This document shows, in pieces, positions 1-64,000 of a stretch of DNA of 64,000 nucleotides; position 1 is the first letter of the stretch; each line of letters starts with the position of its first letter. The notes beneath the pieces are model-generated. The model was not told where the DNA came from, made no database searches, and was given only the letters and a program-made list of their open reading frames with translations. Source of the stretch: a virus. Its lineage: Duplodnaviria; Caudoviricetes. The stretch lies in IMG/VR virus record IMGVR_UViG_3300028533_000484, positions 32,001 to 96,000 of that record, one strand, 5' to 3'. The position numbers and the translations under genes were made by a program.

Positions 1-213
1 GACGAATTTGTCTTAGCTTGTGTTTGGAAAAATTTACCTAGCTATAAACCTATGTTACCAAACATTAAACATGCTTTTGATAATTATGGTTGGTTTGTAA
101 GAGATAAAACCGAAGTAACGAAACTTATTTCCGATTTGATATACTATGCAAGCAACGATCCAAATGCAGCAGATGCTTGCAAAGCAGCAGAAACTTTCTT
201 AAACAATTTGTAA
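1..213 (+). CDS. 3' end of hypothetical protein (runs off window start)
   Basis: Frame 1 is open from base 1 to TAA at 211-213, followed by a hairpin terminator. Confidence 0.7.
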   Translation, partial: DEFVLACVWKNLPSYKPMLPNIKHAFDNYGWFVRDKTEVTKLISDLIYYASNDPNAADACKAAETFLNNL

Positions 214-221
214 GGAAAAAT

Positions 222-251
222 AAAAGGCTTCTATTTCTAGAAGCCTTTTTT
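222..251. terminator. Bidirectional intrinsic terminator
   Basis: AAAAGGCTTCTA-TTTC-TAGAAGCCTTTT between convergent ORFs. Confidence 0.8.
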
Positions 252-252
252 A

Positions 253-1296
253 CTATTCTTGTTGTTCAATATCTACAGTTACACCTTCATCTTCGTGATA
301 GTATGCAATTTTGTCAAGTGCATCTTCTGCATCTTTTGTTACACTATCAACGTAATCTTCGAAAGAATCATAATCATCTTCCCAATCTTCATATGTATTG
401 ATTTTTATTCTTACAGTATACTCTAAAGTTTTTGACTGCTTTTCAGAGTCACTAATTCCTAAACTCCTAAACACTTTTCTAACTTCTGGACTTGCTCTTT
501 TGACGTCGTATAGGTCGATGTAAACATCTCCTAAGTATTCGATCATTTGATTGCTATCTACCCAGTTACAACCTGATTGACCGAAATCTTTACTGAATAC
601 ATATACTGTACTATTCTCCAAAAAAGCTTCTAAAGCTTCGTCCTCAGTTTCATAACCCTCTTCTTCATAACCTTCGTATCCGTGAGCGTTACCCTGATCA
701 GGATATGCACCACCTTCAATTGACTCTAAGGTAGCTACATCTTCTCCAAAAGGACCAATATTTTGAATATGTATATACTCTCCTAAACCTTCTTCATAAA
801 GCTTATCTATCATTTTAATAGTTACATTGTTAAATTCACCATAAGCTTCTTTTAGAGATTTACGCCCTGATTGTTTCTTAGGTCCTATAATTCCTAAACG
901 TCTAAATACTTTTTTAGCTTCTGGATCTGCTCTTTCAACTGAATCTAGATCAATGTAGACATCGCTTAAATAATTCTCCATTGAAGTTTCATCCATCCAG
1001 TTACAACCTGTTTGTCCAATGTCCAAACCGAATACAAATACTTTATTGTCTTGTAGATAAGCTTCTAATGCTTCCTCTTCACTATCATAGCCTTCGTTTT
1101 CGTAGTTTTCATAACCATAAGCCCAGCCGTCGAAACCGTAATCTGCACCTTCAATTCTCTCCAAAACACATTCCTCGTTTTCATAAGGTCCCACGTGTCG
1201 GATATTTACATAATCTCCTAAACCTTCGTCGTAAAGTTTAGTAATCATTTTAAGAGTTAAGTTATTAAACTCATTACTTTCCTTTAAACGTCTCAT
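253..1296 (-). CDS. Acidic protein with two tandem ~130-aa repeat domains, possible internal head protein
   Basis: Duplicated unit (EFNNxTxKMIxKLYxEGLG...GQxGCNWxD...DVYIDL), each copy preceded by LKE; AGGAG RBS. Confidence 0.75.
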   Translation of the reverse strand: MRRLKESNEFNNLTLKMITKLYDEGLGDYVNIRHVGPYENEECVLERIEGADYGFDGWAYGYENYENEGYDSEEEALEAYLQDNKVFVFGLDIGQTGCNWMDETSMENYLSDVYIDLDSVERADPEAKKVFRRLGIIGPKKQSGRKSLKEAYGEFNNVTIKMIDKLYEEGLGEYIHIQNIGPFGEDVATLESIEGGAYPDQGNAHGYEGYEEEGYETEDEALEAFLENSTVYVFSKDFGQSGCNWVDSNQMIEYLGDVYIDLYDVKRASPEVRKVFRSLGISDSEKQSKTLEYTVRIKINTYEDWEDDYDSFEDYVDSVTKDAEDALDKIAYYHEDEGVTVDIEQQE

Positions 1297-1358
1297 ATAA
1301 TCTCCTTATATACAAATAAGTAAGAATTTTTCAAAACGATATCTCCTATATTGTAAAT

Positions 1359-1781
1359 ATGAATAAATCTGAAATGAAAAAAATCATGAAAGAACCTTTT
1401 TCTGAGATTACGAAAGCAATCAAAGACAAAGATGTTAACAAGGAATTAAAAGCTATAAACGATCTACTAAGCGTATGCGAAGATTTAAGATGTTTAGCAG
1501 AAAAAAGAAAGCAAACTATTACCGATGGTATGATACGTTGCAAATGTGGACATTATTTCAAAACTAATCCTAAAAAACACTATGTAACCGAACGTATAGT
1601 ATGTAAACCTACTTTTTGGGATTCGGGTTACGGTGACGACGATAGATATGCTGATTTTAGGATTAAAGACCTCTATGAGAATTGTCCTAAATGCCAAGAA
1701 CCTGTAACATTAAAGTTAGCTTTTTTTGAAGATCAAATACCAGGTACAGAAAGAGATCGTTGGGGAAAGGTATATAGTTAA
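1359..1781 (+). CDS. Hypothetical Zn-ribbon protein
   Basis: CKCGH and CPKC motifs; CCTATATT motif just upstream. Confidence 0.7.
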   Translation: MNKSEMKKIMKEPFSEITKAIKDKDVNKELKAINDLLSVCEDLRCLAEKRKQTITDGMIRCKCGHYFKTNPKKHYVTERIVCKPTFWDSGYGDDDRYADFRIKDLYENCPKCQEPVTLKLAFFEDQIPGTERDRWGKVYS

Positions 1782-1795
1782 AGGTGGATTTATAG

Positions 1796-2245
1796 ATGAT
1801 TGAAAATGTTAAAATAGGAATGACAGTTTTTGCTTTTCACACTATACACGATCCTATAGTAGAAGGAACTGTAAAAGATCCTACAATCAGAGAAACAACT
1901 TTCGGAGGAGCAACATCTAATCCAAAAACTTACAAAAGCATCAAATCCGTAGACTGGAAGTATTATATAGCAGATGAAAACGGTATAAGAAGCGAAACTG
2001 CAGGTTTTGGAAGCAGCGGTTGCTATCTTGAAAATACATTTTCGACTGCAAAAGAAGCTTTCGAAGTAAAAGAAAAGTTGATTGAGGATTATCGTGAAAA
2101 GCTTAGAAGTGAAATCACAGATGTAGAATCTCTCTTTAGATTTCCTCTTAATCACTGTGTAATCGGAAACGAGTATACAGATTGGTATGCAAGGGCTGTA
2201 TATGAAGAATATATCGAAAAATATAAGAAAGGAGAATTAAAATGA
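1796..2245 (+). CDS. Hypothetical protein
   Basis: 149-aa ORF with AAGGTGG RBS in a co-oriented run. Confidence 0.75.
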   Translation: MIENVKIGMTVFAFHTIHDPIVEGTVKDPTIRETTFGGATSNPKTYKSIKSVDWKYYIADENGIRSETAGFGSSGCYLENTFSTAKEAFEVKEKLIEDYREKLRSEITDVESLFRFPLNHCVIGNEYTDWYARAVYEEYIEKYKKGELK

Positions 2246-2565
2246 AAAAGATTATTTTTATTTTGATAGTAGCTACATCAATCGTTTTCACAGCTTGCAA
2301 TGCAGCTACAGAGGTTAGGATTCTTTCAGCAGATGGAGTTGAGTCATCGACAACTTATACTTTTACTGATTTTTTCAATCCTGAGGAACTTGTACATGTT
2401 GATAATGATAATACATCTATGGCAATTGTGATGGATAAAAATACAGGTATACTTTATATTCAGAAACACACTGGTTATCAGTTTGGCATATCTCCTATAT
2501 ACGATTCAGATGGTTCAGTTTTGACAAAAGAAAAATGGCTTGCAAAGCGCGCTAAAAAGGAGTAA
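2242..2565 (+). CDS. Putative lipoprotein (DUF6440-like)
   Basis: MKK + hydrophobic stretch + FTAC lipobox; IVMDKNTGILY...GISPIYDSDG motif; AAGGAG RBS. Confidence 0.65.
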   Translation: MKKIIFILIVATSIVFTACNAATEVRILSADGVESSTTYTFTDFFNPEELVHVDNDNTSMAIVMDKNTGILYIQKHTGYQFGISPIYDSDGSVLTKEKWLAKRAKKE

Positions 2566-2572
2566 AGATTAT

Positions 2573-2996
2573 ATGAAAAAAGTAAAATATTATACAAACT
2601 ATCCAATTGAGGATCAGAGAAATTTTTTTTGATTTATTGTCAAATGGAACGTATTGTGAAGAAGCCTTGAAACAGTCACACCTTGATAAAAAATGTCTTA
2701 GAGATTATATTTATGAAGATGGTAACGTTGTTTACTCTGACATTGAAAAATGTTGGGAAGAGATTGAAAGTAATCTTTGTGTCAACGACGAGTATCGATT
2801 ACATATTCGCTATGTAGATGCTGTTTACTATGATTACGATCCTTTTGAAGAATTAAACATAACTGCTGAAAAAATTGATAAAGAAACAGATAATAAAAAG
2901 CGCCTTGATTGGATTAAAGAGCAAAAGGAAAAGTTTGACAACGACTTCGAAAAGTTTGCAAACTTTGTTTATACTGAGTATCTAGAAAATAAGTAG
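2573..2996 (+). CDS. Hypothetical protein, apparently frameshifted at a T8 run
   Basis: ATG at 2573 stops at TGA 2630-2632; the +1 frame is the listed 2607..2996 ORF. Confidence 0.5.
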
Positions 2997-3398
2997 GTGA
3001 AAATGAGAAAAGGAAAGATAGAATACTACGCTTGTGGAGACATAAGTGAATATGATTTGGATGATCCAAAAGAGTCAAGCGAATTCTATGAAGAAATTAA
3101 AGAAGCTGGTTCTGCAATAGATAGCACAGAATTTGGTACTTTCGAACAAGAGCTTTATGAAGTTCGCTATCGTGATGAAGAAACTGTAAGACATATCTAT
3201 GCTTATAGTTCCGCAGAAGCTAAATTGTTGGCTCATTTGGATTCTGTTCACAAGGATAAGGAATTTAAAATTGAGGACTATACTGCACATTTCTTTTCGT
3301 TAAAAAGTGCAAAAGGAAGAGATGAGATTATAGGCGATATGGATTTGGATAAGTATCGAGACATGGTCTATGAAGCAGAAGAAAAAGAAGAAGTTTGA
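2997..3398 (+). CDS. Hypothetical acidic protein
   Basis: 133-aa ORF abutting the upstream gene. Confidence 0.7.
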   Translation: MKMRKGKIEYYACGDISEYDLDDPKESSEFYEEIKEAGSAIDSTEFGTFEQELYEVRYRDEETVRHIYAYSSAEAKLLAHLDSVHKDKEFKIEDYTAHFFSLKSAKGRDEIIGDMDLDKYRDMVYEAEEKEEV

Positions 3399-3443
3399 TT
3401 CTAGAAAATCAGATATTGTTGTCTGGAGGACAAAAACTGAACA

Positions 3444-3632
3444 ATGACGACTAAACAGCTTGATCGGGAAATCGAAGATGTAAAACTATCGGGACAAATA
3501 CTCGTTTCTCGATTTGCAGATATACTTGGAGTTGAAGCAGAAGTCTTAAAAGAAAAGAAAATTGACGATTCCGGTCTTTGCAGGGATAGTGAAATTGCAG
3601 CTTTGGAGGAGTATTTACAGGAGAATGAATAA
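3444..3632 (+). CDS. Hypothetical protein
   Basis: GGAGG RBS; TAATG coupling to the next ORF. Confidence 0.65.
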   Translation: MTTKQLDREIEDVKLSGQILVSRFADILGVEAEVLKEKKIDDSGLCRDSEIAALEEYLQENE

Positions 3633-3817
3633 TGTTTGTGATTCAATGTGAGACTAAAACCTTTTTTACAAAAAAGAAGAAAATTCTTTATATAGGCCCT
3701 CTACACAATGTTAAGCGAGTTGAAGAGGCATTAAAATTCAATTCAGAACATCATGCAAACAATCATAGAAGAATTCACAACCTGGATCGTAATATTTGGA
3801 AGGTAAGGAGAATATAA
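3632..3817 (+). CDS. Hypothetical basic protein
   Basis: Translationally coupled to the upstream ORF; AGGAG RBS. Confidence 0.6.
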   Translation: MFVIQCETKTFFTKKKKILYIGPLHNVKRVEEALKFNSEHHANNHRRIHNLDRNIWKVRRI

Positions 3818-4021
3818 ATGGAAGTGGCAGATGATGATTTAGACTTAGATTGGGGTAACATTCCAAATTATGAACAGGAAAATAGAGACTTCCTTAACAG
3901 TGAGCTACCAAGAGATGTTCATTTAAACCCAAATGAACAGGATGTTGAAAAAACCATTTTATATTTTTAGAAATTTCCTGTCGAAAATAACCTATATTAT
4001 TAATGTACAGGAGGAACGAAG

Positions 4022-4600
4022 ATGTATAGCAATTGTTTATTCGAAGCAATTAAAGCAAAAATCAAAGATCCAAAAACTGTACAGATTATTTATTTAAAAG
4101 GTGGATTATTTGGTAAGAAAGCTCACTTTATGTGGAGAAATGGATGTGAAATCTTTCACGCATATAATCCAAAAGGAAGCAGTAATAGATTTATCTACAA
4201 AGTATCTTATAAAAATATTTCTTTTGATTCGTTTGAAGCCTATGTTTTAGATGCAATCAAAAAATTACCTTTTGAAAAACAAATTATCTATGCAAAAAAG
4301 TTGCATCTAAAGTCTATTGAAATTCCAGGAGTATTGAACTGGACAAATCTAATTAAAGACTCTGATCCAGATTTTTCAAATGTTCCAAAAAAAGAAGATT
4401 TTTATTATCTGACTAAGATTCTTAGAAGTGAACCTCTTATTAAAGTATTAATTAACAGAAAAATAAAAACATTAACTTTTGATGAATTGATTAGTTGTGA
4501 AAAAATTATCCAATGGAAATATGTTACTCCGTTTGATAATGATTATACTACAATTAATGGTTGGAATAGAAACAGAGAAATTTTCAAAGAAATCCAATAA
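4022..4600 (+). CDS. Hypothetical protein
   Basis: 192 aa; CCTATATT motif and AGGAGG RBS. Confidence 0.75.
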   Translation: MYSNCLFEAIKAKIKDPKTVQIIYLKGGLFGKKAHFMWRNGCEIFHAYNPKGSSNRFIYKVSYKNISFDSFEAYVLDAIKKLPFEKQIIYAKKLHLKSIEIPGVLNWTNLIKDSDPDFSNVPKKEDFYYLTKILRSEPLIKVLINRKIKTLTFDELISCEKIIQWKYVTPFDNDYTTINGWNRNREIFKEIQ

Positions 4601-4626
4601 AATTTTCTATCTCTAGAATTATTATT

Positions 4627-4989
4627 CTATTCATCAGTATTATTTACAATCCGAATATTTTGACCTTCAATGTCGCCCTTTTCAATTCGCCTTTGGAAAA
4701 AAGCACTATTGCGTGCTTCTTCTACACTTCCAAATGTCATTAGTTCTTCACCACCTAAGTTACCATTGACATTTACGGTAATCCAACTATTGTCTCTAAA
4801 AGATTGAATAGTTACTTCTGTTGCGGAATCAATAGCACTAGCTTCCTTCAATCCTAATTCTGTTTCAACCAAATCCAAAGTTTCATCAAGTTCTTTTTCA
4901 GCCTCAAATAGCTTTACTTTGGCAATTCTAACTTTCTTTTCTGCTTCTTCAATTTTATGTAATTTTTCGTCGTAAATGTTCATAAACAT
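4627..4989 (-). CDS. Hypothetical protein, possibly virion-associated
   Basis: AAGGAG RBS; ACTAAAT motif upstream; LFEA/LKEA motifs. Confidence 0.7.
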   Translation of the reverse strand: MFMNIYDEKLHKIEEAEKKVRIAKVKLFEAEKELDETLDLVETELGLKEASAIDSATEVTIQSFRDNSWITVNVNGNLGGEELMTFGSVEEARNSAFFQRRIEKGDIEGQNIRIVNNTDE

Positions 4990-5078
4990 CTCCTTGAAAA
5001 TATTTAGTTTGGTTTTCTATAATATATATAAAAGTTGTAAAGTATTAAAGAATATGATTTTAAGCAGGAGTATGAATA

Positions 5079-5336
5079 ATGAGAGATATTAATAAGCTAA
5101 AAGAGCTAAGTGAAACAAAAAACGATTTAACTCTTATTATTTTCTTTACATTTCTTGCAGGAACTCTTTTTGGTGCATTCGGAATATTATGTGAAGAATA
5201 TTTATGGAATCCAAATCCTAAAGAAGGTACTGTCGGATGTTTCATAGTTTTACTTTTATTTGTATTTGGTTTTCTTTTTATTGTAAAAGCTTTGAGTAAA
5301 AAACTGGTCAAGAAAGTAAAAAAAGGAATCTCTTAA
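5079..5336 (+). CDS. Small two-TM membrane protein
   Basis: Two hydrophobic segments and a basic tail. Confidence 0.65.
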   Translation: MRDINKLKELSETKNDLTLIIFFTFLAGTLFGAFGILCEEYLWNPNPKEGTVGCFIVLLLFVFGFLFIVKALSKKLVKKVKKGIS

Positions 5337-5474
5337 AGAGAGTTAGGATAGGAGGACATATGGTTAGTACAGAGCTTGTTGCAATAGCAATTTTGTGCGT
5401 CGGATGCATTGGTTTGTTTTATTTATTTGGTATTGATGATGAAGATTCTGAATTGAAAAAGAAGGAGAATTAAT

Positions 5475-5660
5475 ATGAAAGATTCTGTTGCAGAGTCTGT
5501 AATGACTGTAAAATATTGGGTAGAAGGAGAACCTAAAATCGTTCAAGCAGTTACAGCTATTAGACGTGATAGTAAAACTGGTGAATTCATTATTGATACA
5601 ATTTTTGATGAGATCCGAATTCCTTACAAAAAGTTTGAAACAGTAATCGAAGTTTCTTAA
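5475..5660 (+). CDS. Hypothetical protein
   Basis: AAGGAG RBS. Confidence 0.65.
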   Translation: MKDSVAESVMTVKYWVEGEPKIVQAVTAIRRDSKTGEFIIDTIFDEIRIPYKKFETVIEVS

Positions 5661-5675
5661 AACAAGGAGGATTTA

Positions 5676-5858
5676 ATGTTTAAAGTTTTCATTGGTTATT
5701 TGTTTGGCACATTCTCAACTCTCCTTACAATTGCAGTACTTTTATCTGGAAGAACAAAACTTGCCATTATCATAGATGTTCTAGCACTTGTAGTACTCTT
5801 TTTAGGTGCTCGCAGATACAACGTAAAGAAACATATGGAATTGGAAAATGATATGTAA
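5676..5858 (+). CDS. Small two-TM membrane protein
   Basis: AAGGAGG RBS; two hydrophobic helices. Confidence 0.65.
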   Translation: MFKVFIGYLFGTFSTLLTIAVLLSGRTKLAIIIDVLALVVLFLGARRYNVKKHMELENDM

Positions 5859-6165
5859 ATTAATTTGTAAGCTTTCAAACAGTTTTGAAAAGATAATTTA
5901 CCGAAGAGTAAAAAAGAAGCTTAATAGTATGATTGGAACGGAGTTACATTTTGATAGAGGAATTCGTCACATTGTAAAGGTTGAATCCTTCTTCAGTTTC
6001 CTTACAAATAGTAAAAATCTTACAATTAAGTTTTGTACAGAAGATGATTATTTTTATTTTACCTATTCATACAGTCTTAAAACAGTTTTTAGACTTTTAA
6101 AGGTAAAAGGTGTAAAAGGATACACAAGAGGAGATAATGAACAGGATTATCTAGAATTTGTGTAG
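5848..6165 (+). CDS. Hypothetical protein
   Basis: Overlapping ORF in a co-oriented run. Confidence 0.5.
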   Translation: MICKLICKLSNSFEKIIYRRVKKKLNSMIGTELHFDRGIRHIVKVESFFSFLTNSKNLTIKFCTEDDYFYFTYSYSLKTVFRLLKVKGVKGYTRGDNEQDYLEFV

Positions 6166-6178
6166 AAGGAGATTTAAA

Positions 6179-6664
6179 GTGATAAGATTCATTGCATTAG
6201 ATACAGAATATACGTTTAAATGGGAATTTGAGGAAAGTCATGCTAGCTATAGACATGGAGATACATACAAATGTACACACTATGTTGTAGCAAAGCTTAA
6301 AGGTGACGAGCTCATAGATTGGCTTCAGTTATATGGTTTAACTCCTGATAAGATGTTCAAGAAAACAAATCCTTTTAAAGATCTTTGGTTCGGTGAGAAC
6401 GATAAAGAAAAGGATATCGATACATATAGATTAAACAAAGCTGCAGAAGAATGGTCTAAACAAAACGCAGATGTTGTTGAAAAAAATCCTTGGACTGTTG
6501 TTGGAATGAACGGCGGATATGTTCTAATATCAAACGGTTCGAAAGAAAATACAGTTGAGCTTGGAAGTGCATCTGTAGTGAATTTAGAAATGAACAATAG
6601 TAATACAAACACTATTAGAAACAATCCAAACATTTCTGTAAGGGCTCAGGCAAGTTTGATTTAA
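6179..6664 (+). CDS. Hypothetical protein
   Basis: GTG start at 6179 after AAGGAG, in frame with the listed 6158 ORF. Confidence 0.65.
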   Translation: MIRFIALDTEYTFKWEFEESHASYRHGDTYKCTHYVVAKLKGDELIDWLQLYGLTPDKMFKKTNPFKDLWFGENDKEKDIDTYRLNKAAEEWSKQNADVVEKNPWTVVGMNGGYVLISNGSKENTVELGSASVVNLEMNNSNTNTIRNNPNISVRAQASLI

Positions 6665-6721
6665 AAAAATAACGAAGTTACCTATAATTTAGAGTACAGT
6701 AATTTAAAGGAGAAAGAAATA

Positions 6722-7285
6722 ATGATTAATGTTAGAGAAAGCGTTTTTGAGACAAACAGCTCAACTTGCCATTCCTTAACACTTGTATCGGATCAGACTT
6801 ACAAAGACTGGGTAGCTGAAAAAACAATTTTCAGTGAAGATACAGGAAGTTTTATTGAATTTGATAAACTTTTTGACACATGTTTAGCTGAAGCAACAGA
6901 GGATTACGAGAAGCGTAAAGGTAAAAAAGAGCCAAGTGAATACGATCGTAAGAAGCTTCATGTACTTGAATACGTTATTAATCATGCCGAGAAAGAGAGT
7001 TTTGACGAAGCTGTTAGGACTCTTTTGAAAGATCACGATGGTAGAATTTTATCAGGCATGGTAAACGAAGATGATGAGGAAATTGGTTTAGAATATTCAG
7101 AAACAGCTAACTATGAAAATGCAACTGCTGAGGACATCGCAATGGAGCTTCTGTATACATTCTCTGATGGACTTTTATGTACAGAAGAAGGTTATTACAA
7201 CAACGATGACTATGAAACATATCACACTTATCGAGAGATTGACAATGTAATGGTACATGCTTTTGGATACTACAGCGGTTGTTAG
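6722..7285 (+). CDS. Conserved phage hypothetical protein (RxSVFETNSSxxH N-terminus)
   Basis: MINVRESVFETNSSTCHSL motif; promoter motif and AAGGAG RBS. Confidence 0.75.
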   Translation: MINVRESVFETNSSTCHSLTLVSDQTYKDWVAEKTIFSEDTGSFIEFDKLFDTCLAEATEDYEKRKGKKEPSEYDRKKLHVLEYVINHAEKESFDEAVRTLLKDHDGRILSGMVNEDDEEIGLEYSETANYENATAEDIAMELLYTFSDGLLCTEEGYYNNDDYETYHTYREIDNVMVHAFGYYSGC

Positions 7286-7332
7286 TGAGTATAATTGACT
7301 TTTAAAAAGCGTTGTAATTACATTATTGGAGA

Positions 7333-7791
7333 TTGATCTTGGACTTTATTAATTTCTTAAAAGAGCATACCAGTTTAGAGGATTACAGAGTCTCTGACTT
7401 TGAAGGGACTTTTGAATTTAAAACCATCGATTCTAACAAAAACTATGCTTGTCCTTTTTGTAAAAAGACTTTAGGTAAAGCTTTTACTGAAGATCTCAGT
7501 TTCAAACACTTTAAAGACGAGTTTTCAAAAGAATGCGATTGTGAAAAGTGGAAACTTCGAAAAGAAAAATATAAGCAATGTTTGGAGTTAGTTGAGCAGT
7601 TACAGGATTTAGAAAATAAGTTGGAAGAGATCATTCAGACTACAAAGATTGAAAATCTGGAAGCAGTTGTGCCTACTCTGAAAGATATATATTTAGGATC
7701 CTTAAACGATAAAGCAGCTGAATTTGATAGGGCTTTTAAAAAATATTTAGATCTACAAAATCTAAGGAGCAATTGTGAAAGTAGAAATTGA
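7333..7791 (+). CDS. Hypothetical Zn-binding/coiled-coil protein
   Basis: CPFC and CDC motifs followed by a heptad region. Confidence 0.6.
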   Translation: MILDFINFLKEHTSLEDYRVSDFEGTFEFKTIDSNKNYACPFCKKTLGKAFTEDLSFKHFKDEFSKECDCEKWKLRKEKYKQCLELVEQLQDLENKLEEIIQTTKIENLEAVVPTLKDIYLGSLNDKAAEFDRAFKKYLDLQNLRSNCESRN

Positions 7792-8500
7792 AATGAAAGC
7801 AAAAGTAAACGATTCTCAAATCGATAAGTTGCTTTGGTATTTTAACAATGAAACAACATATCTAGCAAAAAAGGATACATATTTTTCGTTTGGAGGAATA
7901 GCTCCAAAGAAGCCAAAGAGTATTATCCGTATTAGAAAGGAAGAGGAAATAAACGCTTACAAACTTTTAGAAGTATTTGGCGGAGTATCTAATGGTTTAA
8001 ACTATCCAAACATTAATTCAATTCTAAAAAGTTTTACTATACTGTTTGAGGCTAAAAAAATGTTAAGCTTCGATCCTAGTAAGAAAAGCTCTTGGCTTAC
8101 GGTAAAGGTAAAAAACACAAATCTAGAAGGAATTGAAACAAACGAAGAAACAGAAGGTCAACTATCTGAGGATACGGAAAAAGCATTTCGTGAGTCTATG
8201 AGCATTGCAAACTTCAAACCATACTTTACAAAGCTTAAGCAGTCCTTCTCTTTCTATGTACAAAATAAAGATAAGGATAAAAACAATTTTGAAATGCATG
8301 CGGAACTAGTTTCTGTAGATGGTATAGGACCTTATCTTGAAATTGAATCGGTTGTAAAAGAAAAAGATGCGGCAGAAGCTAGAGACCAAATTAGATGGTT
8401 TTTCGAGTATGAATTAGGTATTACAGACTTCGATGGACGTAGTTGGTCTGATATTGTAGAGGAGAGTTACAATGGCGATAAGCAAGAAGACGTTTTGTGA
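7775..8500 (+). CDS. CYTH / triphosphate-tunnel metalloenzyme (class IV adenylate cyclase-like)
   Basis: N-terminal EIEMK (ExExK), DTYF, IRIR, LTVK, ExE and C-terminal VDGIGPYLEIE motifs. Confidence 0.8.
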   Translation: MKVEIEMKAKVNDSQIDKLLWYFNNETTYLAKKDTYFSFGGIAPKKPKSIIRIRKEEEINAYKLLEVFGGVSNGLNYPNINSILKSFTILFEAKKMLSFDPSKKSSWLTVKVKNTNLEGIETNEETEGQLSEDTEKAFRESMSIANFKPYFTKLKQSFSFYVQNKDKDKNNFEMHAELVSVDGIGPYLEIESVVKEKDAAEARDQIRWFFEYELGITDFDGRSWSDIVEESYNGDKQEDVL

Positions 8501-8936
8501 GAGAGTAGAAATAATTAAAGCTGCTGATAAAAAACTAAAGGATGCTATCGAGACAGTTTTTGAAAAAAATCCTTTTTTAGATTCAAAAGAGTCATCTGCT
8601 TTTCCTGCGGAATGGATTTACAATATTACAGAAGAGCATCTAAAAACTCTATTCTTGGCAGTTAATGATAAATTAGATACAGTAAAAGTTGCCGAAAACC
8701 AGGATGAAACTTGTAAAGAGTTTGAAGCAAAAATGGAAGAGCTTCGCAAATTAGATACAGTTTTTGCAAATTGTTCTTGGAAGCCAAATAAAGATAAAAC
8801 ATTGCTTGATGCAGAGGTAGAATATTACTATGGTGAATGGAATTTTGCTGGACAAGTTGAACAAAATGGTAAAGAGTATTTTCTAGAGAAGCCTGAGGAT
8901 CTCTACGAATATTTAAAGACTCTTGCACAAGATTAA
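8472..8936 (+). CDS. Hypothetical protein
   Basis: GAGGAG RBS; 154 aa. Confidence 0.7.
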   Translation: MAISKKTFCERVEIIKAADKKLKDAIETVFEKNPFLDSKESSAFPAEWIYNITEEHLKTLFLAVNDKLDTVKVAENQDETCKEFEAKMEELRKLDTVFANCSWKPNKDKTLLDAEVEYYYGEWNFAGQVEQNGKEYFLEKPEDLYEYLKTLAQD

Positions 8937-9109
8937 TCTACAATTCTATACTAATTTTATAAAAATACCTTTTATCTTTCGGATGAAAGGTTGCTGTTCT
9001 CGTAAGATGCAGCGTAAAATTGCTTTTATGAAAGCTTTAAGTATTTACAGTGGTTACTTTTAAGTAGCAAAAAGCTTTCAACTTTTTTGAAGTTTTAAGA
9101 AAAGAAACA

Positions 9110-9171
9110 CCTATATTATAAATGTTGATAGTTACAAATAAAGTAACTCGAAACATTTAAGTTCTTTGACA
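9110..9171 (+). promoter_or_regulatory. Promoter motif, hairpin and boxA-like antitermination site for tRNA cluster 1
   Basis: CCTATATT at 9110, AATGTT..AACATT hairpin, then GTTCTTTGACA (9161-9171). Confidence 0.5.
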
Positions 9172-9194
9172 CTATTAGGGATAGTTAATTTTTT

Positions 9195-9268
9195 AGGGCT
9201 ATAACTCAGTTGGCTAGAGTGTCAGCTTTGCAAGCTGAAGGTCGTGAGTTCAAATCTCACTAGTTCCA
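9195..9268 (+). tRNA. tRNA-Ala(TGC)
   Basis: Cloverleaf; TCAGC-TTTGCAA-GCTGA; G3:U70; GTTCAAAT T-loop. Confidence 0.85.
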
Positions 9269-9518
9269 TTTCAAATAAATAATCAGGGTGATATTCAGAA
9301 AACTTCACACTCGTAACAAAGAATCCTAATAAGATTAGGTAGGGCAGGATGGAGATAAATAAGGAAGCGTTGTTCACTTCTCGAAAATTAGCCCGACTCT
9401 TAAATGAGTCACCTTCATCAATTCTATTCAAGGTTGTAAAGCTCGTTAGAGTACCAGGAATAGGAAATCAGTTCAAGTATTACTTGAGCTACTGTAAAGA
9501 CAGAATTACGAACTATCT

Positions 9519-9590
9519 GGTCTGTTCGGCTAGTGGTTAGGCCACAAGGTTTTCATCCTTGTAGCACGGGTTCAATTCCCGTACAGACCT
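9519..9590 (+). tRNA. tRNA-Glu(TTC)
   Basis: GGTCTGT/ACAGACC acceptor; CAAGG-TTTTCAT-CCTTG. Confidence 0.9.
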
Positions 9591-9592
9591 TA

Positions 9593-9712
9593 TCGCAGAA
9601 ATTGTTCCTATTAACTCGGTATCATAAACCAGTAGTCGAGGTTCGAATCCTCGGGTCCCCAATTTCGTGGGGATTTGGTGTAATGGTAGCACGCTATATA
9701 TACAATTCGCGA
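9593..9712 (+). ncRNA. Clamp element 1 enclosing a circularly permuted tRNA (CAT anticodon, 9618-9695)
   Basis: Order is anticodon loop ATCATAA, T arm CGAGG-TTCGAAT-CCTCG, 3' acceptor GGTCCCC, short loop, 5' acceptor GGGGATT, D arm; flanked by AATTGT-TCCT-AT / AT-ACAATT-C-GCGA. Confidence 0.8.
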
Positions 9713-9719
9713 TTTTTTT

Positions 9720-9803
9720 GGAAGTATGGATGAATTGGCAAAATCACCAACCTGCTAAGTTGGTTACCTTCGGGTAGTGCGTGGTCGGGACACGCTGCTT
9801 CCG
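9720..9803 (+). tRNA. tRNA-Ser(GCT), atypical T loop
   Basis: CCAAC-CTGCTAA-GTTGG; long variable arm TACC-TTCG-GGTA; T loop GTCGGGA. Confidence 0.8.
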
Positions 9804-10120
9804 CTAAAGCTAAGCTGTAAAAGTTCCCTACAGATTTAGCAACACTGTTTGACGGTATCAGGTGTAAAAGCTTTACACAAGTCAAAACCGAAAAGAGTAA
9901 TTTGCTTTTCAACTTTGATAAAAACCGGCCTTTCGTAAGCGCTTACGAATAAAAAAGGGAACACCTTTTTTGAATACAGTAATATAGACTTTTCTATATT
10001 GTAAAAAGTTGTGGCTATGCAACTTAAAAAGATACAACACTGCAGGAAGTCAGCTGTTTGACTTTGTTAACGTTGTTACATAGTGTTTGTGAGTTGCTGC
10101 AAACTGCAACTCCTTTTCAA

Positions 10121-10219
10121 CACTGTCTAGCAAAATACAGATAGGCGCGCGCTTATTGCTTATCTAGGATAATGTGCCATTGCGCGATGGAGGTCCAGGT
10201 TCGAGTCCTGGGGCAGTGA
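10121..10219 (+). ncRNA. tRNA-like RNA with elongated anticodon arm
   Basis: CACTGTC/GGCAGTG acceptor; CCAGG-TTCGAGT-CCTGG T arm; no 7-nt anticodon loop. Confidence 0.55.
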
Positions 10220-10288
10220 AAATCGATACTCGACGGAGTTCGATAGTAGGCGACCCATATCCGACGGGAGTGGTTGAATCGTCGAAGT

Positions 10289-10382
10289 GGCTTATTCGTC
10301 TAAGGTTGAGTAACGTCAACTAAAGGTAAGGACGCTGGTGTATATTCACCGGAAATGGTGAGTTCAATTCTCCCATAAGTTA
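10289..10382 (+). ncRNA. tRNA-like RNA with hairpin inserted in the D loop and an irregular anticodon loop
   Basis: GGCTTAT/ATAAGTT acceptor; GGTTGA..TCAACT insert; CTGGTG-TATATT-CACCGG arm; TTCAATT T loop. Confidence 0.55.
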
Positions 10383-10391
10383 CATTTTTGT

Positions 10392-10448
10392 AGTGCATAA
10401 GTTGTTCCTATTGTAAAGAATGCTTTTGGTTTTTATACAACTCGCACT
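10392..10448 (+). repeat. Clamp element 2 (no tRNA cargo)
   Basis: AGTGC-ATA-AGTTGT-TCCT-AT ... AT-ACAACT-C-GCACT. Confidence 0.75.
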
Positions 10449-10673
10449 TTTATTTTTAAGCTAAAACGGTCAAATAACATTAGCAAGCAAGACCTGTTGT
10501 CCGTTATCTGAAGGGTCTCTAAACAAGGTGTTAATGTGTATGACAATTTCTAGATCATGTCACGTGGCTTAAGGGATGAGCCCTTCACAAGGAGTAAGAG
10601 TCTCCGGAGTTATAGGATTAGAAATTGTAACGAAACAGCACCCTTTTGACAGAGGTTGTGATAGGACGTTTGT

Positions 10674-10747
10674 GGAGTTATGGAGCAGATGGTTAGCTCA
10701 GGTGACTGTCACTCACCAGGTCACGGGTTCGAGTCCCGTTAACTCCG
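10674..10747 (+). tRNA. tRNA-Asp(GTC)
   Basis: GGAGTTA/TAACTCC acceptor; GGTGA-CTGTCAC-TCACC. Confidence 0.9.
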
Positions 10748-10808
10748 TACAAAAGTAGCATTAGTGGTTGCAAACACGAGGCTATTGTAGGAAATTCGAA
10801 ATTCCTAT

Positions 10809-10973
10809 CGATTATATGGTGTATGGGTGCACAGCCGGCCCGAGTACTTGACAATAAGGCCTGACGATAGCTTACGACCTGCATTAAGCAGACGACGGAG
10901 CGACAATAGGGCCTGACGATAAAGGAAACAGGTCGGCAGGGTGAGTTAAGGTTCGAGTCCTTCGTATAATTGT
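10809..10973 (+). ncRNA. tRNA-like scaffold with a large repeat-containing domain in place of the anticodon loop
   Basis: CGATTATA/TATAATTG acceptor-like stem, D arm, GCCGGCC/GGTCGGC stem, AAGG-TTCGAGT-CCTT T arm; two copies of GACAATARGGCCTGACGATA. Confidence 0.6.
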
Positions 10974-10979
10974 ATTTAC

Positions 10980-11052
10980 AGCGGGATAAAGCAGTTGGCA
11001 GCTTGCGAGCCCCATAAGCTCGATGTCGAAGGTTCGAGTCCTTCTCCCGCCA
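10980..11052 (+). tRNA. tRNA-Met(CAT), initiator-like 1:72 mismatch
   Basis: CGAGC-CCCATAA-GCTCG; A1:C72 mismatch; C at position 33. Confidence 0.8.
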
Positions 11053-11057
11053 AAACA

Positions 11058-11181
11058 AACGCATAGGTTGTTCCTATTCTCAGAGTTGTCGAGTAGCTCA
11101 ATTTGGTAGAGCACTAGATATCTAATCTAGAGGTTGTGAGTTCGAATCTCACCTCAACGTCCATGATATACAACTCGCGTT
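11058..11181 (+). repeat. Clamp element 3 enclosing a linear tRNA
   Basis: AACGC-ATA-GGTTGT-TCCT-AT ... AT-ACAACT-C-GCGTT. Confidence 0.75.
11087..11163 (+). tRNA. tRNA-Arg(TCT), A33 variant, with encoded CCA
   Basis: CTAGA-TATCTAA-TCTAG; GTGAG-TTCGAAT-CTCAC; ends TCCA. Confidence 0.75.
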
Positions 11182-11199
11182 CGATTTTAGAAAATTATT

Positions 11200-11325
11200 G
11201 TGCCAAAGCTGTTCCTATTTCAAAGGACTGTTAATCCGTGGGTCGTTGGTTCGATTCCAACCTGACTTCGAAATTAAGTAGAAGCAGTAGCTCAGTGGTA
11301 GAGCAACGCAAAATACAGCTCGCAC
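11200..11325 (+). ncRNA. Clamp element 4 enclosing a circularly permuted tRNA-Asn(GTT) (11225-11307)
   Basis: GGA-CTGTTAA-TCCGT, T arm GTTGG-TTCGATT-CCAAC, 3' acceptor CTGACTTC, loop, 5' acceptor GAAGCAG, D arm TAGCTCAGTGGTAGAGC; flanked by AGCTGT-TCCT-ATTT / AAAT-ACAGCT-C-GCAC. Confidence 0.85.
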
Positions 11326-11330
11326 TTTTT

Positions 11331-11404
11331 GCGTTGGTAGTTTAATTGGATAAAACACCGGCCATTCCAGGTCGGAATTATTAGTTCGAATCTAATTCAA
11401 CGCT
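11331..11404 (+). tRNA. tRNA-Gly(TCC)-like with 8-nt anticodon loop
   Basis: GCGTTGG/TCAACGC acceptor, U73; CCGGC-CATTCCAG-GTCGG. Confidence 0.6.
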
Positions 11405-11411
11405 TTTATTT

Positions 11412-11483
11412 GGCCGCTTCGTCTATCGGTTAGGACGGGTCCCTCTCAAGGATCAAAGAGCAGTTCGATTCTGCTAGTGGCTA
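11412..11483 (+). tRNA. tRNA-Glu(CTC)
   Basis: GGTCC-CTCTCAA-GGATC; canonical D and T arms. Confidence 0.85.
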
Positions 11484-11502
11484 ATTTTTAAGGTTGCAAA
11501 GA

Positions 11503-11946
11503 GTGAAAACTTTATTAAATGAAATGGCTACTTTGCGAAAAGCAAAAACAGGTTTACCTGTAAACATCTATGTTGATGATGCAGGTACATACTTGAATAG
11601 TGGACATTTTAAAAGAATAAAATTTCAAAAAGATTATGGCAATGCTCCAGTAACTAGGGAATTTGCTACAATGACATTGGAAGGAGACTTAATTCAAAGT
11701 ACAATGTCAAATTGTGAAGTTAAAGCAAAAGACCTGAACAAAATAAGGAATTTTGTTTTAAATAATAAAGAAGCTTTAAGTCATCTAGCAGATGCAGAAA
11801 TTGATATTTTTGAATTTTCAGAAATAATGATTCCTGGAGGAGAGAAAGCTACTTTAGAGCAAATTAAAGCTCAGAGGACTTTATTGGATGAGCTTTTGGA
11901 TAATTTAAAACCTGAAAACGCTAATTTAAGTTTTAGTGTTAGATAA
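11503..11946 (+). CDS. Conserved phage hypothetical protein
   Basis: LNEMA..KTGLPVNIYVDD..H..RIKF pattern; GTG start is probable. Confidence 0.7.
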   Translation: MKTLLNEMATLRKAKTGLPVNIYVDDAGTYLNSGHFKRIKFQKDYGNAPVTREFATMTLEGDLIQSTMSNCEVKAKDLNKIRNFVLNNKEALSHLADAEIDIFEFSEIMIPGGEKATLEQIKAQRTLLDELLDNLKPENANLSFSVR

Positions 11947-12011
11947 AAAATATTTAAAAAAATAAAATTACAAAAAGTTAACCTTTCCAAATTGGAAAGG
12001 CTTTTCTATTT

Positions 12012-12161
12012 TTAACTACAATTAAGTATTTCGTCAGAAGGATCAAACATATAATCTTGTACTTGATTTACATCCTCCTCGTAATCTAAATCATTATTAG
12101 AAGAAGCTTCTACCAACAATCCCCACAATTCAAATTCCTCGGATAGATTTTCGTAACTCAA
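12012..12161 (-). CDS. Small acidic protein (49 aa, not in ORF track)
   Basis: ACTAATT motif, AGGAGG RBS, TTG start, open to TAA next to a hairpin terminator. Confidence 0.55.
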   Translation of the reverse strand: MSYENLSEEFELWGLLVEASSNNDLDYEEDVNQVQDYMFDPSDEILNCS

Positions 12162-12243
12162 TTAAAGCCTCCTAGACTTCTTTTTTCTTAATTAGTACAG
12201 ATATAGGTAATTCCAACTATATTGATGTAAAAAGGAAAAAAGA

Positions 12244-13167
12244 ATGAAATCAACAAGTATTAGTAGAATTAAGAATTTTAAACATTGTCCACTGTCATAT
12301 TTGTACACTTACATTGACAAGTTTGTACCGACTGAACAACAACCGATCTTTGTACAAACCAAAGGTCTGGTTCTACATCAAGTTTTCGAAAGTATTCTCA
12401 AATATGAAAACTACAAAGATGGAGAACCTACTCTTCCTTACAGAAAAGCTGACACAAAAACAGTTATGGATGTTTTTAAAGCTGCAATGGAAGAAAATGA
12501 ATTTCCAATAGACAAAGCTATTGAATTTAATCTTAAACTTGGATTAAAGAGATGGCTTGACTTTAAGCATAATTATTTGGATAAGAATAGTCACGTAATG
12601 TATGCTGAAAAGCAGTATAACGAAATTCTTTTTGGCGAAACAAAAACAATTACAATTTTGGACTTGTTAGAGGATTGTGGTGATGGAAATTATATCATTT
12701 ACGACTACAAAACTCCAAAATCTGTAGATGTAAACAGATACAAAGAGCAGTTGCTTTTGTATGCATATACTATGGCCTGTGTAAAAGGAATTATTACACC
12801 AGGTTCAAACGACTATGATACAGTTAAACAACATTTTAAACTCTTCGTATTCTTTCCTCTGGTAAGTGGTAATTTTGATACATACGAAAAGTGCTTAAAG
12901 CAGGTGGAATTTACAGCTAATGAGGTTAAACATGTTGTAGAAGATGTAAAAAGAACTTGCGACATTATCGATGGTTTTGACTTTACAAAGCCTGCAGAAG
13001 TTTTGCAGTTAAGTAGTCCTGATTTTCAATGTAAGTGGTGTGCATTTTACGGAGCACATGCACAACCAGATACTGTATCAAAAAATGGTAGAGCTTTCGA
13101 AGGTTGTCCAATAACTGCATTTATGGGAGTAGATCCAATCAATGCAGAATTTCAACCTGTCCTTTAA
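12244..13167 (+). CDS. PD-(D/E)XK nuclease, Cas4/RecB/AddB-like with Fe-S cysteines
   Basis: SISRI..F..CP, GLVLH, E..LD..DYKT, QLLLY, CKWC...C. Confidence 0.85.
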   Translation: MKSTSISRIKNFKHCPLSYLYTYIDKFVPTEQQPIFVQTKGLVLHQVFESILKYENYKDGEPTLPYRKADTKTVMDVFKAAMEENEFPIDKAIEFNLKLGLKRWLDFKHNYLDKNSHVMYAEKQYNEILFGETKTITILDLLEDCGDGNYIIYDYKTPKSVDVNRYKEQLLLYAYTMACVKGIITPGSNDYDTVKQHFKLFVFFPLVSGNFDTYEKCLKQVEFTANEVKHVVEDVKRTCDIIDGFDFTKPAEVLQLSSPDFQCKWCAFYGAHAQPDTVSKNGRAFEGCPITAFMGVDPINAEFQPVL

Positions 13168-13169
13168 TA

Positions 13170-13877
13170 CTACCAATACTCGCCTTCATCCAAAACAGCA
13201 AACTTGTTAAGAACTTGGTTAAGGATGTTGGTTGAAATAAGTGTATGACTATCTTCAGTACTGTTAAAATTATCTGAAGGTAGTGTATACTCTAATTCAT
13301 CTGTTACATGTAGACTAGCTTTATTTCCAGTAGTTTGATTTTTTAATAACCAAATTCTATCATCGAAAGGTGGAATATAATTTTGTAGAGTCTCTTGTAA
13401 ATTCTTACCAATGTAAATCCAACCTGAAAAATACAACTTGTCAAGATCTAAGCCTGTCTCAAGTCTACAATCGTTGAAATTGAAATTAGGATCAACACTT
13501 GTATAAGGTAAAGGATAGTTTCCATCCGAAAAACTAGGTGTATAATCCCTAGAGATAGTCATCGAAGGAAGGATGACATTTCTTAAAGTCTCTTCATCGT
13601 TATTGAACTCTAATTTCCAAGACCTTCCTTGTCTAAACTCTTTCGTAAGCTGAAAGTTGGATAAATAAATCAGATAATCGTATGTATTCTCGTGCTCTGT
13701 TTTCTGAAAAACATATACTGTATAATTTGAGACTCCATCTGGATTAGACTTAATAAAAGAGTCTCTTGCTTCTGAAATATCAGGAGCTACAGTCGGTATA
13801 GCATCTACAAATACATACTTTGACCAAACCTGATTAAACTCTGTAAAATTGTTATTATTCTCGACAATATTGCTCAT
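13170..13877 (-). CDS. Putative virion structural protein
   Basis: Likely start MSNIVE at 13877 just after ACTAATT; N/S/T-rich composition. Confidence 0.6.
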   Translation of the reverse strand: MSNIVENNNNFTEFNQVWSKYVFVDAIPTVAPDISEARDSFIKSNPDGVSNYTVYVFQKTEHENTYDYLIYLSNFQLTKEFRQGRSWKLEFNNDEETLRNVILPSMTISRDYTPSFSDGNYPLPYTSVDPNFNFNDCRLETGLDLDKLYFSGWIYIGKNLQETLQNYIPPFDDRIWLLKNQTTGNKASLHVTDELEYTLPSDNFNSTEDSHTLISTNILNQVLNKFAVLDEGEYW

Positions 13878-13928
13878 TATAACCAAAATTAGTTGCAATC
13901 AAAACACTTCCAAACTAATTTTGTAAAT

Positions 13929-15344
13929 ATGGAACAGCACAATTACACAGTTACAACTCCTTTAAAGAGTGTTTTGATTGAGGAGATATTTATAACTTCG
14001 CAACTACAACTTTTAAGTCTTGAAGACAACTTCATAGAGAGTTCTTTGCAAAATATGACTCGCGAAGAGTATGAAATTGTATCTCAATTGCAGCAATTGG
14101 CAATTGAGGACTTCGCTATTGTTCCAGATAATTTACAGTTAGCTAGTTTTTATTTCGCTGAAAGATTTATGTATTCAGATCTAACAGGTTTTGAAAATCA
14201 TAAATACAAGATAAACTGCAAACTTGCAAACTTGTCAGAAGATTACAAGGAAATTACAACAAACTTGGTTGAAAGACCCTGGACAATCATACTAGCAGTT
14301 AATCACAACTTAGCACAAGCTTCTAACAATAAACATGTTGAAGAGCTTTTAGATCCACAGGAGTTCAACACTGCTTTAGAAAAGTTAAAAAAACAGTTTG
14401 ATGAGGATGAGATAAATTGGCAAGAATATGGCGTTGGTGTAATAAACACTTGGTTGGATAAAGTAGCAGCTAGTAAAATTGATGAATGGAACGGAAATTT
14501 TCAGGATGGTGTAAAGGCTGTTCAAAAGTTCAACAATGCTCTTCAAAATTACACTGGTATATCTGCAGGTAGTGTAACAGGAAAAATTGCTTCAGGTATA
14601 TCAGGAGCAATGAGAGAAGTTAGCTCTGCTTTTAGATCATCAAATTCAGAACTTGCAGCCAAATTGTCGAGTTCAGGTGCTAGTCCTCTTATAAGTGTTC
14701 CAGATCCTTCTAAAGCACATTATGTTGGCGAAGATAATCCTTCAGCTACTTTACATAGAATGCTTACTTCGCCAGATGCTCAATTGCAGAGATTTGTTGC
14801 ATATTTTACAACTAAGGATAAAAATGGTGAAGAGCATCCTCTAAAGATGTTGTCTCCTGACGAGCAGTCCGACTACTTTTATTACTTTTACTCAAACGGT
14901 TTCAGTTGCAATCCTGTAAAGAAAACCACTACAGAATTAAGCTATGGTGCATTTAAGACAACTATTGCTTTGGAAAAGCCAGATGTAAATAATACATTCA
15001 ATTTTTCTCTTCCTACTGATCTTCAAGCTACTTTTTGGAAATTTGTTCTAGAAAAAGGTCTAGGAGTAAACATTAAGGATAATATATATTCAAGTGAAAA
15101 CTTTATCGAAGGTTATCAATCTATAAATCTCAATTTTGCACTGCTTCAGAGTACAACAGATGGTACAAAACTTAATGCAGATACAGCTAGAGTGAATAAA
15201 TTTGTTTTGGAAAACATATATTTCTCGAACATCGATGCTTTGAAATTTCAGCAAGATTTTGGTACTAGTCCTGTTAAAACAGGTATAAAAGGTATCTATA
15301 AACGCTTAACTTGGTATCACAATGCTTTGCTTTTAGATAGATAA
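13929..15344 (+). CDS. Putative virion (tail/baseplate) protein
   Basis: Likely start MEQHNY at 13929 just after ACTAATT; function inferred from promoter class only. Confidence 0.55.
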   Translation: MEQHNYTVTTPLKSVLIEEIFITSQLQLLSLEDNFIESSLQNMTREEYEIVSQLQQLAIEDFAIVPDNLQLASFYFAERFMYSDLTGFENHKYKINCKLANLSEDYKEITTNLVERPWTIILAVNHNLAQASNNKHVEELLDPQEFNTALEKLKKQFDEDEINWQEYGVGVINTWLDKVAASKIDEWNGNFQDGVKAVQKFNNALQNYTGISAGSVTGKIASGISGAMREVSSAFRSSNSELAAKLSSSGASPLISVPDPSKAHYVGEDNPSATLHRMLTSPDAQLQRFVAYFTTKDKNGEEHPLKMLSPDEQSDYFYYFYSNGFSCNPVKKTTTELSYGAFKTTIALEKPDVNNTFNFSLPTDLQATFWKFVLEKGLGVNIKDNIYSSENFIEGYQSINLNFALLQSTTDGTKLNADTARVNKFVLENIYFSNIDALKFQQDFGTSPVKTGIKGIYKRLTWYHNALLLDR

Positions 15345-15413
15345 GAATTATAGAAAGCACATATTCAATTTTACTATAATCTAGAAAAATAACTAGAAAT
15401 GGAGTAAAATTGA

Positions 15414-16613
15414 ATGTCTATAAGTTTTAATATTGATATCGAAAAATTACAGAATTTAAATGGCATTAGAGCAGAAGCACTCTTCAAGTATCTTAAAAGA
15501 GTCTCTAAGAACAATACACCAATTGTAATGCATGCAACAAAAAAAGAAAATTATTGGGATTGTTATATCGTAGAATGTTCAATACCAACAAGTATCTTTT
15601 CAAAGATAAAACTTCCTGCAGAAAAAGATCAAAATCCAGAAGGTACAAGTTTCAATCTTCAATTAACTTCAGACCTTATTGATGAGTTTGCAGATGGTAC
15701 AGATTTTACAGTAAAAAATACAACAATCGATATTGTTAGACCTGGATTCAAAGCAAGGTGTGGAAGAATTGGTTTATCTGAGTCTCTAGAAGAGCAGTTG
15801 GAGGATTTCTTAGGAATGTTAAATGTGGATGGTGTAGCAAATACAGCAAAACTCTACATTCAAAATTCTTCGGAAACAATTAACATTTTGAAAAACCTAA
15901 AGACAGCACCAGATGCGGCTATCTTTGTTAACAAGAGTAGTGTTACGTTGATGAAGGATACAGTATTCTTTAGAACAAAGAATTTAGATAAATTCGAAGA
16001 CAATGGTGCAGCAGATGTTTACATTAACATGTATCTTGCAAACATGATTACAGGTTTCTTAGATTATTCGGATTTGGTTACTTTAGAAATTAAAGATAAC
16101 AAAACAGTAGTTACTGGATATGAAGGAACTGAAGAGATTCCAGAAAACATAATTGTAAGAAATATTTCAGCAACCTATGAAACAGATGTTAGTAATCCTA
16201 CAGATGAAGACTTGGAAGCAAACTTTCCAAATGAGGCTGAAGCAAATATCGTTTCGTTGGACATGGAAACATTTATTCAAACTTTGGAAAAACAAAAAGG
16301 AAGTATTTTAACTTTTTCTGATGCTAAGAACTGGCAAGCAAAACTATTCAAGAATGGCAATGGTCTAACGCTTGGCTTTGCTAAAATTGATAGTCCTACA
16401 GAAGTAAATGTTACTGTAAGTATTGGTGAGATTGAAAAAGAGGATGTTGAAGCAGAAGAATTTACAGAGTATTCTACAATTCTTCCATTGGATTTGATTA
16501 CAAACATTTTCCACGATAGTTTAAGTCTTGAAATAGTTTATCAAAATGATGAGGATACAGCAGTATTGTTTAGAATTGGAGATTCAAAAATTCTAAGTGG
16601 TAAAATCTACTAA
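15414..16613 (+). CDS. Acidic 399-aa protein, possible DNA sliding clamp
   Basis: Size, acidity and repeated helix/strand pattern resemble beta-clamps; no diagnostic motif. Confidence 0.35.
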   Translation: MSISFNIDIEKLQNLNGIRAEALFKYLKRVSKNNTPIVMHATKKENYWDCYIVECSIPTSIFSKIKLPAEKDQNPEGTSFNLQLTSDLIDEFADGTDFTVKNTTIDIVRPGFKARCGRIGLSESLEEQLEDFLGMLNVDGVANTAKLYIQNSSETINILKNLKTAPDAAIFVNKSSVTLMKDTVFFRTKNLDKFEDNGAADVYINMYLANMITGFLDYSDLVTLEIKDNKTVVTGYEGTEEIPENIIVRNISATYETDVSNPTDEDLEANFPNEAEANIVSLDMETFIQTLEKQKGSILTFSDAKNWQAKLFKNGNGLTLGFAKIDSPTEVNVTVSIGEIEKEDVEAEEFTEYSTILPLDLITNIFHDSLSLEIVYQNDEDTAVLFRIGDSKILSGKIY

Positions 16614-16667
16614 GTTAAAAACTTAACTATACTCCTAACGTATTTTAAATAATAGGAGTGAACTGTT

Positions 16668-17453
16668 TTGATTTTAGAATTGAAGAAATTCACTGAAGAA
16701 CAATATATCAAGGCTAAAGAGGAATTTTACAAAAAGCCTGGTATTCCAGATATAGAATTGGAATTGGAAGGATATCAAAAAGAATTGTTACTTAAAAACA
16801 ATTTTAATATCCTTCCTCAGTTTCAAAAAACATTAGCTGTTTATTCGAAATCCCTTTTATTGCAAAGACTTTCTGTACTAGGTGACTATATTGAACCTGA
16901 AAAAGTTGAAGAGTTGTCCGATTTAGCTGCAGAAAACTTCATTAAAAGATACTTTAGAAACGATGATCCAATCGTAGGTGCCTCTTTCGCAGGAATTTTA
17001 CAATTCAAAGTAAAAGAAGTTCTGTCAATCTACTTTAAGAGTTCTGCTATTGAATCTAATGTATCTCTTGACACTGAGGTAGGAAAAGCTACTGGCAATA
17101 GTTCACTAACAGTTGAACAAATTCTTGCATACAAAGGTTATGAGGATAGAACTACAGATGATCTAGATCCTCAAATAAGTTATGAGGATTCTGTAGAAGA
17201 TATACTTGCAAAGATTCAGGACGAATGCGAATTGTTAAAAAAGATTAATAAGAATAAAAACTTGAATAAGTACTTTTTACAATACCTTGTCTATTTATGT
17301 ATACTTCAATCTTCAAGATTGGAAAAGAGATTAAATACTATCTCAGGTCAGGCTGTTAAGCTCATCTTTGATGACGAGGGAAGTATTAATTCCATTCTTC
17401 CAATCCTTGAAAGTTCGCTATTAGATATTTCCGAAAGAATTATCGGTTATTAA
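16668..17453 (+). CDS. Hypothetical helical protein, possibly sigma-factor-like
   Basis: All-helical with a VSLD motif mid-protein; weak. Confidence 0.3.
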   Translation: MILELKKFTEEQYIKAKEEFYKKPGIPDIELELEGYQKELLLKNNFNILPQFQKTLAVYSKSLLLQRLSVLGDYIEPEKVEELSDLAAENFIKRYFRNDDPIVGASFAGILQFKVKEVLSIYFKSSAIESNVSLDTEVGKATGNSSLTVEQILAYKGYEDRTTDDLDPQISYEDSVEDILAKIQDECELLKKINKNKNLNKYFLQYLVYLCILQSSRLEKRLNTISGQAVKLIFDDEGSINSILPILESSLLDISERIIGY

Positions 17454-18931
17454 AACTGAAAGTTTAATTTATCTAACTTTTCTTGAATGCTTGCTTTCTT
17501 CTCGTATTTGGTATTTATCCATTTCGTAGAAGGAGCAAATTCAAGATCGTATTTAAGCAACAAAGCTAAACATTCTGCACAAGTATCAGAAGCATCTTTC
17601 GCATTTACTCCTAATTGAGAAGTTTCCCAACTTGTATCCTCAGACTCATTACAAACCTTTCCCTTAAAGTGATCTACCTTTATTGTACCGGATTCACGTT
17701 TCGTCCAGTGAATAGATCTTAGATTGTTCTTTAAGAAAACATTTTTACCTGCAAAGAATCTTTCATGAGTAATGTAGTCAATTAAAGCTTGATATGGTTC
17801 ATTCTTTTTATCTGCAGAAATATAATCGATTGGAATTCCACGTCTTTTTAAAGCCTGTCTAGTTGCATCAGATTGGAAATTATCGAAATTGACCATACCT
17901 AAATTGATGTTTCCTAAATCAATTAAGTCTAGAATAAAACATTTAATAGCTTCTAGATTTATTTTTGTACCTCCTGTAGGCACAAGCATAATAGTAAAAT
18001 CAACTACCATTACATTCATTGTATCAGACGGTCCATCTTTTGTATTTACATACTCCCAGTGAGCCATTGTAATAGCAGTAGCGTCTCCTGATGTAGATTG
18101 ATCGACTGCTAAGACACGTTTTGCACCAGGCTCTCGATAGAACATGTAATCTGTGTTGAATTTAACAAAGAACTGATCCTTAATTTTATCCCAAATAAGT
18201 CCTTCAGGTTTCAAATCTGCATCGGCAACAATTGCAGTATATATGTTTCTAAGATCATTGTCAAATATATTTTCAATTGTACTACCAGCTTGGAAAATTC
18301 TATCAGATGAACCTGCAGGAATACCAGCCCAGTCTCGTAAAAATTCAACAGGGTTTTGAATTGCAAGAGACATTAAGTTGATTTGTCCAGTAGGTTTAAT
18401 ATCGCGTCTAGGACACCAAACAAGATCTAAAGGATCGTACAAAGCGGCTTCTGCATCTGTTTTACATGCTTTTGGAGGTTCTGATTTACCACCTTTGTAA
18501 CACTGGAATCCAACATCCCAGTTGTGCACTTCTCTACCTTTTGCATCAAAAAACTCTGGAAACTCTTTTTGAAAATAGTCCCATTTAGCACCTAGTACAC
18601 AGTACCATTTTGGATCGTATATAGCCTCTTCCCAAATCCATTTATCAATTGGAGACTCCATCGAAAAAGGAGAAGAGTCTATCATATATCTTCCTAAGTA
18701 GTGGTTGTTCATACGAGAATCAACACGTTGACAAGCCTTATCAAAAAACGATTTAATCTGCTCTTTTGTCCATCCGTTCTGCTCCCACCAAGCCAGCTCG
18801 GTAAAGACTGCTGCAATAATTGTATTATGAGTTAATATTTTTTCGTCAGTAACATACATTTCATCTTTAGCAGACACTTTTATGCACTGACATTCTTCTT
18901 TTCCTACATATTTTATAGACTTAATTTTCAT
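17450..18931 (-). CDS. terL: Terminase large subunit C-terminal part, preceded by a 36-aa split-intein C fragment
   Basis: MKIKSIKYVGKEECQCIKV...ILTHN|T; then Walker-B-like AAVFTE, nuclease motifs LAVDQSTSGDAT, FDNFQS and KDASD. Confidence 0.9.
   Translation of the reverse strand: MKIKSIKYVGKEECQCIKVSAKDEMYVTDEKILTHNTIIAAVFTELAWWEQNGWTKEQIKSFFDKACQRVDSRMNNHYLGRYMIDSSPFSMESPIDKWIWEEAIYDPKWYCVLGAKWDYFQKEFPEFFDAKGREVHNWDVGFQCYKGGKSEPPKACKTDAEAALYDPLDLVWCPRRDIKPTGQINLMSLAIQNPVEFLRDWAGIPAGSSDRIFQAGSTIENIFDNDLRNIYTAIVADADLKPEGLIWDKIKDQFFVKFNTDYMFYREPGAKRVLAVDQSTSGDATAITMAHWEYVNTKDGPSDTMNVMVVDFTIMLVPTGGTKINLEAIKCFILDLIDLGNINLGMVNFDNFQSDATRQALKRRGIPIDYISADKKNEPYQALIDYITHERFFAGKNVFLKNNLRSIHWTKRESGTIKVDHFKGKVCNESEDTSWETSQLGVNAKDASDTCAECLALLLKYDLEFAPSTKWINTKYEKKASIQEKLDKLNFQF
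18824..18931 (-). mobile_element. Split intein C fragment (IntC, 36 aa)
   Basis: Block F (CQCIKV) and block G (LTHN) followed by Thr+1. Confidence 0.9.
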
Positions 18932-18985
18932 TTATATAAATTAGTGAATAACTCTGTTTCGTTCCGTTAAACTATAATATATATT

Positions 18986-20689
18986 GTGAATACCAAAATA
19001 TATTACAAAGCCTTAAATATAGAAGATCCTTGCAATATGACTACTGAAGAGATAAAGAGATGGGAAAAACTAATATCTCTATCACCGACTGCAAGAGGTT
19101 ATGTAGTAAAGGCCTCTGAGCAAGGTGTTGATATACTTTTTTGCTATTCCAAAGAAAATCTGTATCAAAGGTACAACAGTCATTTTGACATTCTGACAAT
19201 CTCTGAATTTTTAGGATTACATCCAAAAAAAGTTATTTTAAAAGGACACGAAGCAAACTACTATACAGAAAAAGATGTTGCAATTTTAGATGATTTCATG
19301 AAAAAGGATAAAAAGGAAATTGCCAAAATTGTAGCAGAACAAAATAGTATCAAAAAGTATGGTGTAAAAAGTTACAAACAAACTGAAAATTATAGAAGAA
19401 CTGTTTCCTCAAATGTTAAGAAAACTTGGCAAAAAACAGGTTATAGAGATAATATATCTTCAAAGGTAAAAGAAACGTACAGAAACAAATCCGAAAAGGA
19501 AAAGCTTCTGAAAAAAGATCACATAAAATTAGCTTTAAAAAGTGCCAATCAACAAAAATTGAAAAATATTGAGGAATTCAAAAACAATTTTAAACAAAAG
19601 TACGGTGAAGAACTGTTGAATCTAACAGATTTTTCCAATTATCTGGATATATGTTGGTCGAGCCTAGATGTTTTTGAAAAAAGATTAGGAATAAAGCTTG
19701 AAGTTTTTCAAAAGTACAATGCAAAGTTCATAAAAAGATCTGATGCAGAAAAAGCAAAAAAACTTCTAACATCTATTTCAAGTAACAGATCTCTTTTGGA
19801 GAATCAGGTTATGACCTTTGTAAAATCTATTTACACAAGTAATGTAAGATGTAATGATCGAAAACTGCTAGGTAACGGAAAAGAATTAGATGTCTTCATT
19901 CCTGAGAAAAATCTAGCTATAGAATTCGATGGAATTTACTGGCATTCCGATGCTCCAGGAACAGCAATTTGTGAAGTTCCTAGTAAAGAGTCCCGGGATT
20001 TTGCAGCTTATAGAGGTCTAGAAAAAACAAAAGCTTGTGAAGAGAAAGGTATAAGACTTATACACATTTTTGAGGATGATTGGATTCTAAAAAATGATAT
20101 CGTAAAGTCAATCATCAGAGCGGCTCTTGGACAATTTGAAAATAGAGTGTTTGCAAGAAAGTGTACAATTCAGGAACTTAGTGTTCCTGAATATAGATCT
20201 TTTTTGGAAAATAATCATCTGCAAGGTTACAGTTATGCAGATGTTAGACTCGGTCTTTTCTACAACAATGAGTTACAGGAATGTATCGGCGTGCATACAA
20301 AAGGTACTCACGATAATAAACTGCCAGAACTTGTAAGACTGTGCACAAAGCAAAATACTCAAGTTTTAGGAGGTTTTGGAAAACTCTTAAAAGCTTGCAA
20401 TTTGCCAAAAATCTGTTCATACATTGATAGAGGTACATTTGCAGGTAATGGATATAAAGCAGTCGGCTTCACTGTCGAAAGTATAAACAATCCTACATAT
20501 TTTTACGTCAAAGGTTTTAAAAGGTTTCCAAGATACAACTTTACAAGAAAGTGCATAGAGAGACTTTTTAATAAAGGCCAGTTGAAATACTGGAATCCAG
20601 AAGAAACCGAGGAAATAAATATGTACAAAAACGGTTATTCAAGAATTTGGAACTGTGGCACAGTTAAAGTTGTATGGTCTAAAGTTTGA
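18986..20689 (+). CDS. Free-standing putative homing endonuclease (Vsr/DUF559-like nuclease plus Hef-like C-terminal domain)
   Basis: KKYGV repeat-type N-terminus; ELDVFIPEKNLAIEFDGIYWH and GIRLIHIFEDDW; C-terminal FLENNHLQG..ELVRLC..GGFGKLL..SYID..GNGY..RIWNCG; lies antisense between the terL halves. Confidence 0.8.
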   Translation: MNTKIYYKALNIEDPCNMTTEEIKRWEKLISLSPTARGYVVKASEQGVDILFCYSKENLYQRYNSHFDILTISEFLGLHPKKVILKGHEANYYTEKDVAILDDFMKKDKKEIAKIVAEQNSIKKYGVKSYKQTENYRRTVSSNVKKTWQKTGYRDNISSKVKETYRNKSEKEKLLKKDHIKLALKSANQQKLKNIEEFKNNFKQKYGEELLNLTDFSNYLDICWSSLDVFEKRLGIKLEVFQKYNAKFIKRSDAEKAKKLLTSISSNRSLLENQVMTFVKSIYTSNVRCNDRKLLGNGKELDVFIPEKNLAIEFDGIYWHSDAPGTAICEVPSKESRDFAAYRGLEKTKACEEKGIRLIHIFEDDWILKNDIVKSIIRAALGQFENRVFARKCTIQELSVPEYRSFLENNHLQGYSYADVRLGLFYNNELQECIGVHTKGTHDNKLPELVRLCTKQNTQVLGGFGKLLKACNLPKICSYIDRGTFAGNGYKAVGFTVESINNPTYFYVKGFKRFPRYNFTRKCIERLFNKGQLKYWNPEETEEINMYKNGYSRIWNCGTVKVVWSKV

Positions 20690-21017
20690 CCTCTGGTGCA
20701 TTAGACTCATCATAAATCTCTATTTCTTTTCCTTCCTTTAACCAATCTATCAACTGCAAAGTATTTACAACCTGCCAGTTCCATTCTCCTTTTTCATTTT
20801 TATCTATTGCAACTTTCCACAAATGGTTGTCAGACGATCTTACTTTTCTACCATCATCTAGCTCAATTTCAAAAATATCTCTTTTACCTTGAGGGAATAT
20901 ACCTATTACTTCTGTTTCACCTTCTGTAGGGGATTTTATTTTATCTCCCAATTGAACATCTTTCATTTCGTAATAGGTACCATCTGCTTTCATTATTTTA
21001 GAATACATTGGTTGAGC
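20679..21017 (-). mobile_element. Split intein N fragment (IntN, 112 aa, Ala1)
   Basis: AQPMYSKIMKADG...VQLGDKI...IFPQGKRDIFEIELDDGRKVRSSDNHLW. Confidence 0.9.
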
Positions 21018-21788
21018 ATTTCCCAACAAGTGTCCTTCAGTAGACATCATCTTTAACTGAAGATTGTTTCTAAACAACATTCTAGCAGAACCGCGACCTG
21101 CTGTTGAATAAATAATTTTACTACAAGAAGGATCTAGTTTATCTGCGTTAACAACATCGTCACGACGACCAACTTTTTCAAATATTGGACTTTGCTCAAT
21201 AAACTGCTCAAAAGGAGTACCTAACAAGTCCCATACTTTACCTAAACTATAACTGGCTAAAGCTACACAATAACTTGTCATCGCAGAATGCCCCAATAGC
21301 TTAAAAGGTTCTCTCATCAAACAAAAGTGAACCATATCATAGGATACGCACAAGTTGGAAAGCAAGGATTTTCCCCAGCCGATACTGGTTGAAAGAGCTA
21401 AACCTCTTTTAGGATTCAATGGATTTGGATCCATGAATTCGCAAAATGCTTTTTTAACATTAGGCCATAAACCTTCAGCTTGTGCACCTATCCATTCTGG
21501 AGTTAAATATTCTTCGGGAGTTGGAGGTTTTCTTTTATAAGATAATCTCCATCCTTCATTTGCAATTAAATCCTTATAATCGTTGTTTAAATCCGCAGTA
21601 GCTAACCAGTTTAATGCAGCTCTAATATTTCCAATACCAACCGACTCTATTTCAGGTCTTTCTAAAGCTTTTGGATCACCAGCTAAAGCATCAATAAGAA
21701 TATCTGCTAAATTGTCGTCAAATGTTTGGAAATGCATATTCTTATCATTTAACTTTTTTGCTTCTGCTAATCTCAGTGTGTTACTCAT
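20679..21788 (-). CDS. terL: Terminase large subunit N-terminal (ATPase) part, fused to a split-intein N fragment
   Basis: Walker A STSIGWGKS; LLGN|AQPMYSKI intein block A; block B SSDNHLW. Confidence 0.9.
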   Translation of the reverse strand: MSNTLRLAEAKKLNDKNMHFQTFDDNLADILIDALAGDPKALERPEIESVGIGNIRAALNWLATADLNNDYKDLIANEGWRLSYKRKPPTPEEYLTPEWIGAQAEGLWPNVKKAFCEFMDPNPLNPKRGLALSTSIGWGKSLLSNLCVSYDMVHFCLMREPFKLLGHSAMTSYCVALASYSLGKVWDLLGTPFEQFIEQSPIFEKVGRRDDVVNADKLDPSCSKIIYSTAGRGSARMLFRNNLQLKMMSTEGHLLGNAQPMYSKIMKADGTYYEMKDVQLGDKIKSPTEGETEVIGIFPQGKRDIFEIELDDGRKVRSSDNHLWKVAIDKNEKGEWNWQVVNTLQLIDWLKEGKEIEIYDESNAPEVKL

Positions 21789-21875
21789 TATAAAATATTT
21801 AGTTATGTTTTAAGGGTTTGCACAAAGGAATAGCCCTTCAGCTATTGAAGGGCTTTAATTTGAAAAAAGATGTGT

Positions 21876-22472
21876 TTAACGTCTTCCTGAAGTAGGTCTC
21901 ATAGTTGTTTTTGATTCAAGCATTCTTTTACGTGCAGCAACACGTTTTTTAGCTTCAGCAATTCTTTTTGCACGAGCTACGCGAGCTTTTGCTTCTGAAA
22001 CTCTTTTACGTTGCTCGATTCTTTTTTTAGCTTCAGCAATTCTTTTTGCACGAGCTACGCGAGCTTTTGCTTCTGCAACTCTTTTTGCACGAAGAGCTTT
22101 ACGTTTTGCAGCTTCTTGTAATTCCTCTCCATCTTCATCTGAATCCTTGTCTGCATCTGCATCTTCATCTTCAGATTCATCTAAAGCTTCGTCTTCATCG
22201 AGGTCTTCTTCATCTTCGTCTTCAACGTCATCTTCACTTGCGAAAACTGCATCGATGTCTTCTTTTGATACAACACCGTCAGCTACAGCTGTTTCAACAA
22301 GATCGAGAATTTTACCAGCAAGATCCTCATCAGCTGTATCTTCTACATCTTCTGTAGCATCTGCTTCAATTTCAATCTCGTCTTCATCTTCTCTAAGAGC
22401 TGATTCTCTTAAGTTACGTTTAAGAATTGCTGCTCTACGAGATTTTTCAGAACCGTTTGTTCTTGCTATCAT
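21876..22472 (-). CDS. Prohead core/scaffold-like protein
   Basis: Very acidic centre, basic repetitive C-terminus, many LxE motifs, ACTAATT motif and RBS. Confidence 0.6.
   Translation of the reverse strand: MIARTNGSEKSRRAAILKRNLRESALREDEDEIEIEADATEDVEDTADEDLAGKILDLVETAVADGVVSKEDIDAVFASEDDVEDEDEEDLDEDEALDESEDEDADADKDSDEDGEELQEAAKRKALRAKRVAEAKARVARAKRIAEAKKRIEQRKRVSEAKARVARAKRIAEAKKRVAARKRMLESKTTMRPTSGRR
21945..22075. repeat. 53-bp perfect direct repeat, 78-bp period, within the CDS
   Basis: 21945-21997 equals 22023-22075; encodes EAKARVARAKRIAEAKK twice. Confidence 0.85.
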
Positions 22473-22546
22473 ATAATTATCTCCTATAGGAGCTTTCCAT
22501 TACAGAAAGCTTTTCTTACCCCTAAATTAGTGTAAAAGAAAAAATG

Positions 22547-23143
22547 TTAAAGTGTAAAACCTTTCGTAGATACTGCTGTCGTACCTAGTATATAGTAGAT
22601 TGTAAACTTTCTCAAAGTTTCTTCTTTTCTATAGATTTTCTTACACTCAGTCTGCATAAATTGTCCAAGAGTTATTTTATCTGAATACTTACACTGTTCA
22701 GAATTTATTCCATAAACAACATCTTTGTACTGAGCAAATCTTGTAGATTTGTTTAAAACAACAATGTTTCTTTCCCAGCTCTTTATGTTGTATCTAAATG
22801 CTCTGGATAATGCTTCATCCAAGTCTGCCAGATCTAAATTGCGAATCTTGTAAATGTGAAAATATTGTTCAGCTCGGTTTAAATCCTTGAGCATTTTATT
22901 TGGATTTTTCAGAAACAGAGCTTCTGAGTAACTAAAAGATGTTTGTTGTAAAAAGTTTTGTCTTGGAATTAAAATTATTCTAGCTTCTGTAAACATATTT
23001 TGATACTTCTTTTGTAATAGTTCCAGTTTTTTGCAATTAATTACATTTTCAAACACTTTTTCTGAAACAACAGTCGTTAAGTAATTCAAATACTTAATTT
23101 CTCTTTCATCAGCTGTCGAAATATTTGTAAAAATTTCTGTCAT
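22547..23143 (-). CDS. Hypothetical protein
   Basis: 198 aa; AAGGA RBS. Confidence 0.65.
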   Translation of the reverse strand: MTEIFTNISTADEREIKYLNYLTTVVSEKVFENVINCKKLELLQKKYQNMFTEARIILIPRQNFLQQTSFSYSEALFLKNPNKMLKDLNRAEQYFHIYKIRNLDLADLDEALSRAFRYNIKSWERNIVVLNKSTRFAQYKDVVYGINSEQCKYSDKITLGQFMQTECKKIYRKEETLRKFTIYYILGTTAVSTKGFTL

Positions 23144-23240
23144 TTTTTATTCCTTTTTTGAAAGGTAGCTTTGATAAAAAACTATATTATAGATATAATA
23201 TAGTTAAGGTTACTAATTAATTATTACAAAGAGGTATAAA

Positions 23241-24239
23241 ATGAATTCAACAAAATACGTAGCAGATTATGACACACATGGTATTGTTAAGATTGAAGAA
23301 ATCATAGAAAACAAATACTTAGAGGAAGCAAAAGCTTATAGAGATCTTTTTAAGGAACTTACACTTAGTGGTAATGTTACAAGATCAAATAGATCTGAAG
23401 AAGATCTTCAAAAGGATGTAGAAGCTACAGAACTTTTAAAAGAGTTGTCTACTGGTTTAAATCATCCTCTTGCTTGGGGATTTATGCTTTACAATGAAGC
23501 TTCTATTACAAAGATTTATTGGACACAACGTGTTGGTAAACTTCGACAAGATAAAAGAGAATTCTTCAATAAAGATAAGTATTTAGAATGGCTTACAGAG
23601 ATACACGCAGTACTTATCAAAGGCCATACAAAATACACAGATCCATTGTACTACTATAAACTGGGTAAAAAGTCAAGAGCAGGTGAAGTTGTTGGAGATT
23701 ACGATGTTATGAATAGTTTCCGTACACACTGGAATATGTACTTCCTTCCAATCTTAGCAATGTATCTATATGCGGAAGATCAAAAGTACAACGATTACGG
23801 TATCAGTATTGATGCTGCTCTTGAGAACGAGAATGGTGCTGGAAATCACTTAGAAGCAGAACTTGCAAGACATGTAAAATCTTACACTGCTGAAGATCAA
23901 GCATCATTTATTGCAATTGAGAATTTCTTAAGATCTTTTACAAAAGCTCCTTTAAATCAGCCAATTCCATTAAATACTGGTGCTAAAGCAGCTGGTGTAA
24001 CTTATCGAGAAATTATGCTTTCAATTGTTGATGGAACTTGGACATCAGGAAAAGCTGCTTACGAAAAGTTCTTAATTGGACCAAGTATTCAAGCAAAGGT
24101 ACTTCAAAAAATTAAGTTTGAAATGGGTAAACACGGTTTCAGTCTTGAAGAATTCGGAAGATATCTAGAAGATTATCGTACGACAGCAATTGATATCTTA
24201 AACGGTATCGATGCATCGTTTAGCTTTGAAGATGCTTAA
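23241..24239 (+). CDS. Hypothetical protein (late-type promoter)
   Basis: 332 aa; ACTAATT motif and GAGG RBS; terminator at 24294-24316. Confidence 0.75.
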   Translation: MNSTKYVADYDTHGIVKIEEIIENKYLEEAKAYRDLFKELTLSGNVTRSNRSEEDLQKDVEATELLKELSTGLNHPLAWGFMLYNEASITKIYWTQRVGKLRQDKREFFNKDKYLEWLTEIHAVLIKGHTKYTDPLYYYKLGKKSRAGEVVGDYDVMNSFRTHWNMYFLPILAMYLYAEDQKYNDYGISIDAALENENGAGNHLEAELARHVKSYTAEDQASFIAIENFLRSFTKAPLNQPIPLNTGAKAAGVTYREIMLSIVDGTWTSGKAAYEKFLIGPSIQAKVLQKIKFEMGKHGFSLEEFGRYLEDYRTTAIDILNGIDASFSFEDA

Positions 24240-24349
24240 AGTAAAAAGTTAAAAATAGAGAGCTAAAAAAGTTAAAATTTAAAAAATTGATTTAGGCTAC
24301 TGGCAACAGTAGCCTTCCCTTTACTATATTTCTGTTTAAGGAGTAATCT

Positions 24350-24871
24350 ATGGAAACAAACAAAGATGTAGTGGATCTTTCAGAAGATAAAAAGAAAGAA
24401 GTTGAAGCTAAGCTACAGGAAGCTATAAAAAATTGGGAGGATGTAGAAAAGTTTAAGCTTGAAAGTTTTAATAAGCTTCAAAAACTTTACGAAACTGCTA
24501 GTCCAGATCTTATAGAGAAAGTGAATAAGAAGTTCCTAGAGGCTGTAGCTGCAACAGGTAGCACATTTAAAGAAATTGGAAAAGAGTTTTTTGAAAGAAT
24601 GAATGAGGCTTTCAAAGATGTTTTCAAACAGATTCCTACAGATAGAGTACTTGATGCAAGAACTCGTAATTTGTATACAGCTATTGCACTTTCACTTTTT
24701 GGCGATATTGAAGACTTTATGAAAACAGATGAAACTAGAGAACAAGCTTTAATGCATGTTAATTTCATCAATGCTGCTTTTAGAGCAAAAGGTATTCGTT
24801 ATAATGGATGTAAAGCACAGTGGGATGCAGAAGATAAAGCCCTCAAAGAAATGAAACAATCCTTATCGTAA
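24350..24871 (+). CDS. Hypothetical helical protein
   Basis: ACTATATT motif and AAGGAG RBS. Confidence 0.75.
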   Translation: METNKDVVDLSEDKKKEVEAKLQEAIKNWEDVEKFKLESFNKLQKLYETASPDLIEKVNKKFLEAVAATGSTFKEIGKEFFERMNEAFKDVFKQIPTDRVLDARTRNLYTAIALSLFGDIEDFMKTDETREQALMHVNFINAAFRAKGIRYNGCKAQWDAEDKALKEMKQSLS

Positions 24872-24882
24872 CTAGATAAAGT

Positions 24883-25437
24883 ATGACAGAAGTTTCATTT
24901 AGAAAGTTGTCTAGAGAGATTGCGGAAACAACAGCTTTGCCAAATCTACCTAGACTTCCCAACCCGATAAAAGACATAAAAAGAGCAATTGAGACAATTA
25001 CAGACTTACCTTCTGTTGCAACATATACTCCAGTAACTACAAAATGCGGTTTAGGTAAAACTCAAGGAACAAAAGGTCAAGCTAGAGGAATGGAGTTTGA
25101 TTCATATTGGGAATTTGCTTGGTACATATACCAAGTGGATATTCTTGGGAACGTAGTTATTAGAAATACGACCGATAGTTTTACATATACAAACGAAAAT
25201 AATGAAAATGCTAGATTTTATCCTGACTTCAAGATGCAAGGACAGTATCACGAAATAAAAGGTATTTTCAGAACTAACGATATTTTAAAACAAGATGCAA
25301 CTTTAGGTTTAGTAACATTCTGGGGACCAAACGAAATGAAACCTATAATGAAAGAGGTTTATGAGAAGTTTCCAGACTGGAAAAACGAATATGTGGAGAT
25401 GTCTCACGCAACAAAATATGGAAAAACCAAACTATAA
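24883..25437 (+). CDS. PD-(D/E)XK endonuclease-like protein
   Basis: FDSYWE...FYPDFK...HEIKG. Confidence 0.7.
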   Translation: MTEVSFRKLSREIAETTALPNLPRLPNPIKDIKRAIETITDLPSVATYTPVTTKCGLGKTQGTKGQARGMEFDSYWEFAWYIYQVDILGNVVIRNTTDSFTYTNENNENARFYPDFKMQGQYHEIKGIFRTNDILKQDATLGLVTFWGPNEMKPIMKEVYEKFPDWKNEYVEMSHATKYGKTKL

Positions 25438-25468
25438 TCTAATTTTAGAAAAAAACAAAGGAGTCTAA

Positions 25469-26044
25469 ATGATCGAAGATGTTCGTTGTAGAATTTACAA
25501 CAAAGATTTGAATTTTGATCTTACTATTCCTGACTTTTCGTCAGATGTATTAGCAAGACTATATAAAGAAGAAACAGCTTTGTCACTTCCGAATATGAGA
25601 ATTGTCCTTCCAGACAACTATGTAAATTGGCTTTTAGAGAGTGACAAGTTCGGTCCAGTACTTGAGGAAGTAGCTACATTTATTGGAATTTCAACAGAGA
25701 GGTTTGCACAAATCTTTCTACTGTACGTAATGGGAGCAAATCCAAAAGCTACAAATACTTTCTTACATCCAGAAGTAACAAAAAATAAAAAACATTTCTT
25801 AGAAGCTTTTACAGAGTTTAACAAAGCTTATATGGTTGAACCGGATAAGATTAAAAATACGATTTCGCCAGATATTATGCTTTGTGCAATTTGTTACACC
25901 TTAATGCACAAATATAGAAAATATGAGTTTGAAATTCCGGCAAATATTCTTCCTTACATGCTCACCATTCTAAACAGTGAAGAGGATCTTGAACAATATC
26001 AACCAGATGTTGAGGCTGGAGAAGGAGTATTTAGTCCTTACTAG
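25469..26044 (+). CDS. Hypothetical protein
   Basis: ACTATAAT motif and AAGGAG RBS. Confidence 0.75.
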   Translation: MIEDVRCRIYNKDLNFDLTIPDFSSDVLARLYKEETALSLPNMRIVLPDNYVNWLLESDKFGPVLEEVATFIGISTERFAQIFLLYVMGANPKATNTFLHPEVTKNKKHFLEAFTEFNKAYMVEPDKIKNTISPDIMLCAICYTLMHKYRKYEFEIPANILPYMLTILNSEEDLEQYQPDVEAGEGVFSPY

Positions 26045-26131
26045 AATAAACAACTTCCATTGCACAAACAGTAGGTATCGTTGATACCTGCAAAAACTTA
26101 TATCACTTTTACACACTTAGGAGAAAAGGTA

Positions 26132-26464
26132 ATGGGAAAAGTAGAAACTATTAAAGAAAGGGTAGAATGGTTCTCTAATGCAAAGGATAAGACCTGCAGA
26201 GGAGTATTTAAGCAAGATGTCGGCATCAATTTCGTTCTTGACGAAATTAAAAATGCACCTATAGAGTTCGCTAGCTTAGACTCAAGAACTAATCCAAATG
26301 TTTATGCTGAGGATTATTTGGTAATCGAAACAGCAGTAACGTTAGATGAAACTGCATTAGAAAAGATTCCTTTCAGATTGTTAGATCAATCAAAATCACC
26401 AGATAACCCTGGTTACAAGATTTATAAGTTCCAGGTAGAAGAACCTTCAGAACAATTATTGTAA
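26132..26464 (+). CDS. Hypothetical protein
   Basis: ATG at 26132 after AGGAG, in frame with the listed 26081 ORF. Confidence 0.6.
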   Translation: MGKVETIKERVEWFSNAKDKTCRGVFKQDVGINFVLDEIKNAPIEFASLDSRTNPNVYAEDYLVIETAVTLDETALEKIPFRLLDQSKSPDNPGYKIYKFQVEEPSEQLL

Positions 26465-26566
26465 AGAAGTAGAAAGCCCAATAACTAAAACACTGCAATT
26501 TTGTGTTGCAGTGTTTCCTTTCTAATCATAGATATTAAAGATTATACATCCGAACTAAATTAGAAT

Positions 26567-26863
26567 ATGAATAAAATTGCAACAAATAGCGAAACCTATA
26601 CTTTGCTAATTTCGAAGTATATGAATAATTTCATCAATGATATTTCTGAAAACAAGGAAAAGGTCCTAAAGAAGCTTGAAGAGTTTCCTGGAAAGAGTCA
26701 TACACTTATTAAAAAAGCTATACTTGAAGGCCCAGATTCTTTACCTACTGATGATACAACTATCTGTAGAGATGTTTTTAATTTTATTGAGTTTTATTCG
26801 ACCGGAAAATACTCGGATAATATCGAAGTTCAGTTTGTAGGAAAAGAAAATGCTAAAGAGTAA
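26567..26863 (+). CDS. Hypothetical protein (late-type promoter)
   Basis: ACTAAAT 6 nt before ATG. Confidence 0.65.
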   Translation: MNKIATNSETYTLLISKYMNNFINDISENKEKVLKKLEEFPGKSHTLIKKAILEGPDSLPTDDTTICRDVFNFIEFYSTGKYSDNIEVQFVGKENAKE

Positions 26864-28643
26864 TCACTACAACCTTTATACAGGTATTGGAGAAAAGTTA
26901 AAGCTTTATAAAGAAAAGGTTTATAGACTCAGACCAAATGTTCAAAACGAATTTGTAGATGAGAAATATAATTGCATTGCAAAAAGACTTACTGTTCCTT
27001 TAGAGCAAGATGCAGTTTACAAAACACAATTCTTTAACGAAATGTTAGCTTGTGCTTTGCAACCTTTGAATAATGATACTCAATTCATACTTTATAATGT
27101 GGACGGCAAGATAGAAAATCCTTATAAATACTTACCAACATTGTCCGAGGATTATGCATCGATTATATGTCAAATTGAACCTGAAAAACCTTTTACAGAA
27201 ATTTCTATAGTTATATATTGTGGACCAGATATTAATAAAATTCTTCTATCTGATGGATCTGTTACAATGGACGCTGATTATGTACCTACAAAAGATACAG
27301 ATGTCATTACAAAAGAGTATGCGGATCGTCTTATAGAAAACTTTACAGCTTTTAGTTATCCACTGAAGCATTTTACAATTAAGCAAGGAAATGTAGGACC
27401 TATTGGAGCATATTGCTTTCTTGACAACAGTTTTTACGACAAAGTTCTTTTTATTAGAAATCACAATACAATGAAAAGAATGGATGATTGTGAAATTACT
27501 ACAGATAGTTTTGCTCTTCCGAATACATTTACAAAAAGTGTACAGATTGGCTTAGTTGTAGATGGAACAACTACACATACTGCTCGCATTTCTGAAATAT
27601 TAGATGGTACAGATCCAAATTGGACGCTTATGAATACCGACAACGTATATACAGGTACTGTAGATCAAATCTATTGGAGAAATGCTTATAGTCTTAGATT
27701 CAATCTAGAAAGTTTTCTTTCAAAATACAGTGCTTCTAAACCTTATATGAACATTGGTATAAAGGTTTGGGATGAGGAAGGTCATACAAGATACAGTGAT
27801 ATAGATGTATACGGTATTGATGAGTACATTGAGTCAGCTAAATCTCTAGCTAAAATTGAGTTTATTAATGAAAACTTTACAAAGTTTAAATCAAAGTTTG
27901 TATCTGGTGAAGGTTATTTTGAGAATGACCTTGATAAAGTTTACGAACTTCCAATAACACTTACAATTGAAAATAATTTTTTACAATTCTTTAGATTAAA
28001 AAATAACTTAAAGCTTTCTGTAGAAAACGATGCAGGAGAAGAAACTTTTGCTTGCGATCTTCCAATAATTTCACATCAACCTGTTGCAGGAACATTTAGG
28101 ATAAACACGAAAATTGAGTTTACACTTGCCAGTAAAACAATTCATCTAAGAGCATATAATGTAAAAAACGAGCTTATGTATGATGAAACTCTTACATTAA
28201 ATGTTGTTCCAGATAACAGTGATGAATCAAATAGAGTTACAACTCCAGCCTCATCAGAAACATATCCATCTTCTGATTACGGTAATCCTTGGGATTCGAA
28301 GGCTCCTTTACAGACTTGGGATATGAAGCTTAAGGAAGGAGAATATACTTCAAATACTTTGCAGTCTGCAGTTTGCTTTGTAACAAAACCAAAGGACTGT
28401 TATAGTCATATCAACATTGATATTGATCATGATGGAGATATGTACATTCTATCAGAAGGTAATACAGGTTGGTTGAGTTGTCAAAAAGCAGCAGATGCTT
28501 TTAAAATTCCTACGAACAATGGTCATGGATGCAAATTAAACGAAGGTTACTTTACATTTGGTAAAGTTAATTATAAAAGTAATGTGTTTATTCGTATAAT
28601 AGGAGCTACGAAAGTGGTCTTTAAATCCGCAATTTTAGGTTAG
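26850..28643 (+). CDS. Putative virion structural (tail-associated) protein
   Basis: 597 aa, beta-rich; DVITKEYAD motif; C-terminus (YFTFGK..VFIRI) resembles that of the 1670-aa protein. Confidence 0.6.
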   Translation: MLKSNHYNLYTGIGEKLKLYKEKVYRLRPNVQNEFVDEKYNCIAKRLTVPLEQDAVYKTQFFNEMLACALQPLNNDTQFILYNVDGKIENPYKYLPTLSEDYASIICQIEPEKPFTEISIVIYCGPDINKILLSDGSVTMDADYVPTKDTDVITKEYADRLIENFTAFSYPLKHFTIKQGNVGPIGAYCFLDNSFYDKVLFIRNHNTMKRMDDCEITTDSFALPNTFTKSVQIGLVVDGTTTHTARISEILDGTDPNWTLMNTDNVYTGTVDQIYWRNAYSLRFNLESFLSKYSASKPYMNIGIKVWDEEGHTRYSDIDVYGIDEYIESAKSLAKIEFINENFTKFKSKFVSGEGYFENDLDKVYELPITLTIENNFLQFFRLKNNLKLSVENDAGEETFACDLPIISHQPVAGTFRINTKIEFTLASKTIHLRAYNVKNELMYDETLTLNVVPDNSDESNRVTTPASSETYPSSDYGNPWDSKAPLQTWDMKLKEGEYTSNTLQSAVCFVTKPKDCYSHINIDIDHDGDMYILSEGNTGWLSCQKAADAFKIPTNNGHGCKLNEGYFTFGKVNYKSNVFIRIIGATKVVFKSAILG

Positions 28644-28732
28644 ATTAAAAAAGCTTCTGAAATATACTCAGAAGCTTTCTCTTTGTTTAGATTAGAATTA
28701 CCAATTCTGAATTTTTACTCTTTAGACAAAAA

Positions 28733-28765
28733 TAAAAGGTTGCTCTTTCGAGCAACCTTTTTATT
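28733..28765. terminator. Intrinsic terminator downstream of the capsid gene
   Basis: AAAAGGTTGCTC-TTTC-GAGCAACCTTTT. Confidence 0.85.
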
Positions 28766-28788
28766 TAATGCTTTACAAAAGCTCTAGA

Positions 28789-30531
28789 TTAGAATCCAGC
28801 TGTTGCTTTGTATGCATCTTCCTTGATACGATCTTTCAAGTGGTTGATAACAATGCGGCTTAAGTATTTTGGATTCAAGAGTGCTTTGTCTCCAAATGTT
28901 GCTAAACCTGCACGTGTGTTGAATGTTGGGTATTCCAACTTGTTGCTTACGAATGGAACTAATGTACCAAATACTACTGCAACGTCGTTTTCAACTTTTG
29001 TATTCTTGAATACGCACAATACTTCGTTATCTGGGATAACTTCGATTGGAGCTTTGAATACTTCGATACCGTCTAATTCACCAATTTTGTAAACACCTGT
29101 TGGATCTTGAATACCTTTTGGTGTGAAACCAGCCATAAGTTTCAAGTAAGGTGCTACAGATACACCAATTACCAATTTGTTGATTGCACCACGGTGAATA
29201 TCACTGTAAAGTGCAGCACCAGCTAATTCAATAGCACTTGGGAATGTGTTAGCGATATCTACATAAGAATCTTTTGTAGCAGCTGAACCAGATGGAACAT
29301 CTCCTGTAGCATAAGCTGCATCGAATTCTACTGTGTAGAATGCTGGGTTTGTACAAGCGATTGCATAAGCATCTTTGAATGCTTGTAAGTCGATTTGACC
29401 GTGAATAACCTCAGCTGCAGCAGAAAGAAGAAGATCATCTACTTGAGTATTGAATGTTGAGTCAAGAGTGATTTCTGCAAGTTTTGTCCAAGAAACACCT
29501 ACAGATGTTCTACGTGGTCTTAATTCGTATACACTCATATACAAGTTAACTTCACCAAGATTTTTACCTGTGTAATCTGTTTCTGATTCGAAACGACCGT
29601 AAGCATTTACACTTGTAGGTACTTCTGCACCTTCTGGTAATGTGATAACTGTTTTAACTGTTCCGTCTTTTGAAGCACGTGGTTCATCTTTAGCAGTTGC
29701 ACCTGCGAATTTTTGTCCAATGTAGTAGCTGAAATCGCTTGGATCTTGGAATGCAATTACATTTCTTTCATCTGTTCCAACATAGATTTTTGTTGAACCT
29801 GGAACATAGAATTCACCGTTTTCACCGAAAGGACCACCTTTCCATTCAACTGTGATTGTGTTACCTTCGATTTTAACGTTTGCTGTATTAGCAAGTTCGT
29901 TAGCGAAACGAGATTCTTTTGATTCATAAATTGATTTGCGAGCATTTGTGTTTACTGCACCGTTAGCTGCACGAGCTTTTCCACCATAAGCTGGATTTAA
30001 ACCATTGTAACCACCAATTTCTCTTTCAGCTGAAACTGTATTAGCATCAAATCCATATGGATCCTGATCAGATTTTGCTGCATCGAAGCTCATTGATCTT
30101 TCAGCAAAGTTACCTGCATCTGCTGCAGCTGATTTGCTAAAATATGGTTTGATGTAGTAGATAGCATCGCGTGCTGTTTCCATTGCATATTCGCTGAATA
30201 CGTTACCACGGTTCAAGTTTGTCATTGTCATTTGAACCAATTTCATAACGTTAGCTGGAGCCATTCTTTGGAATTCAGCTGATGTTTCTTGCTCGTTCAA
30301 TTGTTTCATGAAACGTGCTTGGTTTGTCAAGTTAATAGCTTGATTTTGGCGTACTTTTGCTTCATTTAAAGCTGATAATTCACCTTTGAATAATGGGTGA
30401 TTGTCCCAAATTTGAGCAGCTTTTTCAGCACGAGCTGCTTTTTCTGAAAGTCTTTTTTTAGCTTCAGTTTTAAGAATTACTTTTTCCTGAAGAGGTGCTT
30501 TCATTTTTTTAGATTGTAACATTATCTTCAT
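28789..30531 (-). CDS. Major capsid protein (T4 gp23-like, HK97 fold)
   Basis: 580 aa; LxE-rich N-terminal propeptide; ELRPRRTSVGVSWT, EVIHGQID, KIGELDGIEVF and LVPF..GLATFG motifs; strong codon bias; own promoter and terminator. Confidence 0.85.
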   Translation of the reverse strand: MKIMLQSKKMKAPLQEKVILKTEAKKRLSEKAARAEKAAQIWDNHPLFKGELSALNEAKVRQNQAINLTNQARFMKQLNEQETSAEFQRMAPANVMKLVQMTMTNLNRGNVFSEYAMETARDAIYYIKPYFSKSAAADAGNFAERSMSFDAAKSDQDPYGFDANTVSAEREIGGYNGLNPAYGGKARAANGAVNTNARKSIYESKESRFANELANTANVKIEGNTITVEWKGGPFGENGEFYVPGSTKIYVGTDERNVIAFQDPSDFSYYIGQKFAGATAKDEPRASKDGTVKTVITLPEGAEVPTSVNAYGRFESETDYTGKNLGEVNLYMSVYELRPRRTSVGVSWTKLAEITLDSTFNTQVDDLLLSAAAEVIHGQIDLQAFKDAYAIACTNPAFYTVEFDAAYATGDVPSGSAATKDSYVDIANTFPSAIELAGAALYSDIHRGAINKLVIGVSVAPYLKLMAGFTPKGIQDPTGVYKIGELDGIEVFKAPIEVIPDNEVLCVFKNTKVENDVAVVFGTLVPFVSNKLEYPTFNTRAGLATFGDKALLNPKYLSRIVINHLKDRIKEDAYKATAGF

Positions 30532-30749
30532 CTCCTATAAAGTTTAAACTTTCTACAACAGAATTAAAAATAACTTATCGAAAAATCTTATTCAAAAGAT
30601 AAAAAAAGTTTAATTTTTAATGAACCAGTAAACATGTTTTTGAAGGTTTTTCATACAGAAAAACAAACAATGCTTTCCAGTCTCTAAAAGAAAGTCGATA
30701 TAACAATTAGTGAAAAAAATAAAAAGCTTTTTAAAAACTAACTAAAAAC

Positions 30750-31037
30750 ATGAAGTTTATAATAGAAAAATCAACTGAACCTTTTAGATTTAAAGAAACA
30801 TGGAACTATACAGTCGAATATGATGAACGTTTTAACAAATATGGCTTACTTCTAGATGGATGTTTGTTTACATTTTTAACAGAAGATCAAGCTACTCTCC
30901 TCAAACAAACTATTACAGAACCTAAATTTGAAGAATTTTTCAATTCTGTAGGTATTGGGGATAGAAATTTAAATATGCAACCAAAAGCTGCTTGTTCTGA
31001 TGACTATTTCAGGCCAACTGGTGAAATAGAATTTTAA
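30750..31037 (+). CDS. Hypothetical protein
   Basis: 95-aa ORF after ACTAAA motif. Confidence 0.6.
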   Translation: MKFIIEKSTEPFRFKETWNYTVEYDERFNKYGLLLDGCLFTFLTEDQATLLKQTITEPKFEEFFNSVGIGDRNLNMQPKAACSDDYFRPTGEIEF

Positions 31038-31095
31038 AACTTTTTCGAAAGTAAGTGTACCTTAACACCTATAATATTGTTAGAGGTACACAAGT

Positions 31096-31875
31096 ATGTC
31101 AAAGATTTTAGTTAATTTACCACAACAGACTTATATTTTAAGAAATTGTTATGTTTTAGGTGCAAAAGACACGCCTTGCTTTTGCGATGAGTGCGGAACA
31201 GCAATCAAAAATGTTTGCGTTGTTCAGGGAACAGCAACTGGTGAATATTTTAATCTTGGCACAACTTGTGTTGAAAAACATAGCAAAGAAGATGAAAACT
31301 TTTTAACAACAGCTTCTCAAGCTAGATTAAAGACAACTAAAAAAGCTATTTCCAAAATAAACAAATTCATTAAACTTTATAAAGAAGTTTCATCAAATCC
31401 AGATGTAGTCGGAAAATTCTTATCAATACATACAGAGAAAAAGCATACAAGTAAGGGTTTTGTTACTCATGCAAAAGTAACACTTTTCTGGCTTTATGAT
31501 CCTGAATCACAAATTGGCCGTTCAAATGAAAATTGGTATCTCGGTACAAAATCTGGCTTTGCCTGGGATTCATCTAGACATGTAAAAGATGATATTGAAC
31601 TCGATCTTGGCTGGATTGATGTATCGAAAAACTCAGAATTAAGAGAAATCTTCTCAAATACAGAGTGGGAGTATCCAGTAACAGATGATTTTTCAAACGA
31701 TGCACTTGTTGCTGCTGAAAAAGCTGGATATCAGGACCCAGAATTCGGAAAAGAATGGAGCAATAATCATTTCGATTGGTACTTGAGACAACGTTATTCA
31801 AAATGGTATGCTGATGAGCACAAGATCTGCAATGAAATTGCACAACTAAAAAAGGAACATGGAATTACTTGGTAG
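31096..31875 (+). CDS. Hypothetical Zn-finger protein
   Basis: CDECGTAIK...GTTC motif; CCTATAAT motif and GAGG RBS. Confidence 0.7.
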   Translation: MSKILVNLPQQTYILRNCYVLGAKDTPCFCDECGTAIKNVCVVQGTATGEYFNLGTTCVEKHSKEDENFLTTASQARLKTTKKAISKINKFIKLYKEVSSNPDVVGKFLSIHTEKKHTSKGFVTHAKVTLFWLYDPESQIGRSNENWYLGTKSGFAWDSSRHVKDDIELDLGWIDVSKNSELREIFSNTEWEYPVTDDFSNDALVAAEKAGYQDPEFGKEWSNNHFDWYLRQRYSKWYADEHKICNEIAQLKKEHGITW

Positions 31876-31996
31876 GAGGTATATATGAAGTACGTTCATT
31901 GTAAGTATTGTTATAAAGGTTGGGGTAAAGTCGGAGATAAATGCATATATTGTCGACGCGTTTTGAAATAGTATATACTTTTAAGGAGGAGTATTC

Positions 31997-32239
31997 GTGT
32001 TTAAGGTAACATTTGTAACAAGAGATTATGGTTCATATGCATATGAAGAAGAGAAGCATGAGTTTTGTTTTGACCTCGAAAAAGATGCTAAAGCTTTTTA
32101 CGACGATCTTGAAAACTTCATAGAGGAAAGAACTGGAGGAGACTCTTATGTTGTTTCTAAATCTAAACCTGAAAAGTTGAACGATTTAGTTTTATATAGA
32201 TACGATCCATATGCTAAAAAACTTTGTCGTATAGATTAA
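31997..32239 (+). CDS. Hypothetical protein
   Basis: AAGGAGG RBS; GTG start. Confidence 0.65.
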   Translation: MFKVTFVTRDYGSYAYEEEKHEFCFDLEKDAKAFYDDLENFIEERTGGDSYVVSKSKPEKLNDLVLYRYDPYAKKLCRID

Positions 32240-32251
32240 AAGGAGATTATA

Positions 32252-32470
32252 ATGGCAAAATTTTATGACCAACAGGACGATAGACCTACTAAAATTGAAA
32301 AATTATTGAGAGCTTATAAAGAAAATAAGCTTGATGACTTTGAAGCAAGAGACGCTTTTGAGACTCTTGTGGATGATGAAGTTGATTTTTGTGAAGATGC
32401 CAAAAGCGAAATTGAAGACCTTAAAGGGAGATTAGAGCGTATTGCTAATATTGCGGATGGATATTATTAA
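32252..32470 (+). CDS. Hypothetical protein
   Basis: AAGGAG RBS. Confidence 0.65.
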   Translation: MAKFYDQQDDRPTKIEKLLRAYKENKLDDFEARDAFETLVDDEVDFCEDAKSEIEDLKGRLERIANIADGYY

Positions 32471-32488
32471 TGCAAGGAATGTTGAATC

Positions 32489-32761
32489 ATGAGCAAAAAA
32501 TCTAAAAAGAAACAAGGATCAAAATGGTATTTCGCATTAAGAGGATCTAGTACTATACAAAGTATATATGCTGAAACTATAGAAGAAGCTGCACAAGTAC
32601 TGGACGAGAAATATGGGGAAGGTAAGTACACTCTAGGTCATCTGAATAAAGCTCTTTCCAAAGAACAAATAAAAAGAGATAATGAAATATCGGAAAAAGT
32701 AGCACGAGATCTATTTGGCGAAACAGCTGGTAGAATTATGCATGATATAAACAATCTTTAG
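32489..32761 (+). CDS. Hypothetical protein
   Basis: Co-oriented run; AAGGA RBS. Confidence 0.65.
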   Translation: MSKKSKKKQGSKWYFALRGSSTIQSIYAETIEEAAQVLDEKYGEGKYTLGHLNKALSKEQIKRDNEISEKVARDLFGETAGRIMHDINNL

Positions 32762-32785
32762 GAACACTTTACGGAGGTAAAAAAA

Positions 32786-33235
32786 GTGGACTTTGAACTT
32801 TTTAAGAAAGAGATTGATAGAATTAAGCAAGCTAAGTTTGGTGCAGAAGAGAAAGAAAGAAGAGAGCGTGAGGAAAGGTATGAGCAAGCTATCAAAAGTT
32901 TGTTGGAACTTTTAGAAAACCTTAAGCCAGCTATCGAGTATGTTACAAAAGAATTTAATCTATTCAACGATGTTAAAGAAATAGGATGTACCGTACCCTA
33001 TGCATACTCTGCAAGTATTCGATGGTCTGAAAACTTTGATAATGCAGTTTGCCTTTATACAGGTCACGGTACTACTCTTACGTTTACAGTAAATAGTCTT
33101 ATCAATAGAAAGACTAAAGTAGATAAGGATTCTTTACAATGGATTGAAGACGCTTTTTGTTCAAAGAACTCAGTATTTTTTGCAGAGAGTTTATTAAAAA
33201 AATTAGAGTCCAATACACTCTACGTTGGTCGATAG
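32786..33235 (+). CDS. Hypothetical protein
   Basis: GGAGGT RBS. Confidence 0.7.
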   Translation: MDFELFKKEIDRIKQAKFGAEEKERREREERYEQAIKSLLELLENLKPAIEYVTKEFNLFNDVKEIGCTVPYAYSASIRWSENFDNAVCLYTGHGTTLTFTVNSLINRKTKVDKDSLQWIEDAFCSKNSVFFAESLLKKLESNTLYVGR

Positions 33236-33245
33236 GAGGTAATGT

Positions 33246-34013
33246 ATGTCGATATTGGAAATTCATGATAAACCTTTTAATTATTTATTGCAGGTTGAAA
33301 ACGAATATAACAAAGTTGTAAAAAGGTTTGACACCAAAAACAAAGACTACTTTGATGCTCTTCGAGAACTTCGAGACAACTACACTAAAGACTACGATGC
33401 AATAGATGCTAAAGCTAATCAGCTCATCTATGGAAATCCTGAAGGTAAGTTGGATCGTAAATATAGAGATAGATCTGATTTATATATTAAAGTTGTTAAA
33501 AGAAGCCAAAAGTACAAGAACTGGATAAACTTTTTTATAGCTATTGGGGCTGCAGCAGTATTTATTACATTGGTTCGAGCTATTGTTTGGCCTTTTAATT
33601 TTGGGTCACATTATATTGGTAAAGGTTTTGAAAACTTTCTTCATATAGTCACAATAACTGCGGCTTGGTCAGGCTTTCTTTTTAATTCTATAATCTTTTT
33701 CAAGTCTCTCAAATATTGGTCTACTCAACCACTTAATACTAGAGCAGAAAGAAAGTGGCTTAAAAAATATTTTCGCAATATTAAAGATATAACAATTGCA
33801 AAAAGTTATTTAGAAATTTTAATTCAAAGAGAAGAATCTATTGAAAAGTATATTAATCTAGGCGATACCTGTATAGAAGTCCTAGATGCTAAATCTGAAG
33901 TAATTTCTAAAATGAAAAGAGATGTTGAAAAGGTTGTAGATGATTTTATGCACAATGGGGAAGTTTGCACTGCACTAGATCGTGTTTTGGAAAGTTGGAA
34001 AATATATCAGTAG
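33246..34013 (+). CDS. Two-TM membrane protein
   Basis: AGGAGGT RBS; two central hydrophobic segments. Confidence 0.7.
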   Translation: MSILEIHDKPFNYLLQVENEYNKVVKRFDTKNKDYFDALRELRDNYTKDYDAIDAKANQLIYGNPEGKLDRKYRDRSDLYIKVVKRSQKYKNWINFFIAIGAAAVFITLVRAIVWPFNFGSHYIGKGFENFLHIVTITAAWSGFLFNSIIFFKSLKYWSTQPLNTRAERKWLKKYFRNIKDITIAKSYLEILIQREESIEKYINLGDTCIEVLDAKSEVISKMKRDVEKVVDDFMHNGEVCTALDRVLESWKIYQ

Positions 34014-34085
34014 AAGTTAAAACTTTTTAGAATGCTTTGCTATAGGAACACCTATACTGTTATATGTACAGTAGGAGTTACGAAT

Positions 34086-34364
34086 ATGATTAAGATTTTT
34101 AGAATTTTGGATTTGACTGTAAGTTTAGTTCTTGTAGCACTTGGTGTTGCAATTTTCTTTATTGCAAAGAATTGGTGGGCTGTAGCTCCTGTAGGTGTTG
34201 CCTACATTATTTGGGAAATCATTGTTTTTAAGACATACTATAAAGCAAGAAAAGTAAATAGAAAAACTTGGAATGCTGGTTACAATTGTGGTTATGAAAG
34301 TGCACTAGAAGATGACGAGGACGATGATTATAGTTTTTATGATAATGAAAGTGACCGTTTATAA
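34086..34364 (+). CDS. Small two-TM membrane protein with acidic tail
   Basis: ATG at 34086 after AGGAG and CCTATACT motif. Confidence 0.65.
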   Translation: MIKIFRILDLTVSLVLVALGVAIFFIAKNWWAVAPVGVAYIIWEIIVFKTYYKARKVNRKTWNAGYNCGYESALEDDEDDDYSFYDNESDRL

Positions 34365-34378
34365 TCAGGAGGACAGCA

Positions 34379-34573
34379 ATGGATGAAATCATTAGAATTT
34401 TGATGCATCGTGACGGTATTGACAAAGTGGAAGCTAAAGATATGATTAAGAGCTTTTTTGATGATGCTGAAGATGCCATCAATTCCGGCGATTATGAAGC
34501 TATTGAAGATATCTTGATGGATGATCTTGGTCTCGAACCTGACTACATTCCACAGCTTTTAGGTCTATTCTAA
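34379..34573 (+). CDS. Conserved small phage hypothetical protein
   Basis: ILMHRDG...EDILMDDLGLEPDY; AGGAGG RBS. Confidence 0.7.
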   Translation: MDEIIRILMHRDGIDKVEAKDMIKSFFDDAEDAINSGDYEAIEDILMDDLGLEPDYIPQLLGLF

Positions 34574-34600
34574 CTAATTGTTGTAGGAGCATATATAATT

Positions 34601-35158
34601 ATGAAGAATTTTAGAGAAGGTAGAGTCAATAGAGACCAGGTTTTTGATATGCGTAGTGCCCGGAGACATGTTGCAAAAATTGCTGAATCTGTTGGCCTTA
34701 GAGCAGAGTATCGTGAAGCAGATGCAGATTCGTTCACTGTTCTTTTTTACAGTGGAGACAGTCGTCTTTTAAGTTCTGTACCAGTAGCTAAGGTATACAA
34801 TGCAACTGTCACTTTCACTTTTAAGGATTCTGGATACACTATAGATGATGAGCATGCAGACTACGATAGATTCCAAGGTGACTTTTCAAAAGGTTGGACC
34901 GAATTTGATCAAGATGTAAAGGACCTTTTAACAGATATGATAAACAATTTTTCAAAAAAGGAAATGAAAGAATCTGTTATTCCTGCAGATCAGGAAGAAA
35001 TTCTAAGAAAAGTTATTGCAGAAGCGTATCCTGAATATGTCGGTATAATTGACGACTATCTTAAAAATGGACTTGAAGGTTGCGATGGTTGCTTTGACGA
35101 TGATAACGATCTAATCGATGATTTTATTGCATACGCAGAGTATATTTTAGGAAAATAA
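34601..35158 (+). CDS. Hypothetical protein, possibly internal head protein
   Basis: ACTAATT motif and AGGAG RBS; FRE and MKES motifs. Confidence 0.7.
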   Translation: MKNFREGRVNRDQVFDMRSARRHVAKIAESVGLRAEYREADADSFTVLFYSGDSRLLSSVPVAKVYNATVTFTFKDSGYTIDDEHADYDRFQGDFSKGWTEFDQDVKDLLTDMINNFSKKEMKESVIPADQEEILRKVIAEAYPEYVGIIDDYLKNGLEGCDGCFDDDNDLIDDFIAYAEYILGK

Positions 35159-35207
35159 TTTTTCTGAAAAAAGCATCAATGTTGTTTCGTTGATGCTATT
35201 CCTATCT

Positions 35208-35849
35208 TTAAGTATTTTCTAGAATTCTATTCTTTGGCATTTTTCTACTTGCAATAATTCTTGCAGTTGGATAAATCTCGTCATAAAGGCTATCCTCGAA
35301 TTCTGGTTTATCTAAATCATAATCATTCAATAATGGAAAAGACTTAATCAATCTTCTAACATTGTCAGGTATATCATCTCTGTACTCGAGTAAATATGCA
35401 AAGTTGCGAGCAATTCTTTCTGCTTGACCAGGTTTAGGTCGATCTAAACTATTTACCAAGCAATCTGCAGCTTTCACTAAAAGTGCAGAAGGACTTAACT
35501 CCAAAAGCTCTCGATTTATATATTCCTCTTTTCCTAACCTATCCACTTCAGGTTGAAAGTTTGTTACTTCCTCTACAATTTGGGCAACTGTTGGTCCGTA
35601 AATAGCTTCTAACTCTTCTGCAGTTGTATCTGTATCTTCCAAAGTATCGTGTAAAAGAGCTGCTTCTATTTCTGTAGCTGTTCCACCATAGGCAGCAACA
35701 ACTTCAGCTACCATTTCAGGATGCACGAAATATGGCTGACCAGATCCTCTACGAACCATTCCAGTATCATCGTGTTTACGTTTAGCAAAACTATAAGCAT
35801 ATTGTAATTGTGGATTTTCAATCATAGGGTTTTCAACTAATCTTTGCAT
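35208..35849 (-). CDS. HD-domain small alarmone hydrolase (RelA/SpoT hydrolase, Mesh1-like)
   Basis: AYSFA..KH....R..SGQPYFVHP, AALLHDTLEDT, VAQIVEEVT and LLVKAAD...N motifs. Confidence 0.88.
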   Translation of the reverse strand: MQRLVENPMIENPQLQYAYSFAKRKHDDTGMVRRGSGQPYFVHPEMVAEVVAAYGGTATEIEAALLHDTLEDTDTTAEELEAIYGPTVAQIVEEVTNFQPEVDRLGKEEYINRELLELSPSALLVKAADCLVNSLDRPKPGQAERIARNFAYLLEYRDDIPDNVRRLIKSFPLLNDYDLDKPEFEDSLYDEIYPTARIIASRKMPKNRILENT

Positions 35850-35880
35850 ATCAAATGTAATTAGTTATATACTAATATGT

Positions 35881-36441
35881 ATGAAAATATTTTACATAAG
35901 ACACGCTCCAACTATGGCCAATCTAAACGGTGACATAGTTGAAGATTACGATGGACAAAGCATAGTTTTCTTTGATAAAGATAAATGGTACGAAAAAGTG
36001 GGGTCAAATCTTCCGAAAGATTTTAAGTTATTTATTTCACCTGCAAAAAGATGTAAAGAAACAGCTAAAGTTTTGTTCCCAGATAAAGAGTATACAGTCG
36101 TACAAGATCTTGCAGAGTTTGACTTAAGTGAGCTTAATAAGTCAGGCCAAAAGTTTTGGGAGATAGATGAAGAGACATTTAACAAGTATGTTTTCTTACC
36201 AGAACGCAGCATTATCAATCGCTGGTTGATTGCTCTCGAAAGTATGAAAAGCAAGTGCGACAGTAGTGACGACACAATCGTTGTAATTGGCCACGGATTT
36301 TACGGAAGACTTGTAAATGAAATATACCAAAACAATGATGACTCTGTTTTTGATATTCTTAATTCAAAAACCTTTTCTTTTGGAAATCTTGATATGATGG
36401 AAATTGAAAAGAGCCGAGTTCAGAAAGTTTACAGGATGTAA
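35881..36441 (+). CDS. Histidine phosphatase (phosphoglycerate mutase family)
   Basis: YIRHAPT, SPAKRCKETA, LAEFD, VVIGHG. Confidence 0.85.
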   Translation: MKIFYIRHAPTMANLNGDIVEDYDGQSIVFFDKDKWYEKVGSNLPKDFKLFISPAKRCKETAKVLFPDKEYTVVQDLAEFDLSELNKSGQKFWEIDEETFNKYVFLPERSIINRWLIALESMKSKCDSSDDTIVVIGHGFYGRLVNEIYQNNDDSVFDILNSKTFSFGNLDMMEIEKSRVQKVYRM

Positions 36442-36443
36442 TT

Positions 36444-36908
36444 ATGGAATTTTACATTACTTATTTTTATCACATTCGAAACCTTTCTACAGATACTCTT
36501 CCGATAAGTATCAATAGTGGTGAGCCAAGTTGGTACCACAACTTTCAATCCAGAGATACAATGTTTAAGGATAAAAGAGGAGTTTGGAATGGAGGATATA
36601 TCGATGAGATATCGTCATCCAATTTAGATAGTACTGATGCTCATGAAACTTGTACAGATTGTGGAAGAGTAAAACTTGTAGGTAAAGATTGTCCTTTTGC
36701 AAAAAATTATCGAGCAAAATTAGACAAATTAGACTTTAACAAAGTTTACAAAAAGTTACTCAAGGTAGCAGAACATTTCGATTGCAATAAAATCTGTTTT
36801 GTTGTATATGAAAAACCAGATGTTGTTTGCGGTGAAAGATGGGTAATGAAAGATTGGTTTGCAGATCATGGAATTCAAATAGAGGAATTTAATCCAAAGA
36901 AAAGCTGA
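36444..36908 (+). CDS. DUF488-like protein
   Basis: YITYF start; Y...LDKLD and ICFVVYEKP..CGER..WF C-terminal pattern. Confidence 0.55.
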   Translation: MEFYITYFYHIRNLSTDTLPISINSGEPSWYHNFQSRDTMFKDKRGVWNGGYIDEISSSNLDSTDAHETCTDCGRVKLVGKDCPFAKNYRAKLDKLDFNKVYKKLLKVAEHFDCNKICFVVYEKPDVVCGERWVMKDWFADHGIQIEEFNPKKS

Positions 36909-37113
36909 ACGTAGATCTCCAAAAGCAACTATAATATTAATTATTAGGGGGCTACGGATATGAATGAATTCGAATTAATGCAAATCGATGAAGAGGTTGA
37001 AAATTTCTTTAATGGAAATCTTGAATATGAAGAACTTGGACCTTCTGCTCGTTCAAGAGTTGCTGAAATAATTCAAGAATTGAGTGATTAGAAGATGTTA
37101 AGAGAGTATAAAA

Positions 37114-37839
37114 ATGCAAATTGTTATTGATGAAAAGGATTTTACTAGAAACAAACCTTACAGAGTTGAAATTGAGTTTGATGATGAAAAAGTTGTAGAA
37201 ATTTTAAAGTGCGCTAGAATTACAGCAAAGGATGGAATCATAAACAATTCCGATGTTATTAGTTGGATTCCATCTGCTATAAAAGGTAGTATTTATCTCT
37301 GTTTCCCTGAAACAGATAAGTTTTACTACATTAGTCCAAAATGTTGGAAAATGGATATAATCTCAATATTAAATGATGACAAGCTTTCAAGTGAAATTAT
37401 TACTGAGATATGCTTTAGGACTGCAAAATGTTTGACAGTTTTACTTCAAGCTGATCTTAAAATGCATGAAGATCCTCCTTCGTTTGAAGAGTTCGTAAAA
37501 GACTTCTTTAAAAAGAATCCCGATACATTAATAACTGTTACAGAATTTTTAAGAAAACTTGTAGATTGTACAAACATTATAGCAGAAAATCTTTCAAAAG
37601 CAGCAAAAGCAGATTGGCATACATCTTCAGGACTTTATGTATCGAAGGAACCTGTGTTGATGAATAGAAGTGCCATCAATTACTTTGCAAATGCTTTGAA
37701 TGGAGATGTTTGCTGGGATATACCTTCAGGTAAAACATCTTGTACAGTAAATCATATAGAAGGTGGAATAATGGTACGTTCTGAATTCCTTGCAAAGGAA
37801 AATGGATTATATGAATTGGTAAACACTTGTACGAACTAA
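37114..37839 (+). CDS. Hypothetical protein
   Basis: 241-aa ORF. Confidence 0.7.
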   Translation: MQIVIDEKDFTRNKPYRVEIEFDDEKVVEILKCARITAKDGIINNSDVISWIPSAIKGSIYLCFPETDKFYYISPKCWKMDIISILNDDKLSSEIITEICFRTAKCLTVLLQADLKMHEDPPSFEEFVKDFFKKNPDTLITVTEFLRKLVDCTNIIAENLSKAAKADWHTSSGLYVSKEPVLMNRSAINYFANALNGDVCWDIPSGKTSCTVNHIEGGIMVRSEFLAKENGLYELVNTCTN

Positions 37840-37871
37840 AAGGATTAATTTAAATTAAAGGAAAAAATAAT

Positions 37872-38723
37872 ATGTCGAAAGTTTTAGTAATTTCTGGTAC
37901 TCATGGAAATGAGACCAATGCTGTTCAGGATGTATACGACCTTGAATTAAGATATGAGGATCAAGACATTCGCGATGTTATATTTTATCAAGCTTGGAAT
38001 CTTACGGCTTTAGATGCAGGAACAAGAGAGTTTGTTAGTTACTCAAACGAACTTCCCGATGATCTGAATCGGGCTTTTCCAACAACACAAAATGTAGATA
38101 AGGAAGACTTGATATATGTTCTTAAAGGTATCATAGATAAGGTGGACATTATTATCGATGTTCACAATTCCGAACTCTTAAAAAATTGCGTTGTCATTAA
38201 TAACGATTCTAGAGCCCAAAATTATGTAAATTTCTGTAAAGAAAATGACATACCTTTTATTGTAATTGAATCAACTACGAACACAATTAAGAGATTTGCA
38301 CTTAACAACGATAAAATTGGTTTTACTGTTGAAATTGGAGATATGAATTTCTCTGATAGTACCGAAGGTGTTGACTTTTTAGATAAACTTATCAAAGCTT
38401 TGCGAGCAGCTGATTTAGAAACATTAAGACGCTCTGATCAGAATCCTCTTGATGCATCTCAAGTCGCAAAAACAATTTATGCACATTCTCGAGGTTTATT
38501 AAGAACTTTTAGGAACAATGAATACAGTAAAAAGCCAAAACGTTCAGAAGTTCTAAAACATTACTTAAAAGGTGAAAAAATCTTCATAATTGAAAATCCT
38601 ACAAAATCTACATGTCGTGGTGAAGAAATTGTTGCTCCTTGTGATGGTTATGTAATGGATATGGTTGACTCATACTGGGTTAATACTGGAGATGTTATTC
38701 TTAATTTCCAACCAGACTTATAA
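37872..38723 (+). CDS. M14 metallo-hydrolase, succinylglutamate desuccinylase/aspartoacylase family
   Basis: SGTHGNE, DLNRAF, IIDVHN, TVEIG; C-terminal barrel-sandwich (APCDG..V..GD). Confidence 0.85.
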   Translation: MSKVLVISGTHGNETNAVQDVYDLELRYEDQDIRDVIFYQAWNLTALDAGTREFVSYSNELPDDLNRAFPTTQNVDKEDLIYVLKGIIDKVDIIIDVHNSELLKNCVVINNDSRAQNYVNFCKENDIPFIVIESTTNTIKRFALNNDKIGFTVEIGDMNFSDSTEGVDFLDKLIKALRAADLETLRRSDQNPLDASQVAKTIYAHSRGLLRTFRNNEYSKKPKRSEVLKHYLKGEKIFIIENPTKSTCRGEEIVAPCDGYVMDMVDSYWVNTGDVILNFQPDL

Positions 38724-38735
38724 AGGAGATTTTAT

Positions 38736-38951
38736 ATGCAGTTTTTTATTTTAACTTCTATTACAGTACTTTTTGCCTTAATAGCAGCAGAATGCATCTT
38801 TGAAGCATTCTTTTATGGATATCATTGGCTTTCAAAAAAGTATCATCGTCAAATTGATGACAATTGTCTTTGTCGAAAATACCTTGGAAATATCCTAGGT
38901 GCTTGGTTTTTTATAACACTTGTAATCATTTCAATTGTAAAGATTTTTTAA
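38736..38951 (+). CDS. Small two-TM membrane protein
   Basis: AAGGAG RBS; two hydrophobic helices. Confidence 0.65.
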   Translation: MQFFILTSITVLFALIAAECIFEAFFYGYHWLSKKYHRQIDDNCLCRKYLGNILGAWFFITLVIISIVKIF

Positions 38952-38954
38952 AAA

Positions 38955-39545
38955 ATGAAACAGCTCTACATACGTAAAGGTAATTTAGAAGAAAATAGAA
39001 ACATTCTCATAATTGGGGAGGAAGCAGAGCTCGGTAGTAGAGATTCTGCTTATAAACCTAAAGGTACTTTGCATCAAAGAATGCCTAGAGATCCTTACAC
39101 TGGAGCTGAAAACCTTGCTTACATTCATGCTTGCAAAAACATTCTTTTGATCTCATCTCAATATAAAAACGATCATGCAGTACACGATTTTGTAAAACGT
39201 TTTTGTAAAGATCTAGTAGTTTGGGACGGTGAAAGTAATCAAGGTTTAACAAATTCAAGAGAAGCTTTCATCTGTAAAAGTAAAAATGTAGATAAGACTG
39301 TTAGAATCTTACGAAAAAGAATTCAAGCAGTTGTTAAACCAGAAAGCTTTAAACAGTTTTTACAGAAAATATACTACAGTCTTAAAGTAAAGAAAAAGAT
39401 AAAATCTAAACGAAAAGTACGTAACATAAAACTCTGGTTAGTGATAATTCTAATCACTGTTTTAAACTTTCATCCAGTCACAAAACCTTTTGTAAGAAAG
39501 GTAGAAACAATCATTTATAATACAATAGCAAAACTTTTTAATTAA
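38955..39545 (+). CDS. Hypothetical protein with C-terminal membrane anchor
   Basis: Basic stretch followed by LWLVIILITVL. Confidence 0.65.
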   Translation: MKQLYIRKGNLEENRNILIIGEEAELGSRDSAYKPKGTLHQRMPRDPYTGAENLAYIHACKNILLISSQYKNDHAVHDFVKRFCKDLVVWDGESNQGLTNSREAFICKSKNVDKTVRILRKRIQAVVKPESFKQFLQKIYYSLKVKKKIKSKRKVRNIKLWLVIILITVLNFHPVTKPFVRKVETIIYNTIAKLFN

Positions 39546-39613
39546 AAAGTCATTTTTTATCGAAACTCCTTAAAGGTGTCTACCTATAATATTGGTATAT
39601 ATAAGGAGATAAT

Positions 39614-41329
39614 ATGAAACTTAAGTCATTAAAATCTGTAGAATTAAAAGCTGTTGAAATTCCAAAACGAATTACTGTTCCGGATTTTGCAGATTCAAAT
39701 AAATTTTCAGACCGAGTATTCGGTGCTTTTTGTAGAATAAATCCAGATCTTCCTTGTATGCAGGATGAAACATTCCTTAAAAGAGTTTTTACAGTATTAA
39801 AAGCTGCTGGTGGAGATGATTATTTAGAAAAAGCTAAACAATGTAAACTCTCAGAACTTGTTAGTAAGGATCCTGAAATTAAGAAATGGCGTCAGTGGTA
39901 TGCAACCGAAAAGTTGCGATTAGCTGAATGGAGAAAAGCCAATAAAGAAGAAATTGCAAAACGTAAAGCAGAATTTAAAGATAAATACGGATATGCAATT
40001 GTAGATGGTGTAGAAGAACCACTACAAAGTTATGCAGTCGAGCCAGAAGGTTTCTTCTTCGGTCGAGGAGATTCACCAATCAGTGGTTACTGGAAATTCG
40101 AAAACACTGCAGCAGACCTTAGAATTAATTCAAATAGTAAAAATCTTCCAGTAGTCATCTATACAGGTGAAGATGAAGAAAAATTAATTACAGATAATTT
40201 CCCTTGGAAAGTAACTTGGGATCCAGATTCACATTTTGCTGCACAATATGATATTAAAATAGGTATTCCAAATTCTGATGGAACAATTAAAACAATTAAA
40301 GCCGAAAAGTATAAAATGATTCAATTCGGGGCTACATCTTCAGTGAAAAAGGAAGGTCAGTCGAAGAAGTATGCTGCAGCTTCTGAGCTTGGAAAATCTT
40401 ATGAAAAAATTATTGAAAATGTGAAAAAGGAATTTCAAAAAGCAAGAAGCAGTAACAAAATTGCAGATTTAAGTACAGCGATTGCAGTATTTATGCTTTT
40501 TGAAAAAGGTATTCGTATTGGATCTGCTAAACCAACTGTCAACGGTACAAAAGGTCTTCTTTCTCTAGAATGGGGAAAAGATGTTAAGAGAGATGGTAAT
40601 AAAATAAAATTTAATTTTTATGGAAAAGATTCTGTAAAAGATACAAGTTCGATCGAAACTGAATATGCTGATGTAATTGAAAAAGGTTGGAGTAAATATA
40701 CAAAACTTTTTACAGATAAAGCTTCTATTAAAGAGTATATTGGAAAACTTGCACCTTCTGTAAGCGATGTATTTTCACCTAAACTTTGTCGTACGGCAGT
40801 TGCTGCTTCAGTAATGTTAAAAGCTCTTGACGAAGTTGTTGATAAGTACAAACTTACAAAAGAATCGCCAGAAGCTCTTAAAAAACTTGCATTTGATGAA
40901 GCAAATATGGCTGTTGCAAGACGCTTAAATCATCAACGCGGTGTAAACAAAGTTGCAGAAGCAAAACGTAATGAAGCAAATAAACTTAAAGAAGAAGCAA
41001 TTAAAGCAAGAGTTATTAAAGTAAAAGAAATGAATGCAAAGAAACAGGAAAGAATTAAGGCTCTTAAAGCAGCTAAAAAAGATGGTTGGAAAGAAAAGGT
41101 TGCAAAAATTCAAGAACAAATGCTAAAAGCAGATGAAAGACTTGCACAAAGTAAACGTAATTTGAAGTTCAAAGAAGAAAACGGAAACATTACAGCTTCT
41201 ACTTCGAAGGCTGCTTATATTGATCCTTCGATTGTTGCAGATTTCTGTACAAGAGTAGATTTGAAGCTTGAAAAAGTTTATACAAAGAGCCAGATAGAAC
41301 AGTTCAGTCAGTTCTTTGGTGAAGATTAA
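39614..41329 (+). CDS. DNA topoisomerase IB, long (eukaryote-like) type
   Basis: VEPEGFFFGRG; catalytic pentad candidates GIRIG (R), FYGKDSV (K), KLCRT (R), LNHQR (H), TSKAAYIDP (Y); coiled-coil linker between H and Y. Confidence 0.9.
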   Translation: MKLKSLKSVELKAVEIPKRITVPDFADSNKFSDRVFGAFCRINPDLPCMQDETFLKRVFTVLKAAGGDDYLEKAKQCKLSELVSKDPEIKKWRQWYATEKLRLAEWRKANKEEIAKRKAEFKDKYGYAIVDGVEEPLQSYAVEPEGFFFGRGDSPISGYWKFENTAADLRINSNSKNLPVVIYTGEDEEKLITDNFPWKVTWDPDSHFAAQYDIKIGIPNSDGTIKTIKAEKYKMIQFGATSSVKKEGQSKKYAAASELGKSYEKIIENVKKEFQKARSSNKIADLSTAIAVFMLFEKGIRIGSAKPTVNGTKGLLSLEWGKDVKRDGNKIKFNFYGKDSVKDTSSIETEYADVIEKGWSKYTKLFTDKASIKEYIGKLAPSVSDVFSPKLCRTAVAASVMLKALDEVVDKYKLTKESPEALKKLAFDEANMAVARRLNHQRGVNKVAEAKRNEANKLKEEAIKARVIKVKEMNAKKQERIKALKAAKKDGWKEKVAKIQEQMLKADERLAQSKRNLKFKEENGNITASTSKAAYIDPSIVADFCTRVDLKLEKVYTKSQIEQFSQFFGED

Positions 41330-41371
41330 TTAGGAATCTAACAGTTCGTGTAAAAGCATTATCGTAGGAGG

Positions 41372-42658
41372 TTGAAAGATATGCGACAACGATTAATAAC
41401 ATTTAACAAATCTGAATTAGGAACATGGGATGAATTACTCAGTTGCAATTGGTTAGTAACTACAACTTCTGAAGGAGACGAACATTTACTGATAGGTGAT
41501 ATAGCTGTAACAGATGCTATAAAAGATATTCAATTTGAAGTTTCTTATCGAGATACACATCGTGAGCCCAAAGATCTTATTCTAGATATCCATCAAACAG
41601 ATACTATCGCAAATTGGAAAAAATTTGAAAAGCATTTTGAGAATTGTCTTAAAAAAGTTCTCAAAGCCTCTGATGCAGAGAACAAACTTTTTGCTTTAAA
41701 GTCCTTTTTATGGAATAAAATGGCTAATGAGCTAATTAAAACTATCAAAGCCGAAAAGGAACCTTCATTACCGACTTCAATGGTCTGGTATCACACATTT
41801 AAAGAACCTTTTACAACTTACGATGGTGTAGTTTGGGGAAATGTAGACCTTCTAGTTGATTTTTCAGAAAGCACGCTTACTAGTGCTGCAACAAGATGGT
41901 TTACAACTCGTACAAATTACGGCCAAGCTGATAAAGATGATCTTGGAAACTATCTATTATACTACATTTACGGTACCTTAACTTACAAATACTCTATTCC
42001 AACAAATCCAGATTTAATTAATTATAAAGTTGAAGAAATGAGCACAGGCAGCTTTTTAAGTGAACTTGAAAAACATTTTAGCATACCTTCTAGAACTGAA
42101 ATCAAAGCAAGTTTGAAAGCTTTTTTAATTGACAAGTTTTGGATTGCGGATTATAGATTACCTCCAACAGCAGCTAGGATTTTACAAGAGTTGGAAGCTA
42201 CAAAAAAGCAGAAGGAACAGATAGCAAATGAATTTGAAATGCTGTTTAAATTGAGTTCTTTTCCAATTGATAACTACGTTGAAGAGTCAAAGCTTCAAAC
42301 TGCATTAAATTCATTAAAAAGACAACTTCGTAATTTTAATGTGCGAACAATTACCGATTATTCATCTGTAGGCTTTTCTACAATTTATGAAGTTACTTGC
42401 GACTTTTTAGATTATCGTTTTACAATAACTCTTAATACGAAAAATAAATATGTCGTAGATTCTTTTGAAATTAAAGTTGAATCCGAAGGAAGAGTAATCT
42501 TCAATACTGTATTTACTTGCTGCGAAGGTAATGTTGGGGAGTTTGCAGTAATAATGTCTCAATACCTAGGAGATGTTTATTTGGCAAAAGCTTTTAAGAG
42601 ACACATCGAGTATAAAATCGAAAGAAGTACTGGATGCGAAATTACTTGGAGGTCTTAA
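41372..42658 (+). CDS. Hypothetical protein
   Basis: 428-aa ORF; AGGAGG RBS favours ATG at 41381. Confidence 0.7.
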   Translation: MKDMRQRLITFNKSELGTWDELLSCNWLVTTTSEGDEHLLIGDIAVTDAIKDIQFEVSYRDTHREPKDLILDIHQTDTIANWKKFEKHFENCLKKVLKASDAENKLFALKSFLWNKMANELIKTIKAEKEPSLPTSMVWYHTFKEPFTTYDGVVWGNVDLLVDFSESTLTSAATRWFTTRTNYGQADKDDLGNYLLYYIYGTLTYKYSIPTNPDLINYKVEEMSTGSFLSELEKHFSIPSRTEIKASLKAFLIDKFWIADYRLPPTAARILQELEATKKQKEQIANEFEMLFKLSSFPIDNYVEESKLQTALNSLKRQLRNFNVRTITDYSSVGFSTIYEVTCDFLDYRFTITLNTKNKYVVDSFEIKVESEGRVIFNTVFTCCEGNVGEFAVIMSQYLGDVYLAKAFKRHIEYKIERSTGCEITWRS

Positions 42659-42795
42659 TTTATTATCATAACCAAACTTCGCTCGTTTACTTGTGCTGGA
42701 AAGTGGTAATTGTTACTAGTAATTACTGCCTTCGTTTTATGATTTAAAAAATAGGATTTCTGGAAATATTAAAATAGAAAGTACCTATATTATGT

Positions 42796-43374
42796 ATGAT
42801 GAAGGAACTTATGAACAGAAACGAAATGCGAGGAGAAGTAAATCGCTTGAATTATATATTGAACGAAAAGAAAAAATCCACAGATGAAACAAATTTTGTA
42901 AAAGATTTTCTAAAATTGGAGATAAAAATAAGAGGGGCATTGGCAAGCCTAAAAATCATTCCAAGAAATGAAGCAATCAACAAAGCTTTTAACACTGAAC
43001 ATAAGGTTTTAACAGAACAGTCTAGAGCAACTTGGGAAAATTATCTACAAAATATTCCTGCACATGAACATCAATTGCAAAAAATACGTACAGCTGAGGA
43101 TGATTTTGATGCAGATTACTTGCACAACAATCTAAACAAATTACTTACAAACGCTAGTGATATTAGGGAATTGTACGATGATACTATTAACTATGTAAAA
43201 AAGAAAGCTACAGAACCTGAGTTTAGCAATATTTACAATTTAACAAAGAATTTGGTAAATCATTTGCTAGCAACCGTAAAGGATATTGTTGAATTAGATG
43301 AAAGGTTTATGGAAACTATGAATAGAAACAATATTGACTATATGGAAAAATATAAATTGTACGATGTAGATTAA
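42796..43374 (+). CDS. Hypothetical helical protein
   Basis: CCTATATT motif upstream. Confidence 0.7.
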   Translation: MMKELMNRNEMRGEVNRLNYILNEKKKSTDETNFVKDFLKLEIKIRGALASLKIIPRNEAINKAFNTEHKVLTEQSRATWENYLQNIPAHEHQLQKIRTAEDDFDADYLHNNLNKLLTNASDIRELYDDTINYVKKKATEPEFSNIYNLTKNLVNHLLATVKDIVELDERFMETMNRNNIDYMEKYKLYDVD

Positions 43375-43401
43375 AGTATGTAAGAAAGGATAATTTCGTT
43401 T

Positions 43402-44070
43402 ATGATTAAATATGATGCCGGAATTTTTGAAGCAATTTTAAACTTGCTTGTATCTTTACAGGCATTTACAGCAGTTAAAATTGAAAAGACTTATCAGGAT
43501 GGAGAGCACGACTACTGGGACTACAAAATAGAAGCTACAAGTGTCGAAGACAACATTGTAGATTTTCCTGTTAGATTTTCAAATTCATCAAATCAAAAAG
43601 AGTACAGTATCTTTGAACTGGAAAGGATTTACAAAAAAGGTAGCCAAAACCCAGATATAGTTGATGCTGCTACAATAGTTTTAGCATCAAAGAGTTTTAA
43701 ATGGCTTCCGTACAAGGATATTGATGAGCAACGTATAAAAAATGCTTGTACAGTAGAAAATTCCTACAAAAACAATGCAATGTATAAAGCTTTTGTTGAT
43801 ATGTACTCTTACAATTATTCTACAGATGCTCTAAAAGTTATCTACGATCGTGCTGTTGAAGAGTATGAGAGTCACGATGCTTTTGAAGTAATCAATATCG
43901 GAATAGGTGATGTGGATGATGATTGGTACGATAACGAAGGTTTAAACTTTGTTTGGGGAATGCTTGTACTGATGTTTGGTGAATATGACTCTTCTCCAAG
44001 AACTGGTTGGTTAATTGTTAGTAAAGAATTGATTGACTTTTTGGAAACTATGCTTAAAGATTTAGATTAG
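43402..44070 (+). CDS. Hypothetical protein
   Basis: 222 aa; C-terminal FGEYDSSPRTGW motif. Confidence 0.7.
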   Translation: MIKYDAGIFEAILNLLVSLQAFTAVKIEKTYQDGEHDYWDYKIEATSVEDNIVDFPVRFSNSSNQKEYSIFELERIYKKGSQNPDIVDAATIVLASKSFKWLPYKDIDEQRIKNACTVENSYKNNAMYKAFVDMYSYNYSTDALKVIYDRAVEEYESHDAFEVINIGIGDVDDDWYDNEGLNFVWGMLVLMFGEYDSSPRTGWLIVSKELIDFLETMLKDLD

Positions 44071-44125
44071 TTGTAGAAAAAATACGATGCTCCAGATTTA
44101 AGAAGCATCGCTTTTTTCTAAAGTG

Positions 44126-47100
44126 TTAATCCTCCGTAATATCGATTCCTTTAATACTTAGACCAGAATTCTTTTCAAGACCAATTCTTATGTAAATTGT
44201 TTTTACTGGAATTGGTTTTCTACCAAATGTAATTCTTCTTACAGATTCATCACTCTTTCCTGGATAGTTGCAAGCCTCAGCTTGTTGTATACTTGCTTCA
44301 AAGAATACTGGTACAGGAGCATTTCCATCTAAAAGAACTGTACTCGGTAACTCTGCAGAATTAACACAAACTTGCACCAAGACATCCTTTAATGTACCAT
44401 CTTGCATTTTAATCTCAGGCTTTCTATCAACCCAGTCCAAATATAAATTAAATCCACACAAATCATAAATTTTATCAAATTCGTACTTAAATGTTACAAA
44501 TCTGTAAGTGCCATTGTCGTAATCTAATCCTGACATATCTGCAGGTACAGAAATGTAGTTATCGAAAGTGTCAATCGTGTTTGTGTACTCGACCTCTTTT
44601 GGCCAACTGTAACCTTTTCCATCAAATACAATTTCAGGGAATCCGCAAACTCTGTTATACTTTTTAACTGTATAGTCAGCTCCGAATTGTGTATCTATAT
44701 TTGTACCCAATGTTGGAAATAAAACGTTTCCTGCACTTTCAACAATTGTTGGAAGATTTTCAGGTTTCATTAAAAGTAAATCTTTAAGTACCAATACATT
44801 TGTCCACAACGATTCGGTGCCAAAGTTCTGTGCAAATGCTTTAACTGTTAAAGTGTCTTTCATATAACCTACGTCAGGAAGATTTAATGTAAAGCTGACA
44901 GTCAAATCATAAGTTTCTTCAAAACTATCCGACAATGTAAAGTATTGAGAAGTTATTTCGATAGCTAATGGAATATCTCCGAATGCAGCTTGTAATTCAA
45001 CTTTAGCGTCAGGACTTATTGTACCATACTTTGTAAAATCTGTAATTACGAATGTTCCCGATACAGCTGTATTACCTGGAACAAAACCATAACCACCAGT
45101 TCTGTGCTCTGAGAGAAGTGTATTTAAGACTCTCAAGTTTACTGTTTCTCTATCACATTGATTAATGCTATGGTCTTTAAAATCGTAGAATTTTCTTTCT
45201 GAAATTATTGCTGATCCAGTTTCACCTTCAAGAGCTGATATAGGATCTGTAACAAAAGGAGACTTAACAAGCTCGTATTGTGTATACTTAATTTCATGAT
45301 CGATTTTGTAAGCACCTTCTCCTAAAACAATATAGCCAGTAACTTCAGCAGCATCCATTGCTGTTGGTGTTCTGAAGCCCATTCTATATTTTTCATAAGG
45401 ATCAAATCTTTCAACATTGCAACGATCTGTAATTTCAATACCTTTGTCCAGTACTCGAATGCTTGATGATTCACCACAATAGAATGTATGTTCAAGAGGT
45501 AAGTAGTCGTGCTTTCCTTGTTGTTTAAAGTAAACTTTACCGCCAATTGTTGCATCCCAAGCTAAAGATGGTTTCAGTTTTGTCAATTGATTCAACTGTA
45601 AACCGTTGCTTACTTCTAGATATTCTGTCTTTTTAGCTGTAGACTTCTCTTCATCTACGACTATTGAGATTTCTTGAATTGAAGCAGATCTATCTGGAGA
45701 GAGTTTAAACAACTCTTCATTGATTAATCTTACTGCTTCTGCTAAGGAAGCGTATGAAAGTCTCAATAGACCTGTACCACTATCAAGAATACTCCAAGCT
45801 GGATTTTCAGCACCTGTTTTTGTTGCAAGTCCTGGTAATCTACTGTAAACTGGGTCTTGATAAGCTCTATCTACTTTTTCCCATTTTATTTCTGATTCTA
45901 CAGAATATGTACTCCACTCTATATTTCCATCAGGTGTTTTATAACTCCAAATCTCATCCCATTTATCAAGTGGTTGTTCTCTAGAGCAAACTTCATCTTC
46001 ATACCAACCGCCAATCATTGTTGGTCTTAAAGCAAATTTTCCATCTATAGCATCGAAAGTTTCGTTTGACCAAGTTTTTGTAGCATCATCGGCAGCCTCA
46101 AGAATAAGTCTTCCAACTGTTCTTGTATTTCCGTTCTGATAATCTTCTTTTGTAAGGAATTGAGTTTCTAAATTAGAGTAGTCTGTATTATCTCCTCTAA
46201 CTGCTGTACCTAGAACATTGAATGTGCAATCACCAATTTTAATTTGTGTAATAGTTTTATATGCATCTATTTTTGGATTTACACTAGCATAAATACCTTC
46301 AATGTATTCTACTGGATAAGATTCTACAAAATGGAAGTCTCCTTCTGATTTATACAAATCAACTTTGTCAGCAAAGAACATTAAAGAGCTTAAATTATTA
46401 AACCTTTTCGTAACATCTGCATATTGTTGACAAGAAGACCAAACTGCTGTATGTGCTTTGTGCGAATGTCCAAATCTATCATCTGTACAGTCTATTTCAT
46501 TGTTTCCTGAAGAATACTGTAAAAGTGTATTTTTATCTTTACTAACAGCTTCACAGTTAAGTAATGCTCTAGCTTGTAAAGTTTCAGTTGTAAGCTCTTT
46601 CTTTTTACCAACACAAACAAACCAGTCACCAGCTGTATATACTTCACCATCGACAGCTGTTTGTGGATAACAAGGATCATCCTCTTTATGAGAAGCTTTA
46701 ACAATGAAGAACCAACCTCTCTGTAATTCTGAGTAAATTTCATCACTCATTGCAGAAAAATCTACATCTTCAAAAGTTGGATATCTTCCTTCATTATCCT
46801 CAAAAGACCATACACCAACGAGACTCAAACCACCATAAGCAACTGAATCTGGTAATTGTTCAATTCTAACTTTACCGTTTTTCAAGTCTGCTTTAGACCA
46901 ATATAAGTCAATCAAAGCTTCTTCTAAGTTTGTTGGTTTAGTTGTAGTTAATTTTGTATCTGCATGCTCATTGTAAATTGCTTCTAATTGAGTTTCATAA
47001 GCTTCTGGTCGAGTTAATGAAATTTCAGAGCTTGATAAGAATCTTGCTTGCAATTCACCATTGTCATTGATAAAAATTGTATGATATACAGTATCTAATT

Positions 47101-49138
47101 TTAGACTAATTTCATTAGTTTTTTCATCATATAAGAATGGCTCTGGTAATTTTGCATAAACTCTTTTTTCAAAACTTAGATAGAAAGGAATTGTTAATTC
47201 ATTAGGATAATTTCTTCTAGCAACTCTATCTGAGTATCGAACAACTTGAGAAGAATCTATTTTAATTTCCTCAGGAATGTACTCAACAAAATCGATGTTT
47301 GTCGTATTTACAATAGATTTTGCATCAGCTGTTTCGGCATCAAATGTTTCAATTCTACTTGAGTTAATGTAAAACAAACTGTCTGTATTTTTGAAAGTCT
47401 TTACATACGATCCGTACAACTCTACTTTTGTACCAGAACTTTGCAAAGTATCTATGATCGATGAATTAAAGAAACTAGCTTCACCTGTAACATTTGCTTT
47501 CTCAAGTCTTGAATCAAAAATCTGTGCTGTACCAGAAATGTTCAAAACGTGTAAGTTACAATCCTTAATTACAGCTGCATCTGTAATATTAATTGTAGTT
47601 GTTTCATCAAAATCACAATTCTTAAATATTGTTGTTTTGTTTACTTCAATTGTACAGTTCTTGAATGAGATGTTTTCAAAGAATGTTTTCTCATTTATAT
47701 TTAATGTAATACCTGAAAGAATAGTACTTTGCTTTGTTTCACCGGTGATTGTAAAAGCTTTTGTTAGCTCAATATTTTTTGAGTTTTTGTAAAGACCGTT
47801 CCTAATATAAAGGTGACTACCTTCTGAAGCATCAATTGCATCTTGTAAATAGAATCCTTCCTTGTTGTATACAATAAAATCTGCCGATCTGTTACTTACA
47901 GTTGTTTCATCTGCAGCAATAACAAAGTCTACGACTCTAGGACCATAATACTGAGGTGTAATGTGATCTGAATAAGAGTTTAGAGTCGATAGTTTTAAGT
48001 GCGGTGGAAATTTCATCAAGTCAATAAACACTGGCAACTTGATTGTAGCATTCAATGTGGCTCTTGGATAGAATAACTCATAATCCAATGTGTAATTATC
48101 TTTTACGAGTAAAACAGCTGTAATATTTTCTGAATCTGTTACTTTAATATGATATGTACCTGGTGCACCCTTTACAACAAAGAAACCATCGTCAGTATTT
48201 ATTTTTGAAATACTTTCCTTTTCTCCAGGTTCAATGGTAATTTGATGAATACCATTTGCAATACCTTCACTAACAAACTTAACTTCAAGATCTGCAGATT
48301 CACCAACTTTATGAGAAAGTAAACTTACAACTTGTGCATTGCTGTTGTCGTCATAACCTTTTACAGGATCATTTGTTGATGTATCTGTAATATTTGAAAG
48401 AATGTTGTATTGTAAACCAATACCTTGAGTTGTATCCGTACCATTGAATTTGTGCTTTGCAAAGAAACCATTTTCGATAGAGTCTAAAAAGTTAGCAGCA
48501 AGATCTGTAAAATCTTTTACAGGTTCTGAAGCATCAAATACGATATTTTCAATATCAAAAAGTGTAGCGTCTACATAATGTCTTTCACCAACAGGTCCAA
48601 CATATTGGTAAAAAGTTAATTTTGGAGGCTGATTTGCTGAAATACCCTCTGGTACTCCATTATTAAATGTCAATAAACTTGAGTTTGTATCAACTATCCA
48701 ATCGCAACTACCCCAAGCAATCTCTTCTCCATCTTGAGTTTTTAGAACAATGTTGTAAATTCCTGTATCACTGAAATCGTAAGGAATAATGTTTTTTATC
48801 TGATTTCCATCCTCATCTAGAATGGCAAATGCATGATTACAGTTAGAAGAAATCTTAGTAAGTAGTAAATTTGTATGCTTTTTAATTAAAGGTACTTTCT
48901 TGAAAGATGACTCTTGATACTCGATAAGATCGTTTGTTGCATCTAAAGATTTAACATCCTCAAAGAACATATCCTCTGCTTTTCTAGGTATTAAATTACC
49001 ATAAGTTAATACAGAGTTTGTAGAGATATTATCATAAGATCTATAAAGCTCTTCAAAAACTTCTCTCTCAGGATGAGTAGAACCCCAACCTTTAGATTTT
49101 TTCCATAATGAGTTGACTTTGTTTGTACTGGTTAACAT
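44126..49138 (-). CDS. Large virion structural protein (tail fibre/spike-like) with probable beta-helix segment
   Basis: 1670 aa; LQDAIDA..LYIRNGLY..ITGE followed by short I/F-x-N-C repeats; KADLKNGKV..QLP and GDW tail-fibre-like motifs; late-type motif. Confidence 0.7.
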   Translation of the reverse strand: MLTSTNKVNSLWKKSKGWGSTHPEREVFEELYRSYDNISTNSVLTYGNLIPRKAEDMFFEDVKSLDATNDLIEYQESSFKKVPLIKKHTNLLLTKISSNCNHAFAILDEDGNQIKNIIPYDFSDTGIYNIVLKTQDGEEIAWGSCDWIVDTNSSLLTFNNGVPEGISANQPPKLTFYQYVGPVGERHYVDATLFDIENIVFDASEPVKDFTDLAANFLDSIENGFFAKHKFNGTDTTQGIGLQYNILSNITDTSTNDPVKGYDDNSNAQVVSLLSHKVGESADLEVKFVSEGIANGIHQITIEPGEKESISKINTDDGFFVVKGAPGTYHIKVTDSENITAVLLVKDNYTLDYELFYPRATLNATIKLPVFIDLMKFPPHLKLSTLNSYSDHITPQYYGPRVVDFVIAADETTVSNRSADFIVYNKEGFYLQDAIDASEGSHLYIRNGLYKNSKNIELTKAFTITGETKQSTILSGITLNINEKTFFENISFKNCTIEVNKTTIFKNCDFDETTTINITDAAVIKDCNLHVLNISGTAQIFDSRLEKANVTGEASFFNSSIIDTLQSSGTKVELYGSYVKTFKNTDSLFYINSSRIETFDAETADAKSIVNTTNIDFVEYIPEEIKIDSSQVVRYSDRVARRNYPNELTIPFYLSFEKRVYAKLPEPFLYDEKTNEISLKLDTVYHTIFINDNGELQARFLSSSEISLTRPEAYETQLEAIYNEHADTKLTTTKPTNLEEALIDLYWSKADLKNGKVRIEQLPDSVAYGGLSLVGVWSFEDNEGRYPTFEDVDFSAMSDEIYSELQRGWFFIVKASHKEDDPCYPQTAVDGEVYTAGDWFVCVGKKKELTTETLQARALLNCEAVSKDKNTLLQYSSGNNEIDCTDDRFGHSHKAHTAVWSSCQQYADVTKRFNNLSSLMFFADKVDLYKSEGDFHFVESYPVEYIEGIYASVNPKIDAYKTITQIKIGDCTFNVLGTAVRGDNTDYSNLETQFLTKEDYQNGNTRTVGRLILEAADDATKTWSNETFDAIDGKFALRPTMIGGWYEDEVCSREQPLDKWDEIWSYKTPDGNIEWSTYSVESEIKWEKVDRAYQDPVYSRLPGLATKTGAENPAWSILDSGTGLLRLSYASLAEAVRLINEELFKLSPDRSASIQEISIVVDEEKSTAKKTEYLEVSNGLQLNQLTKLKPSLAWDATIGGKVYFKQQGKHDYLPLEHTFYCGESSSIRVLDKGIEITDRCNVERFDPYEKYRMGFRTPTAMDAAEVTGYIVLGEGAYKIDHEIKYTQYELVKSPFVTDPISALEGETGSAIISERKFYDFKDHSINQCDRETVNLRVLNTLLSEHRTGGYGFVPGNTAVSGTFVITDFTKYGTISPDAKVELQAAFGDIPLAIEITSQYFTLSDSFEETYDLTVSFTLNLPDVGYMKDTLTVKAFAQNFGTESLWTNVLVLKDLLLMKPENLPTIVESAGNVLFPTLGTNIDTQFGADYTVKKYNRVCGFPEIVFDGKGYSWPKEVEYTNTIDTFDNYISVPADMSGLDYDNGTYRFVTFKYEFDKIYDLCGFNLYLDWVDRKPEIKMQDGTLKDVLVQVCVNSAELPSTVLLDGNAPVPVFFEASIQQAEACNYPGKSDESVRRITFGRKPIPVKTIYIRIGLEKNSGLSIKGIDITED

Positions 49139-49199
49139 AACTAAAATTAGTTATGTAGACAAAAAAGAAGGCCTGGAATGTTCCAGGCCTAATTAATTT

Positions 49200-49472
49200 T
49201 TAACCTTGTTCTATTGACAGGAATGCATCTCTAATTTTTTGACGTATCCTAATTAAACTTTCTTCGCTACGATATGTGCCACAATCGTGATTTGCCCAAG
49301 CTTCTAGATAGTCAATATAATTGAAAACTTCTTTTCCAATTTTTACTACTTTTTCGTTACCGCGAACATACCAAAATGGTTTACTACAAAAGTCAGGAGC
49401 TCTTGTTGGTAAACTATTCTGTATTAATGTTTCAGATTGTTCTGAATTTTTCGAATCAAATGGACTCAACAT
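49200..49472 (-). CDS. Hypothetical protein
   Basis: TAATG coupling to the chaperonin gene; terminator at 49169-49190. Confidence 0.65.
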   Translation of the reverse strand: MLSPFDSKNSEQSETLIQNSLPTRAPDFCSKPFWYVRGNEKVVKIGKEVFNYIDYLEAWANHDCGTYRSEESLIRIRQKIRDAFLSIEQG

Positions 49473-51115
49473 TACTTATAAGCCTCCACTACTTTTCTAT
49501 CATTCATATCGTAAGATACGTTGCAATTTGCATTTACGATAACACCATCTGAAACGATGAATGCTCCAATTTCAGAAGCTGAATACTGTAGCACAAAGAG
49601 CTCAATTGCTGCTGAGTCAATAACTTGTGCTTTCTTTAAATCTTCAATTTTTTCTGTTCTTACATTGTAACCTGTCCAGAAGTCTTTTTCATGCGCAATT
49701 TGCTGAACAATGTACTGATAATCATCTGGTTTAACAGAACCTACAAGTCTTTTAGCTAAAGATCTCATTGTTGAAAGAACAGCTTCATAACCTTTTCTAA
49801 TTGCTTCTGTTTCAAAGTTGTGTGGTTTCTCAGAAAGGTATTGAGCTGTCTTTAATAGTGCAGTACCTCCGCCAGGTAAAATACCATACTTAATTGCTCC
49901 AGCAACTGAGTTCTGCGCATCCAAAATTGCTGCACATTTTTCTTCTTTTTCTGTAGGAGTTAGAGCACCAACATAAATCGTAGCAATACCGCCGCTTAAT
50001 CTAGCTAGTCTCTCTTTTAGACCTTCCATTACAGAAATCTGAAGACCGTCATCTGTATCGATTGTTTTCTTAAGTTTTTCAATGTATAGAGCATATTCTT
50101 TTGCTTTATCTTCTTCAAGCTCATCTACTTGTACAATATTTGTTTCCTCTACTGATGAAACAATGTGTTTAGCAACACCAAGATCTGAAATATCTGGAAC
50201 AACATCTATTGCACTTTCAACAGAAGGTACAACCTTGGTACCTACAGTAATTGCTAAATCCATTAGTGCATCGTGAAGATCAACATGACTGAAAGATGTA
50301 CCAGGTGACATTAAAAGAAGAATTTTCTTTTTAGCTGCTTGTGAAAAGAGTTTTGGTTCGAAGTAAGGTGCAACAAGTACTAAAGTCTTACCTACAAGTT
50401 TTGCAGCTTCAACATATGCTTCAAGAGGTTCAAGATTATCAACACCGGTAGCTAGAACCATAATTGCTGGATTATCAACGACTGCAGTATCGTCAATAAC
50501 ATTTGTGATGAACAATGAACTAGGAATACCACCTGTCCATTTAATGCCGTTTGAAACTTCTACATAAGATTTACCACTACGACTCCAAGAGTCTGCTAGA
50601 ACAACTGAACCATTTTCTCCAATTGAATTATAAGCTTCAGCAATTAGATTTGAAAGCTCTTCATTTCCGTTTGTAGAAACATTTGCAACTGCTTTGTAAT
50701 CCACTGTTGTATCTACCATGCTCTTTAAGTATTCAACAGCATCTGCAGTCGCCATATTTAAACCTTTACGAACTTCTCCAGCATTAACACCTAGATTAAC
50801 GAGCTTTGTCAACTCTCTTAAAAGACTTGTTGCATAAATTGTTGTAGTTGTTGTACCATCGCCGGCCATTGCATCTACTTTGGCAATAATATCTTTTACA
50901 AGAAGTATTCCAGATTTTAAGAAAGGATCATCTGAGTCTACTTTGTTTGCAACTGTAGCTCCATCCTTTAAAATCAGTGGTCTTATTCCACCATCATAAA
51001 TAAGAACATTGTGTCCTGCAGGTCCAAGAGTGGATGAAACAATTTTTTCCAACATTTCAGCCCCTTCAACAATCTTGTTTCGTGCCTCAGGACCATAAAC
51101 TATATGTTTATTCAT
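49472..51115 (-). CDS. groEL: GroEL-like chaperonin
   Basis: STLGPAGHNV, KDGATVA, AGDGTTTT, ERLARLSGGIATIYVGA, GILPGGG, VIDS; 547 aa. Confidence 0.92.
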   Translation of the reverse strand: MNKHIVYGPEARNKIVEGAEMLEKIVSSTLGPAGHNVLIYDGGIRPLILKDGATVANKVDSDDPFLKSGILLVKDIIAKVDAMAGDGTTTTTIYATSLLRELTKLVNLGVNAGEVRKGLNMATADAVEYLKSMVDTTVDYKAVANVSTNGNEELSNLIAEAYNSIGENGSVVLADSWSRSGKSYVEVSNGIKWTGGIPSSLFITNVIDDTAVVDNPAIMVLATGVDNLEPLEAYVEAAKLVGKTLVLVAPYFEPKLFSQAAKKKILLLMSPGTSFSHVDLHDALMDLAITVGTKVVPSVESAIDVVPDISDLGVAKHIVSSVEETNIVQVDELEEDKAKEYALYIEKLKKTIDTDDGLQISVMEGLKERLARLSGGIATIYVGALTPTEKEEKCAAILDAQNSVAGAIKYGILPGGGTALLKTAQYLSEKPHNFETEAIRKGYEAVLSTMRSLAKRLVGSVKPDDYQYIVQQIAHEKDFWTGYNVRTEKIEDLKKAQVIDSAAIELFVLQYSASEIGAFIVSDGVIVNANCNVSYDMNDRKVVEAYK

Positions 51116-51447
51116 TCCTTAATCTCCTTTTTGTCTGTTATTTTCAATACTTTTTTCAATTCTTTAATTAAGAAGTTTTCTGGATTCTGTCTTATCTGAT
51201 AAATATCCTTCTTAAAATCTACATCAGGAATAAAATCGAAATCCATATCTTCATTAATTTTCACTTTTCCAAATACAGGAATATCAATATAAATATCCGA
51301 ACTTGAATTTTCATTATCTGCTTGACTATTGATTGCGGATATCAAAGATACTAGCTTCAATAGCGTAAAAGCTTTTTTCAAATCGTGTAAAGATATTCGT
51401 GTAAGGTCAGATACTTTACTTAATGTTTCTTTCACATACATCTCCAA
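51112..51447 (-). CDS. Hypothetical protein (HU/IHF-like IPVFGK motif)
   Basis: Two N-terminal helices then IDIPVFGKVKI; overlaps groEL by ATGA. Confidence 0.5.
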   Translation of the reverse strand: MEMYVKETLSKVSDLTRISLHDLKKAFTLLKLVSLISAINSQADNENSSSDIYIDIPVFGKVKINEDMDFDFIPDVDFKKDIYQIRQNPENFLIKELKKVLKITDKKEIKE

Positions 51448-51549
51448 TGTAGATAGGTTTAGACCTATCTTACAATCTTATAATATAGGTAAGCTTACAA
51501 CATTGAAGGATAAACTATACGAACTTAACAAAGCTAACTAATTTCTTGT

Positions 51550-53877
51550 ATGAAGCGTTTTGACCAACAGGGAATCCTAGAAAGACAAATTAATGTATTA
51601 AAATCCAAAAACAATTGGTCCAATTTACAAGCGGACGGTGCTACGTATCAACTGTTAGAAGCTTTCGTAGAGCCTATTGCGGAAGTAGCTAGATATGGTG
51701 AATATCTTTTACAAGAGTTAAAATGGGACACATCTAGAAACTTTAGCTCTACAAAACATATGGCCAGATTGGTTGGAAAGAAACTTGAAAGAAAGCATTC
51801 AGCAACAGGTTCTATTATTGTCAGTCATTCTGATGTAGATGGAATTGCTAGATATTCTTTTCTAGGTATTGACAATTTTAATATCGATTCGGAAAGTAAT
51901 TACGATAATTTAACACTAGATTCAGAGTTAACAGAAACTTGTTATACTCACTCTTTGGTGCCTTGGACAAGTACTAGTAGTTATGTAGTTAAAAAAGGCT
52001 CAACTTTTGTTACAAAAGATGGTAGAAACTTTATTTGTGCTGAAAGTAAAAGTATTCAACCTTGTACAGTTGACTGGGATACAGTTCGTAGCAGTGCTTC
52101 AAGTCTTTTAGCTTTTAAGGCTACTGATGGTTGGAACAATTACAAGTATCTTACTGTACCTGTTGTACAAGGTTTTCAGAAAAAAGTAAACTTAGGTATT
52201 TCAAATGGTAGAGCTAGTCAATCTTTTATTGTTGCTACATTGGATATTGAAGCTGCAGATAACTTGTATACAAAACAATTTTGTTATATTGAGGTAACGG
52301 ATGCAGCTGGTAAAACAGAAACCTGGACAGAGATTCAACACTTACAGTTAGCAACTGCTACAGATAAAGTGTTTGAAATAGACATTTTGGACGATTTATC
52401 TGGTACAGTTGTCAAATTTGGTGACTCTTGTAGCGGTGCTATTCCACCAGAGAATTCTAAAATTGTTTTCCATTATTTGGAAACATTAGGGGCAGAAGGT
52501 AATGTTACCGATTTGTATGCTTTCCAAAACGAGATTGATGGTGTTGAAATGCCAAAAGATAGCAACTACAGAAACTTGACAGTTGGTTGTCAAAACATGT
52601 GGCCAATTATTGGCGGTAAAGATCTCGAAACATTATCAGAATATAAAGCAAATGCAGAAATTGCCTATGCTAAGAATTATGAAATTCTTCATACATATCC
52701 AGAGTTAGAAGCAGCTATTAATAGTATTTCTCCAATTCCTTTGATTAAGGTAAAAACAAGTACATTCTACGAAACTGAAACAATTAATTCGACAAAAGTT
52801 GTTTTACCGAAAATTGGACTTACAGGTTTATCTACTGGTGTTAAGCCTTTAAACTCTACTGAAGCTCTTCTTTTTGAGAGTATTCTTAACTCTAAACTAA
52901 ACTCAAAAGTTTTGTCAAATAAGTTTATTCGTTACTTAGCACCAGCTATTATTGAAATAAACTCTTCAATTCAGATCGAGCCAAGTACATCAATTGCTTC
53001 TAAAGAGGAATTCAAGGAAGAAATTGAGACATACTTAAATACACACTACGGTAAAACAAATATTAATCCAATTGACTGCTATAAGCAAGCTGATTTGTTA
53101 AGAGGTGCCCTTACATGTTCAAGCAACATTGGGTCTATATTGTCCACAAGTATGCTTACAATTTCAACTTCAGATGTAGTTTACGGTATTTTCGGTAACT
53201 CAATGGAGAAGTACTTCTTATTTACATTCACATTTCCAACCTTATCTACAGATACTTCTAGTGTAGAAGGTTTCTGTGATAGATCTTTGGCAGATGGTAA
53301 CGAAACACCATATGTATTTAATATTAATATAAATGGTAATTCGCATACATACGTTGTTCGAGAAACAAAGTCAGAAGAATCTGAAAAACTTCTTTTTGAA
53401 CAGGATGATTATTTTTCAGACTTAAATGCAGTGTATCTTTACAAAAACCTGAATACAGAGAACTCTAGATATGTTTTGAAACACTTAAGATTACCAAAAT
53501 ATACATTCTCGAAAAAAGATTTACAGAGCTTCCAAAGTTTAGCTACAGATGTAAACGAACCTTTTGCAACAGCAGATGATTTCAAAGGTATCTATTTTTA
53601 TGTAAAAAGATCAAAAGATTCTCCTACATTCTATTTAGCATTAAGTGCCCAGGAAGTTGCAAAATGTTTAGGATTTAAGACAGAAGTATCCGACGATAAC
53701 ATTTCTAGTATTTACAACAACCTTTTAGGTTCTATAGATAATGATTCCACAAAAATCACTGTTGCATTTGAACCTGCGGATAAGACAGTTGCAGGACCTT
53801 GGAATACAGTAATCTATTACGATCACATCGATGTTGACATAGAGAATACACTTAATACCTCAATTGCAAGTTCTTAA
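51550..53877 (+). CDS. Baseplate wedge protein (T4 gp6 / baseplate J-like)
   Basis: E..WDTSR..SS....ARLVG, SNGRASQSF, VKFGD...GAIP, ETLGAEGN, GGKDLETL. Confidence 0.8.
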   Translation: MKRFDQQGILERQINVLKSKNNWSNLQADGATYQLLEAFVEPIAEVARYGEYLLQELKWDTSRNFSSTKHMARLVGKKLERKHSATGSIIVSHSDVDGIARYSFLGIDNFNIDSESNYDNLTLDSELTETCYTHSLVPWTSTSSYVVKKGSTFVTKDGRNFICAESKSIQPCTVDWDTVRSSASSLLAFKATDGWNNYKYLTVPVVQGFQKKVNLGISNGRASQSFIVATLDIEAADNLYTKQFCYIEVTDAAGKTETWTEIQHLQLATATDKVFEIDILDDLSGTVVKFGDSCSGAIPPENSKIVFHYLETLGAEGNVTDLYAFQNEIDGVEMPKDSNYRNLTVGCQNMWPIIGGKDLETLSEYKANAEIAYAKNYEILHTYPELEAAINSISPIPLIKVKTSTFYETETINSTKVVLPKIGLTGLSTGVKPLNSTEALLFESILNSKLNSKVLSNKFIRYLAPAIIEINSSIQIEPSTSIASKEEFKEEIETYLNTHYGKTNINPIDCYKQADLLRGALTCSSNIGSILSTSMLTISTSDVVYGIFGNSMEKYFLFTFTFPTLSTDTSSVEGFCDRSLADGNETPYVFNININGNSHTYVVRETKSEESEKLLFEQDDYFSDLNAVYLYKNLNTENSRYVLKHLRLPKYTFSKKDLQSFQSLATDVNEPFATADDFKGIYFYVKRSKDSPTFYLALSAQEVAKCLGFKTEVSDDNISSIYNNLLGSIDNDSTKITVAFEPADKTVAGPWNTVIYYDHIDVDIENTLNTSIASS

Positions 53878-53949
53878 TTGAAGCGATTGCACAAAAAGAA
53901 AGCTGTTGATTTTTTTTCAACAGCTTTTATTTTTTTACTTCGTTAAATC

Positions 53950-55998
53950 TTAACTTTGAATTCTTTTCTTTCCTTTCCTTTTAGGTCTATTACTTAAGAA
54001 TGTACCCATTTCCTCATTAAACTTGTCTGCATAGCCTGAACTAAAATGATTTACACTTCTTCTCATTTTTAAAGTACCAACAGCTTCTGTTAGATAATAT
54101 TTAAGATCTACTGAACGTTTTGCAACGTTATATCTTTCCTGAATCAGTGTTTTCTTTGCGCGTTTTACACTCTCTCCAAGCTCTTCTTCATCTTCTGTAT
54201 CTTCACTATCTATTGGTTCACCAAAGTCTGCATCAAGTTCCTCGTCAGAAGCTTTTGAAGTTGCTTCACCTTCTTCTTCTAATGTATGCTCGTAACTTTC
54301 TAAATCTGTAACTGAGAAATCTGCATACTTTGTTAATATATCCTTTTTAACAGTTTTTGGTAAAGCTTCTTTACCATCTAAACCGAGTAATAGTGCAACT
54401 GTATCCATAATAGTGTCTGCAAGCTCAAGTTTAGAGCTTGTATCTTCTGTAGCTACAGGATTAATTACATTCATTGAAAGTGTAAAAGCTGGTGTACTTA
54501 CACCTCTAATAGAATCGTGAAGCCTAATTGTATCTTCAATTTCAGCACTAATGATTCCTCTAACGTTTTCAATTAAAGTTCTAAAAGGTTTAAATAAAGT
54601 AGAAAGAGCTACACCAGACATTTGAAAACCTTCGGTAGTAGGATCGATATATGACATTGGAATACCGGTTGCTGTAGTTAATCTAGAGTTAAAGAACTTC
54701 ATTTTATCCGTAGCACCAGAATCGTTTGATCTATCAGCTTGTACTGTTTCTATTGAAACCAAATCATCGGATGTCCAAATATTTGTTGCTAAACTAGGAC
54801 CTTCAATACCAGCAGCTCCAGAAACCAATCCTACATTTTCATATCTTTCTTTTACTGTATTTACAATATCGAAAGCACGACCTACAGTAGCACCATTTGT
54901 TTTTACTTTGTAAAGATGCATTGGCATGCCTAAAAGCTTTTCAAGATCATCCAAACCCATAACTCTTTGTAACTGTTTATAAGCAGATAAACAAGCTATT
55001 AAAGGTGGTTGACCGTATGGCCAGAATTCTGAAACATTTGCATTAAATCTAAAATGTGAAACTTGCCAAGGAGCAACTAGCTGATCCCCATAAATTCTAT
55101 AACCTAGTAGATGTGGTGTGAAATATTCTACACTAGAAACCTCGGCAATGTTTTCGATGTAGTTCTTTAGTAATTCATCTCTAGATGTATATGTTACCTG
55201 TCTATTTCCAACATTAAAATCAAGATTATTTCTTCCAAAACCTCCATTAGTTGGTGTAGCTAAGTTAACTGTAAAACCTGTACTGCCGGACTTACCGTTT
55301 CCTGCTCGCATTTGTGTACAAAATTCAGCCACTTTGGAAGGTTTAAATTCTAATCTTTCTAGAATCTCATTTACACTAACATTGTTTAATCCAACAACAC
55401 CTGCAGATGTAACTTCTTTACCTAAGAATGCCTCGCCGTATAAAAAGAGATTCCAAGCAAGAGAGTAGATTCTAGATTGATCTAAATTCCAAACATCTTT
55501 GAGTAAGAAGTTTATCTCATCTTGCCAATTTTTATCTTCACTTATAACACTGAAAGCAGTATCTTCCGATAAAGATGCAACTTCAGAAGCAACAAGCGTA
55601 ACAGCCGATTTAACAATACCTTCATTGTCACACATATATGTAAAGGCATTTAATCTTTCTTGTCTTTCAGTGATGTTAGCGTAAGTGTTTTGAGTGTCCT
55701 CAACCCATTCATCAAACAAATCCTGAACTGTTGCAGATAGTTTATTGTTACTAATAAGTTTTCCAATTAAATCCAACTCTTCTTTTTCATTTTTGTTTAA
55801 AAGTTGATTTGATGTAGGTTTTTGAATGATTTTGTATGTTGAGTTTTTCCTGTTTTTTCTACTCTTATCTTCAGTGGATCTAACTACTGCAAAGCCAAAA
55901 CGAGCAGCCATTCTTTGAAAGAAGTTTGTTCTTGTAGCTGTTTTAATATCTTGGGCTTTTTCAGCGTTATTGTCCATATTATCTTTTAAGTCTGCCAT
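53950..55998 (-). CDS. Portal protein (T4 gp20-like)
   Basis: W.LFLYGEAFL, QVSHFR, WPYGQPPL...YKQL, DKMKFF..RL..ATGIPMSY motifs; acidic tail. Confidence 0.8.
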   Translation of the reverse strand: MADLKDNMDNNAEKAQDIKTATRTNFFQRMAARFGFAVVRSTEDKSRKNRKNSTYKIIQKPTSNQLLNKNEKEELDLIGKLISNNKLSATVQDLFDEWVEDTQNTYANITERQERLNAFTYMCDNEGIVKSAVTLVASEVASLSEDTAFSVISEDKNWQDEINFLLKDVWNLDQSRIYSLAWNLFLYGEAFLGKEVTSAGVVGLNNVSVNEILERLEFKPSKVAEFCTQMRAGNGKSGSTGFTVNLATPTNGGFGRNNLDFNVGNRQVTYTSRDELLKNYIENIAEVSSVEYFTPHLLGYRIYGDQLVAPWQVSHFRFNANVSEFWPYGQPPLIACLSAYKQLQRVMGLDDLEKLLGMPMHLYKVKTNGATVGRAFDIVNTVKERYENVGLVSGAAGIEGPSLATNIWTSDDLVSIETVQADRSNDSGATDKMKFFNSRLTTATGIPMSYIDPTTEGFQMSGVALSTLFKPFRTLIENVRGIISAEIEDTIRLHDSIRGVSTPAFTLSMNVINPVATEDTSSKLELADTIMDTVALLLGLDGKEALPKTVKKDILTKYADFSVTDLESYEHTLEEEGEATSKASDEELDADFGEPIDSEDTEDEEELGESVKRAKKTLIQERYNVAKRSVDLKYYLTEAVGTLKMRRSVNHFSSGYADKFNEEMGTFLSNRPKRKGKKRIQS

Positions 55999-56010
55999 AC
56001 TTTAAGTTAG

Positions 56011-56244
56011 TTATTTACCTGTAAAATGCTTAGAATGCTTATCATTGATGCGATTACCTACAGTGTTATATAAAGCTTCATCCCCTAGAAATCGGGCTTC
56101 TTCACTTGTCATTACATCTGCAGTAATGTTGTCAGAACTTCTTTGCATTTCACTGTTACAGTTTTTGCACAGAACGGTTTTGGTTTGCACATTAGAAAAA
56201 TAACGTTTTCCTTCACATTTTGTGCAATGATAGATAATTAACAA
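56011..56244 (-). CDS. Zn-ribbon protein (FmdB-like)
   Basis: YHCTKC...CKNC; AGGAGG RBS. Confidence 0.7.
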   Translation of the reverse strand: MLIIYHCTKCEGKRYFSNVQTKTVLCKNCNSEMQRSSDNITADVMTSEEARFLGDEALYNTVGNRINDKHSKHFTGK

Positions 56245-56268
56245 TCTGTTGCCTCCTAGAAAATATCC

Positions 56269-58029
56269 TTAAACATTGAAGATCTCTTGCAATCTTTTAT
56301 ATACATCTCCTTTTACAGATTCTGACACTGAGTCCTTATCGGAATCTTCAGTATTGCTTTCTTCATCATCACTTTCTTCATCCGATTCTTCATCGTCGTT
56401 TTCTTCACCTGATTCTGTAGCTTCCTGATCTTCAGCATCTTTTTCTTTATCTGTTTTTTCAGCTTCTTGATCCTCAATATCTTTGTCATCTGGATCAACA
56501 GGATCGATACCAAAATCAAAATCAGTTAAAAGCTCTTTTAATGATTTTGCATCCTTACTTAAGTCTGTACCAGCCTCATTGATTAATAGTTCCATTTCGA
56601 TATCCGTATATGATGCACCTTTTTTATCCTTCTTTTTAGGATCAATATCTACTACTTTACCTACAGAAGCTGCAGATTTACCGCCTGCATACTGCATACC
56701 AGTAAACATGCTTGAGCTAACTTTGTTATCACCTTTTTCAGTAGACCTATTAAGAACACTACCTACAGCATTACCAACTGCTGTAAGTTTAGCTTTTTTT
56801 GCAGCACCATAAACTTTAGCAAGATTCCTTTGTAAAGTTGTTAAATCTTTTAAAGCTTTTGTATCCACGTTACCTTTAATTACATCGAAAACAGCTTCTT
56901 CCCAAGTCTTACCGAGATCTGTAAGAGCCTCAAAATCAGATCTTGAAAAGTAATTATGGTAAAGAGCTAAAAGATTTTTTACAGCAGTTTGATTTTTAAT
57001 AGTATCGTAATACTGCTCTACTCGAGGTTTAACGCTTTTATTTTTCCTATCCTTTGTAACCATCTTAATTTGATTAAGAATAATTTTTTCAATCTTTTTA
57101 GCATCTTCTAGAGTATTATCTTCAATAATATCTTTACCTAAATCGACCTCTTCTGCAGCCAAAATTTGTGGAAAGTTGTTGTCTTTGATACCTTGTTTAG
57201 CAGTGCTAGTCAAGTAGGCAACTTCAGCTAACTCAACAGAGTTAATTAACTTTGCAAAATCTGAATTACCACTAACAGCTACATATGCATACGTATCCCC
57301 ATATTTTTTCTTTATTTCTTCACTAAAAACTTTAATAGAAGCCCAAGCATAGCTTGGTTGTACTTGATTATCTATGTAAGGAATAGTTACAGCCACTTTC
57401 ATAGGTACTTTTTTACCGTTTTCATTTGACTGTTTGTATAGACCTCTAACATTTTCAATATTTTCTACAGCTTTTTGAAAAAGTTGAAAACCTTTAACAG
57501 AGACTGGACACGTTACACTAATAACAGCTAGATTTACCTTTGGTTTACTGTTACTTTCAGGTGCTTTTGTAGCTTGTTGAGCTTTTAAGTCTTCAGAATT
57601 CTGAGGAATCTCAGTATCAGATTCATATAAAATATATCCTGTAGTTTCCGCATAATCTTCGTTTAATCTTTTTCCAGCAAGATGCACTTCTTCTTTTTTC
57701 TGTTCTAAAGAAATCTTATCGGATTCACCATATGTATTTACTATCTTAAACTGCTGACAATCAGGTTTAACTTTTATCCAACCTTCATCTTGATTCAGTT
57801 CTAGAATTCTAAAGTCATCTTCATATTCATAAACATTTGTTGGAGTAAACATGTTCTGAATATCTTCAGAATCAATTCTGAATTTTTCAGGTACATACAA
57901 CGAGTTGAAGTGAAGCTTAAAAACTACATCTCCATTGTCGTCAAAATAATATGTAATCTTTGCAGGATCTTCTAAACAACATCTGTTTTGAACCTTTCTA
58001 ACAATTTTAACTAAGTCTTTCTTCTTCAT
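56269..58029 (-). CDS. Hypothetical protein in head-gene operon
   Basis: 586 aa, acidic C-terminus, LNE/LYE motifs; co-oriented with portal. Confidence 0.7.
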   Translation of the reverse strand: MKKKDLVKIVRKVQNRCCLEDPAKITYYFDDNGDVVFKLHFNSLYVPEKFRIDSEDIQNMFTPTNVYEYEDDFRILELNQDEGWIKVKPDCQQFKIVNTYGESDKISLEQKKEEVHLAGKRLNEDYAETTGYILYESDTEIPQNSEDLKAQQATKAPESNSKPKVNLAVISVTCPVSVKGFQLFQKAVENIENVRGLYKQSNENGKKVPMKVAVTIPYIDNQVQPSYAWASIKVFSEEIKKKYGDTYAYVAVSGNSDFAKLINSVELAEVAYLTSTAKQGIKDNNFPQILAAEEVDLGKDIIEDNTLEDAKKIEKIILNQIKMVTKDRKNKSVKPRVEQYYDTIKNQTAVKNLLALYHNYFSRSDFEALTDLGKTWEEAVFDVIKGNVDTKALKDLTTLQRNLAKVYGAAKKAKLTAVGNAVGSVLNRSTEKGDNKVSSSMFTGMQYAGGKSAASVGKVVDIDPKKKDKKGASYTDIEMELLINEAGTDLSKDAKSLKELLTDFDFGIDPVDPDDKDIEDQEAEKTDKEKDAEDQEATESGEENDDEESDEESDDEESNTEDSDKDSVSESVKGDVYKRLQEIFNV

Positions 58030-58042
58030 ACAAATAAACCTA

Positions 58043-58411
58043 CTAATCTACAGGACTCTGTGCAGCCTCACCGAATAGATCGGATCTTTCTAAAGGAATT
58101 TGTGCTAAGGCATCGTCCATATTATAAGCTTCGTTTAATCTAGTCTGAGCTGGATGCGCAATTGCTGCAAACTCATTGTCAATATCCTCATCTAAGATAT
58201 CTATAATTGGTTTTTCTGAAGCTGCTTTTGTTGCTTCTTTTCCTGATCTAAGAGCTTGTAACTCTCTATACTGAGCAGTACGTACTTCATCTACAACTTC
58301 CTCTTCTGTAGGTACCAGTTTCATAAGATTTTTCAAAAAAGTCTTTACGGTTTGTTCAGCAACTTCTGCTGCAATTTCTACAGCTTCATCATATGTTATG
58401 TATTGTTCCAT
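58043..58411 (-). CDS. Hypothetical protein
   Basis: GAGG RBS. Confidence 0.7.
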   Translation of the reverse strand: MEQYITYDEAVEIAAEVAEQTVKTFLKNLMKLVPTEEEVVDEVRTAQYRELQALRSGKEATKAASEKPIIDILDEDIDNEFAAIAHPAQTRLNEAYNMDDALAQIPLERSDLFGEAAQSPVD

Positions 58412-58443
58412 TTTTTTAACCTCTACTATCTACAGAATATAGT

Positions 58444-59448
58444 TTAGATTTTACTTACAAGTTCTTTAAGCTCTTCATCTGGATACTGTTGCAATACCCA
58501 CTTACCTATTCTTGAAGCTAAATCTTCCAAACCACCTGTTGTCTCGCTCTGAGTAACTAAGTGCTGTAAATCACTATTTTCATGATTTACATCCTCATTT
58601 TCGTTTTGATTGTTAATTAAAAGTTGTTCTGTAATCTCTGTGATTAATTCATCTCTCTTCTTTGTATCAATAGTACCAGGAGAGTTTTCTATAAAGTTGT
58701 TAACCCAATCCTTGATATGTCTATTCAAGTCTTTATTATTGAATGTATTAGGATATCTATCCTTTACACCTTTCAAAGCACTGTTTATAGCTGTACCGTT
58801 TCTGCAGGCAGAATATATAGCATCTACAATACGACTATGCAATCGAACAATTGGATTTTCATTAGTTTGTGCATCTAACATGTTGCTCACAACTTTTTTC
58901 TCTGGCTCAGTATTAATTTTATTTGCTACATTTGTAAAGTAATCCTCTACAGTCATATCCGAAGGAGATGAAAGTCCACTCATTCCTAGCAATGTTTCAT
59001 GAAAATGAAATGTGTCTTCTAGAAAGTTTACTGCAAGTTCATTAGCTTCGAAAGCAGAAGCTTTACCTCCAAATAAATGTTTGAAATACTGGAAGAAATC
59101 TTTATTTGAATTCTCTCTAATGTGACCAATAAGCTCTTGAATATATCTTTTACCTTTTTCAGGTGATTTTATCACATCGTCATTAGGAAAAAAAGTTTTC
59201 TCTAAACATTTAGAATAATAAAAAAGAAATGAGGCTTGTAGTTTAGGAATAAAATTAGGACACTCTAATTGTAATCTGTATCTAAGTTTTTTCCAATTCT
59301 CATCTTGCGAATCTAACATCTGTAAAAAGGAATATATAGAACTTGTTACTTCTTGTAATTCAGGAACTGTAGCTGCATTAACATTGTTAAGAGCTGCATG
59401 AAGTTTTCCCAAATCCTGAATATATGTAAAATTTAACCTACTGCTCAC
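58444..59448 (-). CDS. Hypothetical helical protein
   Basis: AAGGAG RBS; 334 aa. Confidence 0.7.
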   Translation of the reverse strand: MSSRLNFTYIQDLGKLHAALNNVNAATVPELQEVTSSIYSFLQMLDSQDENWKKLRYRLQLECPNFIPKLQASFLFYYSKCLEKTFFPNDDVIKSPEKGKRYIQELIGHIRENSNKDFFQYFKHLFGGKASAFEANELAVNFLEDTFHFHETLLGMSGLSSPSDMTVEDYFTNVANKINTEPEKKVVSNMLDAQTNENPIVRLHSRIVDAIYSACRNGTAINSALKGVKDRYPNTFNNKDLNRHIKDWVNNFIENSPGTIDTKKRDELITEITEQLLINNQNENEDVNHENSDLQHLVTQSETTGGLEDLASRIGKWVLQQYPDEELKELVSKI

Positions 59449-59451
59449 TTA

Positions 59452-59898
59452 TTACTCCTTTTCAGATTTTGTTGCAACCAATGCTTCTAGAGAAGCTGCT
59501 CTCAACTTTCCTAAAAAGTCTTTTAAGCACAATCCAACATCTGCAGGTGACTGAGCTTTTTTCATTCTTGAAAAGATTTCAGGTAAACCTTTTACTTCTA
59601 CGAAAGGATTGGCCTTACTTACAGTTTTAGATGTAGTTTTAGTTTCAGTAGATATCTCATCACTTTTTTCAACGGAATCGTCTTCAGTTGAATCTTCATC
59701 CTCAGCTACATCATCTTCTTCATCTACCTCTTCGTCAGATGCTTCAGTATCCTCTTCATCATCCTTTTCATCATCCGGTTCAGCACCAGCCTCTTTCAAA
59801 TTAAGATTATCTGAATCTTTATAATCATCAAGATTCAACATATAATCTTCTTTAAGATTTAAAAGATTTTTTATAGCAGTGTCTTTTGATTTTTTCAT
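59452..59898 (-). CDS. Acidic prohead core-like protein
   Basis: LKED/LKEA motifs and a long D/E tract. Confidence 0.55.
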   Translation of the reverse strand: MKKSKDTAIKNLLNLKEDYMLNLDDYKDSDNLNLKEAGAEPDDEKDDEEDTEASDEEVDEEDDVAEDEDSTEDDSVEKSDEISTETKTTSKTVSKANPFVEVKGLPEIFSRMKKAQSPADVGLCLKDFLGKLRAASLEALVATKSEKE

Positions 59899-59917
59899 AT
59901 TGTTTTCCTCGCTTTAA

Positions 59918-60244
59918 TTAGTTTTTTGTTAAAAAAGTTTCAATTCTGCGGATTCTTTCAGACTGAGAACTTAAGTTTTTTTGAAATCTTTCTATAGATT
60001 CTCGAGTTAATTTCTTTGAAGTACGTTTCATGTTTTTCATTTCAAGAAGAGGATTTTTTACTTCATATTGATCTTCAACATCCTCATTTAATTTTTTCTG
60101 TCTTTTATTAAAATACTTGTTAAAATCTGCATCGAAGTTTTCTTGGAGATCTTGAAGCTCAAGCTCGTAATCTCTAGCTTGCATGTAATCAAAATCATCA
60201 AAATTAACAGTATCATTGTATGACATATCTAATAAATTATTCAT
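59918..60244 (-). CDS. Hypothetical head-associated protein
   Basis: ACTAAAT motif; LQE, LNE and LLE motifs. Confidence 0.6.
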   Translation of the reverse strand: MNNLLDMSYNDTVNFDDFDYMQARDYELELQDLQENFDADFNKYFNKRQKKLNEDVEDQYEVKNPLLEMKNMKRTSKKLTRESIERFQKNLSSQSERIRRIETFLTKN

Positions 60245-60357
60245 ATATATATGATTTAGTTCTTACAAACAGAAAAAAGAACTTTTTTGAAATATTTATA
60301 TAGTTATAAACTATAATATTACTGAAGCAAATATTAAATTAAAGTTTCTTTAACAAC

Positions 60358-60429
60358 GCATCTATAGCTTAATGGATAAAGCTTCTACCTCCTAAGTAGA
60401 GGATGCAGGTTCGATTCCTACTAGGTGCT
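60358..60429 (+). tRNA. tRNA-Arg(CCT)
   Basis: TCTAC-CTCCTAA-GTAGA; GCATCTA/TAGGTGC acceptor. Confidence 0.9.
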
Positions 60430-60530
60430 AAAGGTTGGCAGTCAAACCTTTAAGACTCCATTTTTTCTTCTGGAAATATTTTGATTTATTTTCAGAAGAA
60501 AATTAAACTTATAACAAGTGAGGTACAGAA

Positions 60531-60692
60531 TTGGAAAGATTGGAAAGAATTGTAGATTGGCTTTTCGATACACATGATAAGGTTTTGTTTGTTGAAGATA
60601 TTAGTGGTTTTGGAGCTCTATTTCTTTTTGGAACTATGATTTTTGTTGCTGTGTTGTGTTGCAGCAAAAAGCTCAGAAGCAAGTTCTTTTAG
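60531..60692 (+). CDS. Small membrane protein (53 aa, not in ORF track)
   Basis: GAGGT RBS, TTG start, one hydrophobic helix, basic tail. Confidence 0.5.
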   Translation: MERLERIVDWLFDTHDKVLFVEDISGFGALFLFGTMIFVAVLCCSKKLRSKFF

Positions 60693-60750
60693 GTGAATTT
60701 TTCAGATTGCACTAACTATATTACAAGCATAAATTGAAGGAGTAGATATC

Positions 60751-60861
60751 ATGACAAAGACATTTGTAACATCTAATAACATGACAAGTTCTTATCAATG
60801 CTGTGATACTATCCAATATTCATATTGTTCGTCAATCTATTTTAGAGGTGACAACAGTTGA
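60751..60861 (+). CDS. Putative leader peptide 1 (36 aa: MTKTFVTSNNMTSSYQCCDTIQYSYCSSIYFRGDNS)
   Basis: ACTATATT motif, AAGGAG RBS, stop codon abuts an antiterminator stem. Confidence 0.7.
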   Translation: MTKTFVTSNNMTSSYQCCDTIQYSYCSSIYFRGDNS

Positions 60862-60926
60862 CCTTGTGCAAATAAAAAATGTTTGAAGAGTTGCACAGGG
60901 TTCCTAGAAATAGGAACTTTTTTATT
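60861..60926 (+). promoter_or_regulatory. Attenuator 1 (antiterminator/terminator) before tRNA-Tyr
   Basis: ACCTTGTGCAA/TTGCACAGGGT overlaps terminator AGGGTTCCTA-GAAA-TAGGAACTTT-TTT. Confidence 0.7.
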
Positions 60927-60940
60927 CTTCAAACAAGTTT

Positions 60941-61021
60941 GGGTCAGTCGAGCAATTGGTTGCTCAGCGGACTGTAAATCCGTGGCCTATGGCATTGGGG
61001 GTTCGAATCCCTCCTGGCCCA
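60941..61021 (+). tRNA. tRNA-Tyr(GTA)
   Basis: GCGGA-CTGTAAA-TCCGT; long variable arm. Confidence 0.92.
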
Positions 61022-61116
61022 ATATCACATTAAATCAACCAGTTTGTGAAAAGAGTTAATTTTTTTAACTATAATTAAATTATTAGCACTAATTAATTAA
61101 AGAAGGAGAAAAGATT

Positions 61117-61260
61117 ATGAAAAATTTTGTAACAAAACATTCGAACATAATTACAAAACAGATGTGTCAATCTGCTCTCCATACACTTTGCAATATTTTT
61201 GCTGACTCTGATTTTCAAACTAATGGGAAAGTGAAATGCGAAGGAGACTTCAAGTCTTGA
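61117..61260 (+). CDS. Putative leader peptide 2 (47 aa: MKNFVTKHSN...KCEGDFKS)
   Basis: ACTATAAT and ACTAATT motifs, AAGGAG RBS; last codons form the antiterminator strand. Confidence 0.7.
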   Translation: MKNFVTKHSNIITKQMCQSALHTLCNIFADSDFQTNGKVKCEGDFKS

Positions 61261-61321
61261 GATAATTAATAATTTAGTTATTTACAAGGCTTGAATCGAA
61301 AAGGTTCAAGCCTTTTATTTT
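61249..61321 (+). promoter_or_regulatory. Attenuator 2 before tRNA-Ile and downstream RNAs
   Basis: TTCAAGTCTTG (61249-61259) can pair with CAAGGCTTGAA (61285-61295), the 5' strand of terminator AAGGCTTGAATC-GAAAA-GGTTCAAGCCTT-TTATTTT. Confidence 0.75.
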
Positions 61322-61325
61322 GCTT

Positions 61326-61398
61326 AGGATGTTAGTACACCGGTTTAGTATTTTAGTCTGATAAACTAAAGAAAGAAGTTCAACTCTTCTACATCCTA
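61326..61398 (+). tRNA. tRNA-Ile(GAT), AT-rich
   Basis: TTAGT-CTGATAA-ACTAA; AGGATGT/ACATCCT acceptor. Confidence 0.8.
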
Positions 61399-61399
61399 T

Positions 61400-61620
61400 A
61401 TAGTTAAACAAAAGCGTCGATTAAAACTGGTTCGAGTAATTGAGGTAACGTTCAGTAAATGAAAGAACAAAGATAATAACGGACTGAGGTAGAAACATTG
61501 TCAATCTTGGGTGTCCTGCCCGTCAGAAGAGTAATACTCTTCTTCAAGAATAAGGTGACGGATTGATGGTGTTGAAGGTTGGCTGGAGACGGCAGCGATA
61601 AATCCAGTTGAGTTTGACTT
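61400..61620 (+). ncRNA. Unidentified structured RNA (~220 nt)
   Basis: Ends pair (AGTTAAAC/GTTTGACT, AACTGG/CCAGTT); internal CCGTCA/TGACGG and GAAGAG-TAATA-CTCTTC stems; no ORF. Confidence 0.5.
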
Positions 61621-61696
61621 ATTTTTAACATTTTTTATGAAACAGCAATTAGCTTTTCAACTATAATATATATGTTAAAAATATTAAATTATTTAT

Positions 61697-61770
61697 AGTT
61701 CCATAGAACAACAGGTCCAGTTCACGGCCCTTTCAAGGCTGAGATCCGAGTTCAAGTCTCGGTGGAACTA
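61697..61770 (+). tRNA. tRNA-Glu(TTC)
   Basis: CGGCC-CTTTCAA-GGCTG; AGTTCCA/TGGAACT acceptor. Confidence 0.85.
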
Positions 61771-61971
61771 AAGCTTATGTTCCTAACGGTTCGACTCCGT
61801 ATGAAAATCTTGAACTGTATAAGTGCGGTATAAGCCCGATGAGATGTCAAGATATAAACGGCATAGGAAAGGAAGCATCTGACTTAAGGTTTCAGGATAC
61901 AGTAGTAAACCTAGCGAAGTAGCGAAGGCCAAGTGAAAAGCGAACTCTTGCAAGAATCCCTTATAATGGGT

Positions 61972-62051
61972 GAAAGTTATAGTATAATGGAAATACAACA
62001 GCCGAGGTTATCTGGGCTGGAGATTGAAGGTTCGAGTCCTTCTGACTTTCA
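61972..62051 (+). ncRNA. tRNA-like RNA with 11-nt anticodon loop
   Basis: GAAAGTTA/TGACTTTC stem; CAGCC-GAGGTTATCTG-GGCTG; canonical T arm. Confidence 0.6.
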
Positions 62052-62056
62052 TATTT

Positions 62057-62130
62057 GCATCAGTAGCTCAGTTGGTTAGAGCGCCTGCCTTCCAAGCAGG
62101 ATGTCGAGGGTTCGAGCCCCTTCTGGTGCT
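62057..62130 (+). tRNA. tRNA-Gly(TCC)
   Basis: CCTGC-CTTCCAA-GCAGG; canonical arms. Confidence 0.93.
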
Positions 62131-62133
62131 CTA

Positions 62134-62297
62134 GGTGCAGCAATGCCGTGGATAGCACGTTACTAGGACTAATCTAATTGTACAAAGGAATTAGCCAGAG
62201 GATATGGTAACATACCTCGTTCTACGACTAGGTTGTTAAGGATGTTATACCTGACGTGAGACAGCCATAAAGGTTTCGTTTAGAAGATTGCTGCACC
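62134..62297 (+). ncRNA. Unidentified multibranched RNA (~165 nt)
   Basis: 11-bp closing stem GGTGCAGCAAT/ATTGCTGCACC enclosing four hairpins. Confidence 0.6.
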
Positions 62298-62373
62298 TTT
62301 AAGCAGGTTGAAACGAATAGAAACTGAATCGAAAGATTCTAATGTAGGAGTAAGCACAAGAAGCTTATTGCAT

Positions 62374-62446
62374 GGGATATTGGTAAAATGGTGCATACGC
62401 CTGACTGTCACTCAGGAGAGCGCGAGTTCAATTCTCGCATATCCCG
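62374..62446 (+). tRNA. tRNA-Asp(GTC)
   Basis: CCTGA-CTGTCAC-TCAGG; GGGATAT/ATATCCC acceptor. Confidence 0.85.
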
Positions 62447-62455
62447 TTTTTTCTT

Positions 62456-62551
62456 GGACTGGTCGTATAGAGGTCAATTACAGGAGGAATGCGGTCCATT
62501 GGACCAAAGCCTCCTGCCATAGCTACGTAGGTTCGAATCCTACCCAGTCCG
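62456..62551 (+). ncRNA. tRNA-like RNA with hairpin replacing the anticodon loop
   Basis: GGACTGG/CCAGTCC acceptor; GGAGG-[AATGC GGTCC-ATT-GGACC AAAG]-CCTCC; GTAGG-TTCGAAT-CCTAC. Confidence 0.65.
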
Positions 62552-62560
62552 TAATGCATT

Positions 62561-62634
62561 GGAGTGTTAGCTCAGTTGGTAGTAGCAAGCGGCTGTTAAC
62601 CGCTAGGTCGCAGGTTCGAGTCCTGCACACTCCG
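62561..62634 (+). tRNA. tRNA-Asn(GTT)
   Basis: AGCGG-CTGTTAA-CCGCT; GGAGTGT/ACACTCC acceptor. Confidence 0.88.
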
Positions 62635-62717
62635 AAAACCTTAACATCTTACCTTTATGGTCCTAGGGCTGTAATGTTAGGTGGGGACCACCGGAGATGT
62701 TCCTAACATTGTTTTAT

Positions 62718-62790
62718 GCTACCTTAGCAAAATGGCTAATGCGCGTGATTTGTAATCTCGAGATTGTGGGTTCGAGTCCTACAGGTAGCT
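62718..62790 (+). tRNA. tRNA-Thr(TGT)
   Basis: CGTGA-TTTGTAA-TCTCG; GCTACCT/AGGTAGC acceptor. Confidence 0.85.
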
Positions 62791-62792
62791 TT

Positions 62793-62865
62793 CGCGGATG
62801 GGTGAAACGGAATTCATGCCAGCCTCATAAGCTGAAGATAGCAGGTTCGACTCCTGTATCCGCAA
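62793..62865 (+). tRNA. tRNA-Met(CAT), initiator-like C1:A72
   Basis: CAGC-CTCATAA-GCTG; CGCGGAT/ATCCGCA acceptor. Confidence 0.82.
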
Positions 62866-62866
62866 T

Positions 62867-62995
62867 AAAAACATTTAGCGGTTTGTGAAAGTGGAAGGCA
62901 TTCCTTTGGACGACATGAAAGTCATAGCAAATCATAATCGAAACTGGTAAGCCTTAGCGCTGAGTACACTTACCGTTGAGTAGGCTAAATGTTTT
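62867..62995 (+). ncRNA. Unidentified structured RNA (~130 nt)
   Basis: 12-bp closing stem AAAACATTTAGC/GCTAAATGTTTT with internal stems. Confidence 0.55.
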
Positions 62996-62999
62996 ACAT

Positions 63000-63071
63000 C
63001 GCCTGTTACCCAAGCAGTAAGGGAGCGGTCTGCAAAACCGTAATTCATAGGTGCAAATCCTATACAGGTGT
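63000..63071 (+). tRNA. tRNA-Cys(GCA)
   Basis: GCGGT-CTGCAAA-ACCGT; U73. Confidence 0.82.
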
Positions 63072-63075
63072 CTAA

Positions 63076-63231
63076 GGAATGGTAGCTTAGTCAAAAATAG
63101 TTTAGAAACTGCGCTGGCCGGTCGGCGGTTATAAATACTGAATTATTCAGTGTTAGGAAGCCTAAATGAAATATGCAGGAAAAGCGCTAACGAAACGTTA
63201 GAGAGTGTAAGTTCGAATCTTACCTATTCCT
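63076..63231 (+). ncRNA. tRNA-like scaffold with a large domain in the D loop and a truncated anticodon loop
   Basis: GGAATGG/CTATTCC acceptor; GCTT...AAGC D stem about 90 nt apart; CTAACG-AAA-CGTTAG; GTAAG-TTCGAAT-CTTAC. Confidence 0.6.
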
Positions 63232-63298
63232 TGAGGTAGATATAGGTGTTCGGTGCAAGTCCGGATTTAAGATAGTCAAGCCTTAAGCTACCATAAAA

Positions 63299-63505
63299 GT
63301 GGAGACTTCTGTGACTATACAGAAAACTATAGCAACATCTCAGCCAAGTGTTAATAATTGCTCTTTAGATAGTAAAATCGAAAGAGCTTATATGAAAGGC
63401 GCGCTTGCAATGTATGAGTTTTTGCAAGAAGAAAAATTAGTGCCTATTATAACAACTGGGTGTCAAGAAATGTTATGGAAAAAGTTTAAGGAAAAGAATA
63501 GCTAA
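63299..63505 (+). CDS. Small hypothetical protein within the tRNA cluster
   Basis: 68-aa ORF; no clear RBS. Confidence 0.35.
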   Translation: METSVTIQKTIATSQPSVNNCSLDSKIERAYMKGALAMYEFLQEEKLVPIITTGCQEMLWKKFKEKNS

Positions 63506-63566
63506 TTCGCATGCTTTCTTGATATATTGGATTACAGGTCTATGAAAATGACTTGTTTTTTTACAT

Positions 63567-63638
63567 TCCTCCATAGTGTAGTTGGTAGCACTTGAGAATT
63601 TGGGTCTCACAGGCTGGGTTCGAGTCCTAGCGGAGGAA
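63567..63638 (+). tRNA. tRNA-Gln(TTG)
   Basis: TGAGA-ATTTGGG-TCTCA; U1:A72. Confidence 0.8.
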
Positions 63639-63640
63639 AT

Positions 63641-63701
63641 AAAGCAAAGGTTGTTCCTATTAAAAGTTATTTTATTGGAAAAATTGTGTACAACCCGCTT
63701 T
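63641..63701 (+). repeat. Clamp element 5 (no tRNA cargo)
   Basis: AAAGC-AAA-GGTTGT-TCCT-AT ... GT-ACAACC-C-GCTTT. Confidence 0.75.
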
Positions 63702-63707
63702 AATTTT

Positions 63708-63780
63708 GGGCTGTTCGTATATCGGCTTATTACACGGGCTTTGCAAGCCTGATAGAGGGGTTCAACTCCCCTACGGTCCA
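63708..63780 (+). tRNA. tRNA-Ala(TGC)
   Basis: CGGGC-TTTGCAA-GCCTG; G3:U70. Confidence 0.85.
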
Positions 63781-63810
63781 CTAAAAAAGTCTTCTGTTAG
63801 AAGATTTTAT

Positions 63811-63892
63811 GGGTTTGTGTTGGAATTGGTATACATCGGGGTCTTAGAAGCCTCGGCCGAAAGGATTGAGAGTTCGAGTCTCTCCAAGCCCA
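63811..63892 (+). tRNA. tRNA-Leu(TAG)
   Basis: GGGGT-CTTAGAA-GCCTC; long variable arm. Confidence 0.88.
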
Positions 63893-63896
63893 TCAT

Positions 63897-63968
63897 CCAA
63901 ACTTGGTGTCAGCGGTAGCACAGCGGACTGAAGATCCGTTAGCTGGGGTTCAAATCCCTGAGTTTGGA
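63897..63968 (+). tRNA. tRNA-Phe(GAA)
   Basis: GCGGA-CTGAAGA-TCCGT; CCAAACT/AGTTTGG acceptor. Confidence 0.85.
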
Positions 63969-64000
63969 CTAATATGTTGAAGAAGTTCATACGGTTGAAC

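What the first reader, a model, noticed from the sequence alone, without database searches (positions are those of the whole stretch)
9593..11325. Two circularly permuted tRNA genes in a phage, both broken at position 28/29
Seen: at 9618-9695 and 11225-11307 the tRNA parts run anticodon loop, T arm, 3' acceptor strand, short closing loop, 5' acceptor strand, D arm, so the 3' half precedes the 5' half. Joining the end to the start restores a perfect 5-bp anticodon stem in both (CT|GGT-ATCATAA-ACCAG; AC|GGA-CTGTTAA-TCCGT, where a shared G also allows 29/30). Each sits inside the same conserved flanking helix. Established: permuted tRNA genes are known from algae such as Cyanidioschyzon, nucleomorphs and the archaeon Thermofilum, where bulge-helix-bulge motifs and splicing endonuclease process them through a circular intermediate. 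Bacterial and phage YrlA Y-RNAs have a similar T-acceptor loop-D topology but lack an anticodon arm. Inference: these are either precursors matured by cleavage, ligation and opening of the acceptor loop, or uncharged end-less tRNA mimics that display anticodon loops (decoys for anticodon nucleases, or Y-RNA-like adaptors). I know of no described phage system with this layout.
Basis: partly seen in the sequence, partly recalled or inferred. Interest (0 to 1): 0.92.

Follow-up and report, generated by a model that had tools for sequence, protein, structure and literature searches.

The report
Back-to-front tRNA mimics on stalk RNAs
Two complete tRNA bodies written back to front are real, but they are most likely not tRNA precursors: they are "heads" mounted on a conserved RNA stalk that, across hundreds of huge phages, is encoded next to one unnamed protein, pointing to an undescribed RNA-protein particle that displays tRNA look-alikes.

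Summary
Observation confirmed. Window 9618-9695 and 11225-11307 are not tRNAs in genomic order, but ARAGORN calls tRNA-Met(CAU) (perfect cloverleaf) and tRNA-Asn(GUU) (flawed acceptor stem) once they are circularised.

The flanking helix belongs to a stalk family: 4 bp, an AWA/C internal loop, 6 bp ending GU/AC, then UCCUAUW. There are 7 copies plus one operator-like copy in this 140-kb jumbo-phage fragment, and over 200 in relatives. Covariation is very strong.

- **Payloads are interchangeable:** mostly short inserts, but also permuted tRNA bodies, ordinary tRNAs and bare anticodon stem-loops.
- **Break points vary** (27/28 to 31/32, 38/39, variable loop), and acceptor ends are sealed.
- **Gene linkage:** stalks sit about 100-fold enriched just upstream of one unnamed 600-690-aa protein (helical N-domain plus TerD fold). 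G000 encodes it, with a stalk look-alike on its ribosome-binding site.
- **Enzymes:** no Ro60/TROVE and no splicing endonuclease were found; relatives have RtcB.

Best reading: unprocessed tRNA mimics on a protein-docking stalk, working like Y RNA/YrlA without being a member. Maturation is less likely. No expression or binding data could be obtained.

Earlier notes of this scan describe the same kind of stalk-protein pair on other DNA. I found no paper on it.

The parts
9593..9712 (+). Stalk RNA 1 with a permuted tRNA(CAU) head. Layout: outer helix UCGC (9593-9596) / GCGA (9709-9712); internal loop AGA (9597-9599) opposite C (9708); inner helix AAUUGU (9600-9605) / ACAAUU (9702-9707); invariant UCCUAUU (9606-9612); leader AACUC (9613-9617); trailer AUAUAU (9696-9701).
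   Evidence: Sequence. The MFE fold recovers the stalk. Compensatory changes appear among copies.
9618..9695 (+). Permuted tRNA body 1: positions 29-73, a 7-nt closing loop, then positions 1-28. Anticodon CAU.
   Evidence: ARAGORN calls tRNA-Met(cat) only after circularisation, as a perfect cloverleaf. It is at most 68% identical to any ordinary tRNA of the genome.
10393..10447 (+). Stalk RNA 2 with a short (24-nt) payload.
   Evidence: Covariance model R1, built without G000 sequences, gives 40.3 bits and E 2e-10.
11059..11180 (+). Stalk RNA 3, which carries an ordinary-order tRNA-Arg(UCU) (tRNA at 11087-11163).
   Evidence: ARAGORN and Rfam call the tRNA (56 bits). The stalk letters and helices ACGC/GCGU and GGUUGU/ACAACU are read directly.
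11200..11325 (+). Stalk RNA 4 with a permuted tRNA(GUU) head. Layout: GUGC (11200-11203) / GCAC (11322-11325); CAA opposite C (11321); AGCUGU (11207-11212) / ACAGCU (11315-11320); UCCUAUU (11213-11219).
   Evidence: Sequence, fold and a sub-threshold YrlA hit at 11217-11338 (34.2 bits).
11225..11307 (+). Permuted tRNA body 2. Anticodon GUU; the acceptor stem has a bulged A or two mismatches; an 11-nt loop closes it.
   Evidence: ARAGORN calls tRNA-Asn(gtt) only after circularisation. Heads of the same design occur in L004:3870-3988 and L084:4621-4738.
63642..63700 (+). Stalk RNA 5 with a short (28-nt) payload, in the second tRNA cluster.
   Evidence: Model R1 gives 48.2 bits and E 5e-13.

Best explanation
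The two elements are members of a large, apparently undescribed family of small "stalk RNAs" of huge phages.

**The stalk.** It has an outer helix of at least 4 bp, an internal loop of A-W-A opposite a single C, a 6-bp inner helix ending GU/AC, then the invariant UCCUAUW. I infer that it is the docking site of a phage-encoded 600-690-aa protein (a helical N-terminal domain of unplaced fold plus a TerD-type beta-sandwich). In this genome that protein lies at genome 9183-11246, outside the window.

**The head.** The part above the stalk is interchangeable. In these two elements it is a whole tRNA body whose acceptor end is sealed by a loop, and whose chain ends leave through the anticodon stem into the stalk. 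The RNA can therefore adopt the tRNA L-shape and expose an anticodon loop (CAU, GUU), but it can never be charged.

**How it works (inferred).** I think the RNAs stay unprocessed at the tRNA-stalk junction and act like YrlA-type Y RNAs. The protein holds the stalk, and the tRNA-like head recruits, occupies or diverts a factor that recognises tRNA, such as a host anticodon nuclease or a tRNA-modifying or repair enzyme. The protein probably also binds a minimal stalk on its own ribosome-binding site and so limits its own synthesis.

**Shown here:** the permuted bodies, the stalk family and its covariation, the gene-stalk linkage, and the protein's fold.

**Inferred:** transcription, protein-stalk binding, lack of maturation, and the target of the mimicry.
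For: 1. **The stalk is a selected RNA structure.** I anchored only on invariant letters. The three free inner-helix positions are then complementary in 189 of 247 pairs, using 30 different triplets; shuffled partners give a mean of 34 and a maximum of 52. The free outer pairs are complementary in 195 of 247, against 62 for shuffles. The last 5' loop base covaries with the first 3' loop base (G-C 87, A-U 84 of 205).

2. **Gene linkage.** Of 80 viral loci encoding the protein, 71 have a stalk. Density is 1.97 per kb in the 1 kb upstream of the gene and 0.012-0.023 per kb farther away. The stricter finder gave 182 stalks on the gene strand and 2 on the other strand. This was replicated in GTDB genomes and MAGs, where 48 of 66 loci have a stalk, nearly all just upstream of the start codon.

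3. **A stalk on the gene's own ribosome-binding site.** G000 has the gene with a stalk look-alike running into its GGAG. The stalk model scores it 21.5 bits, E 6e-4. The closest relative keeps it, with two compensatory pair changes.

4. **Payloads are modular.** Of 212 distinct stalks, 168 have short inserts, 15 hold permuted tRNA bodies and 5 hold ordinary-order tRNAs. I read bare anticodon stem-loops among the short inserts. In the closest relative the same stalks carry different heads.

5. **Break points differ:** 27/28, 28/29, 29/30, about 31/32, 38/39 and the variable loop. A single cut-and-join rule cannot serve them all.

6. **Acceptor ends are sealed.** Examples are a GAAA tetraloop with an extra pair (L004:3870-3988) and helices extended past position 73 (L084, L086). 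Some acceptor stems carry mismatches.

7. **The heads are redundant.** The genome has an ordinary tRNA-Asn(GUU) and four tRNA(CAU). The permuted bodies are at most 74% and 68% identical to any of them.

8. **No splicing machinery found.** G000, G001, G002 and the complete G005 have no tRNA-splicing endonuclease, and the stalk contains no bulge-helix-bulge.
Against: - There is no evidence of transcription, RNA ends, binding or processing.
- In G000 the seven canonical stalks lie 30-90 kb from the protein gene, inside tRNA clusters, not next to it.
- The anticodon loops are strictly canonical (U33, purine 37) in most permuted heads, and the joins restore perfect 5-bp stems. Real tRNA precursors would look the same.
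- Relatives G001 and G005 encode RtcB (58 and 150 bits), a ligase that could seal cut ends.
- The protein's N-terminal domain has no recognisable RNA-binding fold, and TerD domains are not known RNA binders.
- Ordinary-order tRNA payloads could simply be released by RNase P and RNase Z.
Confidence: 0.55

Rival explanations
1. True permuted tRNA genes. An endonuclease cuts at the tRNA-stalk junctions that the stalk brings together. RtcB joins position 28 to 29 and makes a circle. RNase P and RNase Z then open the acceptor loop, CCA is added, and a working tRNA-Met/Ile(CAU) and tRNA-Asn(GUU) result.
For: - In-silico joining gives good cloverleaves with perfect 5-bp anticodon stems and canonical loops.
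- The phage's ordinary tRNAs also lack an encoded CCA.
- The closing loops of 7-11 nt resemble inter-tRNA spacers. AATTTCGT even recurs after tRNA-Arg(ACG).
- RtcB is present in G001 and in the complete G005.
Against: - There is no bulge-helix-bulge, and no tRNA_int_endo in four records including a complete genome.
- Break points vary widely in the family, and most payloads are not tRNAs.
- Some acceptor ends are closed by tetraloops or extended helices, and element 2 has a defective acceptor stem.
- The anticodons are redundant with ordinary tRNAs.
- RtcB lies about 100 kb from the stalk gene, and RtcB is a general repair ligase in jumbo phages (PMC7824862).
Confidence: 0.15
2. The stalk is a processing or stability cassette, not a lasting docking site. 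The linked protein or a host RNase cuts the stalk, much as Cas6 cuts CRISPR repeats, to release or trim the payloads from polycistronic transcripts. The released small RNAs (tRNAs, tRNA-like pieces, hairpins) then act on their own.
For: - Stalks occur in tight tandem arrays with 10-17-nt spacers, upstream of the gene and inside tRNA operons.
- Ordinary tRNAs can be payloads.
- The tails after the stalk are mildly U-rich.
- The invariant R281-x6-H288 in the N-domain has the spacing of the HEPN RNase motif as I recall it.
Against: - No nuclease fold or family was detected in the protein.
- Conserved unpaired letters together with an operator-like copy on the gene's own ribosome-binding site are more typical of stable binding.
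- The permuted heads would still be end-less mimics after release.
Confidence: 0.2
3. The permuted bodies are decaying debris of recombination between tandem tRNA genes that happened to land in stalk cassettes, and they have no function of their own.
For: - Element 2 has a flawed acceptor stem.
- Heads turn over quickly between close relatives.
- The tRNA clusters hold other orphan T arms.
Against: - Permuted heads recur in at least 10 contigs with intact T, D and anticodon features, and with compensatory changes.
- Asn-type CUGUUAA loops recur on different stems.
- Element 1 is a flawless cloverleaf.
Confidence: 0.07

Closest known systems
YrlA-type Y RNAs with Ro60/Rsr (Rfam RF02553; Chen et al. 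2014, PMC4201824; phage form phiRo60-Yrl of Thermus phage phiLo, PMC12135203)
   Same: - A small RNA whose 5' and 3' ends form a protein-binding stem.
- It carries a tRNA-like module in the order T arm, loop-closed acceptor stem, D arm.
- It is encoded next to its protein partner and is also found in phages.
- RtcB occurs in the same genomes.
   Different: - No Ro60/TROVE gene in any of five records, one of them complete.
- The partner here has a TerD-type domain and no vWA or recognisable HEAT ring.
- The stalk lacks the GNCGAAN0-1G Ro-contact motif.
- The Rfam score is below the cut-off (34 against 69; no hit for element 1).
- The heads keep a full anticodon loop.
- Heads are interchangeable, and most family members have no tRNA part.
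Circularly permuted tRNA genes of Cyanidioschyzon merolae and other algae, nucleomorphs and Thermofilum
   Same: - The 3' half precedes the 5' half.
- A short linker joins the acceptor strands.
- Leader and trailer pair with each other.
- Circularising in silico gives a normal cloverleaf.
   Different: - There is no bulge-helix-bulge at the junction.
- No splicing endonuclease was detected.
- The organisms are bacterial viruses.
- Break points vary, and the same flanks hold non-tRNA inserts.
- The anticodons are redundant with ordinary tRNA genes.
- No processing data exist.
Phage tRNAs that counter host anticodon nucleases and tRNA depletion
   Same: Encoded in phage tRNA clusters, and they expose anticodon loops that host nucleases could recognise.
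   Different: Those are ordinary, chargeable tRNAs that replace cleaved host tRNAs. The elements here cannot be charged and would act, if at all, as decoys or adaptors.

Membership tests
Permuted tRNA genes (algal/archaeal type) | The 3' half lies upstream of the 5' half, and the circularised sequence scores as a tRNA. | tested here: met
   ARAGORN calls Met(cat) and Asn(gtt) only after circularisation.
Permuted tRNA genes (algal/archaeal type) | A bulge-helix-bulge motif formed by leader and trailer at the processing sites. | tested here: not met
   The flanks form 4 bp, a 3x1 internal loop and 6 bp, followed by unpaired UCCUAUW. There is no arrangement of 3-nt bulge, 4 bp, 3-nt bulge, and the distance from stalk to join varies.
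Permuted tRNA genes (algal/archaeal type) | A tRNA-splicing endonuclease is available. | tested here: not met
   PF01974 is absent from G000, G001, G002 and the complete G005, while the controls respond. The host genome is unknown.
Permuted tRNA genes (algal/archaeal type) | A circular intermediate and a mature, charged tRNA are observed. | not testable with these tools
YrlA / Y RNA with Ro60 (RF02553) | The sequence reaches the Rfam gathering score. | tested here: not met
   Element 2 scores 34.2 bits against 69. Element 1 gives no hit at E up to 10.
YrlA / Y RNA with Ro60 (RF02553) | The order T arm, closed acceptor stem, D arm on a terminal stem. | tested here: met
   Direct reading. The YrlA alignment covers exactly these parts.
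YrlA / Y RNA with Ro60 (RF02553) | A Ro60/TROVE gene nearby or in the genome. | tested here: not met
   PF05731 is absent from G000, G001, G002, G004 and the complete G005. G000 is only about 35% complete.
YrlA / Y RNA with Ro60 (RF02553) | The 5' GNCGAAN0-1G Ro-contact motif (PMC4201824). | tested here: not met
   The stalk's 5' strands read NGGC-AWA-RNNNGU-UCCUAUW and contain no such motif.
Ro60 fold for the linked protein | A HEAT-repeat ring plus a vWA domain. | tested here: inconclusive
   The C-terminal domain is TerD-like (Z 9.9, rmsd 3.1 over 135 residues). The N-domain gives only weak alpha-solenoid matches (best Z 6.0). The atlas finds only its own viral family.
Stalk RNA family (undescribed; defined here) | The invariant letters GU-UCCUAUW, an AWA loop opposite C, and U-AC on the 3' side. 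| tested here: met
   Both elements carry them exactly, except that element 2 has CAA for AWA.
Stalk RNA family (undescribed; defined here) | Two helices that covary. | tested here: met
   Both elements form 4 + 6 bp.
Stalk RNA family (undescribed; defined here) | A significant score with covariance model R1. | tested here: inconclusive
   R1 scores the short-payload copies (48, 40, 36, 24 and 21.5 bits). It cannot span the ~90-nt inserts of the tRNA-bearing copies, even without filters.
Stalk RNA family (undescribed; defined here) | The partner gene is present in the genome. | tested here: met
   Genome 9183-11246, a 687-aa member of a family of 1,575 clusters.
Canonical tRNA (RF00005) | Scores as a tRNA in genomic order. 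| tested here: not met
   18 and 15.6 bits against 29 for the two halves of element 2, and nothing for element 1.

The most novel reading that the evidence does not exclude
The stalk RNAs and the TerD-domain protein form a new class of phage ribonucleoprotein, unrelated to Ro60/Y RNA. It uses one constant docking stalk to present a library of swappable RNA heads: whole tRNA bodies, bare anticodon loops and other hairpins. The phage uses these heads to intercept or redirect host factors that attack or modify tRNAs, for example anticodon nucleases. On this reading the permuted tRNAs are purpose-built, uncleavable-end decoys.
Probability: 0.3. Interest if true: 0.9.

Novelty: new variant of a known kind. 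Interest (0 to 1): 0.8.

Why it matters
- **tRNA mimicry beyond Ro60.** If the reading holds, tRNA mimicry on a protein-docking RNA is not confined to Ro60/Y RNA. A second, unrelated protein family would use the same principle. That family has about 1,600 clusters at 50% identity, is common in huge phages, and also occurs in some bacterial chromosomes.
- **A modular design.** One stalk carries many heads, among them full tRNA bodies with exposed anticodons.
- **Testable biology.** It gives a concrete handle on an open question: what the many odd tRNA-like pieces in jumbo-phage tRNA islands are for.
- **A natural scaffold.** The stalk is a natural way to display RNA modules.
- **Annotation.** tRNA finders miss these elements. 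Reading them as permuted tRNA genes would miscount a phage's decoding capacity.

Tried and rejected
- **Expression data.** No reads could be laid, so junction or circular reads could not be sought.
- **Deposited phages.** There is no relative beyond single tRNAs.
- **Neighbouring genes (Pfam).** Almost nothing. Only a CYTH protein, a PD-(D/E)XK nuclease, ThyX and thymidine kinase were named.
- **Naming the partner protein.** Pfam, PHROGs, NCBIfam and PDB sequence searches all came back blank.
- **Enzymes sought in phage records.** TROVE was absent, T4 Rnl1 absent and tRNA_int_endo absent. RtcB was absent in G000 but present in G001 and G005.
- **Fold of the N-terminal domain.** Foldseek against PDB, VIA-wide and the atlas found no convincing relative and no Ro60.
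- **Covariance model on the two elements.** The model cannot span their inserts.
- **Promoter and terminator scan of 8900-11600.** Counts were no higher than in shuffles for promoters, and there were no terminators at the stalks. The U-rich tail after stalks is only mild: 75 of 205 tails have at least 4 U in 6 nt, against 35 for the upstream side.
- **Known self-cleaving ribozymes** (hammerhead, twister, hairpin and others). Rfam gave no hit in 9000-12500 at E up to 10. By eye the internal loop does not match the hairpin-ribozyme loop A or a kink-turn.
- **Alternative hairpin AUAGG/CCUAU within the 5' strand.** It is not conserved among copies.
- **MITE or terminal-inverted-repeat reading of the flanks.** Rejected, because the arms differ between copies with compensation.
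- **Orthologues of the two heads in the closest relative.** The same stalks are there, but with different heads.
- **DUF7873 partner from earlier notes.** Not tested, because I had no accession. That system appears to be a different RNA.
Full report
**1. Where the window lies**

The window is bases 32001-96000 of a single 140,446-bp IMG/VR virus contig (GC 33%). CheckV rates it only about 35% complete, so it is a fragment of a jumbo phage of roughly 400 kb. It carries 35 ARAGORN tRNA genes in two clusters, all on the + strand. No deposited phage is a near relative.

**2.

At 9618-9695 and 11225-11307 the tRNA parts run in this order: anticodon hairpin, variable region, T arm, 3' acceptor strand, closing loop, 5' acceptor strand, D arm.

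- Neither stretch is called a tRNA in genomic order.
- Once circularised, ARAGORN calls tRNA-Met(cat) with a flawless cloverleaf, and tRNA-Asn(gtt) whose acceptor stem has a bulged A or two mismatches.
- Joining 28/29 restores the 5-bp anticodon stems. In element 2 a 29/30 join works as well.
- Rfam's YrlA model gives a full-length but sub-threshold hit on element 2 (34.2 bits against 69) and nothing on element 1. That hit rests on the T, acceptor and D order, not on the stalk.

**3. The flanking helix is a cassette**

The motif TGTTCCTATT with its 3' partner occurs seven times in the genome. Every copy is on the + strand and inside the tRNA clusters. The payloads are:

| Position | Payload |
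|---|---|
| window 9593-9712 and 11200-11325 | the two permuted bodies |
| window 11059-11180 | an ordinary-order tRNA-Arg(UCU) |
| window 10393-10447 and 63642-63700; genome 98989-99060 and 99392-99472 | short inserts |

Pattern scans of IMG/VR found the same stalk in many contigs, several of them 230-501 kb long.

From 205 elements the consensus is NGGC-AWA-RNNNGU-UCCUAUW...U-ACNNNY-C-GCCN. That is an outer helix of at least 4 bp, three bases opposite a single C, and a 6-bp inner helix.

An unbiased test anchored only on invariant letters:
- The free inner triplet is complementary in 189 of 247 pairs, using 30 different triplets. Shuffled partners give a mean of 34 and a maximum of 52.
- The free outer pairs are complementary in 195 of 247, against 62 for shuffles.

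MFE folds of all five window copies recover the stalk.

**4. Payloads and break points**

Among 212 distinct stalks, 168 have short inserts, 15 hold permuted tRNA bodies, 5 hold ordinary-order tRNA-like sequences and about 10 hold T-loop pieces. Some short inserts are bare anticodon stem-loops, for example AUACA-CUGUUAA-UGUAU.

The permuted heads break at different places:

| Break point | Elements |
|---|---|
| 27/28 | L084 |
| 28/29 | both window elements, L086:5192, L109:5359, L140:5736 |
| 29/30 | L004:3870 |
| about 31/32 | two Leu(UAA) type-II bodies |
| 38/39, with the loop bases running into the stalk | L086:5437, L109:5684, L125, L139, L002 |
| variable loop, with an intact anticodon arm | L061 |

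Acceptor ends are closed. One has a GAAA tetraloop plus an extra pair, others have helices extended past position 73, and some stems carry mismatches.

RNAalifold on seven elements of the 27-30 class from five contigs recovers the stalk, the small anticodon hairpin, and the T and D stems. Twelve of 22 pairs show double-sided compensation.

In contigs of the closest relative the same stalks occur with different heads. One of them has the same AGA loop and AAUUGU/ACAAUU helix as element 1.

**5. A partner gene**

- I confirmed it at genome 9136-9172: UUUC-AAA-GGCAGU-UCU...AU-ACUGCC-C-GAAA runs straight into GGAG and the ATG at 9183.
- A covariance model built from 59 short-payload stalks of other contigs scores it 21.5 bits, E 6e-4. 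It scores the four short-payload G000 copies 24-48 bits.
- The closest relative (59% protein identity) keeps this operator-like stalk, with two compensatory pair changes.

The protein family:
- It has more than 1,100 homologues in one search and 1,575 clusters at 50% identity in another.
- It has no Pfam, PHROG, NCBIfam or PDB-sequence match.
- It is present in the stalk-bearing relatives G001, G002 and G005.

Linkage of the stalk to the gene:
- Of 80 viral loci encoding it, 71 have at least one stalk, and 63 have one ending within 1 kb upstream. Arrays reach nine copies.
- Density is 1.97 per kb in the 1 kb upstream and 0.012-0.023 per kb farther away.
- The stricter finder found 182 on the gene strand and 2 on the opposite strand.
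- In an independent set of GTDB genomes and MAGs, 48 of 66 loci have a stalk, nearly always just before the start codon. This set includes a Bythopirellula chromosome and Ktedonobacter.
- In G002 a stalk with the Asn-type anticodon stem-loop ends 23 nt before the gene's start. By my reading of the coordinates, a permuted tRNA stalk lies about 240 nt after the gene's end.
- The gene lies in same-strand tRNA clusters in 35 of 80 loci.

**6. What the protein is**

The AlphaFold model is confident (pLDDT 84.6, pTM 0.81).
- Residues 419-596 are a TerD-type beta-sandwich (2qz7_B: Z 9.9, rmsd 3.1 over 135 residues; 3ibz: Foldseek E 1.7e-4).
- The helical N-terminal half, folded alone (pLDDT 80.5), has no Foldseek match. 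VIA gives only weak alpha-solenoid matches (best Z 6.0). The atlas returns only its own viral family.

I therefore cannot support the "divergent Ro60" idea found in some earlier notes. There is no TROVE match, no vWA domain and no Ro60 among the structural hits. That result is inconclusive, not negative.

**7. Enzymes**

- No TROVE in G000, G001, G002, G004 or the complete 415-kb G005.
- No tRNA-splicing endonuclease.
- No T4 Rnl1.
- RtcB is present in G001 (58 bits) and G005 (150 bits), far from the stalk gene. It is absent in the 140 kb held for G000.

**8. Weighing the models**

The maturation model explains the perfect joins and the canonical loops, and a ligase is available in relatives. 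It does not explain:
- the variable break points
- the sealed and sometimes imperfect acceptor ends
- the non-tRNA payloads
- the redundancy with ordinary tRNA-Asn and tRNA(CAU) genes
- the lack of any bulge-helix-bulge or known endonuclease

The mimic-on-a-stalk model explains all of these, as well as the gene linkage and the operator-like copy. It still rests on inference for binding and for function.

A processing-cassette model, in which the protein cuts the stalk, remains open.

My estimates:
- The elements belong to the stalk family and that family is tied to this gene: about 0.95.
- The tRNA heads are not matured into translating tRNAs: about 0.7.
- The full best explanation: 0.55.

**9. 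Prior knowledge**

- YrlA/Ro60 is described in PMC4201824, and a phage Ro60-Yrl particle in PMC12135203.
- The jumbo-phage survey PMC7824862 mentions ROT/TROVE with a tRNA-like partner, and TerD only within Ter systems.
- My four full-text searches found no description of this stalk, of this protein, or of permuted tRNA bodies in phages.
- Rfam 15 has no family for the stalk.
- Earlier AI notes of this scan, unchecked, describe the same kind of stalk-protein pair on other DNA. I tested their main claim, the stalk-gene linkage, independently here.

Noticed in passing
window 10121-10218: A possible ~98-nt tRNA-like element that ARAGORN and Rfam do not call. It has a T arm CCAGG-UUCGAGU-CCUGG at 10195 and a candidate acceptor pair CACUGUC/GGCAGUG.
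   Followed up: no
window 10340-10375, 10930-10965, 62026, 62527, 63207: Further orphan T-arm signatures outside any called tRNA and outside stalks. The tRNA clusters are full of odd tRNA-like pieces. Another reader noted a tRNA scaffold with a tandem 20-nt motif at 10809-10973.
   Followed up: no
window 11331-11404: ARAGORN calls a tRNA with an abnormal two-base 'anticodon' (tc), while Rfam scores it 51 bits as a tRNA. It is an unusual anticodon loop, directly after stalk RNA 4.
   Followed up: no
window 7775-8500 and 12244-13167: A CYTH (triphosphate tunnel) protein and a PD-(D/E)XK nuclease flank tRNA cluster 1. No link to the stalk RNAs was shown.
   Followed up: no
window 9661-9668; L068:1751-1758 (genome 97751-97758): The closing stretch AATTTCGT of element 1 (discriminator A plus the 7-nt loop) is identical to the 8 nt that follow tRNA-Arg(ACG) elsewhere in the genome. 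This may be a trace of origin from a tandem tRNA junction, or it may be chance.
   Followed up: no
L075:3970-4034, L004:3531-3593, L231 (-) 355-423, L238 (-) 1490-1556: A conserved double-hairpin payload subfamily: UGC-UGAUGAA-GCA followed by AUACA-CUGUUAA-UGUAU, an Asn-like anticodon loop (one copy has CUUGUAA instead). In G002 it is the stalk right before the partner gene. CUGUUAA loops recur in several heads, and the reason is unknown.
   Followed up: partly
L066:9183-11246 (protein residues 278-290): The invariant residues N278, R281, H288 and P290 include an R-x6-H spacing. From my own knowledge this resembles the HEPN RNase motif. No HEPN fold or Pfam match was found, so this is only a lead.
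   Followed up: no
many short-payload stalks, e.g. window 10425-10432 and alignment A4: Short payloads often contain UUGG 8-12 nt before the 3' strand. It could pair with the invariant UCC and form a third small helix.
   Followed up: no
L068:188-928 (genome 96188-96928): A 246-aa ORF inside tRNA cluster 2 has a weak match to phage endonuclease I (E 0.0012, below the cut-off).
   Followed up: no
L157 / G006: The closest relative of the partner protein (59% identity) lies on a 65-kb contig binned with a Treponema MAG. This is a possible host hint for this phage lineage, or a mis-binned phage contig.
   Followed up: partly

What the first reader, a model, noticed from the sequence alone, without database searches (positions are those of the whole stretch)
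9593..63701. Five-copy covarying RNA 'clamp' motif acting as a cassette for different cargoes
Seen: five elements (9593-9712, 10392-10448, 11058-11181, 11200-11325, 63641-63701) share one architecture: outer helix (TCGC/GCGA, AGTGC/GCACT, AACGC/GCGTT, GTGC/GCAC, AAAGC/GCTTT), a 3-nt A-rich versus single C internal loop, a 6-bp helix (AATTGT/ACAATT, AGTTGT/ACAACT, GGTTGT/ACAACT, AGCTGT/ACAGCT, GGTTGT/ACAACC), an invariant TCCT bulge, then AT pairs. Helix sequences change with compensation while the unpaired TCCT and C are invariant, which points to RNA-level selection. Cargo differs: two permuted tRNAs, one linear tRNA-Arg with CCA, and two short AT-rich loops. Inference: a protein-binding or processing site (for a ribonuclease/ligase, or a Ro60-type protein that binds a bulged helix) used modularly in both tRNA clusters.
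Basis: partly seen in the sequence, partly recalled or inferred. Interest (0 to 1): 0.85.

Follow-up and report, generated by a model that had tools for sequence, protein, structure and literature searches.

The report
Phage tRNA-mimic RNAs sharing protein handle
A huge phage scatters among its tRNA genes a family of small RNAs that all share one conserved bulged stem but carry different pieces of tRNA. That stem also sits directly in front of the gene for an uncharacterised protein in phages and gut bacteria, which points to an undescribed RNA-protein particle built on the plan of Ro60 with its Y RNAs.

Summary
The phage record has seven copies: five in the window and two just past its end. 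A covariance model finds 86 copies in other huge phages and in Bacteroidales-type genomes. Nine of 13 base pairs show compensatory changes, while the unpaired A-N-A, UCCU and C stay fixed.

The cargo is always tRNA-derived or a plain hairpin. It includes permuted whole tRNA mimics, linear tRNA bodies with CCA, D-arm plus anticodon arm, an anticodon arm alone, and a T-arm alone.

The main new result is a protein partner. A handle lies 10-200 nt upstream of a conserved 590-690 aa protein with a helical N-domain and a TerD-like C-domain. This held in all six phage records examined, in four bacterial loci, and in four of five loci fetched starting from the protein.

This phage's own copy lies 20.7 kb before the window. 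A minimal handle abuts its ribosome-binding site.

No TROVE/Ro60 protein, no Rfam family at threshold and no Pfam family matches, so this is an analogue of Ro60/Y RNA, not a member.

Binding and function were not tested.

This scan has already followed up the same RNA-protein pair on at least eight other genomes. What is new here is that the handles are dispersed through tRNA arrays and carry a range of tRNA parts.

The parts
9590..9715 (+). Handle RNA E1. Outer helix 9593-9596 / 9709-9712. AGA loop 9597-9599 opposite C 9708. Inner helix 9600-9605 / 9702-9707. UCCU bulge 9606-9609.
   Evidence: sequence; model R1, 45 bits, E 1e-9; minimum-energy fold keeps the handle.
9614..9697 (+). Cargo of E1: a circularly permuted tRNA-like domain. 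Order: anticodon arm with loop AUCAUAA (CAU), T arm, acceptor stem closed by a loop with no CCA, then D arm.
   Evidence: Read from the sequence; T arm found by script; no Rfam tRNA or YrlA hit.
10390..10450 (+). Handle RNA E2 with a short AU-rich loop as cargo.
   Evidence: 62.3 bits, E 2e-14; fold gives outer and inner helices exactly.
11056..11183 (+). Handle RNA E3, wrapping a linear tRNA-like cargo.
   Evidence: 39.1 bits, E 5e-8.
11087..11163 (+). Cargo of E3: tRNA-Arg(UCU)-like with encoded CCA. The anticodon loop UAUCUAA has A at position 33.
   Evidence: ARAGORN; Rfam tRNA, 56.2 bits, alignment shown.
11197..11328 (+). Handle RNA E4. Its cargo (about 11219-11314) is a permuted tRNA-like domain: anticodon loop CUGUUAA (GUU), T arm, loop-closed acceptor stem, D arm.
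   Evidence: 36 bits, E 3e-7; Rfam YrlA, 34.2 bits against a threshold of 69, on the cargo.
63639..63703 (+). Handle RNA E5 with a short AU-rich cargo, lying between tRNA-Gln and tRNA-Ala.
   Evidence: (61.5 bits, E 3e-14).

Best explanation
The five elements are members of a large family of small RNAs. Their paired 5' and 3' ends form a conserved 'handle': an outer helix, an A-N-A loop opposite a single C, a 6-bp helix ending G-C and U-A, a UCCU bulge, then an A-U pair.

The handle is most likely the binding site of a conserved 590-690 aa protein with an alpha-helical N-domain and a TerD-like beta-sandwich. This phage encodes that protein 20.7 kb before the window (record positions 9183-11246).

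A minimal handle sits in the protein's own leader, next to the ribosome-binding site. This suggests the protein represses its own translation.

The apical cargo is interchangeable. In huge phages it is built from tRNA parts. The particle would therefore work like Ro60 with Y RNAs such as YrlA: the handle holds the protein, and the tRNA-like module engages tRNA-binding enzymes or stands in for tRNA.

Because the elements lie between tRNA genes, ordinary tRNA end-processing would release each one as a discrete RNA with paired ends.

What is shown: the structure, the covariation, the family, and the genomic coupling to the protein gene. What is inferred: binding, autoregulation, release by tRNA processing, and any role in tRNA or RNA quality control, repair or counter-defence.
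For: Family and structure:
- Model R1 finds 7 copies in this record and 5-9 or more in each of five other huge-phage records, always on the tRNA strand.
- In the 86-copy alignment, 9 of 13 pairs change on both sides.

Coupling to the protein gene:
- A homologue is present in 5 of 5 other handle-bearing phage records (41-47% identity), with a handle or an array of 4-9 handles directly upstream.
- This record's own copy, P0002, is preceded by a minimal handle ending 1 nt before GGAG and the ATG.
- Chromosomal loci in Bacteroidales and Paludibacteraceae genomes show the same pairing next to cysS, feoB and ribosomal-protein genes.
- Protein-first test: 4 of 5 testable loci fetched from homologues carry a handle 14-35 nt upstream of the gene.

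Protein:
- The model has mean pLDDT 87. Residues 395-550 match TerD (Z 10.3, rmsd 2.8 over 134 residues).
- The family has 1,119 clusters at E<=1e-30 and no Pfam family.

Cargo:
- It is built from tRNA parts.
- E4 gives a sub-threshold YrlA match on its T arm, closed acceptor stem and D arm.
Against: - No binding, expression or RNA-end data.
- One homologue locus (L236) has no handle upstream.
- The leader copy in this phage is degenerate: UCUC instead of UCCU, and only 5.6 bits.
- Adjacency alone cannot separate 'RNA partner' from 'cis-regulatory operator'.
- The protein shows no recognisable RNA-binding fold.
- TerD domains are known as Ca2+-binding stress proteins, not RNA binders (my knowledge).
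- For E3, RNase P processing of the enclosed tRNA would cut the handle apart.
Confidence: 0.7

Rival explanations
1. Processing cassette for tRNA maturation. The handle brings together the ends of permuted or caged tRNAs. A nuclease and a ligase such as RtcB then cut and join them, passing through a circular intermediate as in algal permuted tRNAs, to give working tRNAs.
For: - E1 and E4 have canonical 7-nt anticodon loops. Joining the 3' end to the 5' end restores a perfect anticodon stem.
- One relative (L209) has CCA in the acceptor closing loop.
- RtcB is encoded in 4 of 5 handle-bearing phage records.
Against: - The distance from the UCCU bulge to the tRNA junction varies (5-8 nt on the 5' side), so a cut measured from the handle is unlikely.
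- Both bulges lie on the same strand, so this is not a bulge-helix-bulge motif.
- Most cargo consists of fragments or plain hairpins. In other phages the linear cargo has tetraloops where the anticodon loop should be.
- The bacterial copies carry no tRNA part.
- Normal tRNA-Asn, tRNA-Met and tRNA-Arg(UCU) genes also exist in the record.
Confidence: 0.1
2. The handle is only a regulatory operator. The protein binds it solely to control its own synthesis. The copies in tRNA arrays are decoy operators that titrate the repressor when the arrays are transcribed, and the cargo is irrelevant.
For: A handle lies next to the start codon or ribosome-binding site in every phage record examined. In this phage the outer stem ends 1 nt before GGAG.
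Against: - Arrays of 4-9 handles with conserved, distinct cargo classes recur across unrelated phages. Examples are the permuted Asn-like cargo in this window and in L071, and the D-arm plus GUU anticodon arm in L011, L071 and L090.
- The bacterial copies have a long GC-rich outer stem followed by a U-run, which looks like the end of a separate small RNA.
Confidence: 0.1
3. True Y RNAs of the Ro60/Rsr system: the handle binds a TROVE-domain Ro60 supplied by the host or the phage.
For: - Sub-threshold Rfam YrlA hit on E4 (34.2 bits, E 5e-5).
- The 5' strand GUUCCUA resembles the vertebrate Ro-contact sequence GGUCCGA quoted in PMC4201824.
- Bacteroides thetaiotaomicron has a TROVE protein (control row).
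Against: - No TROVE match in six phage records, two of them complete.
- No TROVE match in five bacterial genomes that carry the pair.
- TROVE found in only 2 of 61 genomes of that order.
- The bacterial Rsr motif GNCGAA is absent.
- The handle is coupled to a different protein. That protein shows no profile similarity to two TROVE proteins (probability 0.2%).
Confidence: 0.04
4. A DNA-level element, such as a recombination site or a miniature inverted-repeat element, that happens to flank tRNA genes.
For: Inverted-repeat architecture with variable inserts, present in many copies.
Against: - About 24 G-U wobble cells in the helices would be A-C mismatches on the other strand.
- All copies lie on the strand of the tRNAs or of the partner gene.
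- The cargo forms tRNA folds only as RNA of that strand.
Confidence: 0.02

Closest known systems
Ro60 (Rsr) with bacterial and phage Y RNAs YrlA/YrlB (Rfam RF02553; Chen et al. 2014, PMC4201824)
   Same: - Small RNAs whose paired ends form a conserved bulged protein-binding stem.
- A modular apical domain that in some members mimics tRNA (T arm, loop-closed acceptor stem, D arm).
- Several RNA paralogues per genome.
- RNA genes next to the protein gene.
- Found in both bacteria and phages.
- RtcB often present in the same genomes.
   Different: - The protein has no detectable TROVE or vWA domain. It has an unmatched helical domain plus a TerD-like sandwich.
- The handle sequence and loop layout differ from the GNCGAA motif.
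- Rfam score is 34 against a threshold of 69, and only on the cargo.
- The cargo range is much wider: anticodon arms alone, D arm plus anticodon arm, T arm alone, and linear tRNA with CCA.
- Here the RNAs are dispersed through tRNA arrays 30-88 kb from the gene.
Circularly permuted and split tRNA genes (Cyanidioschyzon merolae, Nanoarchaeum equitans)
   Same: In E1 and E4 the 3' half precedes the 5' half. A helix formed by the flanks holds the two ends together next to the anticodon stem.
   Different: - No bulge-helix-bulge motif.
- Break points lie in the anticodon stem (28/29 to 31/32) and vary.
- The acceptor stem is closed by a loop, usually without CCA.
- The same flanking helix also encloses non-permuted and non-tRNA cargo, and occurs in bacteria without any tRNA part.
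Autoregulatory operators of RNA-binding proteins (ribosomal-protein operons; the thrS operator that mimics a tRNA anticodon arm) - from my own knowledge
   Same: A copy of the protein's RNA target lies in its own leader beside the ribosome-binding site.
   Different: Here the 'true' targets are a multi-copy family of separate small RNAs, not rRNA or tRNA. Neither the protein nor its function is known.

Membership tests
YrlA / Y RNA (Rfam RF02553) | Scores at or above the Rfam gathering threshold (69 bits) | tested here: not met
   Best hit is 34.2 bits, on E4 cargo only. A partial hit of 26.2 bits spans tRNA-Met into E3. E1, E2 and E5 give no hit.
YrlA / Y RNA (Rfam RF02553) | tRNA-like domain with T arm, loop-closed acceptor stem and D arm | tested here: met
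   Present in E1 and E4. Absent from E2 and E5. E3 holds a linear tRNA instead.
YrlA / Y RNA (Rfam RF02553) | GNCGAA(N0-1)G motif near the 5' end, the proposed Rsr contact (PMC4201824) | tested here: not met
   The 5' strand reads GC-A(U/A)A-NNNNGU-UCCUAU in 86 copies.
YrlA / Y RNA (Rfam RF02553) | Encoded with, and bound by, a TROVE-domain Ro60 | tested here: not met
   PF05731 was not found in six phage records or in five bacterial genomes carrying the pair. Binding itself cannot be tested here.
Permuted tRNA genes processed through a bulge-helix-bulge motif | 3' half upstream of 5' half | tested here: met
   E1 and E4. About 11 of 83 family members are of this type.
Permuted tRNA genes processed through a bulge-helix-bulge motif | Two 3-nt bulges on opposite strands separated by a 4-bp helix at the junction | tested here: not met
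   The 3-nt loop and the 4-nt bulge lie on the same (5') strand, separated by 6 bp.
Permuted tRNA genes processed through a bulge-helix-bulge motif | Splicing endonuclease present and a circular intermediate formed | not tested
   The endonuclease family was not searched and no RNA data could be obtained. RtcB ligase is present in 4 of 5 related phage records.
Handle RNA with helical + TerD-like protein (provisional family of this scan) | RNA matches the handle consensus | tested here: met
   All five window elements score 36-62 bits with model R1, which was built from other phages.
Handle RNA with helical + TerD-like protein (provisional family of this scan) | Partner protein encoded in the same genome with a handle upstream of its gene | tested here: met
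   P0002 lies at record positions 9183-11246 (35% identity to bacterial P0001, E 6e-115), with a minimal handle at 9137-9172.
TerD domain (protein C-terminus) | TerD beta-sandwich fold and sequence family | tested here: inconclusive
   The fold matches 2qz7 (Z 10.3) and 2kxt (Z 9.1) over residues 395-550. No Pfam family matches even at E<=10.

The most novel reading that the evidence does not exclude
Huge phages use one protein-binding handle as a display scaffold for interchangeable tRNA parts: whole mimics, acceptor/T bodies with CCA, bare anticodon arms of chosen identity (mostly GUU, GCA, GGU, UGA), and T arms. The helical + TerD protein particle would use these parts to capture, inhibit or redirect host enzymes that act on tRNA, such as anticodon nucleases and other tRNA-targeting defences, or repair and modification enzymes. 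That would make it a programmable tRNA-decoy or adaptor system with no described counterpart.
Probability: 0.25. Interest if true: 0.9.

Novelty: new variant of a known kind. Interest (0 to 1): 0.8.

Why it matters
The pair would be a second, unrelated solution to the Ro60/Y-RNA design of one protein plus a set of modular small RNAs. It is common: at least 1,100 protein clusters at 50% identity, in phages and gut or rumen bacteria. Neither component has an Rfam or Pfam family that matches.

It would also explain part of the unannotated 'tRNA-like' sequence that fills the tRNA arrays of huge phages. Pieces called permuted or odd tRNAs may be ligands of a ribonucleoprotein rather than decoders.

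The handle gives a short, well-defined RNA for testing binding. The range of cargo hints at which host tRNA-handling enzymes phages contend with.

Tried and rejected
- Rfam at gathering and at permissive thresholds, on both clusters and on five bacterial loci: only tRNAs and a sub-threshold YrlA hit.
- TROVE/Ro60 searches in phage records and bacterial genomes: none found.
- Profile-profile comparison of the protein family against two TROVE proteins from the same bacterial order: probability 0.2%. The TROVE profile is thin, with only two sequences.
- PDB sequence-profile search: no hit.
- Fold searches of the N-domain (Foldseek PDB, VIA wide, ESM Atlas): only generic helical-hairpin or alpha-solenoid rows, plus the family's own unnamed, mostly viral clusters. 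Ro60 was not among the rows shown. This does not show that the fold is new.
- GenBank phages: the terminase finds only about 25% identity to actinophage terminases, so there is no close relative and no host clue.
- Pfam on 28 window ORFs and on neighbours of the partner gene: no shared RNA enzyme.
- The simple promoter/terminator scan cannot see the long-range outer stem, so it was uninformative.
- Ideas considered from memory and dropped because the consensus does not fit: kink-turn, hairpin, hammerhead, twister and pistol ribozymes, integron attC sites, and an RNase III site.
- My script-based cargo scan gave a few false positives in coding DNA (L013, L135, L154).


Full report
**What is in the window.** The window is positions 32001-96000 of a 140,446-bp viral record that CheckV rates about 35% complete, so the phage is probably very large. 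It has about 33% G+C and two tRNA arrays on the + strand, at 9.2-11.5 kb and from 60.3 kb past the window end.

A strict script scan of the whole record found seven copies, all on the + strand and all inside tRNA arrays. The two extra copies lie 3.0 and 3.4 kb beyond the window end.

Each element lies close to its neighbours. Where tRNAs flank it, the spacers are 2-9 nt in most cases. For example, tRNA-Glu ends at 9590, E1 starts at 9593 and ends at 9712, and tRNA-Ser starts at 9720. Normal tRNA 5' and 3' processing would therefore release each element as a separate RNA with paired ends. That step is inference.

**Is it more than chance?** Two pattern scans of viral contigs returned about 200 stretches. 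The three free inner-helix positions paired, and the outer GC was present, in 46 elements. I estimate fewer than one would do so by chance.

I aligned 25 short copies from other phages and built covariance model R1. In window plus flank, R1 finds the seven copies at 36-62 bits, and the next hit has E 0.86.

In an 86-copy alignment from 40 loci, 91.9% of cells are paired against 71.9% in shuffles and 30-45% when the partner is slid. Nine of 13 pairs change on both sides, giving 254 such cells. About two dozen G-U cells, and the constant orientation relative to tRNAs, show that the structure belongs to the RNA of this strand.

The unpaired A-N-A, UCCU, AU and the lone C are invariant or nearly so. 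This is partly circular, because the model selects for them.

Across the family only GU/AC at the top of the inner helix is fixed, not TGT/ACA. Even the outer G-C pair switches to A-U in two copies. Minimum-energy folds reproduce the handle in six of the seven copies; E3 folds differently at its 5' end. Z-scores are modest, from -1.2 to -2.6.

**Cargo.** I read the sequences of about 80 distinct copies. The cargo falls into recurring classes:
- plain hairpins or AU-rich loops (E2, E5);
- a bare anticodon arm with a canonical 7-nt loop (GUU, GCA, GGU and UGA recur);
- a D arm plus an anticodon arm;
- a T arm alone;
- permuted whole tRNA mimics with a loop-closed acceptor stem (E1 with CAU, E4 with GUU; about 11 copies);
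- linear tRNA bodies with encoded CCA (E3; about 12 copies).

In the linear class from other phages, the anticodon loop is replaced by a tetraloop, often GNRA. E3 keeps a 7-nt loop but has A at position 33. These cargoes therefore do not look like ordinary decoders.

The record also has normal tRNA-Asn(GUU), tRNA-Met(CAU) and tRNA-Arg(UCU) genes.

The junction between the handle and the tRNA part varies in length. The break in the permuted forms varies from 28/29 to 31/32.

**The partner protein.** A scan of prokaryotic genomes found handles in rumen and gut metagenome-assembled genomes, mostly Bacteroidales and Paludibacteraceae. Some lie on phage-like contigs full of tRNAs. Others lie in plain chromosomal settings beside feoB, cysS or rpsF-rpsR-rplI.

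In L210, L214 and L217 the handle lies just upstream of mutually homologous proteins of roughly 590 aa (41-42% identity; L217 is cut off by the locus end) that have no Pfam family.

This phage has its own copy, P0002: 687 aa, 35% identity, E 6e-115. It lies at record positions 9183-11246, which is 20.7 kb before the window. Just upstream is a minimal handle: a UUC/GAA outer stem (extendable by a U-A pair), an AAA loop, a GGCAGU/ACUGCC inner helix, a UCUC bulge and a 9-nt loop. The handle ends 1 nt before GGAG and the start codon.

All five other handle-bearing phage records examined encode a homologue. Each has a handle, or a tandem array of four or nine handles, directly upstream on the same strand. 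tblastn shows the same arrangement in further contigs, including L009, L010, L011, L041, L099 and L207.

As an independent test I started from protein homologues at 38-54% identity, fetched their loci and then ran R1. Four of five testable loci have a handle 14-35 nt before the start codon. L236 has none.

In the bacterial copies the outer stem is long and GC-rich and is followed by a U-run just before the gene. This looks like the 3' end of a separate small RNA, or like an attenuator. That reading is inference.

**What the protein is.** AlphaFold2 gives a confident model (pLDDT 87, pTM 0.81). Residues 395-550 form a TerD-like beta-sandwich (Z 10.3 to 2qz7 and 9.1 to 2kxt). Its D-x-D and SGD-x-T motifs recall the TerD calcium sites; that comparison rests on my knowledge of TerD.

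The helical N-domain (1-365) carries several invariant basic residues. It found no convincing relative by Foldseek, by the wide structural search or in the ESM Atlas. Only weak alpha-solenoid rows and the family's own unnamed, mostly viral clusters appeared.

The family is large: 394 clusters at 90% identity and 1,119 clusters at 50% identity with E<=1e-30. The few that carry a name are called 'hypothetical'.

**Comparison with Ro60 and Y RNA.** The plan is the same: a conserved bulged stem formed by the RNA ends, modular apical domains that in some members mimic tRNA as in YrlA, several RNA paralogues, and RNA genes next to the protein gene in both bacteria and phages (PMC4201824). RtcB is encoded in four of five of the related phage records.

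Membership fails on every testable point:
- The Rfam score is half the threshold and covers only the cargo.
- The GNCGAA motif is absent.
- No TROVE protein was found in six phage records (two of them complete) or in five bacterial genomes carrying the pair.
- The protein family shows no profile similarity to TROVE.

So it works like a Ro/Y particle, by inference, but it is not one.

**Earlier work in this scan.** Notes from this scan show that the same RNA-protein pair has already been followed up on at least eight other genomes as 'Y-like RNAs with a helical + TerD partner'.

I reached the pairing through my own searches, and I treat those notes as leads only. Some of them call the helical domain Ro- or TROVE-like. 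My tests neither confirm nor exclude that.

This window adds two things. The handles can be dispersed through tRNA arrays 30-88 kb from the gene, not only arrayed in front of it. It also gives a view of how varied the tRNA-part cargo is.

**Verdict.** The Ro60 and processing-site alternatives are not supported.

The best explanation, at about 0.7, is a handle-RNA and helical/TerD-protein particle with autoregulation through a leader handle. Its biochemical role is open. My leading guess, at about 0.25, is that the tRNA-part cargo acts as an adaptor or decoy for host enzymes that handle or attack tRNA.

Noticed in passing
window 62447-62552; also 10140-10215, 10900-10965, 61990-62050, 63180-63235: Further tRNA-like pieces with canonical T arms that neither ARAGORN nor Rfam calls. 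For example, 62450-62552 has acceptor, D-like and T arms, but an extended hairpin replaces the anticodon loop. They lie outside any handle.
   Followed up: no
window 61400-61690, 61800-62050, 62130-62370, 62870-63000: G+C-richer, apparently structured spacers of 130-300 nt between tRNA genes. None matches an Rfam family at E<=1.
   Followed up: partly
window 11331-11404: A tRNA with an irregular anticodon loop: ARAGORN reports 'tRNA-???' with a 2-nt anticodon, while Rfam scores it as tRNA at 51 bits. It lies directly after E4.
   Followed up: no
window 39614-41329 (+): A eukaryotic-type topoisomerase IB (Pfam Topoisom_I, Topoisom_I_N, Topo_C_assoc) encoded by the phage.
   Followed up: no
window 7775-8500 (+) and 12244-13167 (+): A CYTH-domain protein and a PD-(D/E)XK nuclease flank the first tRNA array. 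Most large ORFs in the window have no Pfam family.
   Followed up: no
L203 2432-3183 and L204 1736-2063 (other phage records): Tandem arrays of nine and four handle RNAs, spaced 4-19 nt apart in L203, with no tRNA between them, directly upstream of the partner gene. Something other than tRNA processing must separate these units, if they are separated at all.
   Followed up: partly
L202 1784-1856, with RtcB at record G002 290196-291260: In one complete 416-kb phage genome, an RtcB ligase gene lies about 1.5 kb downstream of a handle RNA on the same strand.
   Followed up: no
L215 2996-3355 (Bacteroidales genome): A handle downstream of cysS is followed by only about 86 residues of similarity to the partner protein's N-terminus. 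The gene may be truncated or decayed.
   Followed up: no

Follow-up and report, generated by a model that had tools for sequence, protein, structure and literature searches.

A phage large terminase gene fractured by a predicted naturally split class 3 intein

Described split and class 3 inteins

Split inteins are in standard use for protein ligation, and many of them leave a Cys at the junction. To our knowledge, almost all of them require Cys or Ser as the first intein residue. Two atypically split inteins, AceL-TerL and GOS-TerL, fracture phage large terminase genes; both belong to class 1, beginning with Cys or Ser, their IntN is very short, and they lie in T4-like terminases. The intein described here also fractures a large terminase gene (terL), but it has the canonical split site and class 3 residues and lies in an unrelated, very divergent terminase lineage.

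The first naturally split class 3 intein to be reported, AceL NrdHF, has Ala at position 1 and sits in a fractured phage gene, and both the class 3 mechanism and its trans-splicing are established (Hoffmann et al. 2020, PMC7891396). The terL intein shares with it Ala1, the canonical split site, the initiating block F Cys on the small C-terminal piece, the break in a phage gene whose halves flank a free-standing endonuclease gene, and the chemistry of a +1 hydroxyl or thiol nucleophile. The two differ in the triplet (M-C-T in AceL NrdHF, canonical W-C-T here), in the host gene (nrdHF and terL), in the endonuclease (GIY-YIG and putatively Vsr-like) and in the sizes of the pieces (98 and 48 aa compared with 112 and 36 aa). 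In addition, AceL NrdHF lacks the F-block and G-block His, whereas the terL intein has the block G His, and PDB searches detected no sequence match between the two. A sequence-only reading of this DNA had regarded known natural split inteins as class 1, and this one as perhaps a rare type; since AceL NrdHF is already published, the terL intein is the second described type and not the first (PMC7891396). The same reading placed the initiating nucleophile on the small fragment, which agrees with the position of Cys F4 on IntC, although this was already on record for AceL NrdHF and for a DnaB intein that had been split artificially (PMC10559147).

Homology, on the other hand, connects the terL intein to the contiguous class 3 inteins (Mycobacterium DnaB1, 6bs8, 6rix and 6riy; phage TerL, DnaB and Cas4), among which it has hundreds of database relatives. 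They have in common the fold and the series Ala1, H-x-W, Cys F4, THN and +1 Thr. However, each contiguous intein is one polypeptide chain, in most cases with a LAGLIDADG endonuclease inside it, while the terL intein is encoded in two genes with its endonuclease free-standing and antisense. In genomic layout the parallel is with fractured genes carrying Vsr-like endonucleases, one of them a terminase, which are already known (Dassa et al. 2009, PMC2677866). The class 1 split inteins of that group (gp41-1, NrdJ-1, IMPDH-1 and a terminase; PMC2677866) have the layout and the phage origin found here and probably the same endonuclease family. The closest solved sequence to IntN is gp41-1, which also shares the ILTHN end; nevertheless, gp41-1 and its kin have Cys1 and Asp at F4, as class 1 inteins do, in contrast to the Ala1 and Cys F4 of the terL intein.

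The fractured terminase gene

We analysed a stretch of 64,000 nucleotides (the window) of a 140 kb phage genome, which as a whole holds one IntN and one IntC. In the window, two separate ORFs encode terL and a free-standing endonuclease gene lies between them (Table 1), the arrangement expected of a naturally split intein in a fractured gene (Dassa et al. 2009). All coordinates and residues of the sequence-only reading were verified: terL in two minus-strand genes, an IntN of 112 aa with Ala as its first residue and Trp two residues after the block B His, and a 36-aa IntC with Cys at the position of the block F Asp and a Thr-His-Asn end followed by Thr. The start signals of both terL-C and the endonuclease gene must lie inside the 54-bp spacer that separates them.

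Table 1. Features of the fractured terL locus, in window coordinates
Feature	Position	Strand	Description
C-extein	17453-18823	minus	457 aa: +1 Thr, Walker B strand TIIAAVFT-E, remaining ATPase, nuclease domain
terL-C gene	17450-18931	minus	493 aa, IntC and C-extein; ORF list
+1 Thr	18821-18823	minus	first C-extein residue
IntC	18824-18931	minus	36 aa, terL-C aa 1-36, MKIKSIKYVGKEECQCIKV...ILTHN
IntC block G Thr-His-Asn	18824-18832	minus	Thr G5 18830-18832, Asn 18824-18826; read directly
IntC block F C-Q-C-I-K-V	18884-18886; 18890-18892	minus	Cys F4 (Cys16); Cys F2; read directly
Divergent spacer between terL-C start and endonuclease start	18932-18985		54 bp; ORF coordinates
Homing endonuclease gene	18986-20689	plus	567 aa, intact, free-standing, antisense to terL, between halves
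Putative Vsr-like core	19883-19960	plus	ELDVFIPEKNLAIEFDGIYWH, within endonuclease gene
Convergent 3'-end overlap of endonuclease gene and terL-N	20679-20689		11 nt; coordinates and sequence
terL-N gene	20679-21788	minus	369 aa, N-extein and IntN, stop codon at end; ORF list
IntN	20682-21017	minus	112 aa, terL-N aa 258-369, N-terminal AQP
IntN block B S-S-D-N-H-L-W	20823-20825; 20817-20819	minus	His; Trp; read directly
IntN Ala1	21015-21017	minus	read directly
N-extein	21018-21788	minus	aa 1-257, terminase ATPase N-part, Walker A GWGKS, C-terminal LLGN

The evidence supports that this is the fractured gene of a large terminase. Pfam gave no terminase match for either terL piece or for the uninterrupted homologues, which indicates a very divergent terminase lineage, and the identity is therefore drawn from tblastn and fold; megablast against GenBank phages likewise returned no match. 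A tblastn search with terL-C matches terminases of Gordonia and Rhodococcus phages, the best at E 6e-10. Against an uninterrupted homologue of 714 aa (P0145), identity is 91% for the N-extein and 90% for the C-extein. A model of this homologue, of only moderate confidence (pLDDT 70), has large terminases as all 33 of its best Foldseek matches over about 600 aligned columns, with HK97 (6z6d) at E 3.9e-10 and D6E, Sf6 and T4 gp17 also present. Together with the Walker A (GWGKS) and Walker B (TIIAAVFT-E) motifs, these matches describe an ASCE ATPase followed by an RNase H-like nuclease domain, as in TerL.

The two extein halves abut exactly at the LLGN-TI[IV] of the uninterrupted homologues (L001:5278-7398, L003:209-2320 and P0145-P0148), the precise insertion that characterizes inteins, and the spliced junction predicted from the DNA alone, LLGN-TIIAAVFTE, has an exact match in them. 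In the P0145 model the intein site is the start of the Walker B strand, between structural elements and just before a beta-strand, in agreement with the earlier proposal that the insertion falls at the strand leading into Walker B.

It is hardly credible that terL is simply broken, in a defective phage or through an assembly artefact, or that its halves are joined at the RNA level. Nothing specific favors such readings, and a promoter and terminator scan of the region found nothing above chance. The same arrangement recurs in dozens of independent metagenome contigs: homologue searches gave more than 60 clusters for the N-piece and 27 sequences for the C-piece, so that it cannot be put down to chance. 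All 22 near full-length homologues of terL-C carry the same IntC, and the stop after IntN and the start at IntC are kept in homologues. Moreover, neither ORF is disrupted and purifying selection acts on both, the gene between them runs on the opposite strand, and an Rfam scan of the region found no intron or other RNA family, which argues against an intron.

Class 3 features and the proposed splicing route

Class 3 inteins lack Cys, Ser or Thr at position 1 and use Cys at F4 together with Trp B12 and Thr G5, the W-C-T triplet. The terL intein has Ala at position 1, Cys at F4, and the remaining triplet residues in H-L-W and T-H-N. Its F4 Cys aligns with the Cys present in 97/97 contiguous relatives, which also all have THN and a +1 Thr/Ser, and corresponds by eye to D107 (F4) of gp41-1 (6riz sequence; PMC7664689). 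In alignment with the Msm and Mch DnaB1 inteins the block B Trp falls on their class 3 Trp, and the profile match to 6bs8 has E 1e-4. Among 133 relatives, His B10 is universal and Trp B12 is found in 129, while position 1 is Ala in 99, Pro in 12, Ser in 11 and Cys in 3. A class 3 signature is thus supported in what appears to be a split intein, and the earlier assignment of Ala1, Trp B12, Cys F4 and Thr G5 is borne out by the intein's homology to the family of canonical class 3 inteins.

Blocks A, B, F and G and the C-terminal Asn followed by Thr, as in HINT domains, can be read directly; the fold comes from a homologue (L009), an unsplit mini-intein of 140 aa that occupies this site and with which IntN and IntC are collinear in alignment. 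The model (pLDDT 90.9), built on this 45-57% identical homologue and not on the window's own halves, matches solved inteins with E down to 2.5e-9, the class 3 DnaB structures 6bs8 and 6riy included. The alignment supports a split at the canonical endonuclease site.

In a phmmer search of the PDB with IntN, the best solved match was the gp41-1 intein (E 6e-7 for the wild type), and the top entry was 6riz, an engineered gp41-1 with W-C-T residues (PMC7664689); the 36-aa IntC gave no PDB match because the query is too short. The match to gp41-1 prompted the idea of a gp41-1-type class 1 intein that had switched class alone. A database-wide search with IntN (3242 intein matches) ruled out this origin, as the nearest relatives are ordinary class 3 inteins.

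Our main reading, to which we give a probability of roughly 0.8, is that terL is fractured by a split intein, that class 3 trans-splicing would rejoin its halves, and that the endonuclease is now free-standing. In this proposal, with steps taken from the class 3 mechanism, the intein would have broken terL, leaving its homing endonuclease as a separate gene on the opposite strand between the halves. The terL pieces would be translated separately, and the 112-aa IntN (net charge -7, acidic) and the 36-aa IntC (net charge +1) would associate into one HINT fold. Because position 1 is Ala, the attacking residue would be Cys F4 on the small IntC, which, helped by the block B His and Trp and the block G Thr, would open the Asn257-Ala258 peptide bond to form a branched thioester. 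Transfer of the N-extein to the +1 Thr, cyclization of the terminal Asn with release of the intein, and an O-to-N shift would then yield the whole terminase of 714 aa, joined as ...LLGN-TIIAAVFTE.... The predicted ligated product is about 81 kDa, with the junction peptide ...GHLLGNTIIAAVF..., and the junction would rebuild the strand carrying the Walker B glutamate.

Splicing by another route seems quite unlikely to us. In such a case the +1 Thr would attack directly, as in class 2, or another residue would initiate, and the F4 Cys would be structural or regulatory. Ala1 is indeed found in class 2 inteins too. Among 62 IntN sequences from terL hits at several insertion sites, position 1 is Ala in 47 and Ser in 15, and L007, with the same insertion site as here, has Ser; position 1 is therefore not uniformly non-nucleophilic, and Ser1 could serve as a class 1 nucleophile in some members. 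A second Cys at F2 (C-x-C) in close relatives could also hint at a redox role; the divergent members keep the F4 Cys only. However, the characterised class 2 intein, Mja KlbA, combines Ala1 with a +1 Cys, which it uses, and no W-C-T, whereas the terL intein has W-C-T and a +1 Thr, replaced by Ser in some relatives. Furthermore, there is essentially no variation at Cys F4, Trp B12 and Thr G5 in a homologous family that contains solved and tested class 3 inteins.

It is also very unlikely, in our estimate, that the intein halves are splicing-dead and that the terminase pieces form only a non-covalent heterodimer. Split intein halves do bind each other tightly, terL is broken between structural elements, immediately ahead of a beta-strand, and the later block F His that is usual in inteins appears by eye to be replaced (KDEMY). 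Grafting Ala1 and W-C-T onto the related gp41-1 intein gave no productive splicing, so the triplet alone is no proof of activity (PMC7664689). In contrast to that failed graft, Ala1 with W-C-T is under strong natural selection in the terL intein family. The catalytic positions (His B10, Trp B12, Cys F4, Thr-His-Asn and +1 Thr/Ser) do not vary, while elsewhere in the intein identity falls to about 27%: the block B His and Trp are kept in all 62 IntN family members, and the F4 Cys, THN and +1 Thr/Ser in all 27 IntC sequences. Purifying selection on IntN (dN 0.015, dS 0.66, dN/dS about 0.02) and on IntC (dN 0, dS 1.38, dN/dS 0) is stricter than on the exteins. Finally, if a 148-aa domain stayed in place at the Walker B strand, the ATPase core would probably be disturbed.

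Distribution, significance and the endonuclease

The present case is new in that the triplet is the canonical W-C-T, the host is a terminase, and about 26 split relatives, three-piece terminases included, form a clade that occupies several terL sites (the intein tree is a quick search over 96 columns). We regard it as slightly better than an even bet that natural split class 3 inteins are no rarity but make up a sizeable clade, now present at five or six terL sites or more in one group of large gut or rumen phages, and that in some of these phages two different split inteins, which must not cross-react, assemble the terminase from three pieces. If so, these phages would provide a naturally occurring set of orthogonal protein ligases able to work without a junction cysteine, as well as a natural series of the changes beyond W-C-T that enable class 3 chemistry on a gp41-1-like scaffold. 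In a natural split class 3 intein of this kind the only catalytic Cys would lie inside the 36-aa piece, and just a Thr or Ser would be needed after the junction. The single characterised example, AceL NrdHF, is atypical (M-C-T, missing histidines), and the terL case offers a canonical W-C-T version and dozens of natural variants with different junction sequences; the three-piece terminases, in turn, imply naturally orthogonal intein pairs. For the phage, an essential packaging motor could be made only through the predicted post-translational ligation.

The probable role of the endonuclease is to cut terL alleles that lack the intein and to spread the whole cassette. It matches PHROG 3339, annotated as homing endonuclease (E 1.5e-88), and contains the motif ELDVF..IEFDGIYWH, which resembles a Vsr-type catalytic core (..D.., ..IE.DG..WH..). 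Its own Pfam match to Vsr is weak and below threshold (E 0.086); it is 37% identical (E 3e-50) to the endonuclease of L006, which matches Vsr at E 6e-5. This phage has an intact copy of the gene, whereas the copy in L011 is broken and only a remnant is left in L004.

Anatomy of the split terminase gene

The two pieces of terL and the endonuclease gene between them lie on a single parent contig of 140,446 bp with about 33% G+C, of which the window covers bases 32001-96000 (table). Upon re-reading the sequence, all residues and coordinates quoted in the sequence-only reading proved correct. The IntN begins AQPMYSKI... and carries S-S-D-N-H-L-W as block B, and the terL-C ORF starts with MKIKSIKYVGKEECQCIKVSAKDEMYVTDEKILTHN, followed by TIIAAVFTE...; the parent genome holds exactly one IntN and one IntC. 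The endonuclease ORF overlaps the end of the terL-N ORF by 11 nt and lies 54 bp from the terL-C start. No recognisable Shine-Dalgarno sequence precedes the ATG of either terL piece (17453-18931; 20679-21788), which would suit a host able to do without Shine-Dalgarno pairing, with Bacteroidota as a candidate host type.

Features of the terL locus and of related loci (L numbers; P numbers are related proteins from collections)
Feature	Location	Strand	Description
terL-N ORF	20679-21788	-	369 aa: 257-aa N-extein ending LLGN, then 112-residue IntN
Endonuclease ORF	18986-20689	+	567 aa, between terL pieces; intact, antisense
terL-C ORF	17450-18931	-	493 aa: IntC, then C-extein
F2 and F4 Cys	18884-18892		in IntC, two residues apart
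A+T-rich stretches	18932-18990; 21789-21850		upstream of both terL pieces
261-aa gene	16668-17453	+	conserved; convergent with terL, slightly overlapping its 3' end
Same 261-aa gene, intein-free relatives	L001:7395-8180	-	again convergent with terL 3' end
Uninterrupted terL	L001:5278-7398		706 aa
Uninterrupted terL	L003:209-2320		703 aa
Endonuclease gene	L011:6100-7799		broken into two ORFs, 376 + 159 aa
Endonuclease gene	L004:3717-4065		C-terminal remnant only, in 349-bp spacer
Endonuclease genes	L006, L007, L010		sense-strand
Three-piece terL	L010:5801-11493		all on one strand; also P0051, P0027, P0122
Divergent terL	L009:2527-6752		P0066
Class 3 mini-intein	L009:3280-3699		contiguous, 140 aa
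More distant terL	L006:2258-6796		split intein further upstream

The host protein had no match in a Pfam search and just a weak terminase match in PHROGs. In a tblastn search, terL-C aligned at 25-27% identity with terminases of Gordonia and Rhodococcus phages, over their nuclease half (E down to 6e-10). The fold was taken from an AlphaFold2 model of P0145, an uninterrupted homologue (mean pLDDT 70), whose 33 best Foldseek matches in the PDB were all large terminases, with alignments of about 600 columns; these included HK97 6z6d (E 3.9e-10), D6E, Sf6, T4 gp17, the G20c nuclease, T7 and herpesvirus. The tblastn matches and the modelled fold identify it as a large terminase from a very divergent lineage. 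The Walker A loop in the model is GWGKS (137-141), and the strand 258-265 (TIIAAVFT), which leads to Glu266, the Walker B acid, begins with the +1 residue, Thr258, so the earlier proposal that splicing restores the strand into Walker B holds there.

At the intein site, all the uninterrupted homologues, taken from viral and metagenome collections (L001, L003 and P0145-P0148), read ...MSTEG[HA]LLGN-TI[IV]..., and P0145 (714 aa) is 91% identical to the window N-extein and 90% identical to the C-extein. Thus, once the 112 and 36 residues are excised and Asn257 is linked to Thr, the outcome is exactly a known protein, with the same LLGN-TII junction that had been predicted for the spliced product.

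Class 3 identity of the intein

Among solved structures, the best match of the IntN was the gp41-1 split intein (E 6e-7 for the wild type), the top entry, 6riz, being an engineered gp41-1 with C1A, F65W and D107C (PMC7664689). In a search across 1.84 billion representative proteins, 3242 matched at E <= 1e-3, and motif residues were extracted from the best 150. Position 1 was mostly Ala (99), followed by Pro (12), Ser (11) and Cys (3), among the 133 N-domains whose alignment begins at position 1 or 2; all 133 have the block B His (B10), and 129 have the Trp (B12). Every one of the 97 contiguous relatives has the block F Cys (F4) and the block G Thr-His-Asn, followed by Thr (85) or Ser (12) at +1. 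This pattern is the published class 3 signature (PMC7891396), and it is complete in the window's intein. In the family profile alignment, H-L-W also falls on H-Q-W of the M. smegmatis and M. chimaera DnaB1 inteins, both class 3 and of solved structure; together with the motif counts, this bears out the earlier assignment to class 3 from Ala1 and the W-C-T triplet.

The contiguous mini-intein of L009 occupies the same terL site, and the window's IntN and IntC align end to end with it, placing the break in the loop where endonuclease domains usually sit. The fold was modelled on this homologue, 45-57% identical to the window's pieces, and the model (pLDDT 90.9) matches solved inteins, including class 3 ones.

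C-Q-C becomes Q-Q-C or Q-K-C in divergent members of the terL family, so that in the IntC alignment only its second Cys is invariant. The F2 Cys that precedes it is invariant in the close family and also occurs in 31 of the 97 contiguous class 3 relatives. Splicing of the class 3 DnaB1 intein of M. smegmatis is reported to be gated by redox state; by analogy, a disulfide could form within the C-x-C pair, whose two Cys lie on one strand, and control splicing in a similar way.

Signs of function and predicted splicing

The block B His and Trp are invariant in 62 IntN sequences from terL matches, other terL insertion sites included, with identity falling to 27%, and Cys F4, THN and the +1 Thr/Ser are invariant in 27 IntC sequences. 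Measured against the closest relative, L011, dN/dS is about 0.02 for the IntN (dN 0.015, dS 0.66), 0 for the IntC (dN 0, dS 1.38) and 0.06-0.08 for the exteins (dN 0.06-0.07, dS 0.9-1.0). The low values of the IntN and IntC are at odds with a decaying element in a dead gene. Joining of the terL halves at the RNA level is very unlikely, since an Rfam scan of the region matched no family, intron or otherwise, and the intervening gene is antisense.

We consider it probable, at roughly four in five and judging from the sequence, that this naturally split intein is functional and uses class 3 chemistry. Following the established class 3 pathway, the IntN and IntC would associate first, Cys16 of the IntC (F4) would attack the Asn257-Ala258 bond and the N-extein would be transferred to the +1 Thr, after which Asn36 would cyclise and an acyl shift would leave a native peptide bond. 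With the nucleophile residing on the 36-aa piece, chemistry at the N-terminal junction would have to await association of the halves. The sequence-only reading had placed the nucleophile correctly; the point itself is not new, as it was already made for AceL NrdHF (PMC7891396) and for an artificially split DnaB intein (PMC10559147). Some caution is due: the same residues grafted on gp41-1 led to cleavage, not splicing (PMC7664689), the later F-block His seems to be replaced in the window's intein, and some of its relatives have Ser1.

The 567-aa ORF contains ELDVFIPEKNLAIEFDGIYWH, matches PHROG 3339 'homing endonuclease' (E 1.5e-88) and has a sub-threshold Pfam Vsr match (residues 253-321); its identity to the endonuclease encoded between the L006 halves, which has a Vsr match (E 6e-5), is 37% (E 3e-50). 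Its product would fit the Vsr-like homing endonucleases of fractured genes described by Dassa et al. (PMC2677866). In L011 and L004, the split intein halves are intact despite the damaged endonuclease gene, and these states look like stages of endonuclease decay after fixation.

Known systems and the wider family

Split inteins accompanied by Vsr-like endonucleases have been known from fractured phage genes, including a terminase, since 2009 (PMC2677866), and contiguous class 3 inteins are common in terminases (bioRxiv 10.1101/2025.01.02.630785). The priority implied by the initial view, in which the known natural split inteins are class 1, does not hold: AceL NrdHF, naturally split and class 3, was discovered and characterised in 2020 by authors who, among the 1701 class 3 inteins of nr, saw none that was split (PMC7891396). 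A literature search found no later natural split class 3 intein. In contrast to AceL NrdHF, to which it has no detectable sequence similarity, the window's intein combines the canonical W-C-T triplet with the block G His, resides in terL and is accompanied by a putative Vsr-like endonuclease. It adds a well-documented second type to the natural split class 3 inteins, a kind already known, and provides a way into a large, apparently undescribed family with tool potential.

Of the best 150 representatives, 29 appear to be C-terminal IntN pieces that lack an IntC. A quick tree search on 96 columns united 26 split and 2 contiguous members, window included, in one supported clade (SH-aLRT 96), the upstream junctions of its members being varied (LLGN, TSTPT, KFFGQ, GWGK, DIIGS, WSNGG).

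In relatives of the window's phage, terL is further split at the P-loop or about 95 residues upstream, producing three-piece terminases. In L010, the order is N-piece (294 aa), endonuclease (410 aa), middle piece (238 aa), endonuclease (420 aa) and C-piece (491 aa). The IntC of a second split intein (Ser1, H-W-W, Cys F4, ..SDN/C) opens the middle piece, at whose other end lies the AQP... IntN found in the window; from their sequences, these two split inteins would have to work side by side without cross-reacting. In very close relatives, an atypically split intein also interrupts terL immediately behind the Walker A lysine (GWGK/), giving N-pieces of ~202-208 aa (P0042, whose N-terminus is 91% identical to the window's, P0071 and P0100) and middle pieces of ~407 aa (P0017, P0019, P0022). 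The IntN at this site is ~56 aa, with Ala or Phe first and block A only, and the IntC is ~150 aa, with block B (H-L-S/T, no Trp), Cys F4 and THN/S; these motifs mark it as a putative class 3-like intein with an atypical split site.

The divergent terL of L009 carries a second, split class 3-type intein (ALALDT..., C-N-A-N-H-L-W; IntC ..QKCITV..WTHN/S) just 19 residues downstream of its mini-intein, and a DUF723 endonuclease gene lies antisense between the two halves of this second intein. In L006, the same intein family (..TSTPT/AQPLDSK..; IntC ..QQCITV..VVTHN/S) sits ~27 residues further upstream, a position which indicates that the intein moved between nearby sites of terL.

Follow-up and report, generated by a model that had tools for sequence, protein, structure and literature searches.

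The locus and its genomic setting

We considered as the window the whole stretch of DNA that was analysed, 64 kb in length, which corresponds to bases 32001-96000 of a 140-kb IMG/VR contig and has a G+C content of 33%. The contig is estimated at 35% of a complete genome, hence the window belongs to a very large phage; a GroEL-like chaperonin, baseplate proteins and portal-like proteins are encoded in it. At least 35 tRNA genes are present in the window, in one small and one large array:

9194-11484: small (first) tRNA array
60358-67368: large tRNA array, about 7 kb, its last position (in window numbering) lying past the window's end

Two units of the same build sit at the head of the large array, whereas the small array was checked for a like unit and none is present there. 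The features of the first unit are the following:

60693-60722, plus strand: promoter (-35 GTGAAT at 60693-98, 18-nt spacer, -10 TATATT at 60717-22; clade motif CACTAACTATAWT)
60737-60742, plus strand: Shine-Dalgarno sequence AAGGAG, 8 nt ahead of the ATG
60751-60861, plus strand: leader ORF (ORF1), 36 codons, three Cys, stop TGA
60860-60871, plus strand: antiterminator 5′ arm, which begins within the stop codon
60880-60935, plus strand: outer stem of 12 bp (60880-91 with 60924-35) that encloses the terminator
60891-60902, plus strand: antiterminator 3′ arm, the last 5-6 nt of which are the base of the terminator 5′ arm
60897-60926, plus strand: terminator, with the hairpin at 60897-60920 followed by a U-tract
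60940-61022, plus strand: tRNA-Tyr (GTA), the sole gene that unit 1 would gate

The second unit is composed as follows:

61046-61075, plus strand: promoter (GTGAAA, 18-nt spacer, TATAAT)
61103-61108, plus strand: Shine-Dalgarno sequence AAGGAG, 8 nt ahead of the ATG
61117-61260, plus strand: leader ORF (ORF2), 47 codons, three Cys, stop TGA
61246-61297, plus strand: antiterminator, a long hairpin with the stop codon (61258-60) in its 5′ arm
61286-61322, plus strand: terminator, with a hairpin of 12 bp at 61286-61314 and then a U-tract
61325-61399, plus strand: tRNA-Ile (GAT), the first gene past unit 2

Two such units, each with a promoter, an AAGGAG, a short ORF ending in TGA, a hairpin with a U-tract and a tRNA, had been predicted at these coordinates from the sequence, and all of these elements are present.

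The promoter motifs lie 28-41 nt upstream from the ATG in both units. Their -10 region belongs to the motif ACTATAWT, which is enriched in the window (12 occurrences observed, 3.3 expected) and which many window genes carry upstream; together with a TGAAA-like -35 it is also found ahead of ordinary genes, of tRNA-Arg (60309) and of tRNA-Glu (61659). The motif is credible as a promoter of the host-polymerase (sigma-70-like) type.

The distance between the terminator hairpin and the tRNA is 19 nt in unit 1 and 10 nt in unit 2. The original prediction required that the tRNAs have no promoter of their own downstream from the terminators, and these gaps contain no promoter motif and no space for one, so that both tRNAs depend on read-through. 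In the case of unit 2, a second promoter at 61640-61667 precedes tRNA-Glu, so that the predicted gating would strictly cover only tRNA-Ile and the RNA at 61400-61620.

Relatives carrying the units

Homologues of the portal protein led to the Logan and JGI contigs L002 and L003, with about 96% protein identity, and look-ups of the small ORFs led to the close relatives L009, L010, L014 and L015. Both units are kept in all of these contigs, in which a 2.8-kb insert, made of an opposite-strand LRR_5 gene and of a gene of 203-212 aa, separates tRNA-Tyr from unit 2. Because of this insert, and with the LRR gene convergent and downstream from tRNA-Tyr, tRNA-Tyr is the only gene under unit 1, and unit 2 forms a transcription unit of its own.

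The substitutions among the close relatives fall mainly in the ORF bodies and mostly alter the amino acid, radically so: between the window and L002, 4 of the 5 substitutions in ORF1 and 7 of the 9 changed codons in ORF2 are amino-acid-changing. The number of Tyr codons in ORF1 is steady at 4-5, with an extra one at position 18 of the leader in three of the four close relatives compared. The arms are intact, save for a change from A-U to G-U and for changes in loops; the unit 1 terminator has one additional C in relatives, which gives one more G-C pair, and in one close relative the gap between the ribosome-binding site and the ATG of unit 2 measures 14 nt. These contigs are too alike for an analysis of covariation, and the changes that they do contain avoid the stems.

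More distant relatives were reached by two routes. Homologues of the inserted 212-aa gene, with 43-52% identity, were found on the 403-kb contig L016 and on L017, L018 and L019. A scan of genome contigs for the promoter and ribosome-binding-site pattern picked out two contigs that look like phage (L024/L076 and L046/L077) and that had been binned in a Treponema MAG; the other 46 of its 48 hits lacked a tRNA in their vicinity and were set aside as chance matches. These diverged relatives contain six more units of like build, headed in L016, L017/L019, L024 and L077 by a near-identical promoter, as here listed with the tRNAs that follow them:

L016:1683-1928: Phe, Thr, Asn, Thr, His, Phe, Met, Asn, Lys x5
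L016:17768-17964: Arg, Gln, Leu, Leu, Pro x3, tmRNA, Trp
L017:11-266 (= L019:4719-4973): Leu, Gly, Leu, Tyr, Trp, Ser, Gly, Gln
L024:6881-7081: Pro, Leu, Gln, Leu, Gln, Trp, Ser
L077:7988-7698, minus strand: Ser(GCT), Glu, Ile, Gly, Asp, Leu, Val, Glu, Arg
L077:605-411, minus strand: Thr, Lys, Asn, then the contig end

In total, eight units in four lineages were available. The conservation in related phages that the original prediction had put forward as a check was thus found, with both units in the close relatives and six others in the diverged ones. No internal promoter motif interrupts the arrays of L016 and L017. In L005-L007, the portal identity of which is 72-83%, flagellin-like genes replace the tRNA array at this site. 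Searches of cultured phages and of IMG/VR, by blastn with the region and by tblastn with the portal protein, returned no usable relatives, as did searches of viral contigs with a neighbouring protein, with two protein alignments and with a tRNA-Ile word.

Competing helices at the stop codon

The 11-bp complementarity at the stop codon that had been claimed for each unit exists in both cases: positions 60861-71 are complementary to 60891-901 in unit 1, and 61249-59 to 61285-95 in unit 2, with one G-U pair each. To judge how exceptional these pairings are, we gathered 22 terminator-like hairpins across the entire contig and, for each of them, scored the best duplex of the 5′ arm against the 57 nt upstream. 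The two units are outliers in this comparison, having the strongest upstream complements (-17.4 and -14.8 kcal/mol), while the next best value is -9.7 kcal/mol and the median about -5.5 kcal/mol.

In unit 2, where the terminator hairpin has an energy of -17.1 kcal/mol, the antiterminator 3′ arm (61285-97) is the terminator 5′ arm itself. The alternative fold, about 23 bp long, is a hairpin with an inner A/U hairpin at 61261-84, and its stability equals or exceeds that of the terminator state. In unit 1, with a terminator hairpin of -10.6 kcal/mol, the antiterminator overlaps just 5-6 basal nt of the terminator and removes part of it. The outer stem of this unit is possible in read-through transcripts only, and it ends 4 nt before the tRNA.

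Antiterminator and terminator are mutually exclusive in all eight units, with the small overlap just described in unit 1. Folding with and without a masked ribosome footprint, which the original prediction had proposed, gave the expected outcome throughout. Precisely, when the RNA was folded before the terminator 3′ arm exists, the 5′ arm was sequestered by the segment at or near the stop codon in 8/8 units, and when the RNA up to the stop codon plus 12 nt was masked (an assumed footprint size) the terminator was restored in the eight units. All the leaders stop at TGA, which is the stop codon of only 10 of the 127 long ORFs in these genomes, and this TGA is in, or adjoins, the antiterminator 5′ arm in seven units out of eight. 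In the remaining one, the second of L016 (L016B), the arm is 5-9 codons upstream from the stop, which makes masking by a terminating ribosome less sure.

We considered for covariation an alignment of window unit 2 with L016:1845-1928 and L077:411-497, which are of one switch type. Pairing on this alignment reaches 100% in the terminator helix, which has 2 compensatory pairs, and 95% in the antiterminator helix, which has 3; the pairing is lost when either partner is slid by one column. The shared-arm columns 61, 63 and 64 vary in step with both their partners, as expected if both folds are important. The alignment holds only three diverged lineages, and the covariation is for this reason supportive and not conclusive.

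Leader codons and downstream tRNAs

The four Tyr codons of the unit 1 leader (positions 15, 23, 25 and 30), all of them TAT, are present ahead of tRNA-Tyr as had been pointed out, although taken alone they are weakly significant: Tyr accounts for 4-5 of the 35 codons (empirical p ~0.05), and most codons are non-Tyr. In the unit 2 leader, every one of the 46 post-start sense codons has a tRNA in the array downstream that can decode it, and codons for Pro, Trp, Tyr and Arg are absent. The same correspondence recurs in the diverged units. In the first unit of L016, 25 of the 31 post-start residues are Phe, Thr, Asn, His, Met or Lys (expected share 0.29, p=5e-9); in the second unit of the same contig the central 17 residues are nearly all Leu, Arg, Gln, Pro or Trp; and in the L017 leader 22 residues in a stretch of 23 are Leu, Ser, Gly, Tyr, Trp or Gln.

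As a null for the share of cognate codons, we used 714 short ATG-ORFs from the same DNA. The shares in the leaders are 1.00 (window unit 2), 0.81, 0.70, 0.57, 0.53 and 0.53, with null means of 0.18-0.82, and the number of null ORFs, out of 714, that reach the leader share is, for the eight units in order, 34, 4, 0, 1, 1, 87, 0 and 0. The share of 1.00 in window unit 2 has thus to be read against a null of 0.82, with 4/714 ORFs reaching it, and the match of the L076 unit to its array is no better than chance (87/714). Over the eight units the match between leader codons and anticodons has a Fisher combined p of 4.6e-11. When leaders and arrays were re-paired in all 40,320 ways, 2 pairings, the true one included, scored as high as the true one, the other being presumably a swap of two orthologous units.

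The match extends to the choice among synonymous codons. Ser codons are 16 TCN against 1 AGY before tRNA-Ser(TGA), and 0 against 5 (AGT) before tRNA-Ser(GCT) (p=2e-4); the choice between TTR and CTN for Leu tracks the anticodon (p=0.004); and Gln is encoded by CAG twice before tRNA-Gln(CTG) and by CAA three times before tRNA-Gln(TTG). Some of the array tRNAs considered are Rfam hits that ARAGORN missed at default settings; a tRNA-Cys that was found under relaxed settings only was excluded from the statistics. These codon patterns support a model sharper than that of the original prediction, in which the units would be codon-specific sensors.

Leader peptides and alternative explanations

Neither peptide has a match in Pfam or in PHROGs. 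A profile-free search with ORF2 against 1.84 billion representatives returned only near-identical relatives (an 85% variant), its other hits being translations of tandem repeats, which we regarded as spurious; a suspected link between ORF2 and the neighbouring LRR_5 gene was rejected. Judged by these searches and by the substitutions described above, the leader peptides lack the character of a conserved protein family. At gathering thresholds, Rfam gave tRNA and tmRNA only for the window and the related loci, with no T-box and no leader family.

The short ORFs could be thought of as small phage genes that encode ordinary proteins, transcribed from individual promoters and closed by leaky terminators, so that read-through would be constitutive and partial and the pairing incidental. 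Small ORFs are indeed common in phage tRNA regions, and one of 53 aa and membrane type, clearly coding and conservatively evolving, lies just upstream at 60531-60692; ORF1 and ORF2 have their N-termini and a C-x7-C spacing in common, and gene callers predicted both of them in other assemblies. We nevertheless regard this explanation as quite unlikely, given that the peptides are without a family and undergo mostly radical amino-acid changes between close relatives, and that it accounts neither for the match between codons and anticodons nor for the uniform TGA within the competing arm, the outlier complementarity and the covariation of the antiterminator.

Two other explanations were considered. 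The long hairpins could be elements of RNA processing or stability, namely RNase III sites, or 3′ stems protecting the upstream RNA after RNase P has cut at the tRNA 5′ end, and not a regulated switch. The hairpin of about 23 bp in unit 2 would suit such a role, as would the outer stem that in unit 1 and in L017 forms upon read-through only and ends a few nt before the tRNA, and many array tRNAs are preceded by U-rich leaders; codons that mirror the tRNAs, a stop codon placed in the arm and a shared arm that co-varies with two partners are, however, left without a reason, and we hold it very improbable that processing is the whole explanation, while processing and attenuation could well coexist. 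In the remaining explanation the terminators would serve temporal control, the host polymerase stopping at them early and a phage-modified or phage-encoded polymerase reading through them later, independently of leader translation. Modification or replacement of the host polymerase is common among large phages, and the hairpins with their U-tracts do resemble efficient intrinsic terminators. This explanation has no place for the antiterminator pairing or for the codon match, and we consider it most unlikely.

Proposed mechanism

Ribosome-mediated attenuation, as the original prediction read the locus, is thus supported by eight units, competing helices, codon match and covariation, and we consider it probable that each unit is a leader-peptide transcription attenuator gating phage tRNA genes. 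According to this model, a sigma-70-like promoter would give a transcript with a strong ribosome-binding site and an ORF of 28-47 codons. The segment at the UGA stop would pair with the terminator 5′ arm and form the antiterminator, so that the polymerase enters the tRNA gene or genes. A ribosome that keeps pace would cover the UGA segment, the terminator would form and the transcript would end 10-20 nt before the tRNA; with a ribosome lagging on a slow leader codon, or with no translation, the antiterminator would stay and the tRNAs would be made. No clear 1:2 "pause/superattenuation" hairpin was seen in the phage units, and for this reason read-through would be expected from a leader that is not translated.

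Since the leader uses the codons that the downstream tRNAs decode, these tRNAs are probably made only when ribosomes run short of them, and the arrangement would let the tRNA supply of the phage feed back negatively on itself: as the phage tRNAs build up, the leader would be read faster and the array would be turned off. The same circuit would also answer any loss of matching host tRNAs. Host tRNA cleavage or toxins as the trigger, as had been suggested, are compatible with the model and are a matter of speculation. Parts of the model that we infer are that the leader is translated, the geometry of the footprint, that ribosome and polymerase are coupled in the host, and in which direction the response goes.

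Comparison with known systems

Leader-peptide attenuators are a feature of enterobacterial amino-acid operons, with trpL, hisL and pheL among the examples and thrL and ilvL as multivalent ones. The pheL leader is described in PMC3082878. As in these operons, the phage units have a promoter-proximal short ORF, regulatory codons that name the product, a terminator with an exclusive antiterminator, and a stop codon whose position would make a ribosome terminating there favour the terminator; as in the thr and ilv leaders, several amino acids would be sensed together. Unlike in amino-acid operons, the regulated genes are here tRNAs and not enzymes, hence the sensed molecule would be the product itself. 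The regulatory codons are scattered among as many as 16 amino acids, whereas amino-acid operon leaders have them in runs, and the units are phage-borne and without a match to an Rfam leader, so that the resemblance is one of mechanism and not of sequence family.

Attenuation through the pheM leader is also known for pheST of E. coli, in which, as we propose for the phage units, a leader rich in cognate codons makes the expression of a translation gene depend on the supply of charged tRNA. The target of pheM is a cellular aminoacyl-tRNA synthetase, whereas that of the phage units would be viral tRNA genes. T-box riboswitches resemble the proposed switch in sensing tRNA status and in choosing between a terminator and an antiterminator. 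The T-box RNA itself binds uncharged tRNA, without an ORF, while the phage sensor would be an ORF with a ribosome-binding site.

In ribosome-stalling attenuators of antibiotic-resistance genes, such as vmlR (PMC9226507) and msrD (PMC10314930), a short leader ORF with a terminator and an antiterminator likewise turns slowed translation into read-through. Those attenuators answer drug-stalled ribosomes on peptide motifs, whereas the codon content of the phage leaders points to tRNA supply. The Salmonella mgtCBR leader has tandem attenuators (PMC3641672), that is, two short ORFs in series, each with alternative stem-loops, as in the window; the mgtCBR ORFs act on one mRNA leader, whereas the phage units have separate promoters and separate tRNA targets.

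A literature search yielded no report in which attenuation controls tRNA genes, and the units would be a new use of a known attenuation mechanism. Being short and self-contained, they are amenable to cell-free testing, and they could act as natural sensors for individual tRNAs; the list of codons in a leader would also provide a prediction, from the sequence only, of the tRNAs in one transcription unit.

Phage tRNA genes are usually seen as constitutive cargo that mends a codon mismatch or replaces tRNAs lost to defence nucleases; a phage tRNA-Tyr, for instance, counters the retron Ec78 PtuAB, which cuts tRNA-Tyr (PMC11555353). We lean toward a broader view, held less firmly than the attenuator model itself, in which the tRNAs made from a phage array regulate that array themselves. 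A codon-"barcoded" leader would open the terminator only on slow decoding and would be rewritten when the array changes, serving both the homeostasis of codon usage and a response, made when needed, to tRNA-cutting nucleases of the host. If this is true, the phage gauges the speed of decoding codon by codon and sets its tRNA output to match.

Elements flanking the leader units in the window

One further small ORF precedes unit 1, the proposed leader-peptide attenuator ahead of tRNA-Tyr, and a stem that surrounds the terminator of this unit has a counterpart in L017, a diverged relative.

Window 60531-60692, plus strand: 53-aa ORF between tRNA-Arg and unit 1
Window 60880-60935 and L017:202-258: stem pairing the sequence before the terminator with sequence past the U-tract
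Window 61400-61620, with others up to 63230: inter-tRNA spacers, ORF-free and strongly folding

The 53-aa ORF is preceded by the RBS GAGGT and starts with TTG (ATG in the relatives), and the C-terminal half of its product is hydrophobic. Changes in it among relatives are conservative, in contrast to both leader ORFs. The stem cannot form unless transcription reads through the terminator; it stops immediately 5′ of the tRNA, where it may serve for 3′ end protection once RNase P has cut. As for the spacers, no match to them was found in Rfam; the first would share the tRNA-Ile transcript that unit 2, the second proposed attenuator, controls. Some tRNA-like genes of the window have odd anticodon loops (e.g. 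11331-11404).

Variation among relatives and hints on the host

L002:423-3145: 2.8-kb insert, at the site between window 61030 and 61045 (between tRNA-Tyr and unit 2)
L002:334-345, minus strand: 6-nt insertion at unit 2, seen in L002 and L003
L005:3507-4364, L006:4743-5597 and L007:3131-3997: flagellin-like and FlaA-like (PF04620) proteins

The 2.8-kb insert, found in all close relatives and absent from the window, carries the gene for an LRR_5 protein of 650 aa, which runs on the opposite strand, together with a gene of 203-212 aa; homologues of the 212-aa form also lie near tRNA arrays in distant relatives. The 6-nt insertion places the unit 2 start codon 14 nt from the RBS and leaves the peptide unchanged.

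The host of the clade may be spirochaetes: relatives encode the flagellin-like and FlaA-like proteins listed, and a Treponema MAG bin includes two related contigs (G001 contigs C19 and C32).

Further elements of the 403-kb relative

L016:2948-3115: 55-aa ORF with 11 Lys, directly 5′ of five tRNA-Lys genes
L016:16863-17770: ORF-free stretch of about 0.9 kb after tRNA-Thr(AGT), fairly G+C-rich
L016:19544-19921: tmRNA gene (84 bits)

No terminator was evident at the Lys-rich ORF, which may be a leader of a different or decayed kind. The ORF-free stretch, for which Rfam gave no match, is a candidate for a large novel RNA. The second L016 unit gates a tRNA array that includes this tmRNA gene, so that the same switch would also give the phage control over its own ribosome-rescue RNA.
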